A stretch of DNA of 64,000 nt. Origin: Epiperipatus broadwayi. Taxonomy: Eukaryota > Animalia > Onychophora. The position numbers were made by a program, and so were the translations under genes. This document shows, one piece after another, positions 1 to 64,000 of this stretch (the first letter of the stretch is position 1; every line of letters begins with the position of its first letter). The notes beneath the pieces were generated by a model, which searched no databases, was not told the origin of the DNA, and was given only the letters and a program-made list of their open reading frames with translations. Location: NCBI GenBank assembly GCA_028023455.1, contig JAQFVV010000008.1, positions 9,362,001 through 9,426,000 on the forward strand, in the 5' to 3' direction.

Positions 1-1434
1 TCTGTAATTTTGGATTGACTGAAGTTTTTTTTCATTCTCTAGTAATTGAAGAGAGATTGGTTTGATGGACCATTTACTACACAAAGCAGATCTCAACTTT
101 TTCAATCTTAAGTCTAACAAAAAAAGAGAATAAAATAAGTAAACAATTTATTCTAATCTGATTTAGGTATATTATGCTAGTAAATATCTAGTTCATTAAT
201 CTATGTGTGAGCTTTTCACACCCTACTGGTATTTGTCAAAAACTTTTCAAAGAAAAATTTCAGAACATGCAAATATTTTTTAAATGGATAGAGTTTACAC
301 CAAATATATCTTATGAAATACCTACCAAGTCATACAAAATAATTTTGTAACTAAATAATTACACCATTGATGAGATTTCTCACAGAATTAGCCAATAGTA
401 AAAATCAATCATGATAATAATTCACAGCAGAGACTTAATGTTCTTGAAATGTCCATGGCTAGTTAAAATGTTTTAAACTACAACATGAAAAAAGAATAGC
501 ATTGCCTCAGTCTTTTTGAAATTATTATCAAAGTATAATGACTGCTTTTTTAAAGCTACATTATTGAATTCTCAAAGTCATAAGCATGCATATTTTAAAC
601 AGTTTTGCTGCTGCAATAATAAATTCATTTTCTGTATCTGAATTTAAAAAATTGTGCATTATATAGGAACTTTCAAAGCTATATGAAATGTTTTACATTC
701 TCATTTGCAATTCTTTAAAAAATATAATAAACTCTTTGACAAATGTTATAATATTTTCCAAATGCTACATCAAAATTAAGAAACTATCCCTACTTCTATC
801 CATATTTTAACAAATAATTTTTATATTTAAGGATCCATTGAAATTTTTTTTAAAAAGGTAAAATAAATTTTACATAAAAGTTTTGATATTATAATTATTT
901 TATCTGAATTTTGAATCGAATGATGTTTTTCAAATTATTATTTTCAGTTGGTGAATTCTTTTTATCACAATAGCTAAACATTTAAAATTGAACTAAAATA
1001 AATTGTAATAAGAGGATAAGAAGTACCAAATTATTACTAATAATGATCATGTTATAATGCTCTTTGATCAATTAATTTAATTTGTCTTCAAATGGACAAC
1101 TTGCAGGTTGAATTAAAATAATTGTTCTTTATAAATAAAATAATTGTTCAGTGTAGAGAATTTTTAAAATAAAATATGGAATGTTTACTGGTGACATCTG
1201 TAAGGTCTTGAATAAAAGCTTACTCATTAATATTAAGAATAATCTTAGGTGATATATTAGAATTAACATTTTTTTCATATTTCTATCAGTAATTTTCTTA
1301 CTTATTGATCAATTATATATATATATATATTAAATACTGACCAATGATATATTAGAAATTATAAATAAAATAGAAATTTATATAGTACTACAATATTACC
1401 CAAAACAATAATTTTTTTACTAAAATTCTTCCAC

Positions 1435-1472
1435 AACCATGGTTTCATCTATTAACAAATAGACCTTTCCAA
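1435..1472 (-). ncRNA. Decayed minimal type I hammerhead ribozyme (family 3), left arm
   Basis: Minus strand reads ttggaaa-g-GTCTATT tgtt AATAGAT-GAA-ACCATGGT-t|gtggaag: 7-bp stem II, GAAA and palindromic stem III. The CUGANGA box is mutated (ttggaaa). Confidence 0.45.
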
Positions 1473-1756
1473 ATAAAATTCAACTAAACATACAACATAT
1501 ATATACAAAACAAAATAGCCTTCCCATCATTCACTTCAAAAAACATTTCCTTTAACATCAAATGATGTCTTCATGAGATTGATGGCCTCAAATACAAAAA
1601 ATTTTATCACCAAAGTTTCTTTCACTCTTCTTTGATGATAAATTTTTTTGAGTCTGAGGCCATCTATCTCATGAAGATATCATTTAATGTTGGTTTTTGA
1701 AGTGAATGATGGGAAGGCTATTTTGTTTTGTATATGTATGTTTAGTTGAATTTCAC

Positions 1757-1794
1757 TTGAAAATGTCTCTTTATTAATAGATGAAACCATGGTT
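1757..1794 (+). ncRNA. Decayed minimal type I hammerhead ribozyme (family 3), right arm
   Basis: aatttcac-TTGAAAA-tgtctctttattaatagat-GAAACCATGGTT-atggaagaatt. Box matches CUGAAGA at 5/7; the flanks are complementary (stem I). Confidence 0.45.
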
Positions 1795-2434
1795 ATGGAA
1801 GAATTTTCGTAAAAATTTTGTTTTGGCTAGTATTGTAATGTTATACAAATTTCTGTTTTATATATATGAAAGTGGATACTTCATTGGAAGTTTTAATCAG
1901 TTGCCAAAATCAAGCACAAGAAAGAGTAGGGAGTAGTATAAAATTGGATAGAGAGGAAGAGGTCTAGAGCATAGCTCATTTGGTTGTAACTATAGTTTTA
2001 ATTAAACTTAATATTTTAAGATTATTACACATTAGAAAAGTTTGAATTCTGTTGTAAAAACTTTTTTTTTTTCAAATATTTTTTTAGTTTTAATTAAATA
2101 AGAGTTGCTTCAATTGAATTTGTTTTTTTAAGCCAAGATAATTAATAATTAGAATTAAGACTAGTAGGCATGTGGAGGTGATAAATAAGGTAGACCAATT
2201 TTTAATTTCCATATAAGTAAAATAATAACAGAAAGATGTTATCTCATAAAATTATATAAAGACCAAAAGGATTTATGATATTCATTCATGTTGCTTCCAG
2301 CTCTAGGAGATAGTATGATTGTGCTCAAATATATTAGGTTTTTTTTTTTTTTTCTGGATTTCTTTCTATAAGAGAGAGACTGGATGAGTAATTCCATCTA
2401 TTGTGAAGTATCAAAAATAAATTTCAATGCTAAC

Positions 2435-2500
2435 TAAAGTAAATGATAAATGAAAAGGAGCTATAAGTAAAGTAAATGATAAATGAAAAGAAGCTATAAG
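2435..2500. repeat. 33-bp tandem duplication
   Basis: taaagtaaatgataaatgaaaag(g/a)agctataag x2. Confidence 0.9.
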
Positions 2501-4077
2501 TAAATAAGCAAAAACTTTAGGATCTCCTTATTTATATTGTCTGCATCAGCTCTAAAGTGGTATCTGATTATTACTTTCCATGCTTATTTCCTCTTAATTA
2601 TCTTCAAATCAGGTAAAAGAATTTATCAAAATAAAAAAAATTTATTATATTTCAATTATTCTCATATATGGTACTTTGCATTGCAAATATCAAATTGGTG
2701 ACATAAATTCAAATACTTCAGAATTCAAAGGTGATTTATATCAGTATTCAAAAATTGCCTGGAAAATCTACTACACACACAACTAATAACTATATAGTAA
2801 GATTGTAAGTTATTTATTTATAAAAAAAATTTACACAGACTTTTACTATAACTTTAGTTCATTTAAAGATATAATTATATATTATAGATGTAATTTGTTT
2901 TTAATTTTTATTATTGGATTAATTTTTTTAAAGGAAATAAAAAAAATATTTTTTATATATAATCCTATATTTATTTATATTACACAATAAAATTTCTGTT
3001 ACATTTTCTTTGCATATGGTCAAAATACTATGAAAGATGCATTAAGGAGGGGGTGAGAAATAATTCTAATGCAATGGAGTGCATAATTAAGCATAACTGA
3101 GAGAAAATCAGTCATGATAAAAAGAAAAAGAAAGATTTTGAAATATGTTTCTATAAACTTATGTACTGATAAACATTATTTTGGAAGAGTATTCTTCTAT
3201 TGGTAATAAGAAATATAAAGAGCTTAAATAAAATGAAATTGTTGAATGATAAAGTAAAAGATTTATCTTTGGGTGCATATTAAAATCAATTAAAATTAGA
3301 TAGGTTTCTTAATTACTAAAATAAGTCATTAAAATTTATTTAATTTTAATATGTGAATATGAATATACATTTATAAGTAGAATGTGATACATTAAGTATA
3401 TGCTTTTGGAAATTAATTATATTATCTAGATATAAACTAAAATTATTATGAGTTATTAATTTTGAAAGGCTGCATCAATTTGTGGAATATCTGGACTACT
3501 TATGATTCTACTTTACTTAAATGCAATAGAATTAAAAAGAGAGAAAATGAAGAATAATAAGGGGTTTTTTTTTGATAATAACAATTTATAGTTTGAATTG
3601 AGCATAATTAAATGCTATTAGAATGATTTAAAATATTATTAAATGCAAAGTTGTACATGAATTTGTTATGGTGTAATATTGATTAGCATATAATTATCTA
3701 TAATTTGGATTGTCAGTGAATATGTCCATTCATATGATTTAAGAGAATTGACCAAGGATTTATTTTTATTTGCTTTTCATAGACAATATTAACATAGTCC
3801 TGTACTATGAACCTTATTTAGTTAGATGATTGAATTAATAAAATTATAAACATTGTATTGGTAATAAAATAATTTACATTTTGCTATTGAAATTAATGTA
3901 GCCCTGATATATATGTCCATGAAGATGTTATGAGTCATTATTTTATATGGCTTCCATATATTTAAACAATTCAAAATACAGCAAAACTCTCCATATAGTA
4001 GTGCCATCTTGTGCTAACAAGAGCAATCAATGGATGCCAGAAGGCTTGTGCATAAAATCCCTATCTAGTGCCTACTC

Positions 4078-4136
4078 ATCCAATATCCCCAGACTAGTTT
4101 CTGGCTTGTGGCCTTCATCAGTGAGGAGCCTTGGAT
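4078..4136 (-). ncRNA. Type I hammerhead ribozyme, core intact (family 1)
   Basis: Minus strand: atccaa-ggc-tcctca-CTGATGA-a-ggc cacaa gcc-a-GAA-ACTAGT-C|tgggga-ta-ttggat. Stem I is 6+6 bp, stem III is the palindrome ACUAGU, cleavage triplet GUC. Confidence 0.85.
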
Positions 4137-4543
4137 CTGAGAGCACTGCACCTAGATCTTAGGATCTAATGCAACCCTCCAGCACCCACCTTTTAACTCT
4201 ATTTAACTACAAAACTATGAGAATGAAATTGAAAACACTATTAATATTTTCAACCCAAGCTCAATAGCTTATATAGTCATATGGGTCTGAACTCAATTCA
4301 GTACCCATACATTTTGGTGTCTTTGGCTCTTTAACAACCATAGCCACCACTATCCTATTAGGCAGGATTGGTGTTAAACCACTAAACATCACATGATCAC
4401 TATCTCATACTAGCACAATAATTGTTATTAAACAATTCAAAATACAGCAAAACTCTCCATATAGTAGTGCCATCTTGTGCTAACAAGAGCAATCAATGGA
4501 TGCCAGAAGGCTTGTGCATAAAATCCCTATCTAGTGCCTACTC

Positions 4544-4588
4544 ATCCAATATCCCCAGACTAGTTTCTGGCTTGTGGCCTTCATCAGT
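4544..4588 (-). ncRNA. Hammerhead core intact but 5' strand of stem I removed by the inversion junction
   Basis: Core 4558-4587 is identical to 4092-4121; only 1 nt of stem I precedes CUGAUGA. Confidence 0.65.
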
Positions 4589-4934
4589 TAGCACAAGATG
4601 GCACTACTATATGGAGAGTTTTGCTGTATTTTGAATTGTTTAATAACAATTATTGTTCTAGTATGAGATAGTGATCATGTGATGTTTAGTGGTTTAACAC
4701 CAATCCTGCCTAATAGGATAGTGGTGGCTATGGTTGTTAAAGAGCCAAAGACACCAAAATGTATGGGTACTGAATTGAGTTCAGACCCATATGACTATAT
4801 AAGCTATTGAGCTTGGGTTGAAAATATTAATAGTGTTTTCAATTTCATTCTCATAGTCTTGTAGTTAAATAGAGTTAAAAGGTGGGTGCTGGAGGGTTGC
4901 ATTAGATCCTAAGATCTAGGTGCAGTGCTCTCAG

Positions 4935-4993
4935 ATCCAAGGCTCCTCACTGATAAAGGCCACAAGCCAGAAACTAGTCTGGGGATATTGGAT
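4935..4993 (+). ncRNA. Hammerhead ribozyme copy with G8A core mutation (probably inactive)
   Basis: ctcctca-CTGATAA-aggccacaagcca-GAAACTAGTC-tggggatattggat; G>A at 4955. Confidence 0.75.
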
Positions 4994-6300
4994 GAGTAGG
5001 CACTAGATAGGGATTTTATGCACAAGCCTTCTGGCATCCATTGATTGCTCTTGTTAGCACAAGATGGCACTACTATATGGAGAGTTTTGCTCTATTTTGA
5101 ATTGTTTAATAACAATTATTGTGCTAGTATGAGATAGTGATCATGTGATGTTTAGTGGTTTTCCATATATTTAGTTATATTTTATGATTATTGTTTGATA
5201 ATGTGAGCTAAATGATTTTATTAATTAATTTTTATCTATTCAATTGTGTTAGCATTGGAAATATCATAAAATAATTATATGAAATGATTATAATGATTAA
5301 GAAAATTTAAAAACACAATCAAAAAATTATAAGAATAATCTGAGAATTTGTAAAACCTCAGGAAGAAAATTCATTTCCAAAACAATATATATTAAAACCA
5401 TGAACACATACATATAAGTCAAATTTAAAATAGTGTGTTGAGTTACATTAAGGTTCCGAAAATAATTACTGTTAAAGTAATGAATTTGATGGATAAACTT
5501 GAAAGTAAATTATTTAAAGATAAAAAAAAGTTTAAATAGTATAAGCATAAAGAGTTAAACTCATTTAAAATATTTTTATAATCAAATATTATCGCTATGA
5601 AACTGACACATAGAGAAGAGTAACCTTTTTGAAAAAGGTGAATATATTTTGTATATGAATTTGAAATGCTAGATGTGGGATTATCAATTAATGATAGCCT
5701 GTATATAATTTATATATAAATAAATCTGTTGTGATATTTGTTAAACTAGTATTTTCTTATGAGTTGTTTTTTAGTAGTGCTTTAATTTAATGTATAAATA
5801 GAAGAAATTCATAATGCCCAATCTAAGTCAGAAATAATTATACTATATGATGATTACAAAGCAAAATAGAGATGAAGATTAAATTTTTCTTTGTTATTTT
5901 ATGTTATAGTATTAACATAGAATATGGTAACTATAGTGCAATTGTAGAAAACAGAGACATGAGAGTACTTTTGTAAAAGGATTATATTTTAAACACAATA
6001 TAAATCATCTTTTGGGGTTCTGGAAGAACTTGGGATGATCAAATTGGAAATAGTTGTTGAAAAGTATTAGGGAAACATTAAAAGTATAACATCTCCCTAG
6101 CATTTATATATGTACTTATCTTTTGTCCAGCATAACTTTATTTAATCATTATAATATGTATATAAAACATAGTTAGTAAGAAGATAGTAAAATTAACTTA
6201 ACATGAAAATTTTTATTTAAAATTATTTTTTTTTTCATTACTTTATCAGGTGCTGATCTGACTAAATAGTGTTATAGGGTATTACTAGTTGTTCTTCAGT

Positions 6301-6410
6301 TTAAAACAGGCAAAACTCTCCATACAGTAGTGCCACTCAGTGCAAGCCAGAGTAATCAATGGATTCCAGAAGGCTTGTGCATAAAATCCCTATCTAGTGC
6401 CTCTCATCCA
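6301..6410 (-). mobile_element. Family 1 fragment (3' part only, stops before the ribozyme)
   Basis: ttaaaacaggcaaaactctccatacagtagtgcc...ctagtgcctctcatcca matches the unit. Confidence 0.88.
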
Positions 6411-8186
6411 TTGTGGTTACCATTATCATTTTACAATTTTAAAATACAATAAATGCAAATACTTTAAACAACATAATTTATTTGACTATAACTGTAAATT
6501 GACAATTGCCTGAAAACAAGTCTTAGTAGTATGTTTAATTCCCATTATTTGTTTAATGGTAGTTATAGTGCATTTTCTAACTCTAGATGGTATATATACA
6601 TTTATTACTGGAGATTTCAGTGCTGCTAATAATGCATTTGGTAGTTTAAAAAATCACTTTAAATGTGGTATTTTAATTTAATCATAATGCAAATATATTA
6701 AATTCACAATTATATATATATTTGCAAATGACTTTTAGTATAATCATACAATCTAATAGAAGTATCTATTTTCTACTGCTATGATTAATCTTTTCCAAGT
6801 GTATATATGCTATGTTCTCCAACGATAGACAGAGTGGTCAACTAGGTAATGCAGTGTTATGTTTAAAAAAGGACATTTACCAGTGCTACAGCCTGATATT
6901 GTCTGAACACAATTTACTCCATTATTTAAAGTTATTTTATAAATTTAAGACTCTTTGCATCATTTAGATGCTCAATATAATGAAGAATATGAACTATATT
7001 GTATGGCCATATGTTACTACTAGTGCTACTACTACTACTACTATTATTATTTTTATTAATATTATTTTTAAAAAACCTTTAGTGGAGAAGATATAAATTA
7101 AATATATCAATAGGCTTAATGTTTTTGAGAATCTATACCTCATAATTGCACCCTTCATAAAAATATATAATAAAATGTATGCAAAGATATTTAAATTAGC
7201 CAGTGTTATATAGCCCATTTCTTCGAAATCTCGAAGCAAGTATCTTTTTGATTGATAGCATGGATATTTTCATTAATGTAGAATGCTTCTTTTATTTAAT
7301 ATTATTTTTATAAAAGAATATGTTTAATAAATAGTGAACCATAGCATGATATTCCAAACTGAATTGAACAAAATCAAAGCTATTGTTTATATTATACAAA
7401 TAATTATGCATCTGGAAGAATATTCTGACATTTAGATTTCAGAAAATAAATTTCAATCTCTTAGCATAAAAAAACTATACAAAAGTGCAGAGATTTGGTG
7501 AAGTATACATGTATTGCAAAAATGACTTACTTTATTTATAAAGATGAACAAATAATTTCTCACACAAAAAATAATACAAATTATGAAGACAGAATAATTC
7601 TAATCCATATTTTTATAAACATTATTTAATTTTGATTATATCAGAATCTTGAAGTAAATTGTTCAGATACATATAGATGTGAGCCATAAAAAGCAGCTTT
7701 GATTTTGCTCCACAAATACATATGTTAGTGAGAGCTTCTTTGTCTTTTATTTATTAGATTTCTTCTTTGTGATTATTTAAATATTAATTAAGATTATGTA
7801 AAATAAAGATTAAAATTCCCCTGCCTTCATAATTAATATATTGAATGTATGTGTTGTTTATATAATGTTTTTAAAATTAGAGTATTATACCCACAGATGA
7901 AATATTTGTACTGTACATACACACACATGTTTATTAAACTTTTCATTATTTATTTTCTAAGACATTTAAGGAGATATTGATTTGTATGCCATATATCCAA
8001 GTTTTGGAGAACGTATAATAAATAACATCACATGATCACCATTTCTTATGCTTTCTCATAACTGTTATTAAACAGGCAAAAGTCTTCACACAGTAATGCC
8101 ACTCAGTGCAAGCCAGAGTAATCATTGGATGCCAGAAGTCTTGTGCATAAAATCCCTATCTAGTTCCCACTCATTGAATATCCCCA

Positions 8187-8216
8187 GACTAGTTTCTGAC
8201 TTGTGGCCTTCATCAG
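8187..8216 (-). ncRNA. Hammerhead core, intact (G-U wobble in stem II)
   Basis: Minus strand: CTGATGA-aggccacaagtca-GAAACTAGTC. Confidence 0.78.
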
Positions 8217-8636
8217 TGAGGAGTCTTGGATCTGAAAGCACTGCACCTAGATCTCAGGATCTAATGCAACCCTCCAGTGGCTACCTTTTATCTCTACTTA
8301 ACTACAAAACTATGAGAATAAAATTGAAAATACAATAATATTTTCAATCTAAGTTCATTAGCTTATATAGTCATATAGGTCTGAACTCTGTTCAGTACCC
8401 ATACATTTTGGTGTCTTTGGTTCTTTAATAATCATAGCCACTACTATCTTATTAGGCAGGATTGGTATTAAACCACTAAACATCAGACGATCACCATTTC
8501 TTATGCTTGGTCATAACTGTTATTAAAACAGGCAAAACTCTCCATACAGTAATGCCACTCAGTGCAAGCCAGAGTAATCAATGTATGCCAGAAGGCTAAG
8601 ATTTAGGTGCAGTGCTCTCAGATCCAAGGCTCCTCA

Positions 8637-8666
8637 CTGACAAAGGCCACAAGCTAGAAAGTAGTC
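8637..8666 (+). ncRNA. Hammerhead core, decayed
   Basis: CTGACAA-aggccacaagcta-GAAAGTAGTC (G8A, stem III broken). Confidence 0.65.
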
Positions 8667-9069
8667 TTGGAATATTGGATGAGTAAGCACTAGATAGGGT
8701 TTTATATGCATAAGCCTTCTGGAATCCATTGATTACTCTGGCTTGCACCGAGTGGCACTACTGTATGGAGAGTTTTACCTGTTTTAATATGGTGATCATG
8801 TGCTGTTTAGTGGTTTAGTACCAATCCTGCCTAGTAAGATTGTGGTGGCTATGGTTATTAAAAACCCAAAGACAACAAAATGTATGGGTACTGAACTGAG
8901 TTCAGATCTATATGACTATATAAGCTAATGAGCTTAGATTAAAAATATTATTGTGTTTTCAATTTTATTCTCATGATTTTGTAGTTAAGTAGAAATAAAA
9001 TATGGCTTCTGGAGAGTTGCATTAGACCCTAAGATCTAGGTGCAGTGCTCTCAGATCCAAGATTCCTCA

Positions 9070-9099
9070 CTGATGAAGGCCACAAGCCAGAAACTAGTC
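9070..9099 (+). ncRNA. Hammerhead core, intact
   Basis: ttcctca-CTGATGA-aggccacaagcca-GAAACTAGTC-tgggga. Confidence 0.8.
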
Positions 9100-9339
9100 T
9101 GGGGATATTATATTAGTAAGCACTAGATAGGGATTTTATGCACAAGATTTCTGGCATCCATTGATTCCTCTGGCTTGCATTGAGGAGCACTACTGCATGG
9201 ACAAAGTTTTGTCTGTTTTAATATAATAAATAACTGTGATCATAAACATAGATAAGTACTGATATAGTATGAAAATTACATACATCATGACCATCTTCAA
9301 TGAATCCACAGTAAATAAGGTCAAGAACATTATCTAAAC

Positions 9340-10959
9340 ACTAAATCGAAAAACAGAGTATAAATTGAATAAAATTAGAAAAATATTTTGCGGTAATTCT
9401 TGATTGTACTTCAGCTATCAGTTACCAAGAATAAATATACCTTACATTTAGATATGTCTCTCATGGTAAAAAATAAAAATTCAATCCTATTTTATTAAAT
9501 TTATAAAGGTAAAAAGCAGTTCTAGAGAAAATTTATATGTCATGCTGAAGTGAAAAATGAATTCATTAGAATTAAATATTAATAATATCAGGGGAAATGA
9601 TATGATAATGATCCAAATATAAAGAGAAACATTTCTAGAGTTTAGGTTAGACTCTTAAAGGAAAAGTCAAGAGCATCTTTTTCACCTTAGCTCATCACAA
9701 TTATAATCTTATTTTGACACAGTTAAAACTTGTCCTGATGCATTAACTTTCTTTAGTATACTTCAATACCTTTATATTTTATCATCATCATTCACAAAGA
9801 GTTTGGCAATTTTCCTTAAATATGTTAAAGGTTTTACTATGAAACCTGTTTGCAATATAAGATAGGAATGTCACATTCAAAGTGTTAAGGCAATAAGGTA
9901 TGAAGGAAGTGCGGTCTATAATGCACTTCTTGAAATATCAGCAACATTAGAATTTTCTCAAGTAAAAAGTAATCCAGAATCACTTGTAAATCCAGTAAAG
10001 AATTCCAAGTTTATAGTATCCCTCTTTTTTTTTTTTTTTTTGATATGATTTACTTTTATAGATAAACTTTGTTAGCAAGGAACTTCAAAGTGATTCTGTG
10101 GATCTTTCATAATACTTTCTTCATTTGAAAAACCATTATGTTGGTTGACAAAATACAGGGATGCTGGGTTCAAGTAAATGTTAGTTGAGGCAAAATGCTC
10201 ACAGAAGATTTGGAGATAATTTCAGAATTTTAAAATAAAAGGTTGATTATATATTTTAGTTATGAAGTCAATGATAAGCTAATTTTTAATCCTGCAGAAC
10301 TATTCAAAGTATTTCTTTTTAAATGTAGTTCTGAATAAAGTAAAACAATTATTGCAAACCCAATTTGAACATTTGAGAAATCTTAAGGATTTATTTAGAT
10401 TTTTGGAAAAATTTTGAAAAATAGAAAAAGGCAAATTAATTTCATAAAGGAGATGGATTTAGATGGCAATATGTTGGTCAATGAAATTGAAGTCCTAAAA
10501 ATTATTCTTTCATTAGATATTATGGAAAGCCTTTTAAAGTGTTTCATTCTGGCAGAAAATGGTAGAGGTACAGTTTTTTCTGATCTTTTCATTACTCTTT
10601 AGATATATTTAACTATGCTAGTGTCTGTTGCTTCAGGAGAAAGAATATTTTCTTGGTTAAAATTAATAAAAAAATATTTACGGTCAATATGATTAAAAAT
10701 AGTTTAGTGATCCAATCTATTGGAAAGTCAAGAAGCATGGTAGTTAGATTTTGATTCAATTTTGGAAAACCAAAAGCTAGAAAATGTTTTATTTTGCTTC
10801 AATATAGATGATATATATAAATTATTTAAATTATATTATTCGATTACTAATTTTTTTTTTATTAAAAATATGTACTTATTTGTAAAAGTTTAAGCCACAT
10901 TTTGAAAGATCCCACAAAAAATATCCATTTAGGCCTCACACTAACTGAATCCAGTCCTG
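9340..10959 (+). mobile_element. Decayed hAT DNA transposon (ZMYM1/DUF4371-type transposase, 3' two-thirds plus right TIR)
   Basis: Broken translations: ILDCTSAIS..TFRYV (~9396-9460), NIRG.(Y)DN (~9585), KPVCNIR*ECHIQSVKAIRYE (~9843-9903) and dimerisation motif LTMLVSVASGERIFSWLKLIKKYLRS (~10610-10687). The end taggcctcacactaactgaatccagtcctg resembles a CAGGGCCGGATT-type TIR. Confidence 0.75.
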
Positions 10960-10977
10960 TCTATAATATAAGCAATT

Positions 10978-11303
10978 ACCATTTGTATTTAAGAACAAAG
11001 ATTTAATTGAAATTATTGTAACCTTTTTATCTTATAAATCTTTGATTATGATAAATTGTTTTTATTTCATATTTTAAAATATAATTCTTAATTTTTCAAG
11101 AACTACATACTTATTGCTGTTTTTTTTTACAAATGTATATACCATTTGTATTTAAGAACAAAGGTTTAATTGAAATTATTGTAACCTTTTTATCTTATAA
11201 ATCTTTGATTATGATAAATTGTTTTTATTTCATATTTTAAAATATAATTCTTAATTTTTCAAGAACTACATACTTATTGCTGTTTTTTTTACAAATGTAT
11301 ATA
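10978..11303. repeat. Near-perfect 163-bp tandem duplication
   Basis: ccatttgtatttaagaacaaag...acaaatgtatata starts at 10979 and 11142. Confidence 0.95.
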
Positions 11304-11697
11304 CTTTTAATAAGAAATATATGTATATTTAAAAAGTGTATTACATAGGTCGCTTTTGTATTGTTGTTGTTATTATTATTGTTATTTATCTCGGTGTTAT
11401 AGATATTGAATTGTGTTTTTTTTTTTAATATATAAATTTAATTTAAGAATAAAAAATCATTTGTAATTCTACTGCAATACATATATTTTTGCCTTGTGGA
11501 TTTAAGATCCAAAGATCCCAGAATAGATTTTTTTTACTTATAAATAACAGATGTAATTTTATTTCTACTATAGCTTATATTAGTTAATGACTCATATAAT
11601 AATTACAATCAACAATAATTGGGTATTTGTGTTAATTATATAGTCTCCCAGTTGTTTTAAGTTTGGCATAGGCTATTATTTAAATTGTATTAGATTT

Positions 11698-11991
11698 AAT
11701 TATAAATACTAATTATTATAAATTCGTTATACTATTAAGAAAAGCTAATGGTTAATATTCATTACTTTTACATTGCACTAAGCCATGTAATAGGCATAAT
11801 TTTAAACTGGTAAATAAAAAAACAGCACTACGATTCTGGCAGTGTCTGCCAAAAGCATGCTTAGTGCAATGTAAAAGTATCGAATAATAATTATTGCCTT
11901 TTCTTTACACTCGATTATAACGAGTTTATAATAATTACAATAATTAAAGAAAAGTGAATTAAATATCATTTAGAATTATAAATACTAATTA
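11698..11991. repeat. Fold-back (arms ~11711-11784 / 11859-11935) flanked by an 18-bp direct repeat
   Basis: tacttttacattgcactaagc vs gcttagtgcaatgtaaaagta; AATTATAAATACTAATTA at 11698-11715 and 11974-11991. Confidence 0.75.
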
Positions 11992-12325
11992 AAATTATTC
12001 AATGAATATTTAAAATTAACTAAACAATTGTTAATAAAAGTCCCTTTTAAAAATTGCTATATTTATTTTTATTATTCCACTGTTGTTACTTAGTTAATAA
12101 TTTTAAACCTATGTAATAATACTCACTTAAAAAATATTTATTGTTTAATTGAAATCAATTTTAAATGTTAAAATACAACGAAGGATTAGACATAACAAAC
12201 CATAAAATTCCTTATTTCTAATAGAAAAATATACTATAATTACATAAAAATTAAGAACAAAAGCTTCCAGAAGTCTTTATTATTAAGAACTATCCTATAT
12301 AAGTTAGAGAACCCAAGTCACCAGC

Positions 12326-12667
12326 ATGTATAGGTACTGAACTGAGTTCAGATCTATATGACTATATAAGCTAATGAGCTTGGATTGAAAATATTACTGT
12401 GTTTTTAATTTAAGTCTCATAGTTTTGTAGTTAAGTAGAGATAAAAGGTGGCTGCTGGAAGGTTGCATTAGATCCTAAGATCTAGATGCAGTGCTCTCAG
12501 ATCCAAGGCTCCTCATTGACGAAAGCCACAAGCCAGAAACTAGTCTGGGAATATTGGATGAGTAGGCACTAGATGGGGATTTTATGCACAAGCCTTCTGG
12601 CATCCATTGATTACTCTGGCTTGCATTGAGTGGCAATAAGTATAGAGAGTTTTACCTGTTTCAATAA
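12326..12667 (+). mobile_element. Family 1 partial monomer with C3U-mutated hammerhead (core 12516-12545)
   Basis: ggctcctca-TTGACGA-aagccacaagcca-GAAACTAGTC-tgggaatattggat inside continuous similarity to the unit. Confidence 0.88.
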
Positions 12668-12849
12668 TTTAGTTCAATAGTACAGTGTCAGGCATGAGAG
12701 TCAAAGATTTATGGACTTAAGTTCAACATTTTACAAGTGGTGCTAAATATCATGTGACTCTTGAGCAACTATTCACATCTTAGAACTGGATTTGGAAAAA
12801 AAATAATACGCTCTTGCCACTCACTATAAGCTTGACTCTCCTCACAGTT

Positions 12850-14230
12850 ACCCTGCGTGGTTTGGCATAGTTGATAGAGTGTCATATTTGGGATCGAGTG
12901 ATTCCAGCATCGATTCTGGCGTTTGCAATTTTGGCGATCGAACTTCATATGAACTCCCGAGCAATAAAGCCATTGGCTTTTTTTTACCTCACAGTTTTAG
13001 GAATTTGTAAATAAATATTTTTTAAACAATTAAATTAATATAAAATAAAAAGATAAAACAGCCTTCCACTGTAAACATTTCGACATTCTTCCAAAGTGAA
13101 AAAGAATACATTACTCCCAAGGTTAACCAACTATTGAGTAACAAAAGTTTCAGTTTTTCACTTTAATCCCCCCCCCCCCTTCCAATTCCAGCAACGAAAT
13201 AGCTAAGCACTCGGATATATATCTTTGTGTAAGTATAAGCAAAGTATAATAATCTACTCCAGGTTTTCACATTTTATTTCTAATTTTTTTTTTCTGTACT
13301 CAGATATATACGATATAAATTTCAAGATTATGATAATATATACATTTAATTAGAAATTTGTTTACGTAAATATATATGTAAAATAACATTTGGAAAATGA
13401 TATAAAAGTTGGAAATCAGTTGCAATATAAACAATTATAAAAAAAGATTATAAATTAATAGGAGTGCTTTCGCTGTCTAAAGAAATTACCTTTATTTTAA
13501 AAAATAACACTCGTAAAAGATAATATTTTAAAAGAATACAGCTTTAATCCATTTTATTACTTTGGCAATGACTATTCGCTCAGTTACCAGTTGTTGTTGT
13601 TTATAGAATGTGATTAAGAATTTAGAAAAAAAAAGTCTATTATTCAAATGGTGGCAAGTTAAACATTTCACGCAGTGCCATGACCATCTTAACCACATTA
13701 GTCTGACTAAATATTCTCATCTTTAGCATTACAAGCCTGCTGAGAGACATCTGGGTTACCAGGCCCAGTAACCTTGCTAACCTTTGCAATAAAATTTATT
13801 ACCGGGCAAATGGACATTCATTGACGTCTAGCTGAACTAAACGCTATAACCTTGGTGTCATTTTTATTCATACAACAACGCAGAGTTTCTCACTTCTTTA
13901 TTTTTCTAAATATCAAAAAACAAAATCAATTTCTCACACTAATTTTAGAGAAAATTTATAATTTAAAAAGAACTGGTGTGGCATACAAAGCTTTAGAAAA
14001 CCACATTGGTAGAAATAATATTTACTTCGAAAGAAAGAAGAGTTTATTATACATTTAATTTATTATATTCGATTTTCGGTGGTTTTTTATTATCTATATA
14101 CTTTAGTGTATATGTCTAATACTTGTTTATAATATATATGAACTTAAGCATTTGGTGAAATAGTTAATGACTAGTATATAAATCAGTTGAACTAATATTA
14201 GCTCTGTTAGTAAAAGAATAACGTCTGTAG
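12850..14230. promoter_or_regulatory. CpG-retaining patch (candidate unmethylated promoter or regulatory island)
   Basis: Many CG dinucleotides (gatcgag, catcgat, ggcgatcg, ttcgac, ctcgg, tcacgc, ccggg, tgacgtc, ttcgattttcgg) against an almost CpG-free background; no transposon homology recognised. Confidence 0.45.
12852..12973 (-). CDS. Candidate first coding exon or short ORF (MALLLGSSYEVRSPKLQTPESMLESLDPKYDTLSTMPNHAG), product unknown
   Basis: ATG at 12973-12971, 40 open codons in a GC/CpG-rich patch, ending at a possible donor ..AGG|GTAACT (or at TAA). No homology recognised. Confidence 0.28.
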
Positions 14231-15255
14231 TATTTATATAAAAACTGACTGAAAAAAATTAATATTGTTAATCTTAAAACATTCTCTCAAAAGTTATTTC
14301 TAGACTCTGGGACATATCTTGGCACTTTCTGATGGAACATACAATATCAAGAGCAGCATTTGAATAATAATATAACAGATAAATCGGTTGAAATATTCTG
14401 TGAGAAAATGAGGTGCCAGTTTTGAAATATATCAATAAAATACAGAAGGTGTGCACACGTGTTCTACTAGTTAAGAAACACAATATCCAAAATATCTTTA
14501 TCTGATTGACCTTTAATCCCCATCAAAAGTAAAATAATACTGAGCAAATTTCTTAAAAGAGTTCTAAAAGAAAAGTGAAAAAAAAAATGTTAAAATCCAA
14601 GTAATAATTCAACACTTTAAATGCATACTATAATACATTTTGGTTATCTTTTATTTAAAATATTATCTGCTTTTTGAATAAAGTTTAAAATTATTTTTTA
14701 TGGCAATTTTATCATATATTTTGATTTGTATTACTTATTTTTTACATAAAATAGGTTCAGGGCATTAGAATTACCTTTAGTTAAATAGTATCAATATATT
14801 TTCATTACAAAAGTTGAGAAAGATAAGAATATTAATTTAAAATTGAGTACTATAAAAATTATACATACTAAACATTAACAAAAAATACTTGGTAATTTTA
14901 ATTCAATAAATTTTAATTCTAAATGAAACACAAAGTAGAAATTTTAGATCTTTATTTTTTAATTCTAAGTTCAAAATTCCAAATAGTTTTATTTAAGTTA
15001 CAGAGATGACAACAGAACAATTTGCTTGTCATAACAAAAAGTATGAATTGCATTCTGGCCAATTGCTTAAATCTAAGATTCCCAGTTTGATTCTTCAATA
15101 TAAAATAATGAAGTATCTTAAGAAAAGATTCTTGGGTTTCTTGAATAATCTTTAATTTTCATTGTTGTCTTCTAGTCACTTAAAAAATATTTCTGTCTGA
15201 TTTTCAGTAAATAAAAGGATATTCAGAAACTATCAAGTAGAGATGTTTCTGTCAA

Positions 15256-15327
15256 GTGTTGGTGGCCTAGCGGTTAGCATAGCTTCTTTTCAAGCAGCCA
15301 GCTCAAGTTCACTTCCCAGTCAATGCT
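15256..15327 (+). pseudogene. tRNA-Gly(TCC)-derived pseudogene or short SINE
   Basis: gtgttggtggcctagcggttagcatagcttcttttcaagcagccagctcaagttcacttcccagtcaatgc resembles animal tRNA-Gly(TCC) GCGTTGGTGG..GGTTAGCATAGCTGCCTTCCAAGCAG..; anticodon arm decayed. Confidence 0.8.
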
Positions 15328-17899
15328 TTGACATAAAATAAAAAAATAAAAAGTAGAGATGTTTCACGAATAGGACAAACTATATTTGTAAAATATTTAA
15401 ATGTAACATTAAAAAAATACTTCAAATTATTTATTTAATATATAATCAGATGCTTGGAAGCTCAAAAACATAAAAGTCATAGGCAGAAGATAGCAATAAC
15501 ATTTAATTGGCCATAGATTTTTCTTTAGATAGGAAATCAATTTTTACTCTTAAACTAATCACTCTTACAATATAACCAGCTATTCAAAGTAAGACATTGT
15601 GCATTACTTTAGAAACTTTTGGTTATTGTGAGACAGTATTGGACTATACTAAACTGATTATGATCAAGATACCATGTATATTTCCTCTTTTCTAAATTTT
15701 CTTACAAACAATTTTTCTTAAACTGTATTTATTACTGTACTTATTAAAATAAACTAATGTAATCAATGCACATACTAACAGTACAATATATTTCTTTCTC
15801 TTATTACTTGTATTGATCAATCTCAAAAGTATTTAATACTTTTATTGATACAATTTGTCTTTAGATTATCTAATTATTATTTTTTAATTTCTAAAATTTC
15901 AAACAATGTTTTTCATTTTTAACTTCTTTAATTTACAATATTAATATAGATTCTGGCATATTATTATGAATAAAAATATTTAAGTACTCTTTATTAGTTA
16001 ATTCTTTAACTAAAACATCAGATGTTATGTATATTGTACCCCTTACAACTGGTACAGACAATTTAGGTAGAGTTGGATAAGTAGCTATATTAAAAAAAAA
16101 ACTAAATTAGGTTATTTTCTAGTATTTAATTTTGATATTATAGGTAGTAGGAATCCCAACTCAGTAGATAAAAACTTATAAAGATATATTAGATACTTTG
16201 AACTCATTTTCAGATAAATTAAATATAAAATGAGACAATAAGTTATTTAAAAGATAGTACTAATTATAATTTATTATATTTAAAAGGATACTAAAGAGAT
16301 AGAATAGCTTAATTATAGCATTAAATATTTTGTACTATAAGTTTAAAGTAATTATTTTGTTTAAACTATTAGTTAAAAGATAATTAATTTAATATTAGTT
16401 TAAAATATGCTGAAAGTATCACATAGTTAAAGGTAATTGTATGAATATGAGCTTTACAAAAGTTAGGGAAAGAAAACTAATTTTAACTTGTTAACAAAAA
16501 TTTGATAAAGTGTAACAAATATAAAGTCTAGAGATAATATTAAAAAAGTAGTAGTTAAAATTATTATTATTTTATTTAAATGTAATATTTTAAGTCAATT
16601 TTAGGTCATTAAACTTAAAAAATTGTTTTAACAGGGATATTTATTTTTTTAGATAAATATATTTAGTATTTAAAGTATTGAATAATTTGATATTTAATAT
16701 TGATGACTCATAATTTTAAAACTTAATTTTAAAAAATGATATTGATGTAGTTATATAAATTAGCATATTTTATGAGCAATATTGACCAATAAAATCATTG
16801 GATTAAGGCCAGTGTAAAAAGAGAGGTTGAAACAAGTCTAGACTGATTTAGTGATGGTGATTGAGATTTTCACAGATTCTTAGTGATTTACAGATTCAGA
16901 TTAAGACTGATTTAGTTTGAAATTTATAATTATATTTTTTATATTGTGACAGTAGTAATTTCTTTTAAATTATTATTTTAGTTAAAAGTTTTGAAAAATA
17001 TAAGTGGAATAACTATTTAAATAATGGTTCATTAAAACACCAAATTTCCCTGTCAAACTATTCTTCTTGAAACTTAGCTTAGAACCTCAATAATTCTATG
17101 GAATGTGATAGTAGCTATTTAAATATTGGGACAATGAGCACCAAATGTCAAGGAATATACCGCAATTAGATGGAGATTTATGTAAGAATTTTGAATTTTT
17201 TATAAATAGTATGTCTGGGTGAGTGAACATTTATTTGAAATAACTTTATCAAATTACAATGAAGTCAATTTATTAAAGTTAATTAAGAATCAGATATTTA
17301 TTAAAAATCATTATCATAGTATTACATTTGAAAGAAAGAGAAGAAAGTTAAGACTCTTCATTTAAGTTTAAAACTGAATTTAAAATGTTTTATGGTATGA
17401 TAGTATGACTGTTTATTATATAATTGATAGTAATAATTTACATTTAATTTATCTTTAAAATAATCTAAATGGATTTACATTTAAGAACAATGTATTTAGA
17501 GACAAATTAAAGATGGCTTTTGAATGTCTTTTATGCTTTTAAAAGGACTTGCTATTGATCAAATCAATAAAAAAATTATATACTTTAAAAATAACTTTAT
17601 TTGGAATAAATGAATTCTGATTCATCTTTTTAAAAGATTGAAATTATATCAAATAGTAAATGCTTTGAATGATATAGTTGTCATTTTACCTGGAAAAGAA
17701 AAATATCTAGTGAAAAATGCATGCTTATAAGGATAAAAATCATAATTTTTTTTAAAAAAGAAATATTTATCTTAATATATAAACTACATGTCTGCTGATA
17801 TACATATTATATAAATAATTTATATTATATAATGTTTTCACTAAATTTGTTAACTGATGGAAAATGTGAATATTACTTATATTTACTGCAATATATTTG

Positions 17900-18220
17900 C
17901 TATATACAATGGACAAAATTAATGGAGAGTATGTACAGAGGAAAAACAAATATTTTCACATAAAATGGATCCTTGAATTCTTATTTTATGAAGATATTAC
18001 ACGCCTGGATAAAATTTTCAGAAATGGCTGGAATAAGCATTTTATTTTTCAGGATGATATTAATAGTCTTCTTGGATTTTATTATTATTATTTGTACATT
18101 TCTTCAAATGGTGCTGAGACAAGAATATGATAATTGTGCACAAAGTTTTCCACCCTTAACTAGGCAATGCGCAAGATTGCTGACAAGAGTTCAGCTTATG
18201 AACAGGAAGAGAGAAAAATA
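17900..18220 (+). mobile_element. Possible decayed hAT (Buster/GTF2IRD2-like) transposase N-terminal fragment
   Basis: Mixed-frame peptides KYFHIKWILEFLF, KIFRNGWNKHFIF and NCAQSFPP resemble the N-terminus of that group; recognised by eye only. Confidence 0.3.
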
Positions 18221-18347
18221 TATTTTTGTAACTTTAAACTATTTTTTATTATTAAGTCTAGCATTAATATTTAGGATATTACAATTTATTTTTATTTTTA
18301 AAAAACTAACCTGTTGTTATTATATTTTAAATTTAATCTTAAAATAG

Positions 18348-18906
18348 ACTAACTTTTATTACTTATATAAGGCTAAAACCTCAGTACAAGCACATTGAGT
18401 ACTTAATTTTAGCAAGAGAAACCTCTCCAAATCATAATGCAAGATTCAACTTTATAAAGATAAGAGGGACCGTCTTATCTCTCAACTTATTTTCTTAATT
18501 ATATAGGCATATCTAAAGGAACATGAAGCTAATAAAATCTTCACTGATTAAGTCCACTATTTCTGTTAAACATTAACATTCTCAAAATCTTTCGATTTAC
18601 AATGAGTCAATATTCACAAACGTTAATGTTTAACAGAAATAGTGGACTTAATCAGTGAAGAATTTTATTAGCTTCATGCTCCCAAATCAAAATGCTTTAG
18701 ATATGCCTATATAATTAAAAAAAATAGGTTGAGAGATAAGAGGGTCCCTCTTATCTTTATAAAGTCAAATCTTGCAATATGATTTGAAAAGGTCTTTCTT
18801 GCTAAAATTAAGCACTCAAGGTGCATGTACTGAGGTTTTAGCCTTATATAAGTATTAGGTGCTGTCATCACGCTTAATAAGAATTAATATTTACTAACTT
18901 TTATTA
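18348..18906. repeat. Fold-back (arms 18361-18578 / 18622-18853) flanked by a 14-bp direct repeat
   Basis: acttatataaggctaaaacctcagtac.. vs ..gtactgaggttttagccttatataagt; ACTAACTTTTATTA at 18348-18361 and 18893-18906. Confidence 0.85.
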
Positions 18907-19369
18907 TAATTAGTATATAAATAAGCATTTATTTTATATAGCATATGTTTACAATTGTATACATTCAAATATCAGCCTTTTAAGCTAATTGTGCATACGC
19001 TTTGCGAGTGTTGATAATAAATGAATACTTTCTCATCAATACAAGATATAGTATTTATGCAGGAATAAAAGGAATCCTCTTATTCCTATGACTCAAATGC
19101 TTATATATGAGCAAATCTGAAGTACTGGCAAGTAAAGCATGAGGATGGAACCATCATTTTAAATTACTATATACAATGTCTGAATGAATGTCATGGGTGA
19201 AATTGTCCAGAATTTACTAAACATCATTCCAACTGAAACTTAATCATATGTAAATAAGCATTTATTTATATCTTGTATTGGTGAGAAAGTATTCATTTAT
19301 TATCAACACTCGCAAAGCGTATGCACAATTAGCTTAAAAGGCTGATATTTGAATGTATATAATTAGTAT
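18905..19369. repeat. Fold-back (arms 18958-19050 / 19267-19359, near identical) flanked by a 12-bp direct repeat
   Basis: tatacattcaaatatcagcc..tacgctttgcgagtg.. is inverted at 19267-19359; TATAATTAGTAT at 18905-18916 and 19358-19369. Confidence 0.82.
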
Positions 19370-21426
19370 GTTAAATTTAAAAAAGAGTATTCAGAAAGTA
19401 CTTTTCTGAACAAAATAAATTACAATCGTAATTGGTTTTCTTGAATGTGTGGTCCAAGAAGTGGATCGTCATAAATGATCTTAATAATGGTTGAGATCAT
19501 TGGTAATTTCTTTTATTATTTAGATTACATTTAGCTTAATAATTTTTTTAAAAAATGATGTATCCTAATTAGTATTTTAAAGTAGTATTTCATATTGCTT
19601 GAATTTAATATTAAACAGTGGAAAGAATCGTTGATATAAATTATCATTGTGTGTATTTTTTATAAGAGAATTGATAAATGTGGATGAATGTTTTGAAAAC
19701 ATCCAAGGATATTTAAAATATTTATTTACTGTGAATGCTTGAATATGCATACATTAGATAACATTTAATTTATTAATGTTTTATCTTTATGAATGTTATC
19801 TGTTGAAATACAGAGAATGACATAATACTGATCTCTAAATTATATAATAAAAAATAAATAAATATATAGTATGAATGTATATTTTTTATCAAGATCATTT
19901 GTGTTTGAAAACTTTAAAAAACATCTAGAAATGAATTTAGATATTTGTTGTGTCTTTAATATTATTTTGGAAATTATTTTAGAATGCAGTTTGTATATTT
20001 TATGATGTTAAGAGGGTTATTCAGTGTGGAAAACATAGGATGGTGGTCGGCAGAGTAATATTCATATGAAATCCTAGGTGTTAGGGATATGTTGAAAACT
20101 GTGGTATGTGAATTACATTTCAATACTTTAAATTTATTAAAATATATAGATAACATAGGGATGTATATCTTTTTCCATAGACAGTTGCATTTCCTTATCA
20201 ATAAGTGCTATAATAGTACCATGACTTGAATTTTAGGTGCCTGATAAATATGGACCTATTATTATGATTTGCACTGTATCCATAATGATAATGTCTTACT
20301 TGTTGGAGTCATTGTTGCTACTATTCCATACCCTACACTTTAATTGCTATCGATCACCATAGGAATCATCATAGAGGATAGTTTTATAAGTTGGTAAAGT
20401 AATGACTAAACCATTTGAAGTTGACAATTTGTGAGAGGGCAAGATGAAGTATATAGAAATTTCTTTTGCAAATGATGTTGAGATATTTATGATTGTCATA
20501 GTATATAACATAAGAGAGGAATAATTGATACTCATCCAAATACTAAAGATCACTTAGCTCAAACAGATGCATATTTAAAGTAGAATGAAAGTGAGAATAG
20601 TATAAAAGATTAGGATATGATGAATATAAGAGTATAAAGGTGAAAGAAATACAAATGTCAAGCAATATAATTTATGGATAGTTCTTTAATTTTTATTATA
20701 AATAATTCAAACTCATTTAAGTTACAAAAATGTATGAAATTATCTCTTAAATATTTTTGCATAATAATTATTTTTTTTATAGAGGGAAGTATTTAAAATT
20801 TTCTGATATTCAAATATTAGGATGATACTTTGCTAAATTGCAAAGAAAGTCTTTAATAATTTTTCTTTTAATATTTTATTTGTTGGACTTTAAGAAGTGT
20901 ATTTTAAAATATAAACTTATATTGATGCACTACATCATAAGATGTATATTTTATAACACTATAAGTGTAATATTAAATTTTCTTAGAAATTGGGAAATTA
21001 ATTGCAACTGTTCCCAATATAAATAATAGAATATTATTTTACTGAATGAGGATTACATATTGTCATTACTGTTGTAAGTTTTTTTTATTTGCAATGGTCA
21101 GAATGGATGCTATTTTTATTTTATTTCTTGTCATTTATTGGTAAGATTTACTATAAATTTTTTTTTTATATTAAGTAATGTCATTTTTTTTATTATGATA
21201 TAATCTTATTGTAATAGTATAATATTGGTTAATTTATAAATAACGTTGTTAATTGTTTTAAAACTTATATTTTAGATGAGTTATGATTTATATGCATATT
21301 ATTTTATTTTTCATTCTACATGCATGATCTTCAGAAATTAATAATTTGAAATAGTACTTATTTAGCACATGATTCATAAAGATTACTTAGATATTATTTT
21401 ATTATATTTGATTAAATAATAAAGTA

Positions 21427-21556
<130 letters not shown>

Positions 21557-24535
21557 CTAGGAGATATGATCATTGGTGATTATTTTAAAAGATAGAACAT
21601 CAATGAAAGATATACTTGATATTGCCACAATATTAAAATACATTATATTTTATGAATGCCACATCAAACAAAAAGAGATTGTTCAATGTTTATTTAAAAT
21701 CTTATTATATTATTTATGTTTGATAGCTAAACTTTAATTATTAAATAGATTTAATGTTGAGAGTCATTAATTTATTTTAGATGCTTATTGTTGTTATTTT
21801 ATAAGAGTAATTAGATATCATATAAAATCCCTCATCATATTTAACTACAGGGTCTTAATTAATTAATTGATTTTTTATTATTAGTTTGTTAGAAATAAAC
21901 CTGAGATGATTATGTTGGAGAATAGTAAAATTTTCTATTGATAGATGATAAGTAAAAAATTATTAGTTAGTGTTAAATGTTAAATTAGTATTACTTCTGT
22001 AATAAATTTATAAATTATATTTCAGGATTATTAGATGTGTGTTTTAAGACATGAGACTATTACATGGTAGTTTTGTTATGTAATTTGGTGAGGTAATATT
22101 CTTATGCCATCAAGAATACATCTTTGATATATCCTCACTGTTTAAACCAGTGTACCTTACTGAACATCTCATGTTAAGAGTTCTATAATTATATTTGTTG
22201 TTTTTAATAAAACCATATTTCATTTATAATAATTAGCTAGTCATAAGTTGAATTTATTAGTAAATGAATGAGTTAAGTATTTCAATTGAAACCCTAATTA
22301 TTTATTATGAACCTATGTGTTATGATATTTTATTCAAGTAAACTTCTTTATATTTAATTATTAAAAAATATTGTTGTTATTAGATGCTGTATGTTAGCAG
22401 TGTACATTGAGCTAGTTATAATAATATTATTTTAATACACATTGTTTATGTAACCCAATTGCAGTTTAATATTGTTATATACTAGTTAGCCGGATCTTTT
22501 GTTCAGGATTTCTTGTTTTGGTACAATATATATATATACCAAATTCTAAATTATACAATATAACTATACAAAAATCACAGTATTAGTTTCAGGAAACCCC
22601 ATTCATCAGCTGTGTAGGCTTAAATCTTATTATATTAATGAGATTTTATTCACTTTATTGTAAAATATGAAAACAGAAAATAATATTTTTTATAATTAAC
22701 AAACACTCATATAATTTTATTCTGGATATGCAGGAATTATAATATTTCAAATTTTTTAAAATAAATCCTTATATATATATAATTAATAAATATATTATGT
22801 TGTCTTTTACACAATTAATAATTGCAAACTCAAATATATTCTAGTAGTAGGAACTTAATTAATTTTTTTATACAAACCATATCAATTGAATTAAATATGC
22901 ATTTGATATAATTAAGTCATTACACAACTATATCTCATAATATTATGAATGAGAGTATTTAAATATCTTTAATTAATTCATTATTTATTTTAATTTTTTT
23001 TTGTAGCCAAAATTGATGACTTCATTTTAGCAACTATAAGATACAAACATTGGTTTACTTTTTAGCATTTTGATATATATTTTTAATCATTTCTTGTAAT
23101 AAAAGAAGCATGAAAAGTTATCTTATATTAAATTATTATCTCAGATAAACTTAATGCCTGCTTCCATCTTTTTTCAAGATGAAATAGATTTCAATGTATT
23201 CTGCAATGTTATTTTTGGTTCATCAACAAGGCTAGTTCATAGATCTAAATAATATATTAATTTAAAGCAAACTTGTTATCCACATCCTAAATAAAAATAT
23301 ATGCCACTTTCAATCAAAAATATTATCAATCTAATTTTATATTTATAAAAAAAAAAATTAATAATCACTCTGTAAATATCATTATTTAACTAATTTTCCA
23401 AATATTAGAATACATTCAGAGATATTCTACAATCAGTGATAAATTGCTTCATAATTTGATCAAGTCATGAGTTAAAAACTCCTAGATTGATTCTTAGCTA
23501 AAGAAAGCAAACAAAATCTCAGTTTAATTAATTGAATGGAATTTCTGTGCTTATTATATAACTTTGGTGATCAACATCATTTGACCTCCCAAGAAACTGA
23601 TTATATATTTTTTGTGATTGAATAAATTTATATATATTATCTTAAAAACTTAATTATTTTATGATGTAATTTTAAACATATAATCTCAGTGCATTTGTCA
23701 TTATATTATATAATTTATAGTATTAAGAATCTGATAAGTAAAGGCAAACTATATCACTCATGACGTGATATGCTTAATCTTAGTTCTTACCATCTTATTA
23801 TGCCAATGGCTGCATATGTCATAAGCAGATAATTTATAAACATATCTATATTTGTTTTTTGAAAAAGTTTATTATGCACACTAAAAGCAAAAGTACCTAT
23901 GGTAATAAACCACTACTAGTGTTGAGTATAACAATTATACAAAAAATAATTAGATAACCAAACAATAAAGTAATGTATTATGCAAAGCAAAAATTAAAAT
24001 GTCTGTAAGAAATTAACCAATAATAAAAGTTATTAATTAATATGAATTACAGTGAAAATGTGTGATGTAATTACATTATAGTATTAAGTAAACTATACAA
24101 TGACTTGCATAATGTCATCTGTAGAACTGTCCTGCAAGAATATATTAAAGATAAATAGTGTAGTTATTATTACTATAATTTAATTAAAAGGATTTATATT
24201 TTAAAATAATGAATAGTATATAACAATTGCCAAAAGTGTTCTATTAATGGCATGATATATAACTACTATGAAGTGTTTGAATGTCAAGTTCTCTTCTCAA
24301 AGGCAAGTAGAATAATTAGGCAATGGAGTAATATGATCAAATGATAACAATTATCATTAATGGCAACTAAAGTATTTGGTGATTTAAAAATCTCATTATA
24401 GTCCCATAATATTTATGGATCCATGAAGTTATGTCAACTCATTTAAGGACCTTCTATTATCACAATTTATAAAAGAAATAGATAAGATTGCAGTAAATGT
24501 AATGAAATATTATTATTATTATTATTATTATTTAT

Positions 24536-24585
24536 TATAGTAAAGACTTGGTGTGATTTTATAGTAAAGACTTGGTGTGATTTTA
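24536..24585. repeat. 24-bp tandem duplication
   Basis: tatagtaaagacttggtgtgattt x2. Confidence 0.9.
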
Positions 24586-26482
24586 GAGCTTTAAGTAGTT
24601 TTATAGATATAGATTTTGTTGCCAAGCAAATGAAAATTGATATTAGAGTGTGCTAACACCAATTTGTGTTCTGTTTTTTGATCTTTGGAACTATGAATAT
24701 TCAACTTTGTAAAAGTTTAATTAAAATGTGTTGTCACTTAGATGCTGGAGTCTATAATTTGAACAATCTAAAAACAAAAATCTCTTTTTGTTTCTACATT
24801 TTCAATATCCTCATAATTTTATAATATTTTTAGCAATTCAAATGCTGATTATATTTTTTAAGTTTCAAATATAATCTACAAAGACTGTGGTTTAGTAGTA
24901 CACATTATATATATATATATATAACAATCACCATTATAATACCCAATGATGGAAGAAAAATTTTCAGCAACTTTTAATTTGGAAATTTAGGGATAAAGCC
25001 AACTTGGATTATAAATTGCAGTACAAATTTCAGTGTGAATTGATTAATCTAACAAATTAGTAGTAGATAAGGACATTATTTTATCCACAGTATAATATGG
25101 AAAGGAAACATGGACTGTTTAGCAATGAAACATAAAGCACTGGAAAGATTTTATTTAAGAATAAATATAAGATTCTAAAAATATATATCATGATGATAAA
25201 ACAATTTGTATGTTGTTCAGCTTGCTGAATGTGATGCTATTGAATCTATTTACTTTTGTAAAAGCATATAATTCATTGTATTGAGTATGTGAAATGAATG
25301 CACTATACAATCTTATTCAAAAATATTCTGTGGCAAATTTTAGTATGCTTTCATGAGAGAGGAACATTATAATAATGATCTAAAAGACATTTTAATGAAA
25401 TGAAATAGAGATTGCTTTCTTTAGGATGATTGAGAATAAAACACATAGAAAGCTATAATTAGAGAGATGTTGAAGTTTTTTAAAAAAATACAATTTTCTA
25501 TAAAATAAATTGAAAGAGGACATTGTAAGATGAAAATAAGCAAATTAAAGGAACAGAATGTGGAGCATGTGTATGTGTCCTTCATGGATTAATTTACATA
25601 ACCATTATTAAACTCATCTCTGAAGTTTTTTTAGTTGTTTTTTTTTTTCAAGGATCAAAAGATCATATTCACTTATGAATGTTTTCTAATGATTATTAAT
25701 TCCTAGGACCTTATATACATGTTTATGACTGTAAAAATAAAATATTTTTTACAAAAATATCAAATTAGTACATGCTGTGATTGCTATTTATTAAAACCAT
25801 TTTTTAAAATTGGTATTTGTTTTATCTCTCTTAGAAAATTGTTACAATATTTTCAGAAATAGAAAAATAAAAGAATACTTTGAGAATGAAAACTGATCTC
25901 TGCTTATTTTTTCCTCCCCAGTCCTGATTGATTATTGCAGCTAATTATTTTTTTTCTCTCAAATACATAAATTGAAAACTATCACATCTGCAGATAGTAA
26001 AAAAGCCCATAGACATTTCTAAAAAATATTATTTAGATAAGTTTTATAGCTCTTATTTTCTTCTTGCTGACAATTAAAAGCTGAACTGTGGTTGTCTTCA
26101 AAAATTTATTTCTAGTAACAATGTAATTTAGTAATTCATGAAAAATAAAGAAAAATAAGTTTTTATGCTAAATTAAGTGTGTAGTTGATTGTTCTGTTAT
26201 TTTTAGATATTTAAGTTAATAGTATAATATGCTATTTCTAATGACTTTTATATATACTGTAAACATATTGTATATTCCCAATCAAATGATGTTGATGGAA
26301 CTAATTAAATTTACATATTTTAAATTATAATTATTAAATGCAACAAGTTCTACATCTTAAATTTTGTTAAGAAAATAGCAATCAATAGTAAACTCTCAGA
26401 AAAAAAAAAATATTTAACTTGGTTATAATATTCTATTGTTTAATTATCATACCTGCTTCTTTTTTTCTCTCATATGTCAAAT

Positions 26483-26590
26483 ACGTTGACCAGGAAGTGC
26501 ACCCAGGCCAGCTGCTGCTAACCATTAGGCCACCAACGCTTGACTACCTGCTTTTATATATGTCAAAGCGCTGACCGGAAAGCGCAAACA
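26483..26590 (-). pseudogene. tRNA-Gly(TCC)-derived copy lacking the anticodon arm (26483-26539) plus an adjacent 3' fragment (26558-26590)
   Basis: Minus strand: gtcaa-gcgttggtggcctaatggttagcagcagctggcctgggtgcacttcctggtcaacgta-tttgacata; second piece ..tttccggtcagcgc-tttgacata. Confidence 0.72.
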
Positions 26591-29500
26591 TACAAGAAAA
26601 CTTTTGCTGCAAGCATTTTAATATTTGTATTTTTTCTTTAATTTACATAATCTAAATTAATAAATAGCAGTAATATCTTTCAATTAGATCTCTCATAACA
26701 AGACACTTATGCAATTATAAAAATTATCTAATTAAACAATAAAGAATATAATAAATAAACAAGATAATTGATGTTTCTGGCATTTCTTGTTCAATTTTCA
26801 ACAAAATCTATATTATAATCTACAATATTAATTATATAAATAATACCATAAAATTTCTTAAATGATCAAATAACTCATTATGTAGCTATTAACTATTTTA
26901 ATAGCAATTTTAAAGACACATTATTAACTCTGTTTTAAAGGGTTAGCTTCTGGTTGTAATAATTGAAAACTTCTCATTAAAAAAAAGAGGTCAATATTAC
27001 ATTGTATAGATGTTTTTTTCCCATAAATTGTACAGAGATAAGATGGTATTTCTTGTGATTGTGAAGTAAATTATTTATTGTCATCCAAACTTAAATCTAC
27101 AATGATATTCAGAACTTATTCAAAATATTTTTATCAAGTTCTTATGAAAAATTGCAAATATTATTAAACACAAGGCTTTGCCAAACTTTATTTAATGTAA
27201 AATGAAATTATTAGAACAACAATGATATCACACATAAATAATTTAATGGCTTGTTATTCAGGAAATCATAAGAAGTTCAAGTATTGAAAATAATAGATCT
27301 GGACATTATCCAAGAATTTTTAGTTCAAAATTACACCACCCTACTACTGCATCAAATTATGCAAGGCCAAAAGTAATTGCTAAGAGAAAATCAGTAGTTT
27401 TACTCATAAAAACATTGTTTGAAGAATCATCTAAAAATTCATTAATATAACAGATTAATAATATTTTTTTTACTTCTGTTGTATAATAGTCAAGATTTCC
27501 TCGATTATATAGATTACACTCTTCCTTTACAACATTAGTAGAAGTCTGACACAGAAATTGTTATAATAACTATTTGCTTAAACATCAGTCTAAGAAGTGA
27601 GTAGAGTTCCTAAAGATCTCAAACTTTTACAAGTGGTTGACTTTTTATACATTTATAAAAGTTGTGATTTTTAGATCATAATTATTTATATTATTTGCTT
27701 TCAGAAGAATTTTAACTTGTTCAAATAAAAGGGTCAATTTTCAGGACAATTTAAATCACCTTCTTATATTGGTCCTATTTTAGCTATTGTGATACTTTTT
27801 TCTTTTAAATATTTTTTCAATGGCATAGAGTAGTTCCAATTAAAATCTCAAGCATAACTTTCATGCAAATTTCATCTTGCTTTTATTTTACATTCCATAA
27901 TTAGTAAATATATAACTAGTTATATCTGCAAAAATTTGATTATGTTTGAAAGTTATATGAGCCGATATAATTAAGATATACATCTTGACTTACATAAATA
28001 CTAAAATATTACATATAATAGTACACATATTTGATATGAAAATTAGTAAAAAAAATATGACTCAATTATTAGTATTAATCAAATTACATTATTTATTGAT
28101 TACTGTAGTTTTGTCAATCAATATGAGGGTTATCGCCATGTTTATACAGAATAGGTTATTATGTTTATAATTGTCAGTGATATTTATATCATGATTGCTA
28201 TCATGCTGCAACCATACTGACAGTGTTAGTTACCAAGAAGTAACCAGGTATAATTATCCATTAAAAATGACTTTTCATATCGTTAATTTTCTTTGAGATT
28301 ATTATATTATATTAAAACACAGAACAGAGTGAAAATGATATTTTATTACAATGTTTTGAAAATATAATTGTTTTTTATAACTTTAACTAAGATTATTGAT
28401 TAAAAGAATGTCTTGCAATACTAAGCTCAAGTTTCCAATTCAAGCTTTGCTGAGTCTTAATAATATTTTTTTCAAAGTTAATTATTCCAGAAAACATGTT
28501 GACATTGTTATCCAATGTCTGTTGGATTACACAATAATGTAAAGATGTCTAAAATTATGACAGATATCAATACTATTTTTTTAAAAAAAAATATGTGTGA
28601 AATACCTGTTTTAAAAATAATTACTTACAATTGCTCTCACATGGGCAGTTTTATGTTGAACAGAAATATAAGTGATAATATAATAACTGAACTTTTCAAT
28701 GCACTGTATTTTTTTTAAAAAAGTATATTTTGATCTGCAGGCAGTAAACCTTTACTGTAAATTTTACCAGACATCTATTAATTTCTGGATTATAAAATAA
28801 AACATAGAAAGACAGATATTTTATGCCTCCAGGAACATCTAGAATAAATATATTTCCATATTGTTTTTGAATACTTGATAATAGTATTATTGGTCGAATG
28901 TAGATCTCTTTGACTTATCTAAAAAAGACTAAAGTTTTGATATTTTATTCTGATAATAACAAAATAATTTGATTAAATTCAATTAAAGTTGTCTTAAAAA
29001 TATAATTGTTATAATTCAAATTTTATATGCATTTTTTTCTTCAAATATGTATTTTGAAATTAGGAATATTTTTGTTAAAGTGAAAAATGTAAATAGGCTA
29101 AAATCTTCAATAAAAATTGCTATATATCTATCATTGTTCCATTAGTTCTGACTTATTTAAACTTCATTAACTTTTATCATTTGTTTCTCAAGTCATTTGT
29201 ATTTACCTTTTCATTTCTATTTTTTATAGAATAAATTAGCTCATTCATAATTTGAATTAACTTTTCTTTTTTTGGAATAAATAAATATGATCTATTTGCA
29301 AATATGCTAAGTTTTCCACATTTTCTGGAACATGATAATATTTTGTCTTTAGAATCATTTCTATTTAGAAAGTGTTCAAGTTACATTGTCTCAAAATTTC
29401 TTCAACAATTATATTATATGCAAAAAAAAAAATTTGAAATCAGTCTGTTAATTTCCGAGTTATAGGGAAACAGACTTTTTTCATTTGTTTGTGTAAAAAT

Positions 29501-31029
29501 ATATGTATATGTATAGTTGTAAAAGTTATATATTTTTATTTTATTTATTTATAGGTTTGTATGTATAATGTTAATTATATTGTTTAAGTGAATAATGTCC
29601 AAGAGGTGGAGTAAATATAATTAATAAGTCATGTGATGTATCTTGAAAAGATCTCAATAAGGCATGAAAGCCAGATTGATAATTAAATAATTGTAAATAT
29701 AATTAGTTGTTTGTTTCAATCTTATTTAAATTGATTATATTTTAAAGAAGTGCAGTGTTGATTATCCCAGTAGCAAGACATGACAGAGAATAGAATACAT
29801 TGGAAACTACGATTAGACATAGTATTGAAGTATTTCAGGAAAAGTTTTTTTCTGCAAAGCATCAAAAATTGGCTGAAGAAGGAGAGACTTTTTTATAGTG
29901 GACATTAGGTGATGGAAAAGGAAGGTAGTGCAAAGGTCTGGCAGCTGAAGTAATTGGATGATTTGGTGTCTAAGCAGAAAAAACATTTAGTTAAGCTGAC
30001 TGCGTGATAATGCTTCAAAGATGTGAATGTTTTTTTAAAGTAATATATGTAAATTAAGGAAACTGATGCACACCAGAATGGTAGAAGAAGGACTCAAATT
30101 TGTTATATGTAATGTTTTAAGACCTTTGGTTTAAAAACTTTTGCTATGAGAAGTTATCTATATTCTTGTAAACTATGTAAATTGATTTTCATGCAATCAA
30201 AGATGTTGATTCTGATGGATGGCCCTGATAGGAGGCTTATGTTAATTTGATATCATTTAATTCTCCTTAGGTTCCTTTTAAAGTAAATGAACATGTTATT
30301 GACCCTTATGTTGGATTCATTGTAAATTACCATGTTATTTGATTGATAAGAATTCTATATATATGCAATGTAATGGTAAATAAATGTGTATTTTGAAACT
30401 AAAATAAAGGTCAACATTGCAAGTATCAAATAAACAGAAAAATGGATCATCATGTGAATGAACTTGTGTTTCATAAATTAATTTGTACAATCATTGCAAA
30501 ACTCATCTCTTAAGTAGTTTTTTTTTTTTAAGTTGGATTCACAATTCTCATTTATGAGTGACTGCTGTATATATAGACACATTTCCTATAATATAAGTGA
30601 TGTATATATTCTCTTCTTCTTTGCCTTCACTTTCTTTGCATATCTTCATAAGAGTGTCATAAGCAATATATATGATGTATATATTAAATAAAGTACAAGT
30701 AAATGAGAGACATTCAAATTTTTCTGTTGACCAAAGTTTTTAGAGAAAGATTACTTTTGCAGACATAACATTAAAGATTAGACCAATAAAGATAACCCCA
30801 ATATTTTGTTTATTTTGAAGCTATATAAATAGTTAAAATAAAATTTGTTCACTGCAACAGCATTCTGTTCTAAATCCAACATGTTGTAGAAATAATTGGT
30901 TCTCGATTATTTATATAATTTTTGTTAAGATCAATCTTTCAGAGATTTAAGCAGATCTGGCAGCAACTGAGGCAGAATAGACAATGGTTCAGAAACAAAA
31001 AGATTTGCAAACATTTTTTTTTTGTAATC

Positions 31030-32000
31030 AGAAAATTTTACGAGCTATTTTGATTATTCGTTACGGATTGATTTCAGAATAAATGAACACATTAGTCAAG
31101 AATGCTTATGGTGGAGACCACTCTCAATCCGAACCTGCCTGTATAAAACATATAATAATTTTTTGGATCCATATTAGATTTTTTTGGTTTTAAAACTGAC
31201 AGTTTGCTTTCAGGAATGATAAGATCTTCCAGCACGCCGTTCTTTATTAAACATAATTAACTGTCTCACATTTATATATACATAAGCATACAGACATATA
31301 TAATTGTTTTGCCACGTTGATCATGTGAAGGTTGAAAAAAAAGTTTTATAAATAATGCCAAGTCTTTTCATTATTATTATTTATGTTTTGCAGAAAGTGA
31401 ACAACTTTGATAATTAATTCTTTATAGACCGTTTTTATTCATCCTTAATAAGATAGTAAACGTATAATATCGTTGAAGTCTTTATTCGTATGCAGTACAT
31501 AGGAAACTTTAATCAGGTTTTAAAAGGTTATTGGCTATTATTGTATTATCAATCATACGTAAAAAAAAAAAAAAGTTATTTCATTGATTTTGAATATTAT
31601 CTTTGAAAGCATATCCTAATGTCATTTATATTATAATCACTAGTAAGTTTTTAAAATTTTAAAAATTACTAAATGAAAAATAAAATCTAACAAAAGAAAA
31701 GTACCAGCAAAGTAGTTTATAATTTAAGCTGCCTTTTCGCCTGAGGCCTCATATTATTTGAGCTCGAAGCCCGAAGGCTTAAGAAATGCAAAGTAATTAA
31801 ACGTTTGTTATTACTGTATATTAACAATATTTGATTAAAAATATTTTCAAATGACATAATTAAATTTTCTGCGATATATAAATAAAAAAATTAAAATATT
31901 TTGTTACTGTGCACCATATGTAAAATTTTTGAAGGAACATCATGGAGTCCATGTCATTAGTCGTCATTAATCTTTTAATCGTTTTTAACAGCCATTGTAA
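31030..32000. promoter_or_regulatory. CpG-retaining patch
   Basis: ttacgag, ttcgttacgg, tccgaa, gcacgccg, ttcgcc, ctcgaagcccgaagg, gtcgtc cluster in CpG-poor surroundings. Confidence 0.4.
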
Positions 32001-33928
32001 ATGAAAAGAAATTTAACCTCATCTTTCAGACCTTATTCAAGAAGCTTAGATTATTAATTATTGAATTAAATAAAGATAATTACTAAAAAAAAAAAATTTC
32101 CAGTTTTATAATTCACTTAAAGATATTTAAGCATAACAAAACTAGTATGAGGCAAGAAAATTCAAATTCAAAGGTCATAGATCATCCTAAAAAGAATTTT
32201 ACATGAAGGAATACAAGTTAAAAAATACAGTAGCAACCTGATTATAAGATAAACATTTTCAAAAGGGGAAAGAGTAATTTTATATTTTTTATGCATGCTG
32301 CTTAGAATTTTATTAAACTTGAATAAATATTAATAACCCTTGGTGTGCATATGTTATGAAGTAGATTCACATTTAACTAATCTTTTGAATCATTGATTCA
32401 AAATATTCATTGGGAGTTATAAAGATAATTATGCATACATTTGTGCATATGTTTAATTGTATGAAGATATATTTGTTTTGTTTACACACACACACACATT
32501 TATACTTTGTCTATGCTGAAGTAAAATATTTATATATTTATTAATTAATATTTTGACTGCTATTTTATATATATATATAATTGATAAATGAACATAGTTT
32601 AGTTAGAAAGTATTTTATACATTATAAAAACCTATATAACATTCAGTATTAATATTACTTTTGTAAATGTTAAAAGAATATTATTCAAATTTTTTAAAAA
32701 AAACATGATATCTAAAATATTGTTTTTAGTGAGATGAAATATAAAAAGAAATGATATGGCTCATAACATAATAGTTACATATGCATCTGTCATGCCAACA
32801 ATCTGTGCTCAAATCAGTTCCAGGTGAATCTTAATATTTTTTTTTTAGATTACAAACTGGTTTGAGATTTTTCTTTCAGGTAAATGACTACTATTAGACC
32901 TTCTAATAGTGGTCAGTAAAAGGGTATTTTGCTATTCTTAGAAAATAAAAACCACAGGTTAGTTTAAATTAGTCAGATAAATATCAACATATTGTCTGTA
33001 AAAATACAATTGATATATATATAATCTATAGAATGGATACAGATATTGGGTCTGAGGTTACTTTACCTTTTCTATATATATATAAATAAACACAATATTG
33101 CTATTTCAAAACAGATAATTCTAAAAGAATGTGTGTCTTCAAAATAAATTATTATGTTTTTAATGAAGAAATTGATTTTATTATGGGAAATTTCCAATTA
33201 CTATAAGGATTCAAGGAAGAACTTTAAAATTAATAAAAGATTCAAGAGGTAGAATTTTTTGAATTAATAAATGTTTATATATATAATCTGCACCAACAAA
33301 AAAATTATAAAATAAAACATAATGGAAAATAAATATTAGTATCAAGTTTTAAGTGTCAAATTTTTATTTTATGAATAATTGCAAATATATTCTATATATG
33401 TTAGTATATACGTATGTAATTCTATGTGTTAGCATAAAATTGAAGTAAACAGTATATGTATCTATGTTTTAGAAGCAATACAGTGTGCATGGATAGCATG
33501 AAATGTAAGTAAGCAATAGAAGCTTTATTGAACTTATAATATTCCTTTTTAAAAAAATTAAAAGATTTAATATTACAAAGAAGGAACAACCCCTCCAGTC
33601 TTAAGAATCTCCTTGCACTCACCCATGAGGGATTAGATATGTAGGATGTGCTATATAAATAACAGAATATTTATTAAAAATAAAAGATTTAGTTAAAAAA
33701 ACAAGTCAATAAGATTTTGATTATCTGCCATGTTAATAAATCATAATAGAGATTTTATATTAAGAATGATATTTATAATAACTGAAACACAGGTTTATTA
33801 TATACCTATGTCTATATATGTAATATATAGGGTATATGAGCACAGACTTTCACATGACCCACCACTCTTCACTCTATCTCATAACACTGATACACTTGAA
33901 CACATATATGTCGAAAAGATAACTAATT

Positions 33929-33972
33929 ACCAATAAACGTATTTCATGCTAAACCAGCAATCATCAGTTGGT
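33929..33972 (-). ncRNA. Type I hammerhead ribozyme (family 2), core intact
   Basis: Minus strand: accaa-CTGATGA-t-tgct ggttt agca-t-GAA-ATACGTTT-A|ttggt. Stem I is 5 bp; the two-arm consensus of stem III is the palindrome AUACGUAU. Confidence 0.7.
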
Positions 33973-34251
33973 TTAGATTACCATCTCTACACATATATGC
34001 TATAAGTGCTTAGATATATATTAAGATAGCCAATCTTCATACTTTAATGGACAGGCTTCAATCTACTCCAACTCTTCAACCATCCATCCAATTTTGGATG
34101 GACGGTTGAAGAGTTGGAGTGTGGAGTAGGATGGGGAGTTGAAGAGTTGGATGTGGAGTAGATTGAAGTCTGTCCATTAAAGTATGAAGATTGGCTATCT
34201 TAATATATATCTGAGCACTTATAGCATATATGTGTAGAGATGGTAATCTAG

Positions 34252-34295
34252 ACCAACTGATTATTGCTGGTTTAGCATAAAATACATATATTGGT
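34252..34295 (+). ncRNA. Family 2 hammerhead, decayed (G8U, G12A)
   Basis: accaa-CTGATTA-ttgctggtttagcat-AAA-ATACATAT-A-ttggt. Confidence 0.6.
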
Positions 34296-35339
34296 TATTA
34301 GTTATCTTTTCAACATATATGTGTTCAAGTGTACCAGTGTTATGAGATAGAGTGGAGTGTGGTGGGTCATGTAAAAGTCTGTGCTCATATAACCTATATA
34401 TTAATGATATTTATATTTAAATAATAAATAGTAATTGCAACCAATAATCAAATGGTTTTATTGCTCAGGAATTCATAAGTAGTGTTAGTCTGGAAGTTCT
34501 AGAACTGAAATTGATGTGAGACTTGTGCTCCAGAATCTGATGTTCTACTACTGCACTAAACCACATAGAGCTTTGCAACCAATAGCAATTGGTGAAGTGT
34601 AATATGATCTGTGAGGAATAAAAATATTTTTGTGAAGAACATGATCTATGAAAATAGCATACATCATAAAAATATGATGTACATTTAAATACAAAAAAAG
34701 ATTGCTAGCCTCAAGTGATAAGACTAGATTATCAATAGGAAATAAAAAATGATCTTTCTGTGAAGTATACAATATAATAGTTATAACATCTCTAGTGCTG
34801 TGATATTACACAGGTCTTAAGATTTGCCAATTAGTTGATTTGGATCATCAGCAAGCAAGATGATTGTCTCAAGATTGGTGAACTAAAATTTATATTAGAG
34901 ACAGAATTGATCATTTATGTTTTTATAGTCTATAAATAAAGTTGTTTAAATGTATATATGTGAACAGGTGTACAATGTGAAATGACTGAAAATAGTATTG
35001 TTAAAGTTTTGGCTGAATTATGTAATTATGGTAAATTAGATTTAATTTTAATTTATTTATAAACACAGTTGCCTATATACTTAGATAATTTACTGATAAG
35101 AAATTAATGATAAATTTAAAGTAATTACAGTTATTTTATATATTTATGTCACTTAAAATTTGAGATTAAGGACATAAACTGTTGACATTTTTGGTAAGTC
35201 AACACTTATAGAATCAGGTACAGGAAAGCATCTGCCACATTCATAATAGCAAGATAGTAATGAAAATATCTTTGTTAGATATATTATCAAATACTTTTTT
35301 TTGTAAAAGATAATTTTTAATAACAATCTATTTTTTGCA

Positions 35340-35880
35340 GAATAAAGTTTTTTCATGTTTAATCTAATTTCTTAATCTATAACTTTTTTTTTCACATTAT
35401 CAAATTTTCTTCTCTTGAATATTTGTGATTATTTTATAGATCATTTACATTCTCTAGGGATCTAGTTTAATGTTTCAGTTGTTTCATCTGCTATCATCTT
35501 TTCTAGTAACATATCCAATCTAATTTTATTTCAGACTTGTAATTTTTTTAAATAAGGTCAATGATACTTTTTTTTTTTTTTACCCACATATTTAATTTCC
35601 CATCTTTTCTTGTTAAGATCATCATATACTTACCTTTTTTTGTTAATACCATTCCATATTTCATTCTTTGATCTGTAGTTTCTACATTGCTCTTCTATTA
35701 AGTATCTATATCTTAGATTTTTTTAAATAATCAATAGTAAAACATTTGTTAAAAACTTTTTTTTTCAAGAATACAAGCTTATTTTTCATAATAATATTTC
35801 TACCAAAAGGATATAATCTAAGTTTAGTTTTACGTTTACTTTCATATTATTGTCCCATATATTTTAATAATCTGAATTTT
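35340..35880 (-). mobile_element. Decayed RTE LINE 3' fragment
   Basis: The minus strand aligns by eye to 53460-53860 (tcagattattaa.., tttttaacaaatg, attgacctt..aaaaatt, aacattaaactagatccctagagaatgtaaa). Confidence 0.65.
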
Positions 35881-37004
35881 TCTATTATTATTTAAAATAT
35901 AATCAAAATATGTCTTTTATTTAATCAATATATAATCATTATTATATAAAAGAGTGTCATTCATATCCAATTTTAAAGTATATTGTATGTTAGAATTCAA
36001 AATATAAATATGTAACAACAACAGATTTCAATAAAATAGATGAAAATACTTTAGTTGAATGTACAAGCTAAGCTTTATATAAGAAAAAAGTGTAGATGAT
36101 GATGATAAAGCTATCTAAAGGATTAATCATGGAATTCTAATTTGTTATAATTTTGCTTATCAAATCAAATTTTCCTGAATACAAATATATATATAGTTAT
36201 ATGCTGTATAAAAGTTAAGTACAAGATAAAATTTACAATATGCAAATTATAAAATTCTTTTGTTATACTTTTTGTAATATACATATATGTGTGTGTGTAT
36301 TTATAAGGAAAGAAATAACCCACTTGCTAATAAACAAATTGACAATATTTTATATCAAGTTATCATCACAATTACTATTTAAATAATATACTACCCTGAT
36401 GCTTATTAATTTGGATAAATAAATAAAATTTAAAAAAACTTTTTTTTTTTTTTTTGGTAGGATAAGAATTTTTATACTATATATTAAATAATGATATTTA
36501 ACATTGACCCAATTACTTGTATAAACTTTCTTTGCGGTGTCAATTTAAATGACAGGCTTTCTGTTTAAATCTTCAGATATAAACATTATTATGCTCAACA
36601 TCAATATTTTTTTTTTTTAACTCAAGCACACTATTAAATTAAATGTATTTTAATGATATGGTTTAATTATATCATAAACCAAATCATTTTTTCTTCTACA
36701 AGCAAATACAAGTCACCTTTATAACATATTTCAATTGAATCAATCTCATTTAGTTTGGAATATGTCATGGGCTCTGTGTTTGTACTTTTCTTAAGTATTG
36801 GCTATTTGTCTGTAAAAGTAAAAGGAGTCAGTTTGGATCGTAATTATGAAACATACAATATTACCTAAGTTATTATATACAGTTAATTAAAATAATGTTT
36901 GGTTGTCTATTATTCTTATTTTTTTCTGTTATTGTTAAAACTGAATTAATATATATTTTTGTTTTTAAGATATCATGTGTGTTCATTAGCTGAAATCTTC
37001 TATA

Positions 37005-37230
37005 AAATATTTTAAATGCTTCTTAATTACATTACTTTCAGCCACACTTCTCTTTTAAATAAAGAAAAGCTTGAATTTTGCAGCCCATTCAAAAGTGGGA
37101 ATTCCTTTTGAATGAGTCAAAAGGAATCCCCCTTTTGAATGGATTGCAAAATTCAAGCTTTTTTTTATTATTATTATTTAAAAGGAGAGTACGGATGAAA
37201 GTAATGTAGCTAAGTGGCATTTAATATATA
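37005..37230. repeat. Fold-back inverted repeat, ~105 bp arms, 4-nt spacer
   Basis: aaaagcttgaattttgcagcccattcaaaag..attccttttga / tcaaaaggaat..ttttgaatggattgcaaaattcaagctttt, extending outward to tacattactttca / tgaaagtaatgta. Confidence 0.88.
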
Positions 37231-37373
37231 TATATGGTGAATTTTGAGAGAAAATCAAATTCTCTCTCACATTTATAATAAAAATTCTGTCTGTATTAAC
37301 TTATTTGATTGATTCTCTTTATTTAGTCATTAGTAAATCTTTGTTACTGTAAACAATGATCAAATAAAAAAAA

Positions 37374-38626
37374 GGTGAGTCAAAAATAATCTGCACTATT
37401 ATTATATTAAACCTTCTGTTGGTTGCACTGTCTTATTATAGTTTGTACACGATTGTTTTCAATGTATTTTTGAATGTGATTCAAATGTAACTCTGATGAG
37501 AGAAACAATGACTATCCCACTTATGATTTTTAAGAAAGAAGAGCAACTTGCAGTGATTCATTTTTTGTGATCTGAATGTGGACCTGGTGTCAATATTTAT
37601 CAAAGACTTTATGCACCATATGGAGAAAGTATTTTGTCATATAGAAGGATGTATTAATGAATAAAGAAATTCAAGAAATGTTGCACAAATATCAGCCATA
37701 AAGAAGGAGACAATTGCCTATCCATATCCATGACCTATGATAACATTGAGCATGCACATTCTGTTGGATAGATAAGTGACAGAGAATTAGTGGCAAATAA
37801 TTAGAAAGTCACCATGATTCTGTCTATATAATAATCTATAATAAATAACAAACTCAGATTTCAAAAAGTTTGTGCATGATGCTTACTAAAACAACTCCAA
37901 AGAAGATCACAACAGAAGCATTTGGACATCTGCAAACAAAATTTGGGCTGATACTCTAATGAAAATGAAAGTTTATTTTTAAAAAATCATTACTAGTGAC
38001 AAGCCATGTATTTTATCTCTATAAGCATGAGAGTAAACAGCAGAATATAAAATCAAAATATCATCAATTGTCGATTAAGAAAAAATTCAAAAGTCTGAAA
38101 AAGTGATGCTTGCAGTTTTCTGGGATTTTCAGGGACTAATGTTGAAACATTATCAGAAAAGGAATGTTCTACAATCAACAGTATTTATTATAGTGAAATG
38201 CTGTCTAAAGAGTTTAAAGCCAAAATTCAGACAATACAGAGGATTATTATCTGAAGAAATTATGTTGTTGTATAGCAATACCTTTCTGCACATTGCTGTC
38301 CCACAGACTCCTCCCTATAGTCCTGATCTTTTTTCATAAGACTATTGTCTTTTTGGTCCCCTGAAAGAAGCTTTACAAAGACAAAAACACATCTGGAGAA
38401 GAGATGGAGGTAATGGTGGATTCATAGGCATAGTTCAGCCTATATTTTTTAATGAAGAATACGATAGTTTGCTGATAGATGTACAAAATGTATTGAAAAT
38501 CAGGATGATTACTATTCTGATTAAAAGCAGGTAGATTATATTGAAAAATATGTATTTGCCTTTTCTGAAAGTTCATTAAAATAAATTCTATAGCCAGAGA
38601 GTAGATAATTTTTGACTCACTCTCAT
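37374..38626 (+). mobile_element. Full-length decayed mariner (Tc1/mariner) transposon
   Basis: TIRs ggtgagtcaaaaataatctgcact (37374-37397) and agtagataatttttgactcac(tctca) (38600-38626). Broken ORF contains EEQLAVIHFL, IITSD, KVMLAVFWD.QG and PPYSPDL..DY.LFGPLKEAL. Length ~1.25 kb. Confidence 0.9.
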
Positions 38627-39619
38627 ATTTATTACTACTTATATGAATTCAATGGCTTAAAGTTTTATCACAGCTTTGTTTCTTTATACAATTAGTGATT
38701 AATTATGCCAACATATTTGTAACTTAAACTTATTACTTTTTTTATATATAGTTTCTGGTAACTTTAATCTTGGATTATTACCTTCTCAGTCTATATGTTT
38801 TAGTGTCTGGCTTATAATAATATATGAGATTTTTAGTCTAAAATCTTTTAGAATATTAAAACTAACTATCTGTTTCTACTGTAATTTTTTGGCCAATTTA
38901 TAATGACATATTTCATATAAATGTTTATGTAGCTTATGTAATCTCTTCACATGGGGTTTCTTAAAGTTTTAATGCCTGCATAAAAACTCACAATCACACT
39001 ACACTACATATGGAATGAAACATAATGTGTGCTATTGTTTTAATATTTATTATATTTTTAAAGTTATCAATTTATATCACAGTAGTATATAACTTTTTGT
39101 TTGTATAAGGTTGTCAAAACATCTCTTTTTGTAACTTACTTAGCAAGTTGTTATATTAAAAATGGTCAAATTGATGTCAAACTTTTATATTATTTGGCTG
39201 AGTTTAATTAACTCTTGAAATAAGTGTTGTAGATTTTAAATAGATAATAATGAAAAACAAGTCTAATGTAGTCATTGTGCCTATATCCTGTATTGGAGAT
39301 CTATTTATCATTTCTAATGTTTGAACATCACATGATCTTCCAAGCAACTAATTATATGTTTATTTATTATGACTTCAAGATAATGAATTTTAAATTAAAT
39401 GTTTTTTTTTTCAATTGATAGATGTAGTATGTATATTGATTACAATTAATGTTTTACTCCAGTTAATTAGATAACTCTTCATCATCATTAGCAGCTACTT
39501 ATAAACAAGTAATAAAAAGTTAAAGATAGTTTTTGACATTATTTTACCAACCAATCTTAGAAGTATTGGACTTTTTATTCTATTTATTTGACACCTTGTA
39601 ATGATGATTTTAAAATTCT

Positions 39620-39940
39620 AAAACAAGCTTCATTTTATAAAAATCTTCAGCGTATTCTCTTAATAAAAATTATCACTATTGCATTTCTTTGAAGTGTCTT
39701 TGGGGTAATATTTATATGTAAATGGATTCTGCTCCTCCATAAAAATCATGCTTAAATTTACCAGAAAATATATTTTTAGGAAATCTATTACCATTTAGTT
39801 ATTTCATATGGCCATCATAATCAAGATTTGCTTTTACAATGGTGGATTGCATTTTTAGAATCTTAAAAAGCATTCTTAAATGCAAATTTTCTAGTAATTT
39901 TAACTCAAGAGTCCATATCTTATTTCCATACAAAAAATTA
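39620..39940 (-). mobile_element. Decayed RTE/BovB-like LINE C-terminal fragment
   Basis: Minus strand gives LYGNKIWT..LENLHLRMLFKIL, GHM...NRFPKNIFSG. Confidence 0.5.
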
Positions 39941-40239
39941 TATAACTATATATACAAGTATGATATTATTGTTAAATGAGCAACAGTACATTAGAATCTA
40001 TGTTACACCTCAAATTCCAAGTCTAATATTTATACCTAAAATATATATTTAAATAGTTCATTTGCTCAAACTATAAGCATCCAGGATAAAAATTACTGAA
40101 TAAGTTGCTTTAAATGTTAACTGATAAAACAGTTTTTTGAAAATTATTTATTAAGACAAAGTATTTATAAATTGTATTCAAAACATTAATAGCATTATGC
40201 AGATCATCTTTTGAATAAGTAAGAGTTACACAATCATTA

Positions 40240-41110
40240 GCATTAAGAGTCGTATCATGAAAAATAATATTGTACTCCTATTTAATGAATGGTGATGACA
40301 TTTTTTATATGGTAGTGATGATACTTCAAACTGATGGAGGGAATATTTTGATCACCTTTTGAATAATGACAATCAAAAATGAAAAGAATCCATCATATTC
40401 CAATTTGTTTAGATTTGGACATAAATAACAATCTTGATGAAGTTAAAGCAGCTCTTTCTAATCTTAAAAACAAATAGACTGAAAGTCTTTACAGGATATT
40501 TAAAGAAGTTTTGAAATTGGTTGATGATACAATTATCTTGAAAACTATTGGAATTTCTTATGATTATATGAAAATATGAAGTTATGCCATCTGATCTTAA
40601 GGATACTTCTATTATTCCAATTTTTCAAAAAAAAAAGATTAAAAAATTATAATTACCATGGAATATCATTATTGTCCATTATAGAAAATGTCAAGGACAT
40701 TGCTGAATAGATTATTTACAATAACAAATGAGTCATTACCAGAGACTCAGCATATTTTTAGAAAATTAAGTATTGTAATCCTAATTATTGTTGCTTGGCA
40801 ATACAAAAGCATAATTTATATATTGCTTTTGTTAAGAAAGTTAAATTATTTTATTCAGTGATTTTGTAGTAGAGTTTAAAATTTTCTGGGTGTGCATGAA
40901 AAAATGAAAGAAAGCATCATTATTGCCAATGCAAAACTGAACACACTTGAAATGAAAATTGGTGTTGAACAGGATTGTATATTATCTACAATTTTGTTTT
41001 CCACTTTAATAACAGTGGTCTTTGAAATAACATATAGAGAGCTTCATGAAACAAGTATCAAAGATGTAATAGATATGATCATAAGAATCTTAATTTGGAT
41101 GTATTAAAAA
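40240..41110 (+). mobile_element. Decayed RTE/BovB-like reverse transcriptase fragment
   Basis: EYFDHLLN, DEVKAALSNLKN, IIPIF, NYHGISLLS, LPETQ and GVEQDCILSTILF (the GV.QG..LSP.LF motif). Confidence 0.65.
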
Positions 41111-41187
41111 CAAAATCAAAAACTATATCTTTTTTTTTTTTTTGGTCTGAGATTGTATATGGTATGATTGTTTTTGCTCTTGTAAAT

Positions 41188-41390
41188 TCAAAGAACAATC
41201 TTCAGAATAGAGACTTTAATTTTTATATTTAGGTGCTTTTGACTAAGATTATTAACAACTTGCCAATGTGTTCCATTTTCATCATATTGGTAGAAACTTA
41301 AGTAGAAAGGCAAACATGGATGTAGAGGGCAATGAAAACTCCTATCTATTGTTACATTTAACAAATTAAAATTAGAGCTCTGTATCACAA
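41188..41390 (-). mobile_element. Possible RTE thumb-region fragment in the opposite orientation
   Basis: NVTIDR.., (F)GKL, SQKHLNIKIKVSILKIVL resemble ID.EI..RI.KA...FG.L...VW...I...TK..VY..VL. Confidence 0.35.
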
Positions 41391-41994
41391 TTATATTACT
41401 TCTTCAACTAAATTAGTTGCTAATTTATTGATTAAAAGTGAGACATAGATCATCTGTCAATTTAAAGGTGCTGATTTTTTTATTATTATTTAAAAATGGT
41501 CTCCAGTTCCCTAAAAACATGATAGTATATGTTATATAGTCTACTAAGTGTGATAATATTGAATCTACATTTGTAAGGGCATGACTCTATTGGAACGAAC
41601 ATGTAAGACAAATGATAAGTATTAGATTTCATATAAAATTATATCATAGTAAACTTTAGTATAGATTTTGTGAAAGAGATAGTTTTCATTAATGCTATAA
41701 TGATTGCATTCATTTAATATACAAGGCTGAGGATAATAAACAATGAAGAGAAATGATTTGATAAGGTATTAAAGAATTTTTAGAAGAATAAGTTGGTCGA
41801 AGATGAGCTTAAAATATGCCAGAGCAGCATATCAAATAATCAATCTAAAAAATTAGTATACAATATATATATATATATGTGTGTTTCATAAATTGGTTTG
41901 TACAGGTATTGCAAGATTAGTTTTAATTTCTTTTTCTTTATCATTTGATTTTTAATTTTTGTGGAATTTGATGCTAATAATAGTACTTTAACTA

Positions 41995-42092
41995 AGGCAA
42001 AGCTCTCCATACAGTAGTGCCATCGAGTGCAAGCCAGAGTAATCAATGGATGAACCAGTAATAGTGATCATGTGATGTTTAGTGGTTTAATA
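41995..42092. mobile_element. Miniature head-to-head composite of family 1 3' ends
   Basis: aggcaaagctctccatacagtagtgcc..aatcaatggatg (41995-42052) is followed by the inverted agtaatagtgatcatgtgatgtttagtggtttaata (42057-42092). Confidence 0.8.
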
Positions 42093-43369
42093 ATACTTTA
42101 ATATTGTTTACTTATGATATTTAGTAATCCAGTGTTAGAACAGCAATGTTCTCTGCTCAGAATTTTGATTTTTTTTTTTTTTTACTAAGTTCATTGCATT
42201 ACACCATAAGTAATTAAAACTTTAAAATATTTTACTTTTTTCATACTCAATGTTTGTCTCTCTTCATAAAAATTTCTAGCTTAATTTGTTCTATTTATTT
42301 ATATATTTTTTATATTACATTAAGCAGGTAATCCATATAACGTTTTTAGCATTTTTATCAATAGATGCTCATTTTTCACTTTTAATTCATTATGTATTGT
42401 AATTTTATTATATTATTTATTTTTATTTTTTTAACTAGGTTAATGATTATAAATTTGATAGAATTATTTGTGATTTAAATTATTATTGTATAACTGCAGT
42501 TCACATAGAATTCCTATACAGTCTCACAAAACATTTTTTTTTTTTATTCACTAGTTGAAATGACAGTATGATATACAGTTAGTTATAAGCAGAATATAAG
42601 CATTTTCACATAGGAACAATGATTTTTATTTGTCACAATTGATTACCTTCTGTGCTGAACAAATTTATGAAGAATGGGGGGGGGGGGACTTCAGGGCAAA
42701 ATCTCATAAAAATAATGTTAATAATATTTGATTGGGACTGTAGACAATAAAAGTATAGTATTTACTTTTATATAATGACAATAATAAACTTATGTTCTAT
42801 AAGATTTTAATATAGTATGCTAGGCATATATTTATTTAAAAACCTAAATAAAAGATGAGGATTAATAAGCATGAATGTTTTATGTGAAATAATAATATAA
42901 CTATAAAAACAAGTTATGAATTGAAAAACATACACACATGAACTTATTATACAATGTTTTAAAAAGCACTCATATCGTTGCTGTTTTAATACATAGTTTT
43001 GAAATTAGCAATATTTTATTTTCAAATCTAAAATTACTATTAGAAAGTGAATTGTTTTCTTTGATATAACAAGAGAGATTGCAAATTTAAAATGGTATAT
43101 ATGTGTGTGTGCAGTTTTGTTGTATGCATAAAGAAGCAAAAGTACATGATTTTTACCACTTTAAAACATGAAAAAGGTATGTATATATACAGGATCCTCA
43201 AAAACAAAGTATCTTGAAATATTTATTAAGTATGTAAATATATATCCAATAAAACTTATATTTATTCTTTTGAATAGTTTAGTTGTTGGATTATTAATAT
43301 ATGGTTTTTGATCAACATATGAAGTGGCATAAAATTATAAATTTATATATTAGTGTATGTATTGTCTAT

Positions 43370-43840
43370 TAGTAGTAGTTGATAGGTTCCTGGCAACATC
43401 AAAAGGCAAAGTTATCTCTTTTTATGAGGATATAACCTCTTAATTTTCATTCTTTATTAAAACTAAACATCCATGAAAAAATATAAATTCATCATATACA
43501 ACTCTCTTGAGAAGGTTAATTATTATTTGAAGAATGTCAAGGAAAATGCTATTTTTCTGTTTTCTGATACTTATAAAAATAGTTTTCTGAGTTTAAAACA
43601 TTGTAAGAACTTAGATTTGAAGTGAAAAAGATTCTCTTTTACTTCAATAAACTCCAAACAAGTGAGCTATTATAAGTTAATGAAGAAAACTTGTTTAGCT
43701 TCATGATGATTGTCAGTTAGTAATAATTGATAGTTTCCTGGCAACATCAAAAGACAAAATTATCTCTATATACATAGATATAATCTCTTAATTTCCATTC
43801 TTTATTAAAACTAAACACCCAAGAAAATATATAAATGTGA
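43370..43840. repeat. Diverged ~110-bp direct repeat, period 348 bp
   Basis: cctggcaacatcaaaag..ttatctct..cattctttattaaaactaaaca at 43389 and 43737. Confidence 0.85.
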
Positions 43841-44669
43841 TATATATTCAATCCATAAAATTGAATTTTAAAATTTGTTTTGAAATATAAACATTTCCAT
43901 CAATTAGAAGTTTACTTTACCTGAATAAACTTTCATTAAAATTATATTTTCATGTAGCCTTTACTTTCAATTGATCACTTTTTGTTTGGTCTCATAAGTA
44001 GTATCTACATTCATTTTACCTTTGATCATTTTCTATTTAAATTGTAAATATATCTATTTATTTTAAGTTTAGATATAATAGTTATAGAAAATTCAAATAC
44101 CTAATATAATTTTGCAAATGGTCATCAAAATTTTTAAATGATACTTTTTTATATATTTTTATTTTGTGCATTGTTGAAAGAATTTTATTTTGTAAGCTTC
44201 TCATCTTTGTTTTGGTTTCATAAAGCAGTGATGCTTTTTATTATCCTTCAATTATTTAAACATGATCACGTAAAAATATGTTAAATGAAGACATATTTAA
44301 AGAAGATCCTCCACACAAGTAATAAATCTCTTGTTAAAACAAGATTTTCACTAAGTATTTTTATTAACTTGAAATAAAATAAGTGTTGTATTTAGAATTA
44401 TTTTTGCAATTCCTGGTATAAATAGATATGTTGACTTTATGCTATCACCATATGTATATTTTTTTCAAATTTATTATAATTTTAAATAATCTATTGAAAT
44501 AGAAAATCCTTTATATTTTGTTACCTTTGTACTGTATTTGATAAGAGTGTACAACAAGTAATTCCATATTTCCAAAACTTTTTACAGCACTTTTATGAGA
44601 AGTAATTTTTTGATTTTATAAAATGGAAAGTTGAGGGAATAATAAATGAATGAAAATTAGCTAAATCAA

Positions 44670-45100
44670 TTATATTTCACTGATGATGTGGTTATTCTTG
44701 CAAATAATGCTTCTAATAATGTCCCCAACATTATCAGATAAAAGCAAGAGTGTGTTTCTAAAGATAACTGGTAATGTTTAATGCTTTTTCTCAAAAGAAA
44801 AATGGATGTTCATGAATTACAAGAAGACAATAATTACAAATATTTTTAATTCAGATGGAAACATAATGAATGAAAATTGTCATAGAAATAAATTTGAATG
44901 AAAAAGAAAATATGTCTATATGTTTTAAAAGGAAGGTTTTTAATAGATGTTTTCCCATTTCTTATATATGGATTTGAGACTTGGATATTAAACAGAATTG
45001 CAAAACAGAGACTTTAGATTACATAATGAAATATGGAGGATTGTATGTTGGGAATAACAAGGAGGAAATGAAAGCAAAACATCATGAATGAATTAACAGA
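44670..45100 (+). mobile_element. Decayed RTE fragment (same family as 51-54 kb)
   Basis: FTDDVVILANN; cagatggaaacataatg, gaaaatatgtctat.tgtt..aaaaggaaggtttttaata and tgagacttgga are shared with 53270-53640. Confidence 0.75.
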
Positions 45101-45949
45101 CAAGTATCATGTATTAGACCAGAGATTATCCACTTAATGAATACTATTTCTATAATGCAATTTTCACTACATAACTCACTTTTAACTTCTTGTTGAGAGT
45201 GTAATCATAAATATATGATTGTAATCCTAGACATATGACCAAAAACATGTCTTTGATCATATGTTTATAATTAAACCCGTCCACAAGCTGTTAAAAGTGG
45301 GAAACCAGTCCCTACCTTGCATGAGAGAGGTGTAGGGAAAATTATACTACAGAATATTATTCATTAAATATTATTGACATCAATAAAAGAATTTAGAATC
45401 AGATATGAAGCTGAACTGGATATATTACTAGAATAGATGATAAAGTAAAAAATAATTCAAGTTTTAAACATGATTCCAAGGGATTTTTGAAAAAACTAGA
45501 AAATGTTCGTATATGAGTTGGATGAATAAGTAAATTTGTTAATGTAATGTGAAGAATAAAAATTATGGCCAGGAATCTGGATTAAACTTGGAGATACTTT
45601 TATCATGTAGTGAATCAGTAATTGTTAAAAATGATGATGGCGATTTAATTATATAAGTGATCTTTATACTATTAGAACTTATATTTATTTGATCTATTAT
45701 TTATCTTAATCATGCAAACTTTATAAAACTTCTATTTGCAGTTGTATTAATTAGTATAATTTGCATTTTATATTATTCGTATCAGCTATATTTATTTACC
45801 GTCATATAAATTTAGTTTGTTTTTTAAAAGGAAAAAAAAACAACAAAAAAACATTATTTTTGGAAATATAGTAGTTATGTGAAAAGGCTCCTTAAAATAT
45901 ATGAAGCAACTCTGAAACTATAATGTTTGAAGTACCACTGAGGATGATA

Positions 45950-46750
45950 AAATATTCTCTTCGCCGCCGTAATATTAAACTTTATCAGCTAATTAGTTAT
46001 TCAATTTGTTCGATAAATAACATATACACACATGTATATATAGTGTAGGTCCTACAGATGTAACAATTGAAAGTTAATATAAACGAATGAATGTTACACA
46101 TTCCTTTTACAGTAAATAAAAGAAAAAAGCTTTTACTATCAGGCCGTTAAGTTTTCCTTGCAATATCTTCCTAATTATTCCAGAATTACTTCACAATAAT
46201 TGAGAAAAGATTCCAGCTAAGCTCTTCGGTTGTTTTGCCAATACGTGATGCCCTTTTCTGTTATAAATAACTGTTTTTTTTACTCTTTCAAAAATAAATG
46301 TGTTAACATTTTATGTTGAGATTACGATAAATTTTGTTGATAATTTCCTGTGAAAGTTGATCGAGAAGATATCAAGTCTACGTACTAAAATTGATTGTCT
46401 CTTCTAATTACTTGATAATAAAATATTTAAAAAAATCTTTCTACAAAAGCTACAGTAAATAAGAAAATACTCCATCTGTCGAAAGAAATATGCATTTCTA
46501 TTTACAGATAAAATTTGAGTGTAAATATAGCCACACCTTTTTTCATTAGAATTAGATTGCTAAAACTGTTAATTATATTATACTTTATAGAGCTTTCAAA
46601 TCACATGTAATTTACTATATGTGTAAATTTACACTCACATATAGATATCAGTGTTAAGTCCTCCTTAAGAGTAAATTAGTTTGAATGTTATAGATATTAT
46701 GGATACGAAACAATGATAAAAATCGTATTTTTTAATGCTTGTTTGTGTTT
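45950..46750. promoter_or_regulatory. CpG-retaining patch
   Basis: ttcgccgccgt, gttcgat, ggccgtt, ttcggtt, tacgtg, gatcgag, ctacgtac, gtcgaaag cluster. Confidence 0.35.
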
Positions 46751-47533
46751 TTTAAAGGCCTTATGGTATGGGGATAGAACAACAATCTGTGTTTTAATGT
46801 GGGCTGGTTAAAACAATTTTTTTCCAAGTTTAGAATTTTTCTTTTAGATAGCCAGTCTAGTGCCAATATAAATTAACCATCCAATACTGGTCAGTAAATG
46901 GATATCTAACTATTTTCAGCTAAATAATAGAAAAAGAATGGGAAATAACTCATATTCTAAGCAGTCAATAATTGGAAAAACTGGTGAATAATGTCATTCA
47001 CTTAAGATGCCTCTATGGGGGATTGTTGAAAAGATCTTTGTTTTGTATTATTTAAAAGTTATGTTGACTTTTATCTAGATATGTTATATTATATAAATAA
47101 AGTTACTTTTAATATATTGTACTTATTTATCATATAATCAAATGGGTGGTGGTTTATTACCATTGTTGCACATTACCACAGGATAGCATTATGTTACCAA
47201 AAGTCATAAACTATTAATTTGTGAATTATGTTTATTATTTATGAACATATTTATTTGTATAAATATAATTATAAATGAATAAAATAATAATTAATAACAA
47301 ATTTATCTGTGATAAACATTATTTACATCAATCAAAAATGCAATGCATAAATCTTTATTTTGACTCTTCTTTAAATTTTTCCAACACAAATGATTGAAGT
47401 TGATTGGAAAAGTTTTCAAGGTGTTTTTTTTCCTTTTTTTTAAGATTTTATATTGATTACCAACTAAGAATGTTCAATGATCATTCATCTATGTATTATT
47501 CAGCCAGTTGCTCACTCATTTTCAATAAAAAAA

Positions 47534-48159
47534 AAAACAGGCAAAACTCTCCATACAATAGTGTCACTCAGTGCCAACCAGAGAAATCAATGGATGCCAG
47601 AAGGCTTGTACATAAAATCACCATCTAGTGCCTATTCATCCAATATCCCCAGACTAGTTTCTGGCTTGTGGCTTTCATAAGTGAGGAGCTTTGGATCTGA
47701 GAGCAATTCACCTAGATCTTAGGATCTAATGCAACCCTCCAGCAGTCACCTTTTATCTTTACTTAATGACAAAACTATGAGAATAAAATTGAAAACACAA
47801 AAATATTTTCAATCTAAGCTCAATAGCCTATATAGTCATATGGGTCTGAACTCAGTTCAGTACCCATATATTTTGGTATCTTTGGCTCTTTAACAACCAT
47901 AGCCACCACTATTCTATTAGGCAGGATTGGTGTTAAACCACTAAACATTATATGATCCCCATTACTTATGCTAGCACATACCTGTTATTAAAACAGGCAA
48001 ACTCTCCATACAATAGTGCCACTCAGTGCCAACCAGAGTAATCAATGGATTCCAGAAGGCTTGTGCATAAAATCCCCATCTAGTTCCTACTCATCTAATA
48101 TCCCCAGACTAGTTTCTGGCTTGTCGCCTTCGTCAGTGAGTAGGTTTGGATCTGAGAGC
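47534..48159 (-). mobile_element. Family 1 direct tandem (~1.4 units, period 455) with two hammerhead motifs
   Basis: Core 47652-47681 reads CTTATGA (G5U, dead); core 48107-48136 reads CTGACGA-aggcgacaagcca-GAAACTAGTC (intact). Confidence 0.9.
48107..48136 (-). ncRNA. Hammerhead core, intact (one stem I mismatch)
   Basis: Minus strand: cctactca-CTGACGA-aggcgacaagcca-GAAACTAGTC-tgggga. Confidence 0.75.
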
Positions 48160-48485
48160 CTTTTTACTTTTAACCTTATCAAGCATCAACTTTCATTAGT
48201 TTTCATAACTTATCTAATCATATTAATAAATCGATAAAGTGAATGTATTGTCAATGGCAAAAAAATAAACTTTATTCATTATAAACTATTAGTTGTCTAT
48301 GTATTATAGAGTATTGTTAAATTCTATATGTATAAGTATGTGTGTAATTTTTTTTTCAAAATGCAAATTAAGCTAACAATGCTATGATAAAGTAAAAGCA
48401 CTTGGCCATTAGCATATAGTTCAATATAATTTAAAATAATAAATTTTATGATTTACAATTATTTCACACAAGAGAATTAAAATAA

Positions 48486-49990
48486 CTAAATTAGTTTTAA
48501 TAAAGAGATCTTGTTCATACTGGTTTGATTAAAGCAATCAGTTAAGAACTGCATTTGGAATATATTCTTGGTTTCCCCATAGTGTGTGGTGCTGCATCCA
48601 GTCTGAGGGCATGAAATGTTATATATGACTTGGGGTGTTTGAGATGGATTGATTTTGTCCTTCACATTGTTAATGAGTCTGTTAGTATTATGGGAGGGGG
48701 ATGCAGAAACCAATTTTAAATTCATTAACTAAAGCTTTTATAAGCTGTTTAGATTCTTTGAGGATATTAGGGAAGGTGATTTGAGGGTTACCTTTAATAG
48801 TGTTGTTAGCTATTGATTTTGTATAAACTTTATCAATTTTCTTAGTAATAGCTTAATCCGACACTTAATAAATCCCTTATGTAGCTTGCAATATTAGCCT
48901 TCCTATCAGCTTTGAATTTACATAAATTTTGATTCCTAAATAAAAATGCATTTAGACCTGCGAATTTGTGTGATGTAGGTGAATTGGAGTTCGGGTGGGT
49001 GAATCCTCTGACCGCAAGAGGTTTGATAATCATGCAATAATGCAGTGCTCTGTCTTCTCTATGGACTAGCAAATCTAAATATTTTAGTTTCTGCCATTTG
49101 TTCTCCTAGATAGTGTTCATGGGTAATTTAGTTTGCAACTGTAATTCATTTTGAATGTTCATGATTACATTTTTCTTGGAGCTGCAATGAACACATCATC
49201 AACTTAACATGAATATATTAATCCAGCAGTGTTAGCTTGGTGTTTAGAGATGATTTGCTTTTCAAAGAAGTTTAAAAAATATGCTAGAAGTTATCCTGCT
49301 TAAGGGAAGACACATCAGCCAGCCATCTTTCATATCATACCATTTACCCTCAAACATTTAAAAATGTTATTGTCTAACCAATCGAGGAAGGCTAGGATAA
49401 AGTTCATGCGTTCAGCTGGCCAATGATTACTTATTAATTCTTTGTGATTAATGTCGATCGACCACTTCCTGTTAATCAATCCATATTATAATTCTGTCAC
49501 ATCCATGGCTGCAATTTCAAAATCTTGATCTATTAATGTATTCTTAATTTTTTTAATGAAATTGAAGGAAGACTTAATTGTGTAGCCACCAAAACCTACA
49601 TCATCAACAAAACATTGGTTTACCAGCTGAGCAGTTTCAAAGAAATGAACTCCTCCAACATCTACCATTAGTCTTAAAGGCTCATTTATGTAGCTTTGAG
49701 TTGGCAAACATCCTTGGCAGCCTGGTGGCAGATAGATAAATTCAGTAATATATTGTTCTAGATATGCCTTTGTCTTTGTAAGCTCTGAGAATTGAGGTGA
49801 TAAATTTCTCTCTATTAAGCTTGTTGTTAAAATTTTTCACTGAATTAAATTTTAACTTTCTGATTTAAGTCGTCATTTTTTCTTTATAATCCAAGAGCAT
49901 GAACCTCTTGCCTTTGTCTTCTTTGATGCATATAATGCTGTTACTTTCTAAGAAATGTTTGGTCTTTTTAATGTTGATATTATAGCAGTC
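48486..49990 (-). mobile_element. Decayed Penelope-like element (RT plus C-terminal GIY-YIG endonuclease)
   Basis: Minus-strand peptides in order: IICIKEDKGKRFMLLD; RLPRMFANSKLHK/EPLRLMVD; IKSSFNFIKKIK; AAMDVTELY; C*VDDVF (YVDD); QVIYNISCPQTGCSTTHYGET (GIY-YIG). Multiple stops and frameshifts. Confidence 0.85.
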
Positions 49991-51224
49991 AAATCTCACA
50001 TTTGTTTACGTCATCTTATAGATCTAGCAATAAAAGATTTGATTCTGTGATAAAATACATAATACTAAAAGCAGGCTATTATAAGTGATAGAAAAAGAAG
50101 GAAGGTGACTCTAAATATATATAGGAAAAAAAATAGAATAAATAAAACAGTGGGGGGAGTATCATTATACATTTTTAAATATTCAAATTGATAAAGTTTA
50201 GTTAAAAAACAAACTATAATAATAAAATTACTTTATATCCATATGTTAATTATAATGAAGCATGGTAAATACTTCATAAAAATACTACAATTTTAATAAA
50301 TTTCGATTGTTAAGAACTGCTGAAATCTATTTTTAAAATAGAAAATTAGAAATGGTATATTTACATAAATTTTCTTCAAGCTATACTGATTTTGTCACAT
50401 TTTAAAAATCCAATTTCTTCCCATGCTTTATAATAAACTTTAAGGACCAAAAAACTATCATACCAAAATGTGAACATATGTTAAAAATTATGTCATGAAT
50501 GTAAAATGAAAGTTCTTATCAAAAATTATTAAAATAAAATGTTTAACATTATCCATTTAAACCAATGATTAAATCATTTGATTTTTCTTATTATTTGACC
50601 AAAAATTTTAGCTAATCATGTTATAAAAACTTTTTTAGAAATCAAACATCTGTATTATTTACTTCATTATTTGATTGTTTTAAAATAATAGGATCCATAC
50701 TGAAGTAGAAATAAAATGTCACTTTTTGATAAAGAAACGTTTTGAAAAGTTTGTTAATTTTTACATTTTTATTTGCTATTAACTGAAAGGAGACCCTTTG
50801 ATTCCTCTTAGAGGCCTCAAAGAAACAGAGTAGGACAAATTCCTAAATGTCCACTCCATACGTTCTTGTCATTGCAGCTGTTATTACTATGTGGTTATTC
50901 ATATAGTATACAAACATGGATGGGCTGCTTGCCAACATGCATTAGCCAGCATGGTGAGTTTATTGGCTTTTTACCTCTGAATTTAAGACCAAGAAACACC
51001 ATGGTTTTTCTTCTCAGTTGCCTGATAAGGCAAAATGAATGTTTGTGTAAATGATAAATATTTTTCTAATATATACAATTATGACACAAAAATAAATCAT
51101 GGCCCTTATTCCCAGGAGGCTGTAAAGTCACAAACCAAGGCCATGGTTGATGGCCAAAGGCAGAGAGTGCTAAGAATCCCCTGATTGTGGACCTAGGTTG
51201 CCATTTGATGATGATTTTTTTATT

Positions 51225-54008
51225 TAGGTACTTACAACTGCAGATCACTTTCAAGTGAAGGAAGATTGCAAGAATTAGAAAAAAACTATCTTATATTAAA
51301 TGGGATATTATTAGACTTTGTGAAGTTAGAAGAAAAGGTGAAGAGACAATTGATTTAAAAAGTGGACATATACTCTATTATAAAAGTACAAATATTGGAA
51401 ATAACAAGTGGAGTAGGATTCATTATAAATAAAAAGTGGAAGAACAACATTGTAGAGATTGATTGTGTATCGTACAGAGTGCAAGATTAGTTAAACAACT
51501 TAATAGCATATACTAAATGTAGATAATTCAAGTTTATGCCCAAACAAGTTCTCATAGTGATAAAGTAGTAGAAGATTTTTATATGGATCTACAAAAGGCT
51601 TTTGATCAGAGTAAACAAGATTTTAAAATTGTTATGGGAGACTTTAATGTTAGAATGGGTAAACAAATGAAAGATGAAAGTGTTGTAGGTAATTTTGGTT
51701 ATGGTAATAAAAATAAGAGAGGACATAGACTTGTGGAGTTTGCAGAAAATGAAAAACTTTGTAATATGAATTTTTTTTAAAAAAAAATGTTAAAAGGAAA
51801 TGGACATGGAAGCATCCAAATGAAGGTACAGCAGAATTGGATTATATTTTGACTAACAGAAAATATATATTTCAAGATTGTAATGTTCTTAATAAATTTA
51901 ACACAGGAAGTGATCATCGATTAGTAAGATGTAAGACACATGTTAATGCAAAACTAGAGAGACAAAAATTATTAAGAAAAACAATATTTACAGTTGATAT
52001 TCCTAATCTTCAGAAACATTCTAATGAATTTAAATTAGAACTTACAAATCGGTTTCAAGTAATAGTAGATTTTGAATATGATTCAGATTTGAATGAAATT
52101 AATATGAAAATAACTGATACACTTTTAAAAACTGGAACAAAGATAGCTGGTAGGAAAAAGCAGCAGTTGACCAATAAAATTTCTACTGAGACTAAAGAAT
52201 TTATGAAGAAAAGAAGAAATATGAAGATATACAAAAATGATGCATTAAAAAGAATTGAATATCTCGAATTTTGTAAAATAGTGCAGAAAAGAGTTGAAGA
52301 GATATAAGGAGGTATAACTGTGAACTAGTAAGGAAAGCTGTGGAAGAGAATAAAAGTCTCAAGAATGTAAAACAACATTTGGTGTTGGTAGGAAATTTAT
52401 ATCTGCAATAAGAAAAAAAGATGGAATTATTACTAAAAAAAGAGATGACATCATGAAATGGGTAAAAGACTTCTATCAAGAATTATATAGTAATGAAGAA
52501 CAAGTACCTCTTATATCTATTACATCTTCTGAATTGCCAGAATTTTGAATGAGGAGGTAAAAAATGCAATTAAATGTATGAAAAAAGAAAAGGCTCCAGG
52601 TAATAATGGAATTTGTAATTGATATACTAAAAGAAGCAGGTGAAGAAATAGAAATTTTTTTAGCAAAGTTATATATCAAAGGTTTAAATGATAAAGATGT
52701 ACCAGATGATTGGAAGAATGCACTATTAATATTAATATTTAAAAAAGGTGGTAAAGAAGATATTGGAAATTACAGACCTATCAGCCTTTTATCAGTTTTA
52801 TACAAAAATTTTACCAAGATAATTACAACTCATCTATAGAGAACATTAGATTTCCACCAACCAAGAGAACAAGCTGGATTTAAAGATGGTTTTAGTACAG
52901 TAGATCATGTCCAGGTATTGAGAGAAGTTATAGAAAAGACAAATGTATATGCATTGCCATTATGCTTTGGATTTGTAGATTATGAAAAGGCATTTGATTC
53001 TATAAATATTTCTTCAGTGATTAAAGCATTGGATCATCAAGGTATAGATCCAGGATAGTGTCATATTTTAAAGAATATTTATAAAAATGCAGCAGCAACA
53101 ATTAGATTACATAATGATACTAGGAAAGTCAACATTGAGAAGGGTGTAAGACAGGGTGACTCCATATCTCCAAAACTTTTTACAGCAGTGCTGCAAGAAG
53201 TATTTTGTGGATTAAAATGGAAAGCTAAAGGAGTGGAAGTAAATGGAGATTATTTGAGTCATTTAGATTTTGCAGATGTAGTTGTTTTTGCAAATAATGC
53301 TTTAGAATTGCAGGAAATGTTACAGAAGTTATCAGATGAAAGTAGGACTAAAGATAAATGTCAAAAAGATTAAAGTAATGTTTAATGGATTTTCTCAAAA
53401 TATGAAAATAAAGATTGATTATAATGAGTTAGAAGAAATTAACAGTTACAAATACCTTGGTCAGATTATTAATACAGATGGAAACATAATGGATGAAATT
53501 AATTATAAAATTAAACTTGATTGGAGTGCTTTTGATAGAAATAACTTGATACTAAATGAAAATATGTCTATGTGTTGAAAAGGAAGGTTTTTAATAAATG
53601 TATTTTACCAGTTCTTATTTATGGATCTGAGACTTGGACACTTAATAGAAAAGCAATACAGTCTGGAAAGATGCATGTTGAGGTCACAAGAAGGGATCGT
53701 AAATGCAATATATGGCTAAGAGAACAAACAGGTGTTATTGACCTCATTGAAAAAATTAAAAGACTGAAGTGGAGTTAGGCTGGACATATTGCTAGAAGAG
53801 ATGATAATAGATGGGCAATTGAAATCTTAAACTGGATTCCAAGAGATTGTAAAAGACCCAGAAAGAAACCACATGTGAGATGGATGAATGAAATAAGAAA
53901 ATGTGCAGGGGTGATGTGGAGAAGAGAAGCTAAAGATCAGAGAAGATGGATTGAACTTGGAGAGACGTTCATTGTGCAGTGGATTGGTAATGGTTGACGA
54001 TGATGATT
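51225..54008 (+). mobile_element. Near full-length decayed RTE-clade non-LTR retrotransposon (APE endonuclease plus RT)
   Basis: GTYNCRSL..., WDII.LCEVRRKG, GVGFIINK, IIQVYAQTS, VMGDFNVRMG, DYIL..SDHRLV, NYRPISLLS, EQAGF, VDYEKAFDSI, GVRQGDSISPKLF, LDFADV, YKYLGQ, LIYGSETW; 3' tail gacgatgatgat. Confidence 0.93.
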
Positions 54009-56237
54009 TCAATCCATAATTACTTTATTCCCTATTTCTATAATTCCTTTTAAACCAATCAACATATTTATGCTTATCCAATGCATTCAATGGTGCAAAT
54101 TCTTAATGTTCCCTAAAACAAACCCTAGATTTTAGTTACTTAAAATCATCATTGATTTTAATGATTTTAATATTTATATATATATAATTTTACAAATTCT
54201 GGCAAAAAAATTGAATGCTTCAAATAAAAATTATCCTTTTCTCATAAAGATTTTAACTATTGATGTCAAATACTGTACAATAAAAATATATAGGGATTAA
54301 ACAAAATAATGGGAACATCTATTACATTAACATTGTAATCTTTTTTTGTGAAAAAAAGTTATGACAATACATACTAACACTTTTTTTTAAGGAAGTGATA
54401 AGTAATATATAGCAAAATGTTGACATCACTTTTATAAACAGGTGAAGATAAATGTTGGATTTATCCAAGTTTAAAAGCTATCAAATTGTCTTGCATGATC
54501 AAAGAGCATTATTATCTAAAATTGTTGAATTGTGAAACTGACTGTCTAAAGCTAATGAAAGCACAACTAATGATGTAAAGACTAGAAATCTTTTAGAAAC
54601 AACTGAAATTAAAAATAAATAATAAAAGAATACCCCCCCACTCAAAAATTCATAGTAGAATAAATCATTTCAAAGATCAAGATACATCTGAGCATCCCAA
54701 TATTAAAATTAATTCTCTGTGAACTTCTTTAAGAATATTTCAAAAACCATTATTTTTTTATATAAATGTTTCAATAAAGAGATAGTGTTGTTATGTGCAC
54801 AATAATCTGAAAAATGAATGACTATAAGCATATCATATGATTAAATCAATCATCATTTATGTTTTCGCTATCCATTGAATGGTAGAAATTATCAAAAAAT
54901 TCGTAACAATCTTATTGTCATCTTTTTTTTTGTTTTACCACCTTGTCATGATTTATCTTGGCTGAGATATTAGGTTATTATGTTAATCCTATCATCTGAA
55001 TGGATCACAGTTTTTTTACTTTTTGAATATTTTGGATGATCATTTTTACACCATTAGTGAAATGTTAGGATCAGACAGCACTGGTATTTTATAATAATAA
55101 TAAAAAGTGCTCTAAAGTTTACAGATACTGCAATTAAATATGATTAAAAGAAATACTTTTGATTTGGCTTTCCTAATAATCTTATTTAAATATTATTACA
55201 TCTCTATGAACCATTTTTGAATAACAATTGGAAAGTTGATAATCTTGGGTAATATCTCATAAAAACTTTAGGTTTTTTCCTCATAAGGAATGGCTACAAG
55301 CAATTCTTGGAGTAAATGGTAGCTCTACACTGTATTAATAAAAGTATCATAGCTCCACATACAATAATATTCCACATTTTTATACCAGTTTTGATTTATA
55401 TTCTTACACATATGTATTATATATATATATATGTTTCTTTTCACAAATATTACATTAAAATTCATTATTATTTTTTAAATATATGGTAAATAAAAACATG
55501 TATTTTATAATTTGCTTTTGTCTTAATTAATTAAATTATTTTTTGTATAATTAATTCTCATTATAACAAACTTTGAATATAATGAATAAGAGAATATTTA
55601 CCTGTAAAAATATATTCAACATAAATTTTAATAATGTTTATTATAAACTTTTAATTTTGATCAACAAACTGAATTACTAAAAACATCTACCAAGTACAAA
55701 AAAATTATATGAACAGTAATTTTATAGTAGACTCATATGTCATTGAATATTAATGATAATGATATTTTAATTTTTGTAATATAATAATTATCTGATTTTA
55801 TTAAAAATTATTTTTCATTATTAATATTGAAATGTATAGATTATAGATCACCATCTATTGACTAATAATTGGATGTGTCACTGGATTGGCTAGCTACTTG
55901 GAACAAAAATCTTAAGTATGCTTGGAATGTAAAAAAAAAAACAACCCTCAACCTGCTAACCTGCAGCACAGCAGACTGTGCAAGAATCACTATATTATGG
56001 CCTTATTATTAATATATATCAGATTAATTAAAGGTTAGGCTGGAATACTTTAACAATAACAAACAAGAAATGGTATTTTTTTTTCAAGAGCATTAAAATG
56101 ACCATATTATTTATTTATTTTTGTTTTAAGTTTTTTTAAAAATAATTTCATGAAAAATTTATGTAAAATATAATTATTTTATTATTATTATTAAAATAAG
56201 TATATCTTGTTTAATATAATATTTAATATATGACAAA

Positions 56238-56308
56238 GCCTTGACTGGGAAGCGAATCCGGGCCAGCTGCTTGGAAGGCATCTATGCTAACTGCTAGGCC
56301 ACCAATAT
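56238..56308 (-). pseudogene. tRNA-Gly(TCC)-derived copy, anticodon retained
   Basis: Minus strand: atattggtggcctagcagttagcatagatgccTTCCAagcagctggcccggattcgcttcccagtcaaggc-tttgtcata; acceptor stem mismatched. Confidence 0.8.
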
Positions 56309-58207
56309 TTATCAGCTGTTTTTCCATTAGTAACTGATACTTTTTTTGATTCAGTTTTCATACATTATCATCTGATTTACTCATATAGGATATACCAATG
56401 ATCAAAAAGCAACAACAACAACTAATCACTAAAAAATAAAATGCCCAGAAATTGAAAATAATTTATTTAGTAAAAATGTAAAACTTTAAAGACAAAGTTT
56501 TACTTATTATAATGTTTATTATTGTTATGATAACAAAAGTAAATATTTTAAGTAATATAAATTTGTATTTTTATGCATGCTAGTAAAATTTCAAGAAGCA
56601 ATTACTATTTAAAGACTATGGGCTTTCAAAATAATTAATTCAGTTAAAAAAATACAAAATTTTTGTTGCTAATATTATAATATAAACTGTTACTTATATA
56701 GTGCACATACAATTGTATCTCTCTCCTGTGATAGATTTAATAAATTTGTATAATTCAATCGATAGATTATAATTCAAGCACCCAATAGATTAAAGCCCTG
56801 ATTTAAATATGTTAAGGGCTGGTTTTTATAGAAAATAAGCCCTAAACAAGTCGATCCTCATAGGAGAATACACAGACATTGTTTGCTCTGAGGAGTTTCT
56901 CTCTGATTATAATGCTAATATTAAATGTATTAATTTAAAAAATATCCATCAAATTTTGTATTTTTTGGCTAAATAAATTATTTTCAAATTCTGTATATTT
57001 GATTTTTTATCAATTAGTTTTCCTTTCCGTATTGGAGTATACAATGTGGCCTATCTGATAGATAATATATTAGCTAAAACAGTAATCTTCTTTTTTGTCT
57101 GTTTGTTTGTTAAAATAGATATAATTATTAAGCTAGTGGTTGTTTTAATATTTAATTAACTAATAAAACACAGACATTTTATTATATATATACAAAAATG
57201 ATCATACATAAACAGCAAGCAATAATATTTAATATACTTTGAATAATAGCATCTAGTTTTTTAAACATTCAAAAATAATATTAGAAATAGTTATTACTGT
57301 AACATAAATGTATTAAAAAATAAATACCTAAATGCTGAATATTATTTTAAAAAAAATAAAGATGCTACTTATATAAATTAATGTACTTTAAAAACTACTG
57401 TAAATGTTTCTAAAATGTTATTTTAAGAATATTATTTTCTGATACTGTTTAATTTAATATACAAATAAATGATTACTACTAATCCCTAATGCATTTATCT
57501 GAAGGAGTTAATATCATCGAAATTGTGAACACAGAAAGTCTGACACTTATAAATTAAGTTGAACAATATAAATAAATATAACAGAATATAAAAAGCCCTA
57601 CTATTTGATTTTAACATTTACTGTTTTCAGAAACATTATACTGTTGTTTTAAATGTCCACCAATTTATACTGACTACAATTTTTTTTAAAAGTTATTATT
57701 AAATTTTTAAGTATTATTTTATGTACATATCAATTTTGGTACTTATTATGGGAGTAATATTTTATATTTGAAATTTCTTTTAACATAATCAAAAACAAAT
57801 ACTTCACTTTAAATTAGGATAGAGACAGAATATTGTTAATATAATTTTTTTTATATAATCTTCTACCATCTGGATTAAATTATGAGGATATCTTAAATTT
57901 TTATTACCATTAGATTTTTTTATTTTAACATAAATTATAAATAACATCTGTAGTGTTATAATAGAAAGCAGCACTAACATTTTCATTTGGTTTATAAATA
58001 AGTAAATTGATTTATAAATATACATAGATTTATAAATAAATAAATTTAAATTAATACCAAAAATAAAATCTTAAAAACATGAAACTTATCTTATTATTTA
58101 CAAATTATATTTAAAAAATTAATTGAAAGTACTTCTGTGGTTTATTATAATTATTTATAAAATATATTAGCAATGTTATAATTCATTATTGTTATTACAA
58201 CTATATA

Positions 58208-58302
58208 TTTCAATATCTGTGATCGAGGTGCAATCTTTAGTATCTATATAGATATTTTTTTATTATTATTATTATTATTATCTATCTATCTATCTATTTT
58301 AG

Positions 58303-58341
<39 letters not shown>

Positions 58342-58835
58342 AGTATCTATATAGATATACTGGACCATAAATAAAGATGGGATTCCACCTTTATTGTTAA
58401 AAGGATGTTGCTTTGACAACAGATTGAGATTCTTGATTGTTATTGACATTGGGATTATATAAGTGTTGACTGTTTTTTAATGATTATTTACAAACCCATT
58501 TAGCTTTGATAATTATTATACTTATTATTTAAATAATACTTTGGATGCAATTTGAAAATTAAAATTGCAGTTTGTAATGTTATAATTGACTATTTATTGC
58601 ATTCAGAACAGGTTATATTTACCCATTTAAAGAGGTTTATTTAACCTTCTTTGTATCAACAATTTCAATATCTGTGGGCAAGTTATAATCTATAGTATCT
58701 ATATAAATATATTGGACTATAAATAACAATAAGATTCCATCTTTATTGTTAAAAGGAGGTTGCCTTGATAACAGTTTGAAATTGTTGATTGTTCTTGATA
58801 TTGGGATTGTTTAAGTGTTGACTGGTTTTTAATAA
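58208..58835. repeat. Diverged direct repeat (period ~455) with a (TTA)/(TATC)n microsatellite in the first copy
   Basis: tttcaatatctgtg at 58208 and 58663; ttattgttaaaagga.gttgc.ttga.aacag and aagtgttgactg are present twice. Confidence 0.8.
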
Positions 58836-61416
58836 TATATATATATATATATATATATATTGAAATCACTGTGTTTCATGGCATACAACAATATAGTAGT
58901 GTGTATGCATATGTATATATAAAGTTGAAAGGAAAAGTAGAAATACACACAAAAATTTTTGTAATTATTTTCTATATTTCACTGGAATAACAGTTAACGA
59001 TTAAATAATTTTGAATTTAATTTGGTGTAATTAATACTTTATTAATTCTGATTTTGAAATTAAAATAAGCATGTTTTTATGTTAAAACAGATATACTGAT
59101 AATTATAAAATTCCACTATCTATTTTAGAAATCTTTTTAAAGTAAAGCCTTTATAACATTTTGATAAAATTCCACAAAAATTGCTTTTCAAAGGACTAAA
59201 GTGAATTGAAAAGAATCATTAACATTGTTCAATCAAGATAGGAAAAACATTTTTAGTTAATGTATTTTATCCCACCCTGATTATAAAAAGATGGAAAAAA
59301 ATATTAGGGGGTGATTCTTAAGAATTGTTTTTTTTTTAAGTTATAGAGAAACTACCATGAAGATATAACTGAAGGAAAGGAGGAAAAGACCAATGGCTTA
59401 TACTAGTTCACTATAATGGAGTTTGAATTCACATGGAAGCAAGACTCAGATTTTCGGTGTTCTCCATAGCCTACATTGAACTGGCTTGCCTGAAGTCTAT
59501 CCAATCTTAGACTAAATGGAGTTGATTGAATAACAACAGTTATCTGGATTATACCTTTCCTGATGATGACAAACCAGTCTACTGTTTAGAATGTACTAGC
59601 TTATCCAGAGAGTTCATTAGCTTGCTAAAGAATTGATTGTGCATATGCTGTTTAATCTACATGTAGAAAATCACAGATCAATGTACCAATAAATGTACCA
59701 TGTATTTATATAAAGCTATTTTAAATAATTCCATGAAAATGACATTTAAAATCTATAAATTAAAAGTACAAGTAAATAGTTTTTGCTTGAATTAAAAGTC
59801 TAAAAGTAAAGAATTCATTCATAAATTTCAAAAGTATGTCTAGATTGGAAAACAAAGAAACTTGTTGGAATATTTTTTAAAGATGTTTATAATTAATTAA
59901 CAGTAACCAGTCAAAGATGTGATATTACTTTTTTTTAAAAAAAAAAAGAAAACTTTTATGAAGGGCCATCAAAGAATTTAATAACTGATTCATATTATTC
60001 TTTATATATACTTTCAACAGGGAATTAATTGTGAAAAATATATTTTTAATAATTTTATTATTTTGACAAATTAAAATATATGATATAAATGTCAATGTGT
60101 GCCCACATTCCCATGTGCACACACATATATGTTATGTTAGCAATTAATTATGTATTATAAAAACCATACTTCATTTAGATTTATAACAATTCAAATATGT
60201 TAATAAATTATTATACAGCATGTCTGTGTGCTGACCTATTATGTGTGTAAACCTATTATGAGATATTTGTCTTATTAAAATATGATCATTTATGGCATAT
60301 CTATGTGCTTATGTAGATGCATGTCAGGTAGACACATAAATTAAAATTAATCACTTTATTTTTATTATTTTATGACCATTCAAATGTGTCCAGAAATTAT
60401 TATACCACATATCTGTATGCTGATCTTGGTGTTTTAAGTAAATCTCTTGGAACATATATGTAAATCATGACATGATAGCTTACTTTTTGTATATTAATCA
60501 AGATCAGAAGGCTTAATTTTTATCTGTATAGCCATATTCTGCAGACCTTAATTTCATTTTTTATTATTGTTATTAATAAATTGATATTTTATTGGTAAAA
60601 GTATTTCAGTGGTTTAATTTAATCCTCAAACATAAATTATTAATGTGGGATTATATCTTGTTCACAATAACAGTTATAGAGCGTATGTTCTCTGAGCTAT
60701 ATTCATGCATAACAGTCATATAAATGGGGATTATATTTAGTTTATGGGTATTCAGTTGATGCTGATGATCCTGGATTGGCACAAAGATGACATCATTCAA
60801 AGTCCATGCATTAAATTTTATTTAGTTAGTATTTATTAGAAATTAAGTTTATAGTTGGTCAATATATTAATGGTACTAAGTAGCCAGAGCATTGATGATG
60901 ATCAGCATGCGTTAATATCCCAGAATTTTATTATATATTATTATGGATTAGCACTTCTAAGTTTGTGTATCCAAATTGATGTTTAAATAATCTGTCCCAA
61001 GCTGGCAGGGGCTAAATAGTTACCCTGGCCTATGGTAGATCCAATTCAAATCCAGTCACAAGATTGATCATTAATTTTATTGTTGATTTAATTTTTATTG
61101 TTCATCATTCATAATTATGAATCAATATTACTTTCAGGTAGTGTGGTGAATTTATAGTTAACATATTTATACTTAATATTAATAGCTGTGCTGATCTCTC
61201 AGAGTGATCTCTCATGATCTCATGCTCATTACTTTTATATTCCTTTTATATTTAACTTATATTAACTTTATATTTTGGTTATTTGGGGATAATGATTAGT
61301 TCCAATTTTTCACAATTATGCCCTAAGGTAGTGTACTGTTACAAATAATCATCCAATTGTGGAACATTGTAACTACAAATTCTATTTGTATTAACCCCTA
61401 TTTTCTGTATCACTAC

Positions 61417-61452
<36 letters not shown>

Positions 61453-61885
61453 TTGAAAATAAAATAAATAATCAAATAAAAGATAATTTAAATTAATTGT
61501 ATTATATATATTGCTGAATTTTTATTTTCTACATTTAATTATTGCTTTACATAAATATTTTGTATTGATAATTAGAAAATGTTTGCTCTTTAAATTTTTA
61601 GAATTTATTTGTGATGAAGAAATACTCACAACTCACAAAGTTGGACAAATGTGATTTGATTTTCTTTCTAAAGTTGAACTTAAAATACCTTCACATATAT
61701 AATAAGTTTCTGTTGGGTTAAAACAATAAAAGATATAAAAGTGAGCCAAAGATCATACAGACATAAAAAAAATTGAAGTTCACAACCTTTATCACTAATT
61801 ACTAGATGATTTTAATGGAAAGAAGTTATAAATATTTGGTTTTATTGGTATATTCTAATTTCAACTTCACTATATTAGTCTCCAC

Positions 61886-64000
61886 CAGGGGCAGACTAAG
61901 GCCTAGGCAATCTATGCACGTGCCTAGGGCCTGTAATTTTTGGGGCCCGAAAATTAGGTTTTTAACTTTTAAATTTTTATAATTAATTTTTATTTTTATT
62001 TTACAAAAAAACGTGATATTCATAATTATTGCTGAAACGTATACAAATTATGCCGAATTGTTGATTGATAAAGTCGAAAAGTGTGGACGAGTGTTCCTGT
62101 GCTTTTGCATCCATGCTGCGAGTGTTGATGTGTGTAAATACGATTGAGCCTCGTGCCTATCGAGGCTTTACTATGCACGTGTTTAAAAAGTCAAATGTAA
62201 CTATTTAAAATCAGTGTCTCCTGAACGTATTGCATCTTATGTGAGTTGGGATTGAAAATTGTGCAATTAAGACTTAAGTACCTAGACTTGATTGCAAATA
62301 GATTGTTTTGGATTCATATTTTATAGTTAATATTTTCTGGAATTCCTAAAATAAAAATGTAAGTTTTTATAAAAGTATTACATTATTTAATTAAAATAAT
62401 ATATAATATAAAATACCACAAATTGTGATTTTCTTTGTGATTGTGATATTGAGTAAAAATAAATTTAATTAAAGATTATTTTCTTTTTTTTTTTAGTACT
62501 TGGTCTTTAAAACGAGTTCCTATAAACATTTAAGTGGAAGTGAAAAAAGAAAATGAAAAGTAGATCGAGATAAAGTGGCAAAACAAATGAAAAGATCGTT
62601 GGACAAATTTTTAACTGTAGATGGAGAACAATTACAACAATCGTCATTATTTTCACAAATTTCACCTGTTCAAACTCCAGAAACATCATTTGTGTCCGAA
62701 ACTATTCTGCAAAAAGACCAGCAGGAAAAACCAAGCAATTCCGTTTATGAAAATGAAACAAAAGGAGAAAATAAAAATTTAAAGTCATCTCAAAATAATG
62801 AAGAAACTAAGAGTTTTGTAAATGATATTGCATTATGGCCAGAATACTTAACAGACGCCATGCGAGAGAATTATATAAAAAATCCACCAAAATCAATAAA
62901 TGAATCTTTGGAATCATCTTCTATTCGATGCAATGAAGGGTCAAAACAAATCATAAGAAAATTAACTATTGCCTCCTTCTTCAGAACAATTAATAGCGGG
63001 GAAAAAGTTAAAAGAGATTGTTTGGCTTATAGTGAAACCAACAACTTATTGTACTGTTACGTTTGTAAATTATTTTCCAAAAAAACAACGCTAATGACAA
63101 AAGGGATGAATGATTGGAAAAATGTGCATAAAAAATTGTCAGAGCATGAAAACTCCAGTGACCACATTAACTCCATTTTAATTTTTATAACAAGATCTAA
63201 AATTACCGGACGCATTGACACTGAACTAGAAAAACAAATTATAAATGAAAAAAATATTGGAGAGAAGTACTTAAACATGTGGTAGCAACAATCAAATTTA
63301 TTTCTTCATACTCTTTAGCGTTTCATGGTAAAAATGAAGTGTTTTTTGTTGAAAATAATGGTAATTATATAAGGGCTTTGGAATATTTATCCGAGTTCGA
63401 TCCATTTTTGCGGGAACACATGAAAAAATATGCAAACTGCAGCACCGGTACTATGAACTATTTGTCGTCTACAATATGTGATGAATTTATTTCTATTATA
63501 TCGAAAGATTTACAACTCACAATAGTGAACGAAATAAAGGAAGCCAAATTTTACTCTCTAATTATTGATTCAACACCTGATATATCTCACGTAGATCATC
63601 TGACCGTCATTATTCGCTATGTTCTTCCAAGTGGTATAAAAGAAAGATTTTTGGGATTTCTACCTATATTTTCTCATACTGGTGAAAACTTGGAGAAAGT
63701 TATTTTAGAATTTTTAAATAATATAGATTTAGACATCACTAACTGTCGAGGACAGAGTTATGATAATGCGTTTAATATGTTGGGTAAATATAAGGGACTC
63801 CAATCCAGAATAAAACAACTTATTTTTTCTGCCCATTTTATACCATGCGCAAATCATTCATTAAATTTAATTGGAAATGCTGCTGCTAAAAGTTGCATGG
63901 AAATGACCACTTTTTTCAATATCGTTCAGGAATTGTACGTATTTTTTTCAAGTTCTACACATAGGTGGAATGCATTACAAAAATTTTGTAAAAGCAAACA
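61886..64000 (+). mobile_element. Young hAT DNA transposon (5' TIR, truncated by window end)
   Basis: CAGGGGCAGACT terminus with subterminal ggcctaggc..gcctagggcc; CpGs retained; long transposase ORF follows. Confidence 0.88.
62575..64000 (+). pseudogene. ZMYM1-like hAT transposase (ZnF_TTF plus DUF4371), frameshifted at ~63250
   Basis: DIALWP, LYCYVCKLF, NDWKN..KLSEHE; after the shift, NGNY...EYLSEFDPFLREH, IIDSTPDISHVD, RGQSYDNA.NM.G.YKG.Q, PCANHSLNL, STHRW. Confidence 0.9.

Follow-up and report, generated by a model that had tools for sequence, protein, structure and literature searches.

A probable high-copy family of non-LTR retrozymes with Penelope-like insertion anatomy in Epiperipatus broadwayi

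The window analysed here, 64,000 nucleotides of contig JAQFVV010000008.1 (assembly GCA_028023455.1, forward-strand positions 9,362,001 to 9,426,000) from the onychophoran Epiperipatus broadwayi, carries dispersed copies of one non-coding sequence unit. As reference we took the 466-nt unit at 4557 to 4092 of the minus strand, which starts right after the GUC of a hammerhead motif, has a GC content of 38.8% and contains no stop-free run longer than 68 amino acids; a tRNA-like or Pol III head of the unit was considered and ruled out, as ARAGORN finds none. BLAST with this unit recovers copies at 3962–5161, 6301–6410, 8024–9219, 12303–12667, 41995–42092 and 47534–48159, with periods of 466 and 455, in agreement with the locations and the 455–466 period given in the preliminary description. 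The word "tandem" used there holds for the 466- and 455-nt repeats within arms but not for the arms themselves, which at the full loci are only ~1.2–1.35 units long and inverted head-to-head. Tandem Repeats Finder reports no ~460-bp array within the window because each arm is shorter than two units and the arms are inverted.

The copies differ in completeness. Insertion A is bounded by a 13-bp target-site duplication, TTCCATATATTTA, recognised as the longest common flank string at 3952–3964 and again at 5161–5173. Its left arm (3962–4591, minus strand, 97–100% identity to the unit by BLAST) covers unit 433–466, one full unit and then the sequence up to position 130, a sharp 3' end that we call E1-type; its right arm (4587–5161, plus strand, from BLAST and the core search) covers unit 74–466 and then 1–182, an E2-type end bearing the "tail", and the two overlap by 5 nt at the centre. 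The apex of a hairpin, AATTGTT-TAAT-AACAATT (unit 119–137; 4421–4439, minus strand), coincides with the sharp E1 terminus, and by eye older subfamilies still have the hairpin, with C-G replaced by T-A. Insertion B (8014–9234) belongs to an older subfamily, at 82–88% identity to the young unit, and consists of a minus arm at 8024–8597 with an E2-type end at position 173 and a plus arm at 8596–9219 with an E1-type end at position 117, between 13-bp duplications, TATAATAAATAAC, at 8014–8026 and 9222–9234. The remaining copies, all identified by BLAST to the unit, are a lone minus-strand fragment at 6301–6410 (unit ~10–120, E1-type terminus), with neither partner arm nor duplication recognised at the locus; a single plus-strand arm at 12303–12667 (unit 223–466, then 1–122, E1-type end); a miniature head-to-head insertion without ribozyme at 41995–42092, whose minus arm spans unit ~56–111 (E1) and plus arm unit ~141–184 (E2); and a single minus-strand arm of the 455-nt subfamily at 47534–48159 (unit 414–466, one full unit, then 1–119, E1-type end), also supported by the core search. 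Upstream of this last arm, on the minus strand at 48567–50030, there is a decayed ORF region with a GIY-YIG-like motif.

The complete hammerhead motif was read directly, and found by core pattern search, at 4078–4136 of the minus strand, in the order AUCCAA-GGC-UCCUCA / CUGAUGA / A-GGC-CACAA-GCC-A / GAA / ACUAGUC, cut, UGGGGA-UA-UUGGAU. All the parts named in the preliminary description are there: stem I (UCCUCA/UGGGGA) with its AUCCAA/UUGGAU extension, stem II (GGC/GCC) and the palindromic ACUAGU. The invariant bases C3, U4, G5, A6, N7, G8, A9, G12, A13 and A14, the A15.1-U16.1 pair and H17 are likewise in place, and the predicted cut lies after GUC, between 4092 and 4091. Of the three helices, II and III are capped while I is open: helix I is 6 bp long and runs on into a rod of ~65 bp, helix II has three Watson–Crick pairs above a basal A.A, and helix III, with 2 bp and a 2-nt loop, forms only between two copies and not in the monomer. 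When two copies are cofolded, ACUAGU gives a 6-bp intermolecular helix III. With so short a helix II and no helix III in the monomer, ribozyme activity may be weak. The preliminary description called the hammerhead "minimal"; under the nomenclature of PMC4209133, it is instead a canonical metazoan type-I hammerhead of the dimer type, with a 2-bp palindromic helix III, and putative as regards activity.

A search with the pattern CTGATGA-N13-GAAACTAGTC, allowing at most three mismatches, finds nine cores in the window (4092, 4558, 4950, 8187, 8637, 9070, 12516, 47652 and 48107) against 0.17 in shuffled sequence, at the positions reported earlier. On direct reading every invariant core base is kept in five of the nine, 4092, 4558, 8187, 9070 and 48107, as had been claimed. 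As its arm is cut short at that point, core 4558 has no 5' strand of stem I, and core 48107, in the arm at 47534–48159, carries U7>C, a change at the single free core position, and is otherwise intact. Among the others, core 4950–4979 in the right arm of insertion A is broken by G8>A, core 12516 by C3>T and a stem II A.C mismatch, and core 47652, also in the 47534–48159 arm, by G5>T; in insertion B, 8637 is broken and the two flanking cores are not.

The expected match to the Rfam covariance models for Hammerhead_1 and its relatives failed to appear: Rfam release 15 reports no hammerhead on the whole window at the gathering score, nor on 10 kb or 121 nt at E<=10. We infer that motifs with a short, dimer-type helix III are a known blind spot of Rfam, and we put the missing match down to a limit of the models and do not count it against the motif. 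The failure of Rfam to see a canonical-type hammerhead whose helix II has A.A at its base matters for the annotation of this genome and others like it.

The copy number sought in the preliminary description is high: in the 5.6-Gb genome, the pattern CTGATGA-N11-15-GAAACTAGTCTGG has 59,187 exact matches and its reversed control none, and pure 466-nt arrays are found genome-wide. Median divergence from the window unit is 0.57% among 34 insertion loci that we fetched, where arms reach 9 or more units. The sequence is also present in 15 runs, every one of them Logan contigs and none recorded as RNA. The features described for non-LTR retrozymes are present, namely non-coding tandem units within 150–970 bp, a type-I hammerhead in each, no LTR, PBS or PPT, and a low-GC, strongly self-paired RNA as computed from the 466-nt unit; the sense strand folds into a stable rod (MFE -166 kcal/mol, z -7.09) and the antisense strand gives -108 kcal/mol (z -3.1). 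The class itself was already known (PMC7229834), as the preliminary description said, and the exact motif strings have no match in the literature searched. Together, these observations make it probable, at about 0.8 in our estimate, that the repeats are a high-copy and very young non-LTR retrozyme family of 455–466 nt, mobilised by Penelope-like elements and with a predicted hammerhead in each unit, as the earlier reading of a non-coding, retrozyme-like family had proposed.

The anatomy of the insertions bears most directly on mobilisation. Full loci are head-to-head pairs of 5'-truncated arms flanked by a target-site duplication, 13 bp long in insertions A and B; duplications of 9–17 bp, with mode 13, occur in 30 of the 34 fetched loci. 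In the two-armed set (n=33, that is, 32 fetched loci and insertion A), the left arm is always antisense and the right arm sense, with the 3' ends outward, and one end always lies at unit ~130 and the partner end at 164–195. The sharp end falls at the hairpin apex, with a histogram peak at unit 130–133, and the second lies 40–60 nt beyond it, forming the "tail". Central junctions have 0–10 nt of overlap or a short filler, and between fixed outer ends the inner breakpoints and arm lengths vary from one locus to the next. Five arms seemed at first to start exactly at the cleavage site, as an in vivo footprint of cleavage would require; this reading was rejected, since the apparent filler (GACT, GACTAGTTTCTG and others) is further unit sequence into which the BLAST alignment did not reach. 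Penelope-like insertions have an inverted 5'-truncated copy and a tail of 30–40 bp at one end (PMC8557442); measured against that account, all 33 two-armed insertions show the inverted 5'-truncated copy at the 5' end, a partial tandem and a one-sided tail. Judged from sequence, this anatomy is the signature published for Penelope-like insertions, and with the 9–17 bp duplications it bears out the earlier proposal of copying by a Penelope-type reverse transcriptase. A possible source is at hand, as PF01541 (GIY-YIG) matches above the curated cut-off lie in open frames of 782–901 amino acids elsewhere in the genome, several of them in tandem or inverted pairs; from these GIY-YIG frames we take autonomous Penelope-like elements with putatively intact RT-EN ORFs to be present.

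The insertions bear no footprint of cleavage: none of 66 arm ends lies at the predicted site. An improbable alternative is a non-autonomous element, dependent on Penelope machinery, that has inherited a hammerhead as a relic it no longer requires; unprocessed linear multimers would be the sole templates, and no circular RNA would be made. The fixed termini would suit it. So would the variant units: counted from the outer ends, their order is concordant between arms in 30 of 44 comparisons against 24.5 +/- 2.2 when permuted (p ~0.01), which suggests a linear multimer that has a single 3' end. A linear multimeric template explains the fixed 3' termini and the concordant order no less well than a monomeric circle does. 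Hammerheads of the Penelope type also cleave poorly in vitro (PMC4209133). The pattern of conservation speaks for a ribozyme in use, however: no other module of the unit is as well conserved across subfamilies as the core with its rod, with 30-mers of the 466-nt unit found in 22,261 copies for the core and 28,041 for the adjacent rod as against 6,122 for the tail and 3,853 for the middle; core and flanking rod are 4–7 times more conserved than the remainder. In four other organisms core variation keeps to the free position 7, with U7>C as the sole frequent variant. Stem covariation across copies was among the checks named in the preliminary description, and stem II covaries with its helix preserved: the pair adjoining the core is G-C in 22,261 copies, A-U in 6,071, A.C in 932 and G.U in 691 (odds ratio ~210), a single fixed double change, inherited by subfamily and thus confounded with lineage. 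For stem I, ten decayed copies aligned across the cleavage site contain little informative variation. Finally, a mismatch at the foot of helix II does not keep related retrozymes from cleaving as dimers and forming circles (PMC7229834).

The likeness of retrozymes to Penelope pseudo-LTRs is established, and it was also conceivable that the copies form no separate family but are the pseudo-LTR termini of 5'-truncated autonomous Penelope-like elements, the arm at 47534–48159 lying downstream of the decayed ORF region. We regard this as very unlikely. The ORF pieces of that relic are not recognised by Pfam, and a 53-aa piece matches a huge family, some members of which lie in frames of 500–760 amino acids, with no tie to the Pfam-confirmed GIY-YIG loci. 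In 40 other copies the relic family ends at window position 48567, 407 nt short of the arm, and the adjacency is therefore not a conserved junction. Moreover, all 34 fetched insertions are self-contained, made solely of 466-nt units with no ORF, where the preliminary description would have been undone by copies that were all termini attached to Penelope-like ORFs. Still less probable is an element moving at the DNA level, either a satellite multiplied through segmental duplications or a foldback or MITE-like DNA transposon whose arms are long and inverted. Inverted repeats of 523 nt at 99% complementarity, together with the direct repeats that flank them, recall one, but arms that differ at each locus between fixed outer ends, duplications of varying length, flanks unique among the fetched insertions and an invariable 3'-ends-out orientation argue for target-primed reverse transcription and not for cut-and-paste or duplication.

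The preferred reading, a Penelope-mobilised retrozyme, places the family among published metazoan non-LTR retrozymes (PMC7229834; bioRxiv 10.64898/2026.07.22.740005), and closest to the axolotl HHR_Amex2 family (PMC7229834). It shares with these retrozymes non-coding tandem units of a few hundred nt with one type-I hammerhead each and, judged here by sequence, a 2-bp palindromic helix III that would act in dimers. Further points in common are a rod-like, self-paired, GC-poor RNA, duplications exceeding 4 bp, copies numbering in the tens of thousands and the presence of Penelope-like elements in the same genomes. The mismatch at the helix II base is U.U in axolotl but A.A here, with a U-A variant subfamily in addition, the unit is 466 nt long against 170–400 nt, and the systematic head-to-head, one-tail anatomy finds no mention in PMC7229834. 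With Penelope-like elements (PMC8557442) the family has in common partial tandems, an adjacent inverted 5'-truncated copy, a tail at a single end and a hammerhead in a repeated terminal region; it differs in having no RT/GIY-YIG ORF and only 466 nt in all, a tail of 40–60 rather than 30–40 nt, and arrays of 9 or more units per arm. The minimal hammerheads of Penelope pseudo-LTRs (PMC4209133) resemble ours in the palindromic 15.2–16.2 positions and loop 3, the extra nucleotide between A9 and 10.1, G10.1-C11.1 (in the main subfamily here) and, presumably, the dependence of activity on dimers. They combine a long helix II with a short helix I, whereas here helix I has 6 bp and an internal loop and helix II is short, with an extra A on its 3' side.

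A cycle consistent with these observations would begin with transcription of multi-unit arrays. Adjacent hammerheads, to go by the motif and its published relatives, would pair through ACUAGU, become active as a double ribozyme and cleave behind GUC, and the monomers would fold into stable rods that may be ligated into circles. The RT/GIY-YIG endonuclease of an autonomous Penelope-like element would then copy the RNA into a staggered cut of ~13 bp, with cDNA synthesis primed at both DNA ends, leaving two 5'-truncated, head-to-head arms with 3' ends outward; it is for this step that the insertion anatomy speaks. One arm would begin at the fixed hairpin apex at unit ~130 and the other 40–60 nt downstream, giving the "tail", and arms of 9 or more units would require a template that is either multimeric or a circle copied by the rolling-circle route. 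Tentatively, and with more doubt than confidence, we suggest that the two-terminus rule and the shared unit order may record Penelope integration itself, both nicked strands priming on one multimeric ribozyme RNA at two initiation sites.

Overall, the retrozyme class and its link to Penelope are already published, and the present family adds a further member. What it brings is an exceptionally large set of young insertions, with about 59,000 ribozyme cores and a median divergence of 0.57% among the fetched loci, whose uniform anatomy is mechanistic evidence for Penelope mobilisation independent of the published arguments from similarity and co-occurrence. The two cDNA start sites per insertion constrain models of template choice by the Penelope reverse transcriptase and of the origin of the "tail". 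If the tentative model of integration is true, the 466-nt element would offer a minimal substrate, provided by nature, with which to reconstitute Penelope retrotransposition.

Nine hammerhead ribozyme cores, five of them intact, had been claimed for the window in the preliminary description, and both numbers hold. The pattern CTGATGA-N13-GAAACTAGTC, with at most three mismatches, matched nine times against 0.17 expected from shuffles; by direct reading, the cores at 4092, 4558, 8187, 9070 and 48107 retain all invariant bases, the last with U7>C, and the remaining four are mutated (G8>A, C3>U or G5>U). Copies were mapped by BLAST with the 466-nt noncoding unit, taken from the window itself (4557 to 4092, minus strand, its first base just after the predicted cut), and three older window units as queries, and lie at 3962-5161, 6301-6410, 8024-9219, 12303-12667, 41995-42092 and 47534-48159. 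The motif at 4136-4078 (minus strand) reads AUCCAA-GGC-UCCUCA / CUGAUGA / A-GGC-CACAA-GCC-A / GAA / ACUAGUC, followed across the predicted cut by UGGGGA-UA-UUGGAU; unit and motif had thus been described accurately. An Rfam search for the hammerhead, suggested there as a check, gave no match at any threshold. Tandem Repeats Finder detected no array of the 466-nt unit in the window, because the arms, the unit stretches forming each insertion, hold just 1.2-1.35 units each and are inverted; the window's inverted arms are 523 nt long and 99% complementary.

Judged from its letters, the motif has the geometry of a 'canonical' metazoan type-I hammerhead: helix I spans 6 bp before an internal loop, helix II is short, and helix III has just 2 bp, capped by a very small palindromic loop. 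Canonical type-I motifs of such geometry are known to cleave as dimers (PMC4209133), and a cofold of two copies predicts an intermolecular ACUAGU helix III of 6 bp. Helix II begins with an A.A pair, where HHR_Amex2, the ribozyme of an axolotl retrozyme, has a U.U mismatch; cleavage by HHR_Amex2 is weak in the monomer and efficient in the dimer (PMC7229834). Among the first 100 genome matches, one subfamily has U-A at the A.A position and another has A-U replacing the next G-C. Genome-wide, this next pair is G-C in 22,261 copies and A-U in 6,071, against 932 with A.C and 691 with G.U. Covariation in stem II across copies is clear, but it amounts to essentially one fixed double change. The sense monomer is predicted to fold into a rod, with unit positions 1-65 paired with 370-436, at -166.1 kcal/mol (z -7.09) against -108 kcal/mol (z -3.08) for the antisense, an asymmetry that points to G.U pairs and to selection on the RNA.

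The family is abundant in the source assembly (5.6 Gb in 18,588 contigs; the window's GC content is ~25%). The genome-wide BLAST search foreseen as a copy-number check gave at least 150 matches to the unit at 97-100% identity, many in pure 466-bp arrays. In exact counts on both strands, with reversed-pattern controls of zero throughout, CTGATGA-N11-15-GAAACTAGTCTGG occurred 59,187 times, the young 30-nt core 22,261 times and a rod 30-mer just 3' of the predicted cut 28,041 times, and 30-mers from the tail region and mid-unit 6,122 and 3,853 times. Given the excess of core and rod, the ribozyme and adjoining rod form one module common to several subfamilies, of which the young 466-nt subfamily contributes roughly 4,000-6,000 units. 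In four runs (four organism labels, four studies, none recorded as RNA), contigs contained ~100-nt pieces by the thousand, 90-100% identical, with depth peaking within 60 nt either side of the ribozyme and falling to zero across unique flanks, and the family is thus high-copy in related taxa as well. The sole frequent core variant in these four organisms is U7>C, position 7 being the single hammerhead core position free to vary.

We fetched 34 independent genome loci with flanks (0.66-5.8 kb long, median difference from the window unit 0.57%), and 30 carried flanking direct repeats of 9-17 bp, exactly 13 bp in 13 of the 30; window insertions A (3952-5173) and B (8014-9234, an older subfamily) each have a 13-bp duplication. 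With insertion A included, 33 insertions are two-armed, and every one pairs a left-hand antisense arm with a right-hand sense arm, the 3' ends facing outward and the 5'-truncated ends joined centrally, either overlapping by 0-10 nt or linked by short filler. This is the arrangement that reverse transcription primed from both nicked strands of one staggered cut would be expected to produce. In every one of the 33, one arm stops within unit 119-142, these ends peaking sharply at 130-133, and the end of the other is spread diffusely over 164-195. The sharp terminus coincides with a hairpin apex, AATTGTT-TAAT-AACAATT, kept in older subfamilies as CTGTT-TTAAT-AACAG with a C-G/T-A difference, a by-eye comparison of low weight. 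In the plus arm of insertion B (8740-8800), an internal unit lacks ~33 nt from the hairpin apex to ATGGTGATCATG, most of the tail segment that extends beyond the sharp end; this gap may have been left by a template jump at the very position that sets the insertion end.

As for the template, an HHR-cleaved linear monomer self-primed at its 3' end is excluded, since none of the analysed insertions has an arm starting or ending at the predicted cleavage site; an apparent enrichment of arm ends there was a BLAST artefact. For the same reason, the insertions neither prove nor disprove cleavage. Lineage variants were found in every unit of both arms in 16 cases, and variants confined to part of the units fell on matching units of the two arms, numbered inward from the outer ends, in 30 of 44 instances (24.5 ± 2.2 when permuted, p ~0.01). 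This concordance favours, in at least some events, a heterogeneous multimeric RNA template with a defined 3' region. Quasi-periodic variant patterns (e.g. X o o X o o) run through some long arms (L037:5224-5721 and L059), and a single unit carries 32 inserted nucleotides at unit position 119; template switching or a higher-order repeat structure of the source array may account for these features.

Close to the arm at 47534-48159, on its minus-strand upstream side (higher coordinates), the minus strand at 48567-50030 holds a decayed ORF region that includes a GIY-YIG-like motif (…VIYNISCPQTGCSTTHYGETKN…). A conserved junction between the two was rejected: in 40 other genomic copies of the relic family, similarity breaks off at window position 48567, which leaves 407 nt to the arm, and Pfam did not recognise the relic's short ORF pieces. 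We read the adjacency as coincidental nesting. The relic's family is very abundant, with 2,547 first-look DNA candidates and 41,214 candidate matches to a 53-aa piece, some within 500-760-aa open frames. Elsewhere in the genome, Pfam GIY-YIG domains occur in open frames of 782-901 aa, some as tandem or inverted pairs, and these mark candidate autonomous Penelope-like elements. The window also holds a second, unrelated head-to-head palindrome of ~630 bp (33765-34415) within a 13-bp duplication (AATGATATTTATA), each arm with a hammerhead-like core, CUGAUGA-U-UGCU-GGUUU-AGCA-U-GAAA, that has U.U at the helix II base and is mutated in the plus arm (CTGATTA). Other features are a fragmented LINE-like relic at 51583-53578 (plus strand), whose ORF pieces give sub-threshold Pfam matches to Exo_endo_phos_2 (E 7e-4) and RVT_1 (E 4e-3), a pair of 128-nt copies 348 bp apart at 43361-43836 (86% identity), a two-copy tandem duplication of 163 bp at 10977-11304 (98% identity) and a perfect (TAT)40 microsatellite at 21427-21546.

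Non-LTR retrozymes are an established class (PMC7229834), to which the 466-nt family adds a member. That retrozymes are nonautonomous Penelope derivatives is argued in a 2026 preprint on the basis of co-occurrence and similarity to pseudo-LTRs (10.64898/2026.07.22.740005). Both texts are silent on inverted arms, on tails and on the anatomy of target sites, and the insertion scars therefore provide independent, mechanistic support for retrozymes as nonautonomous derivatives of Penelope elements.
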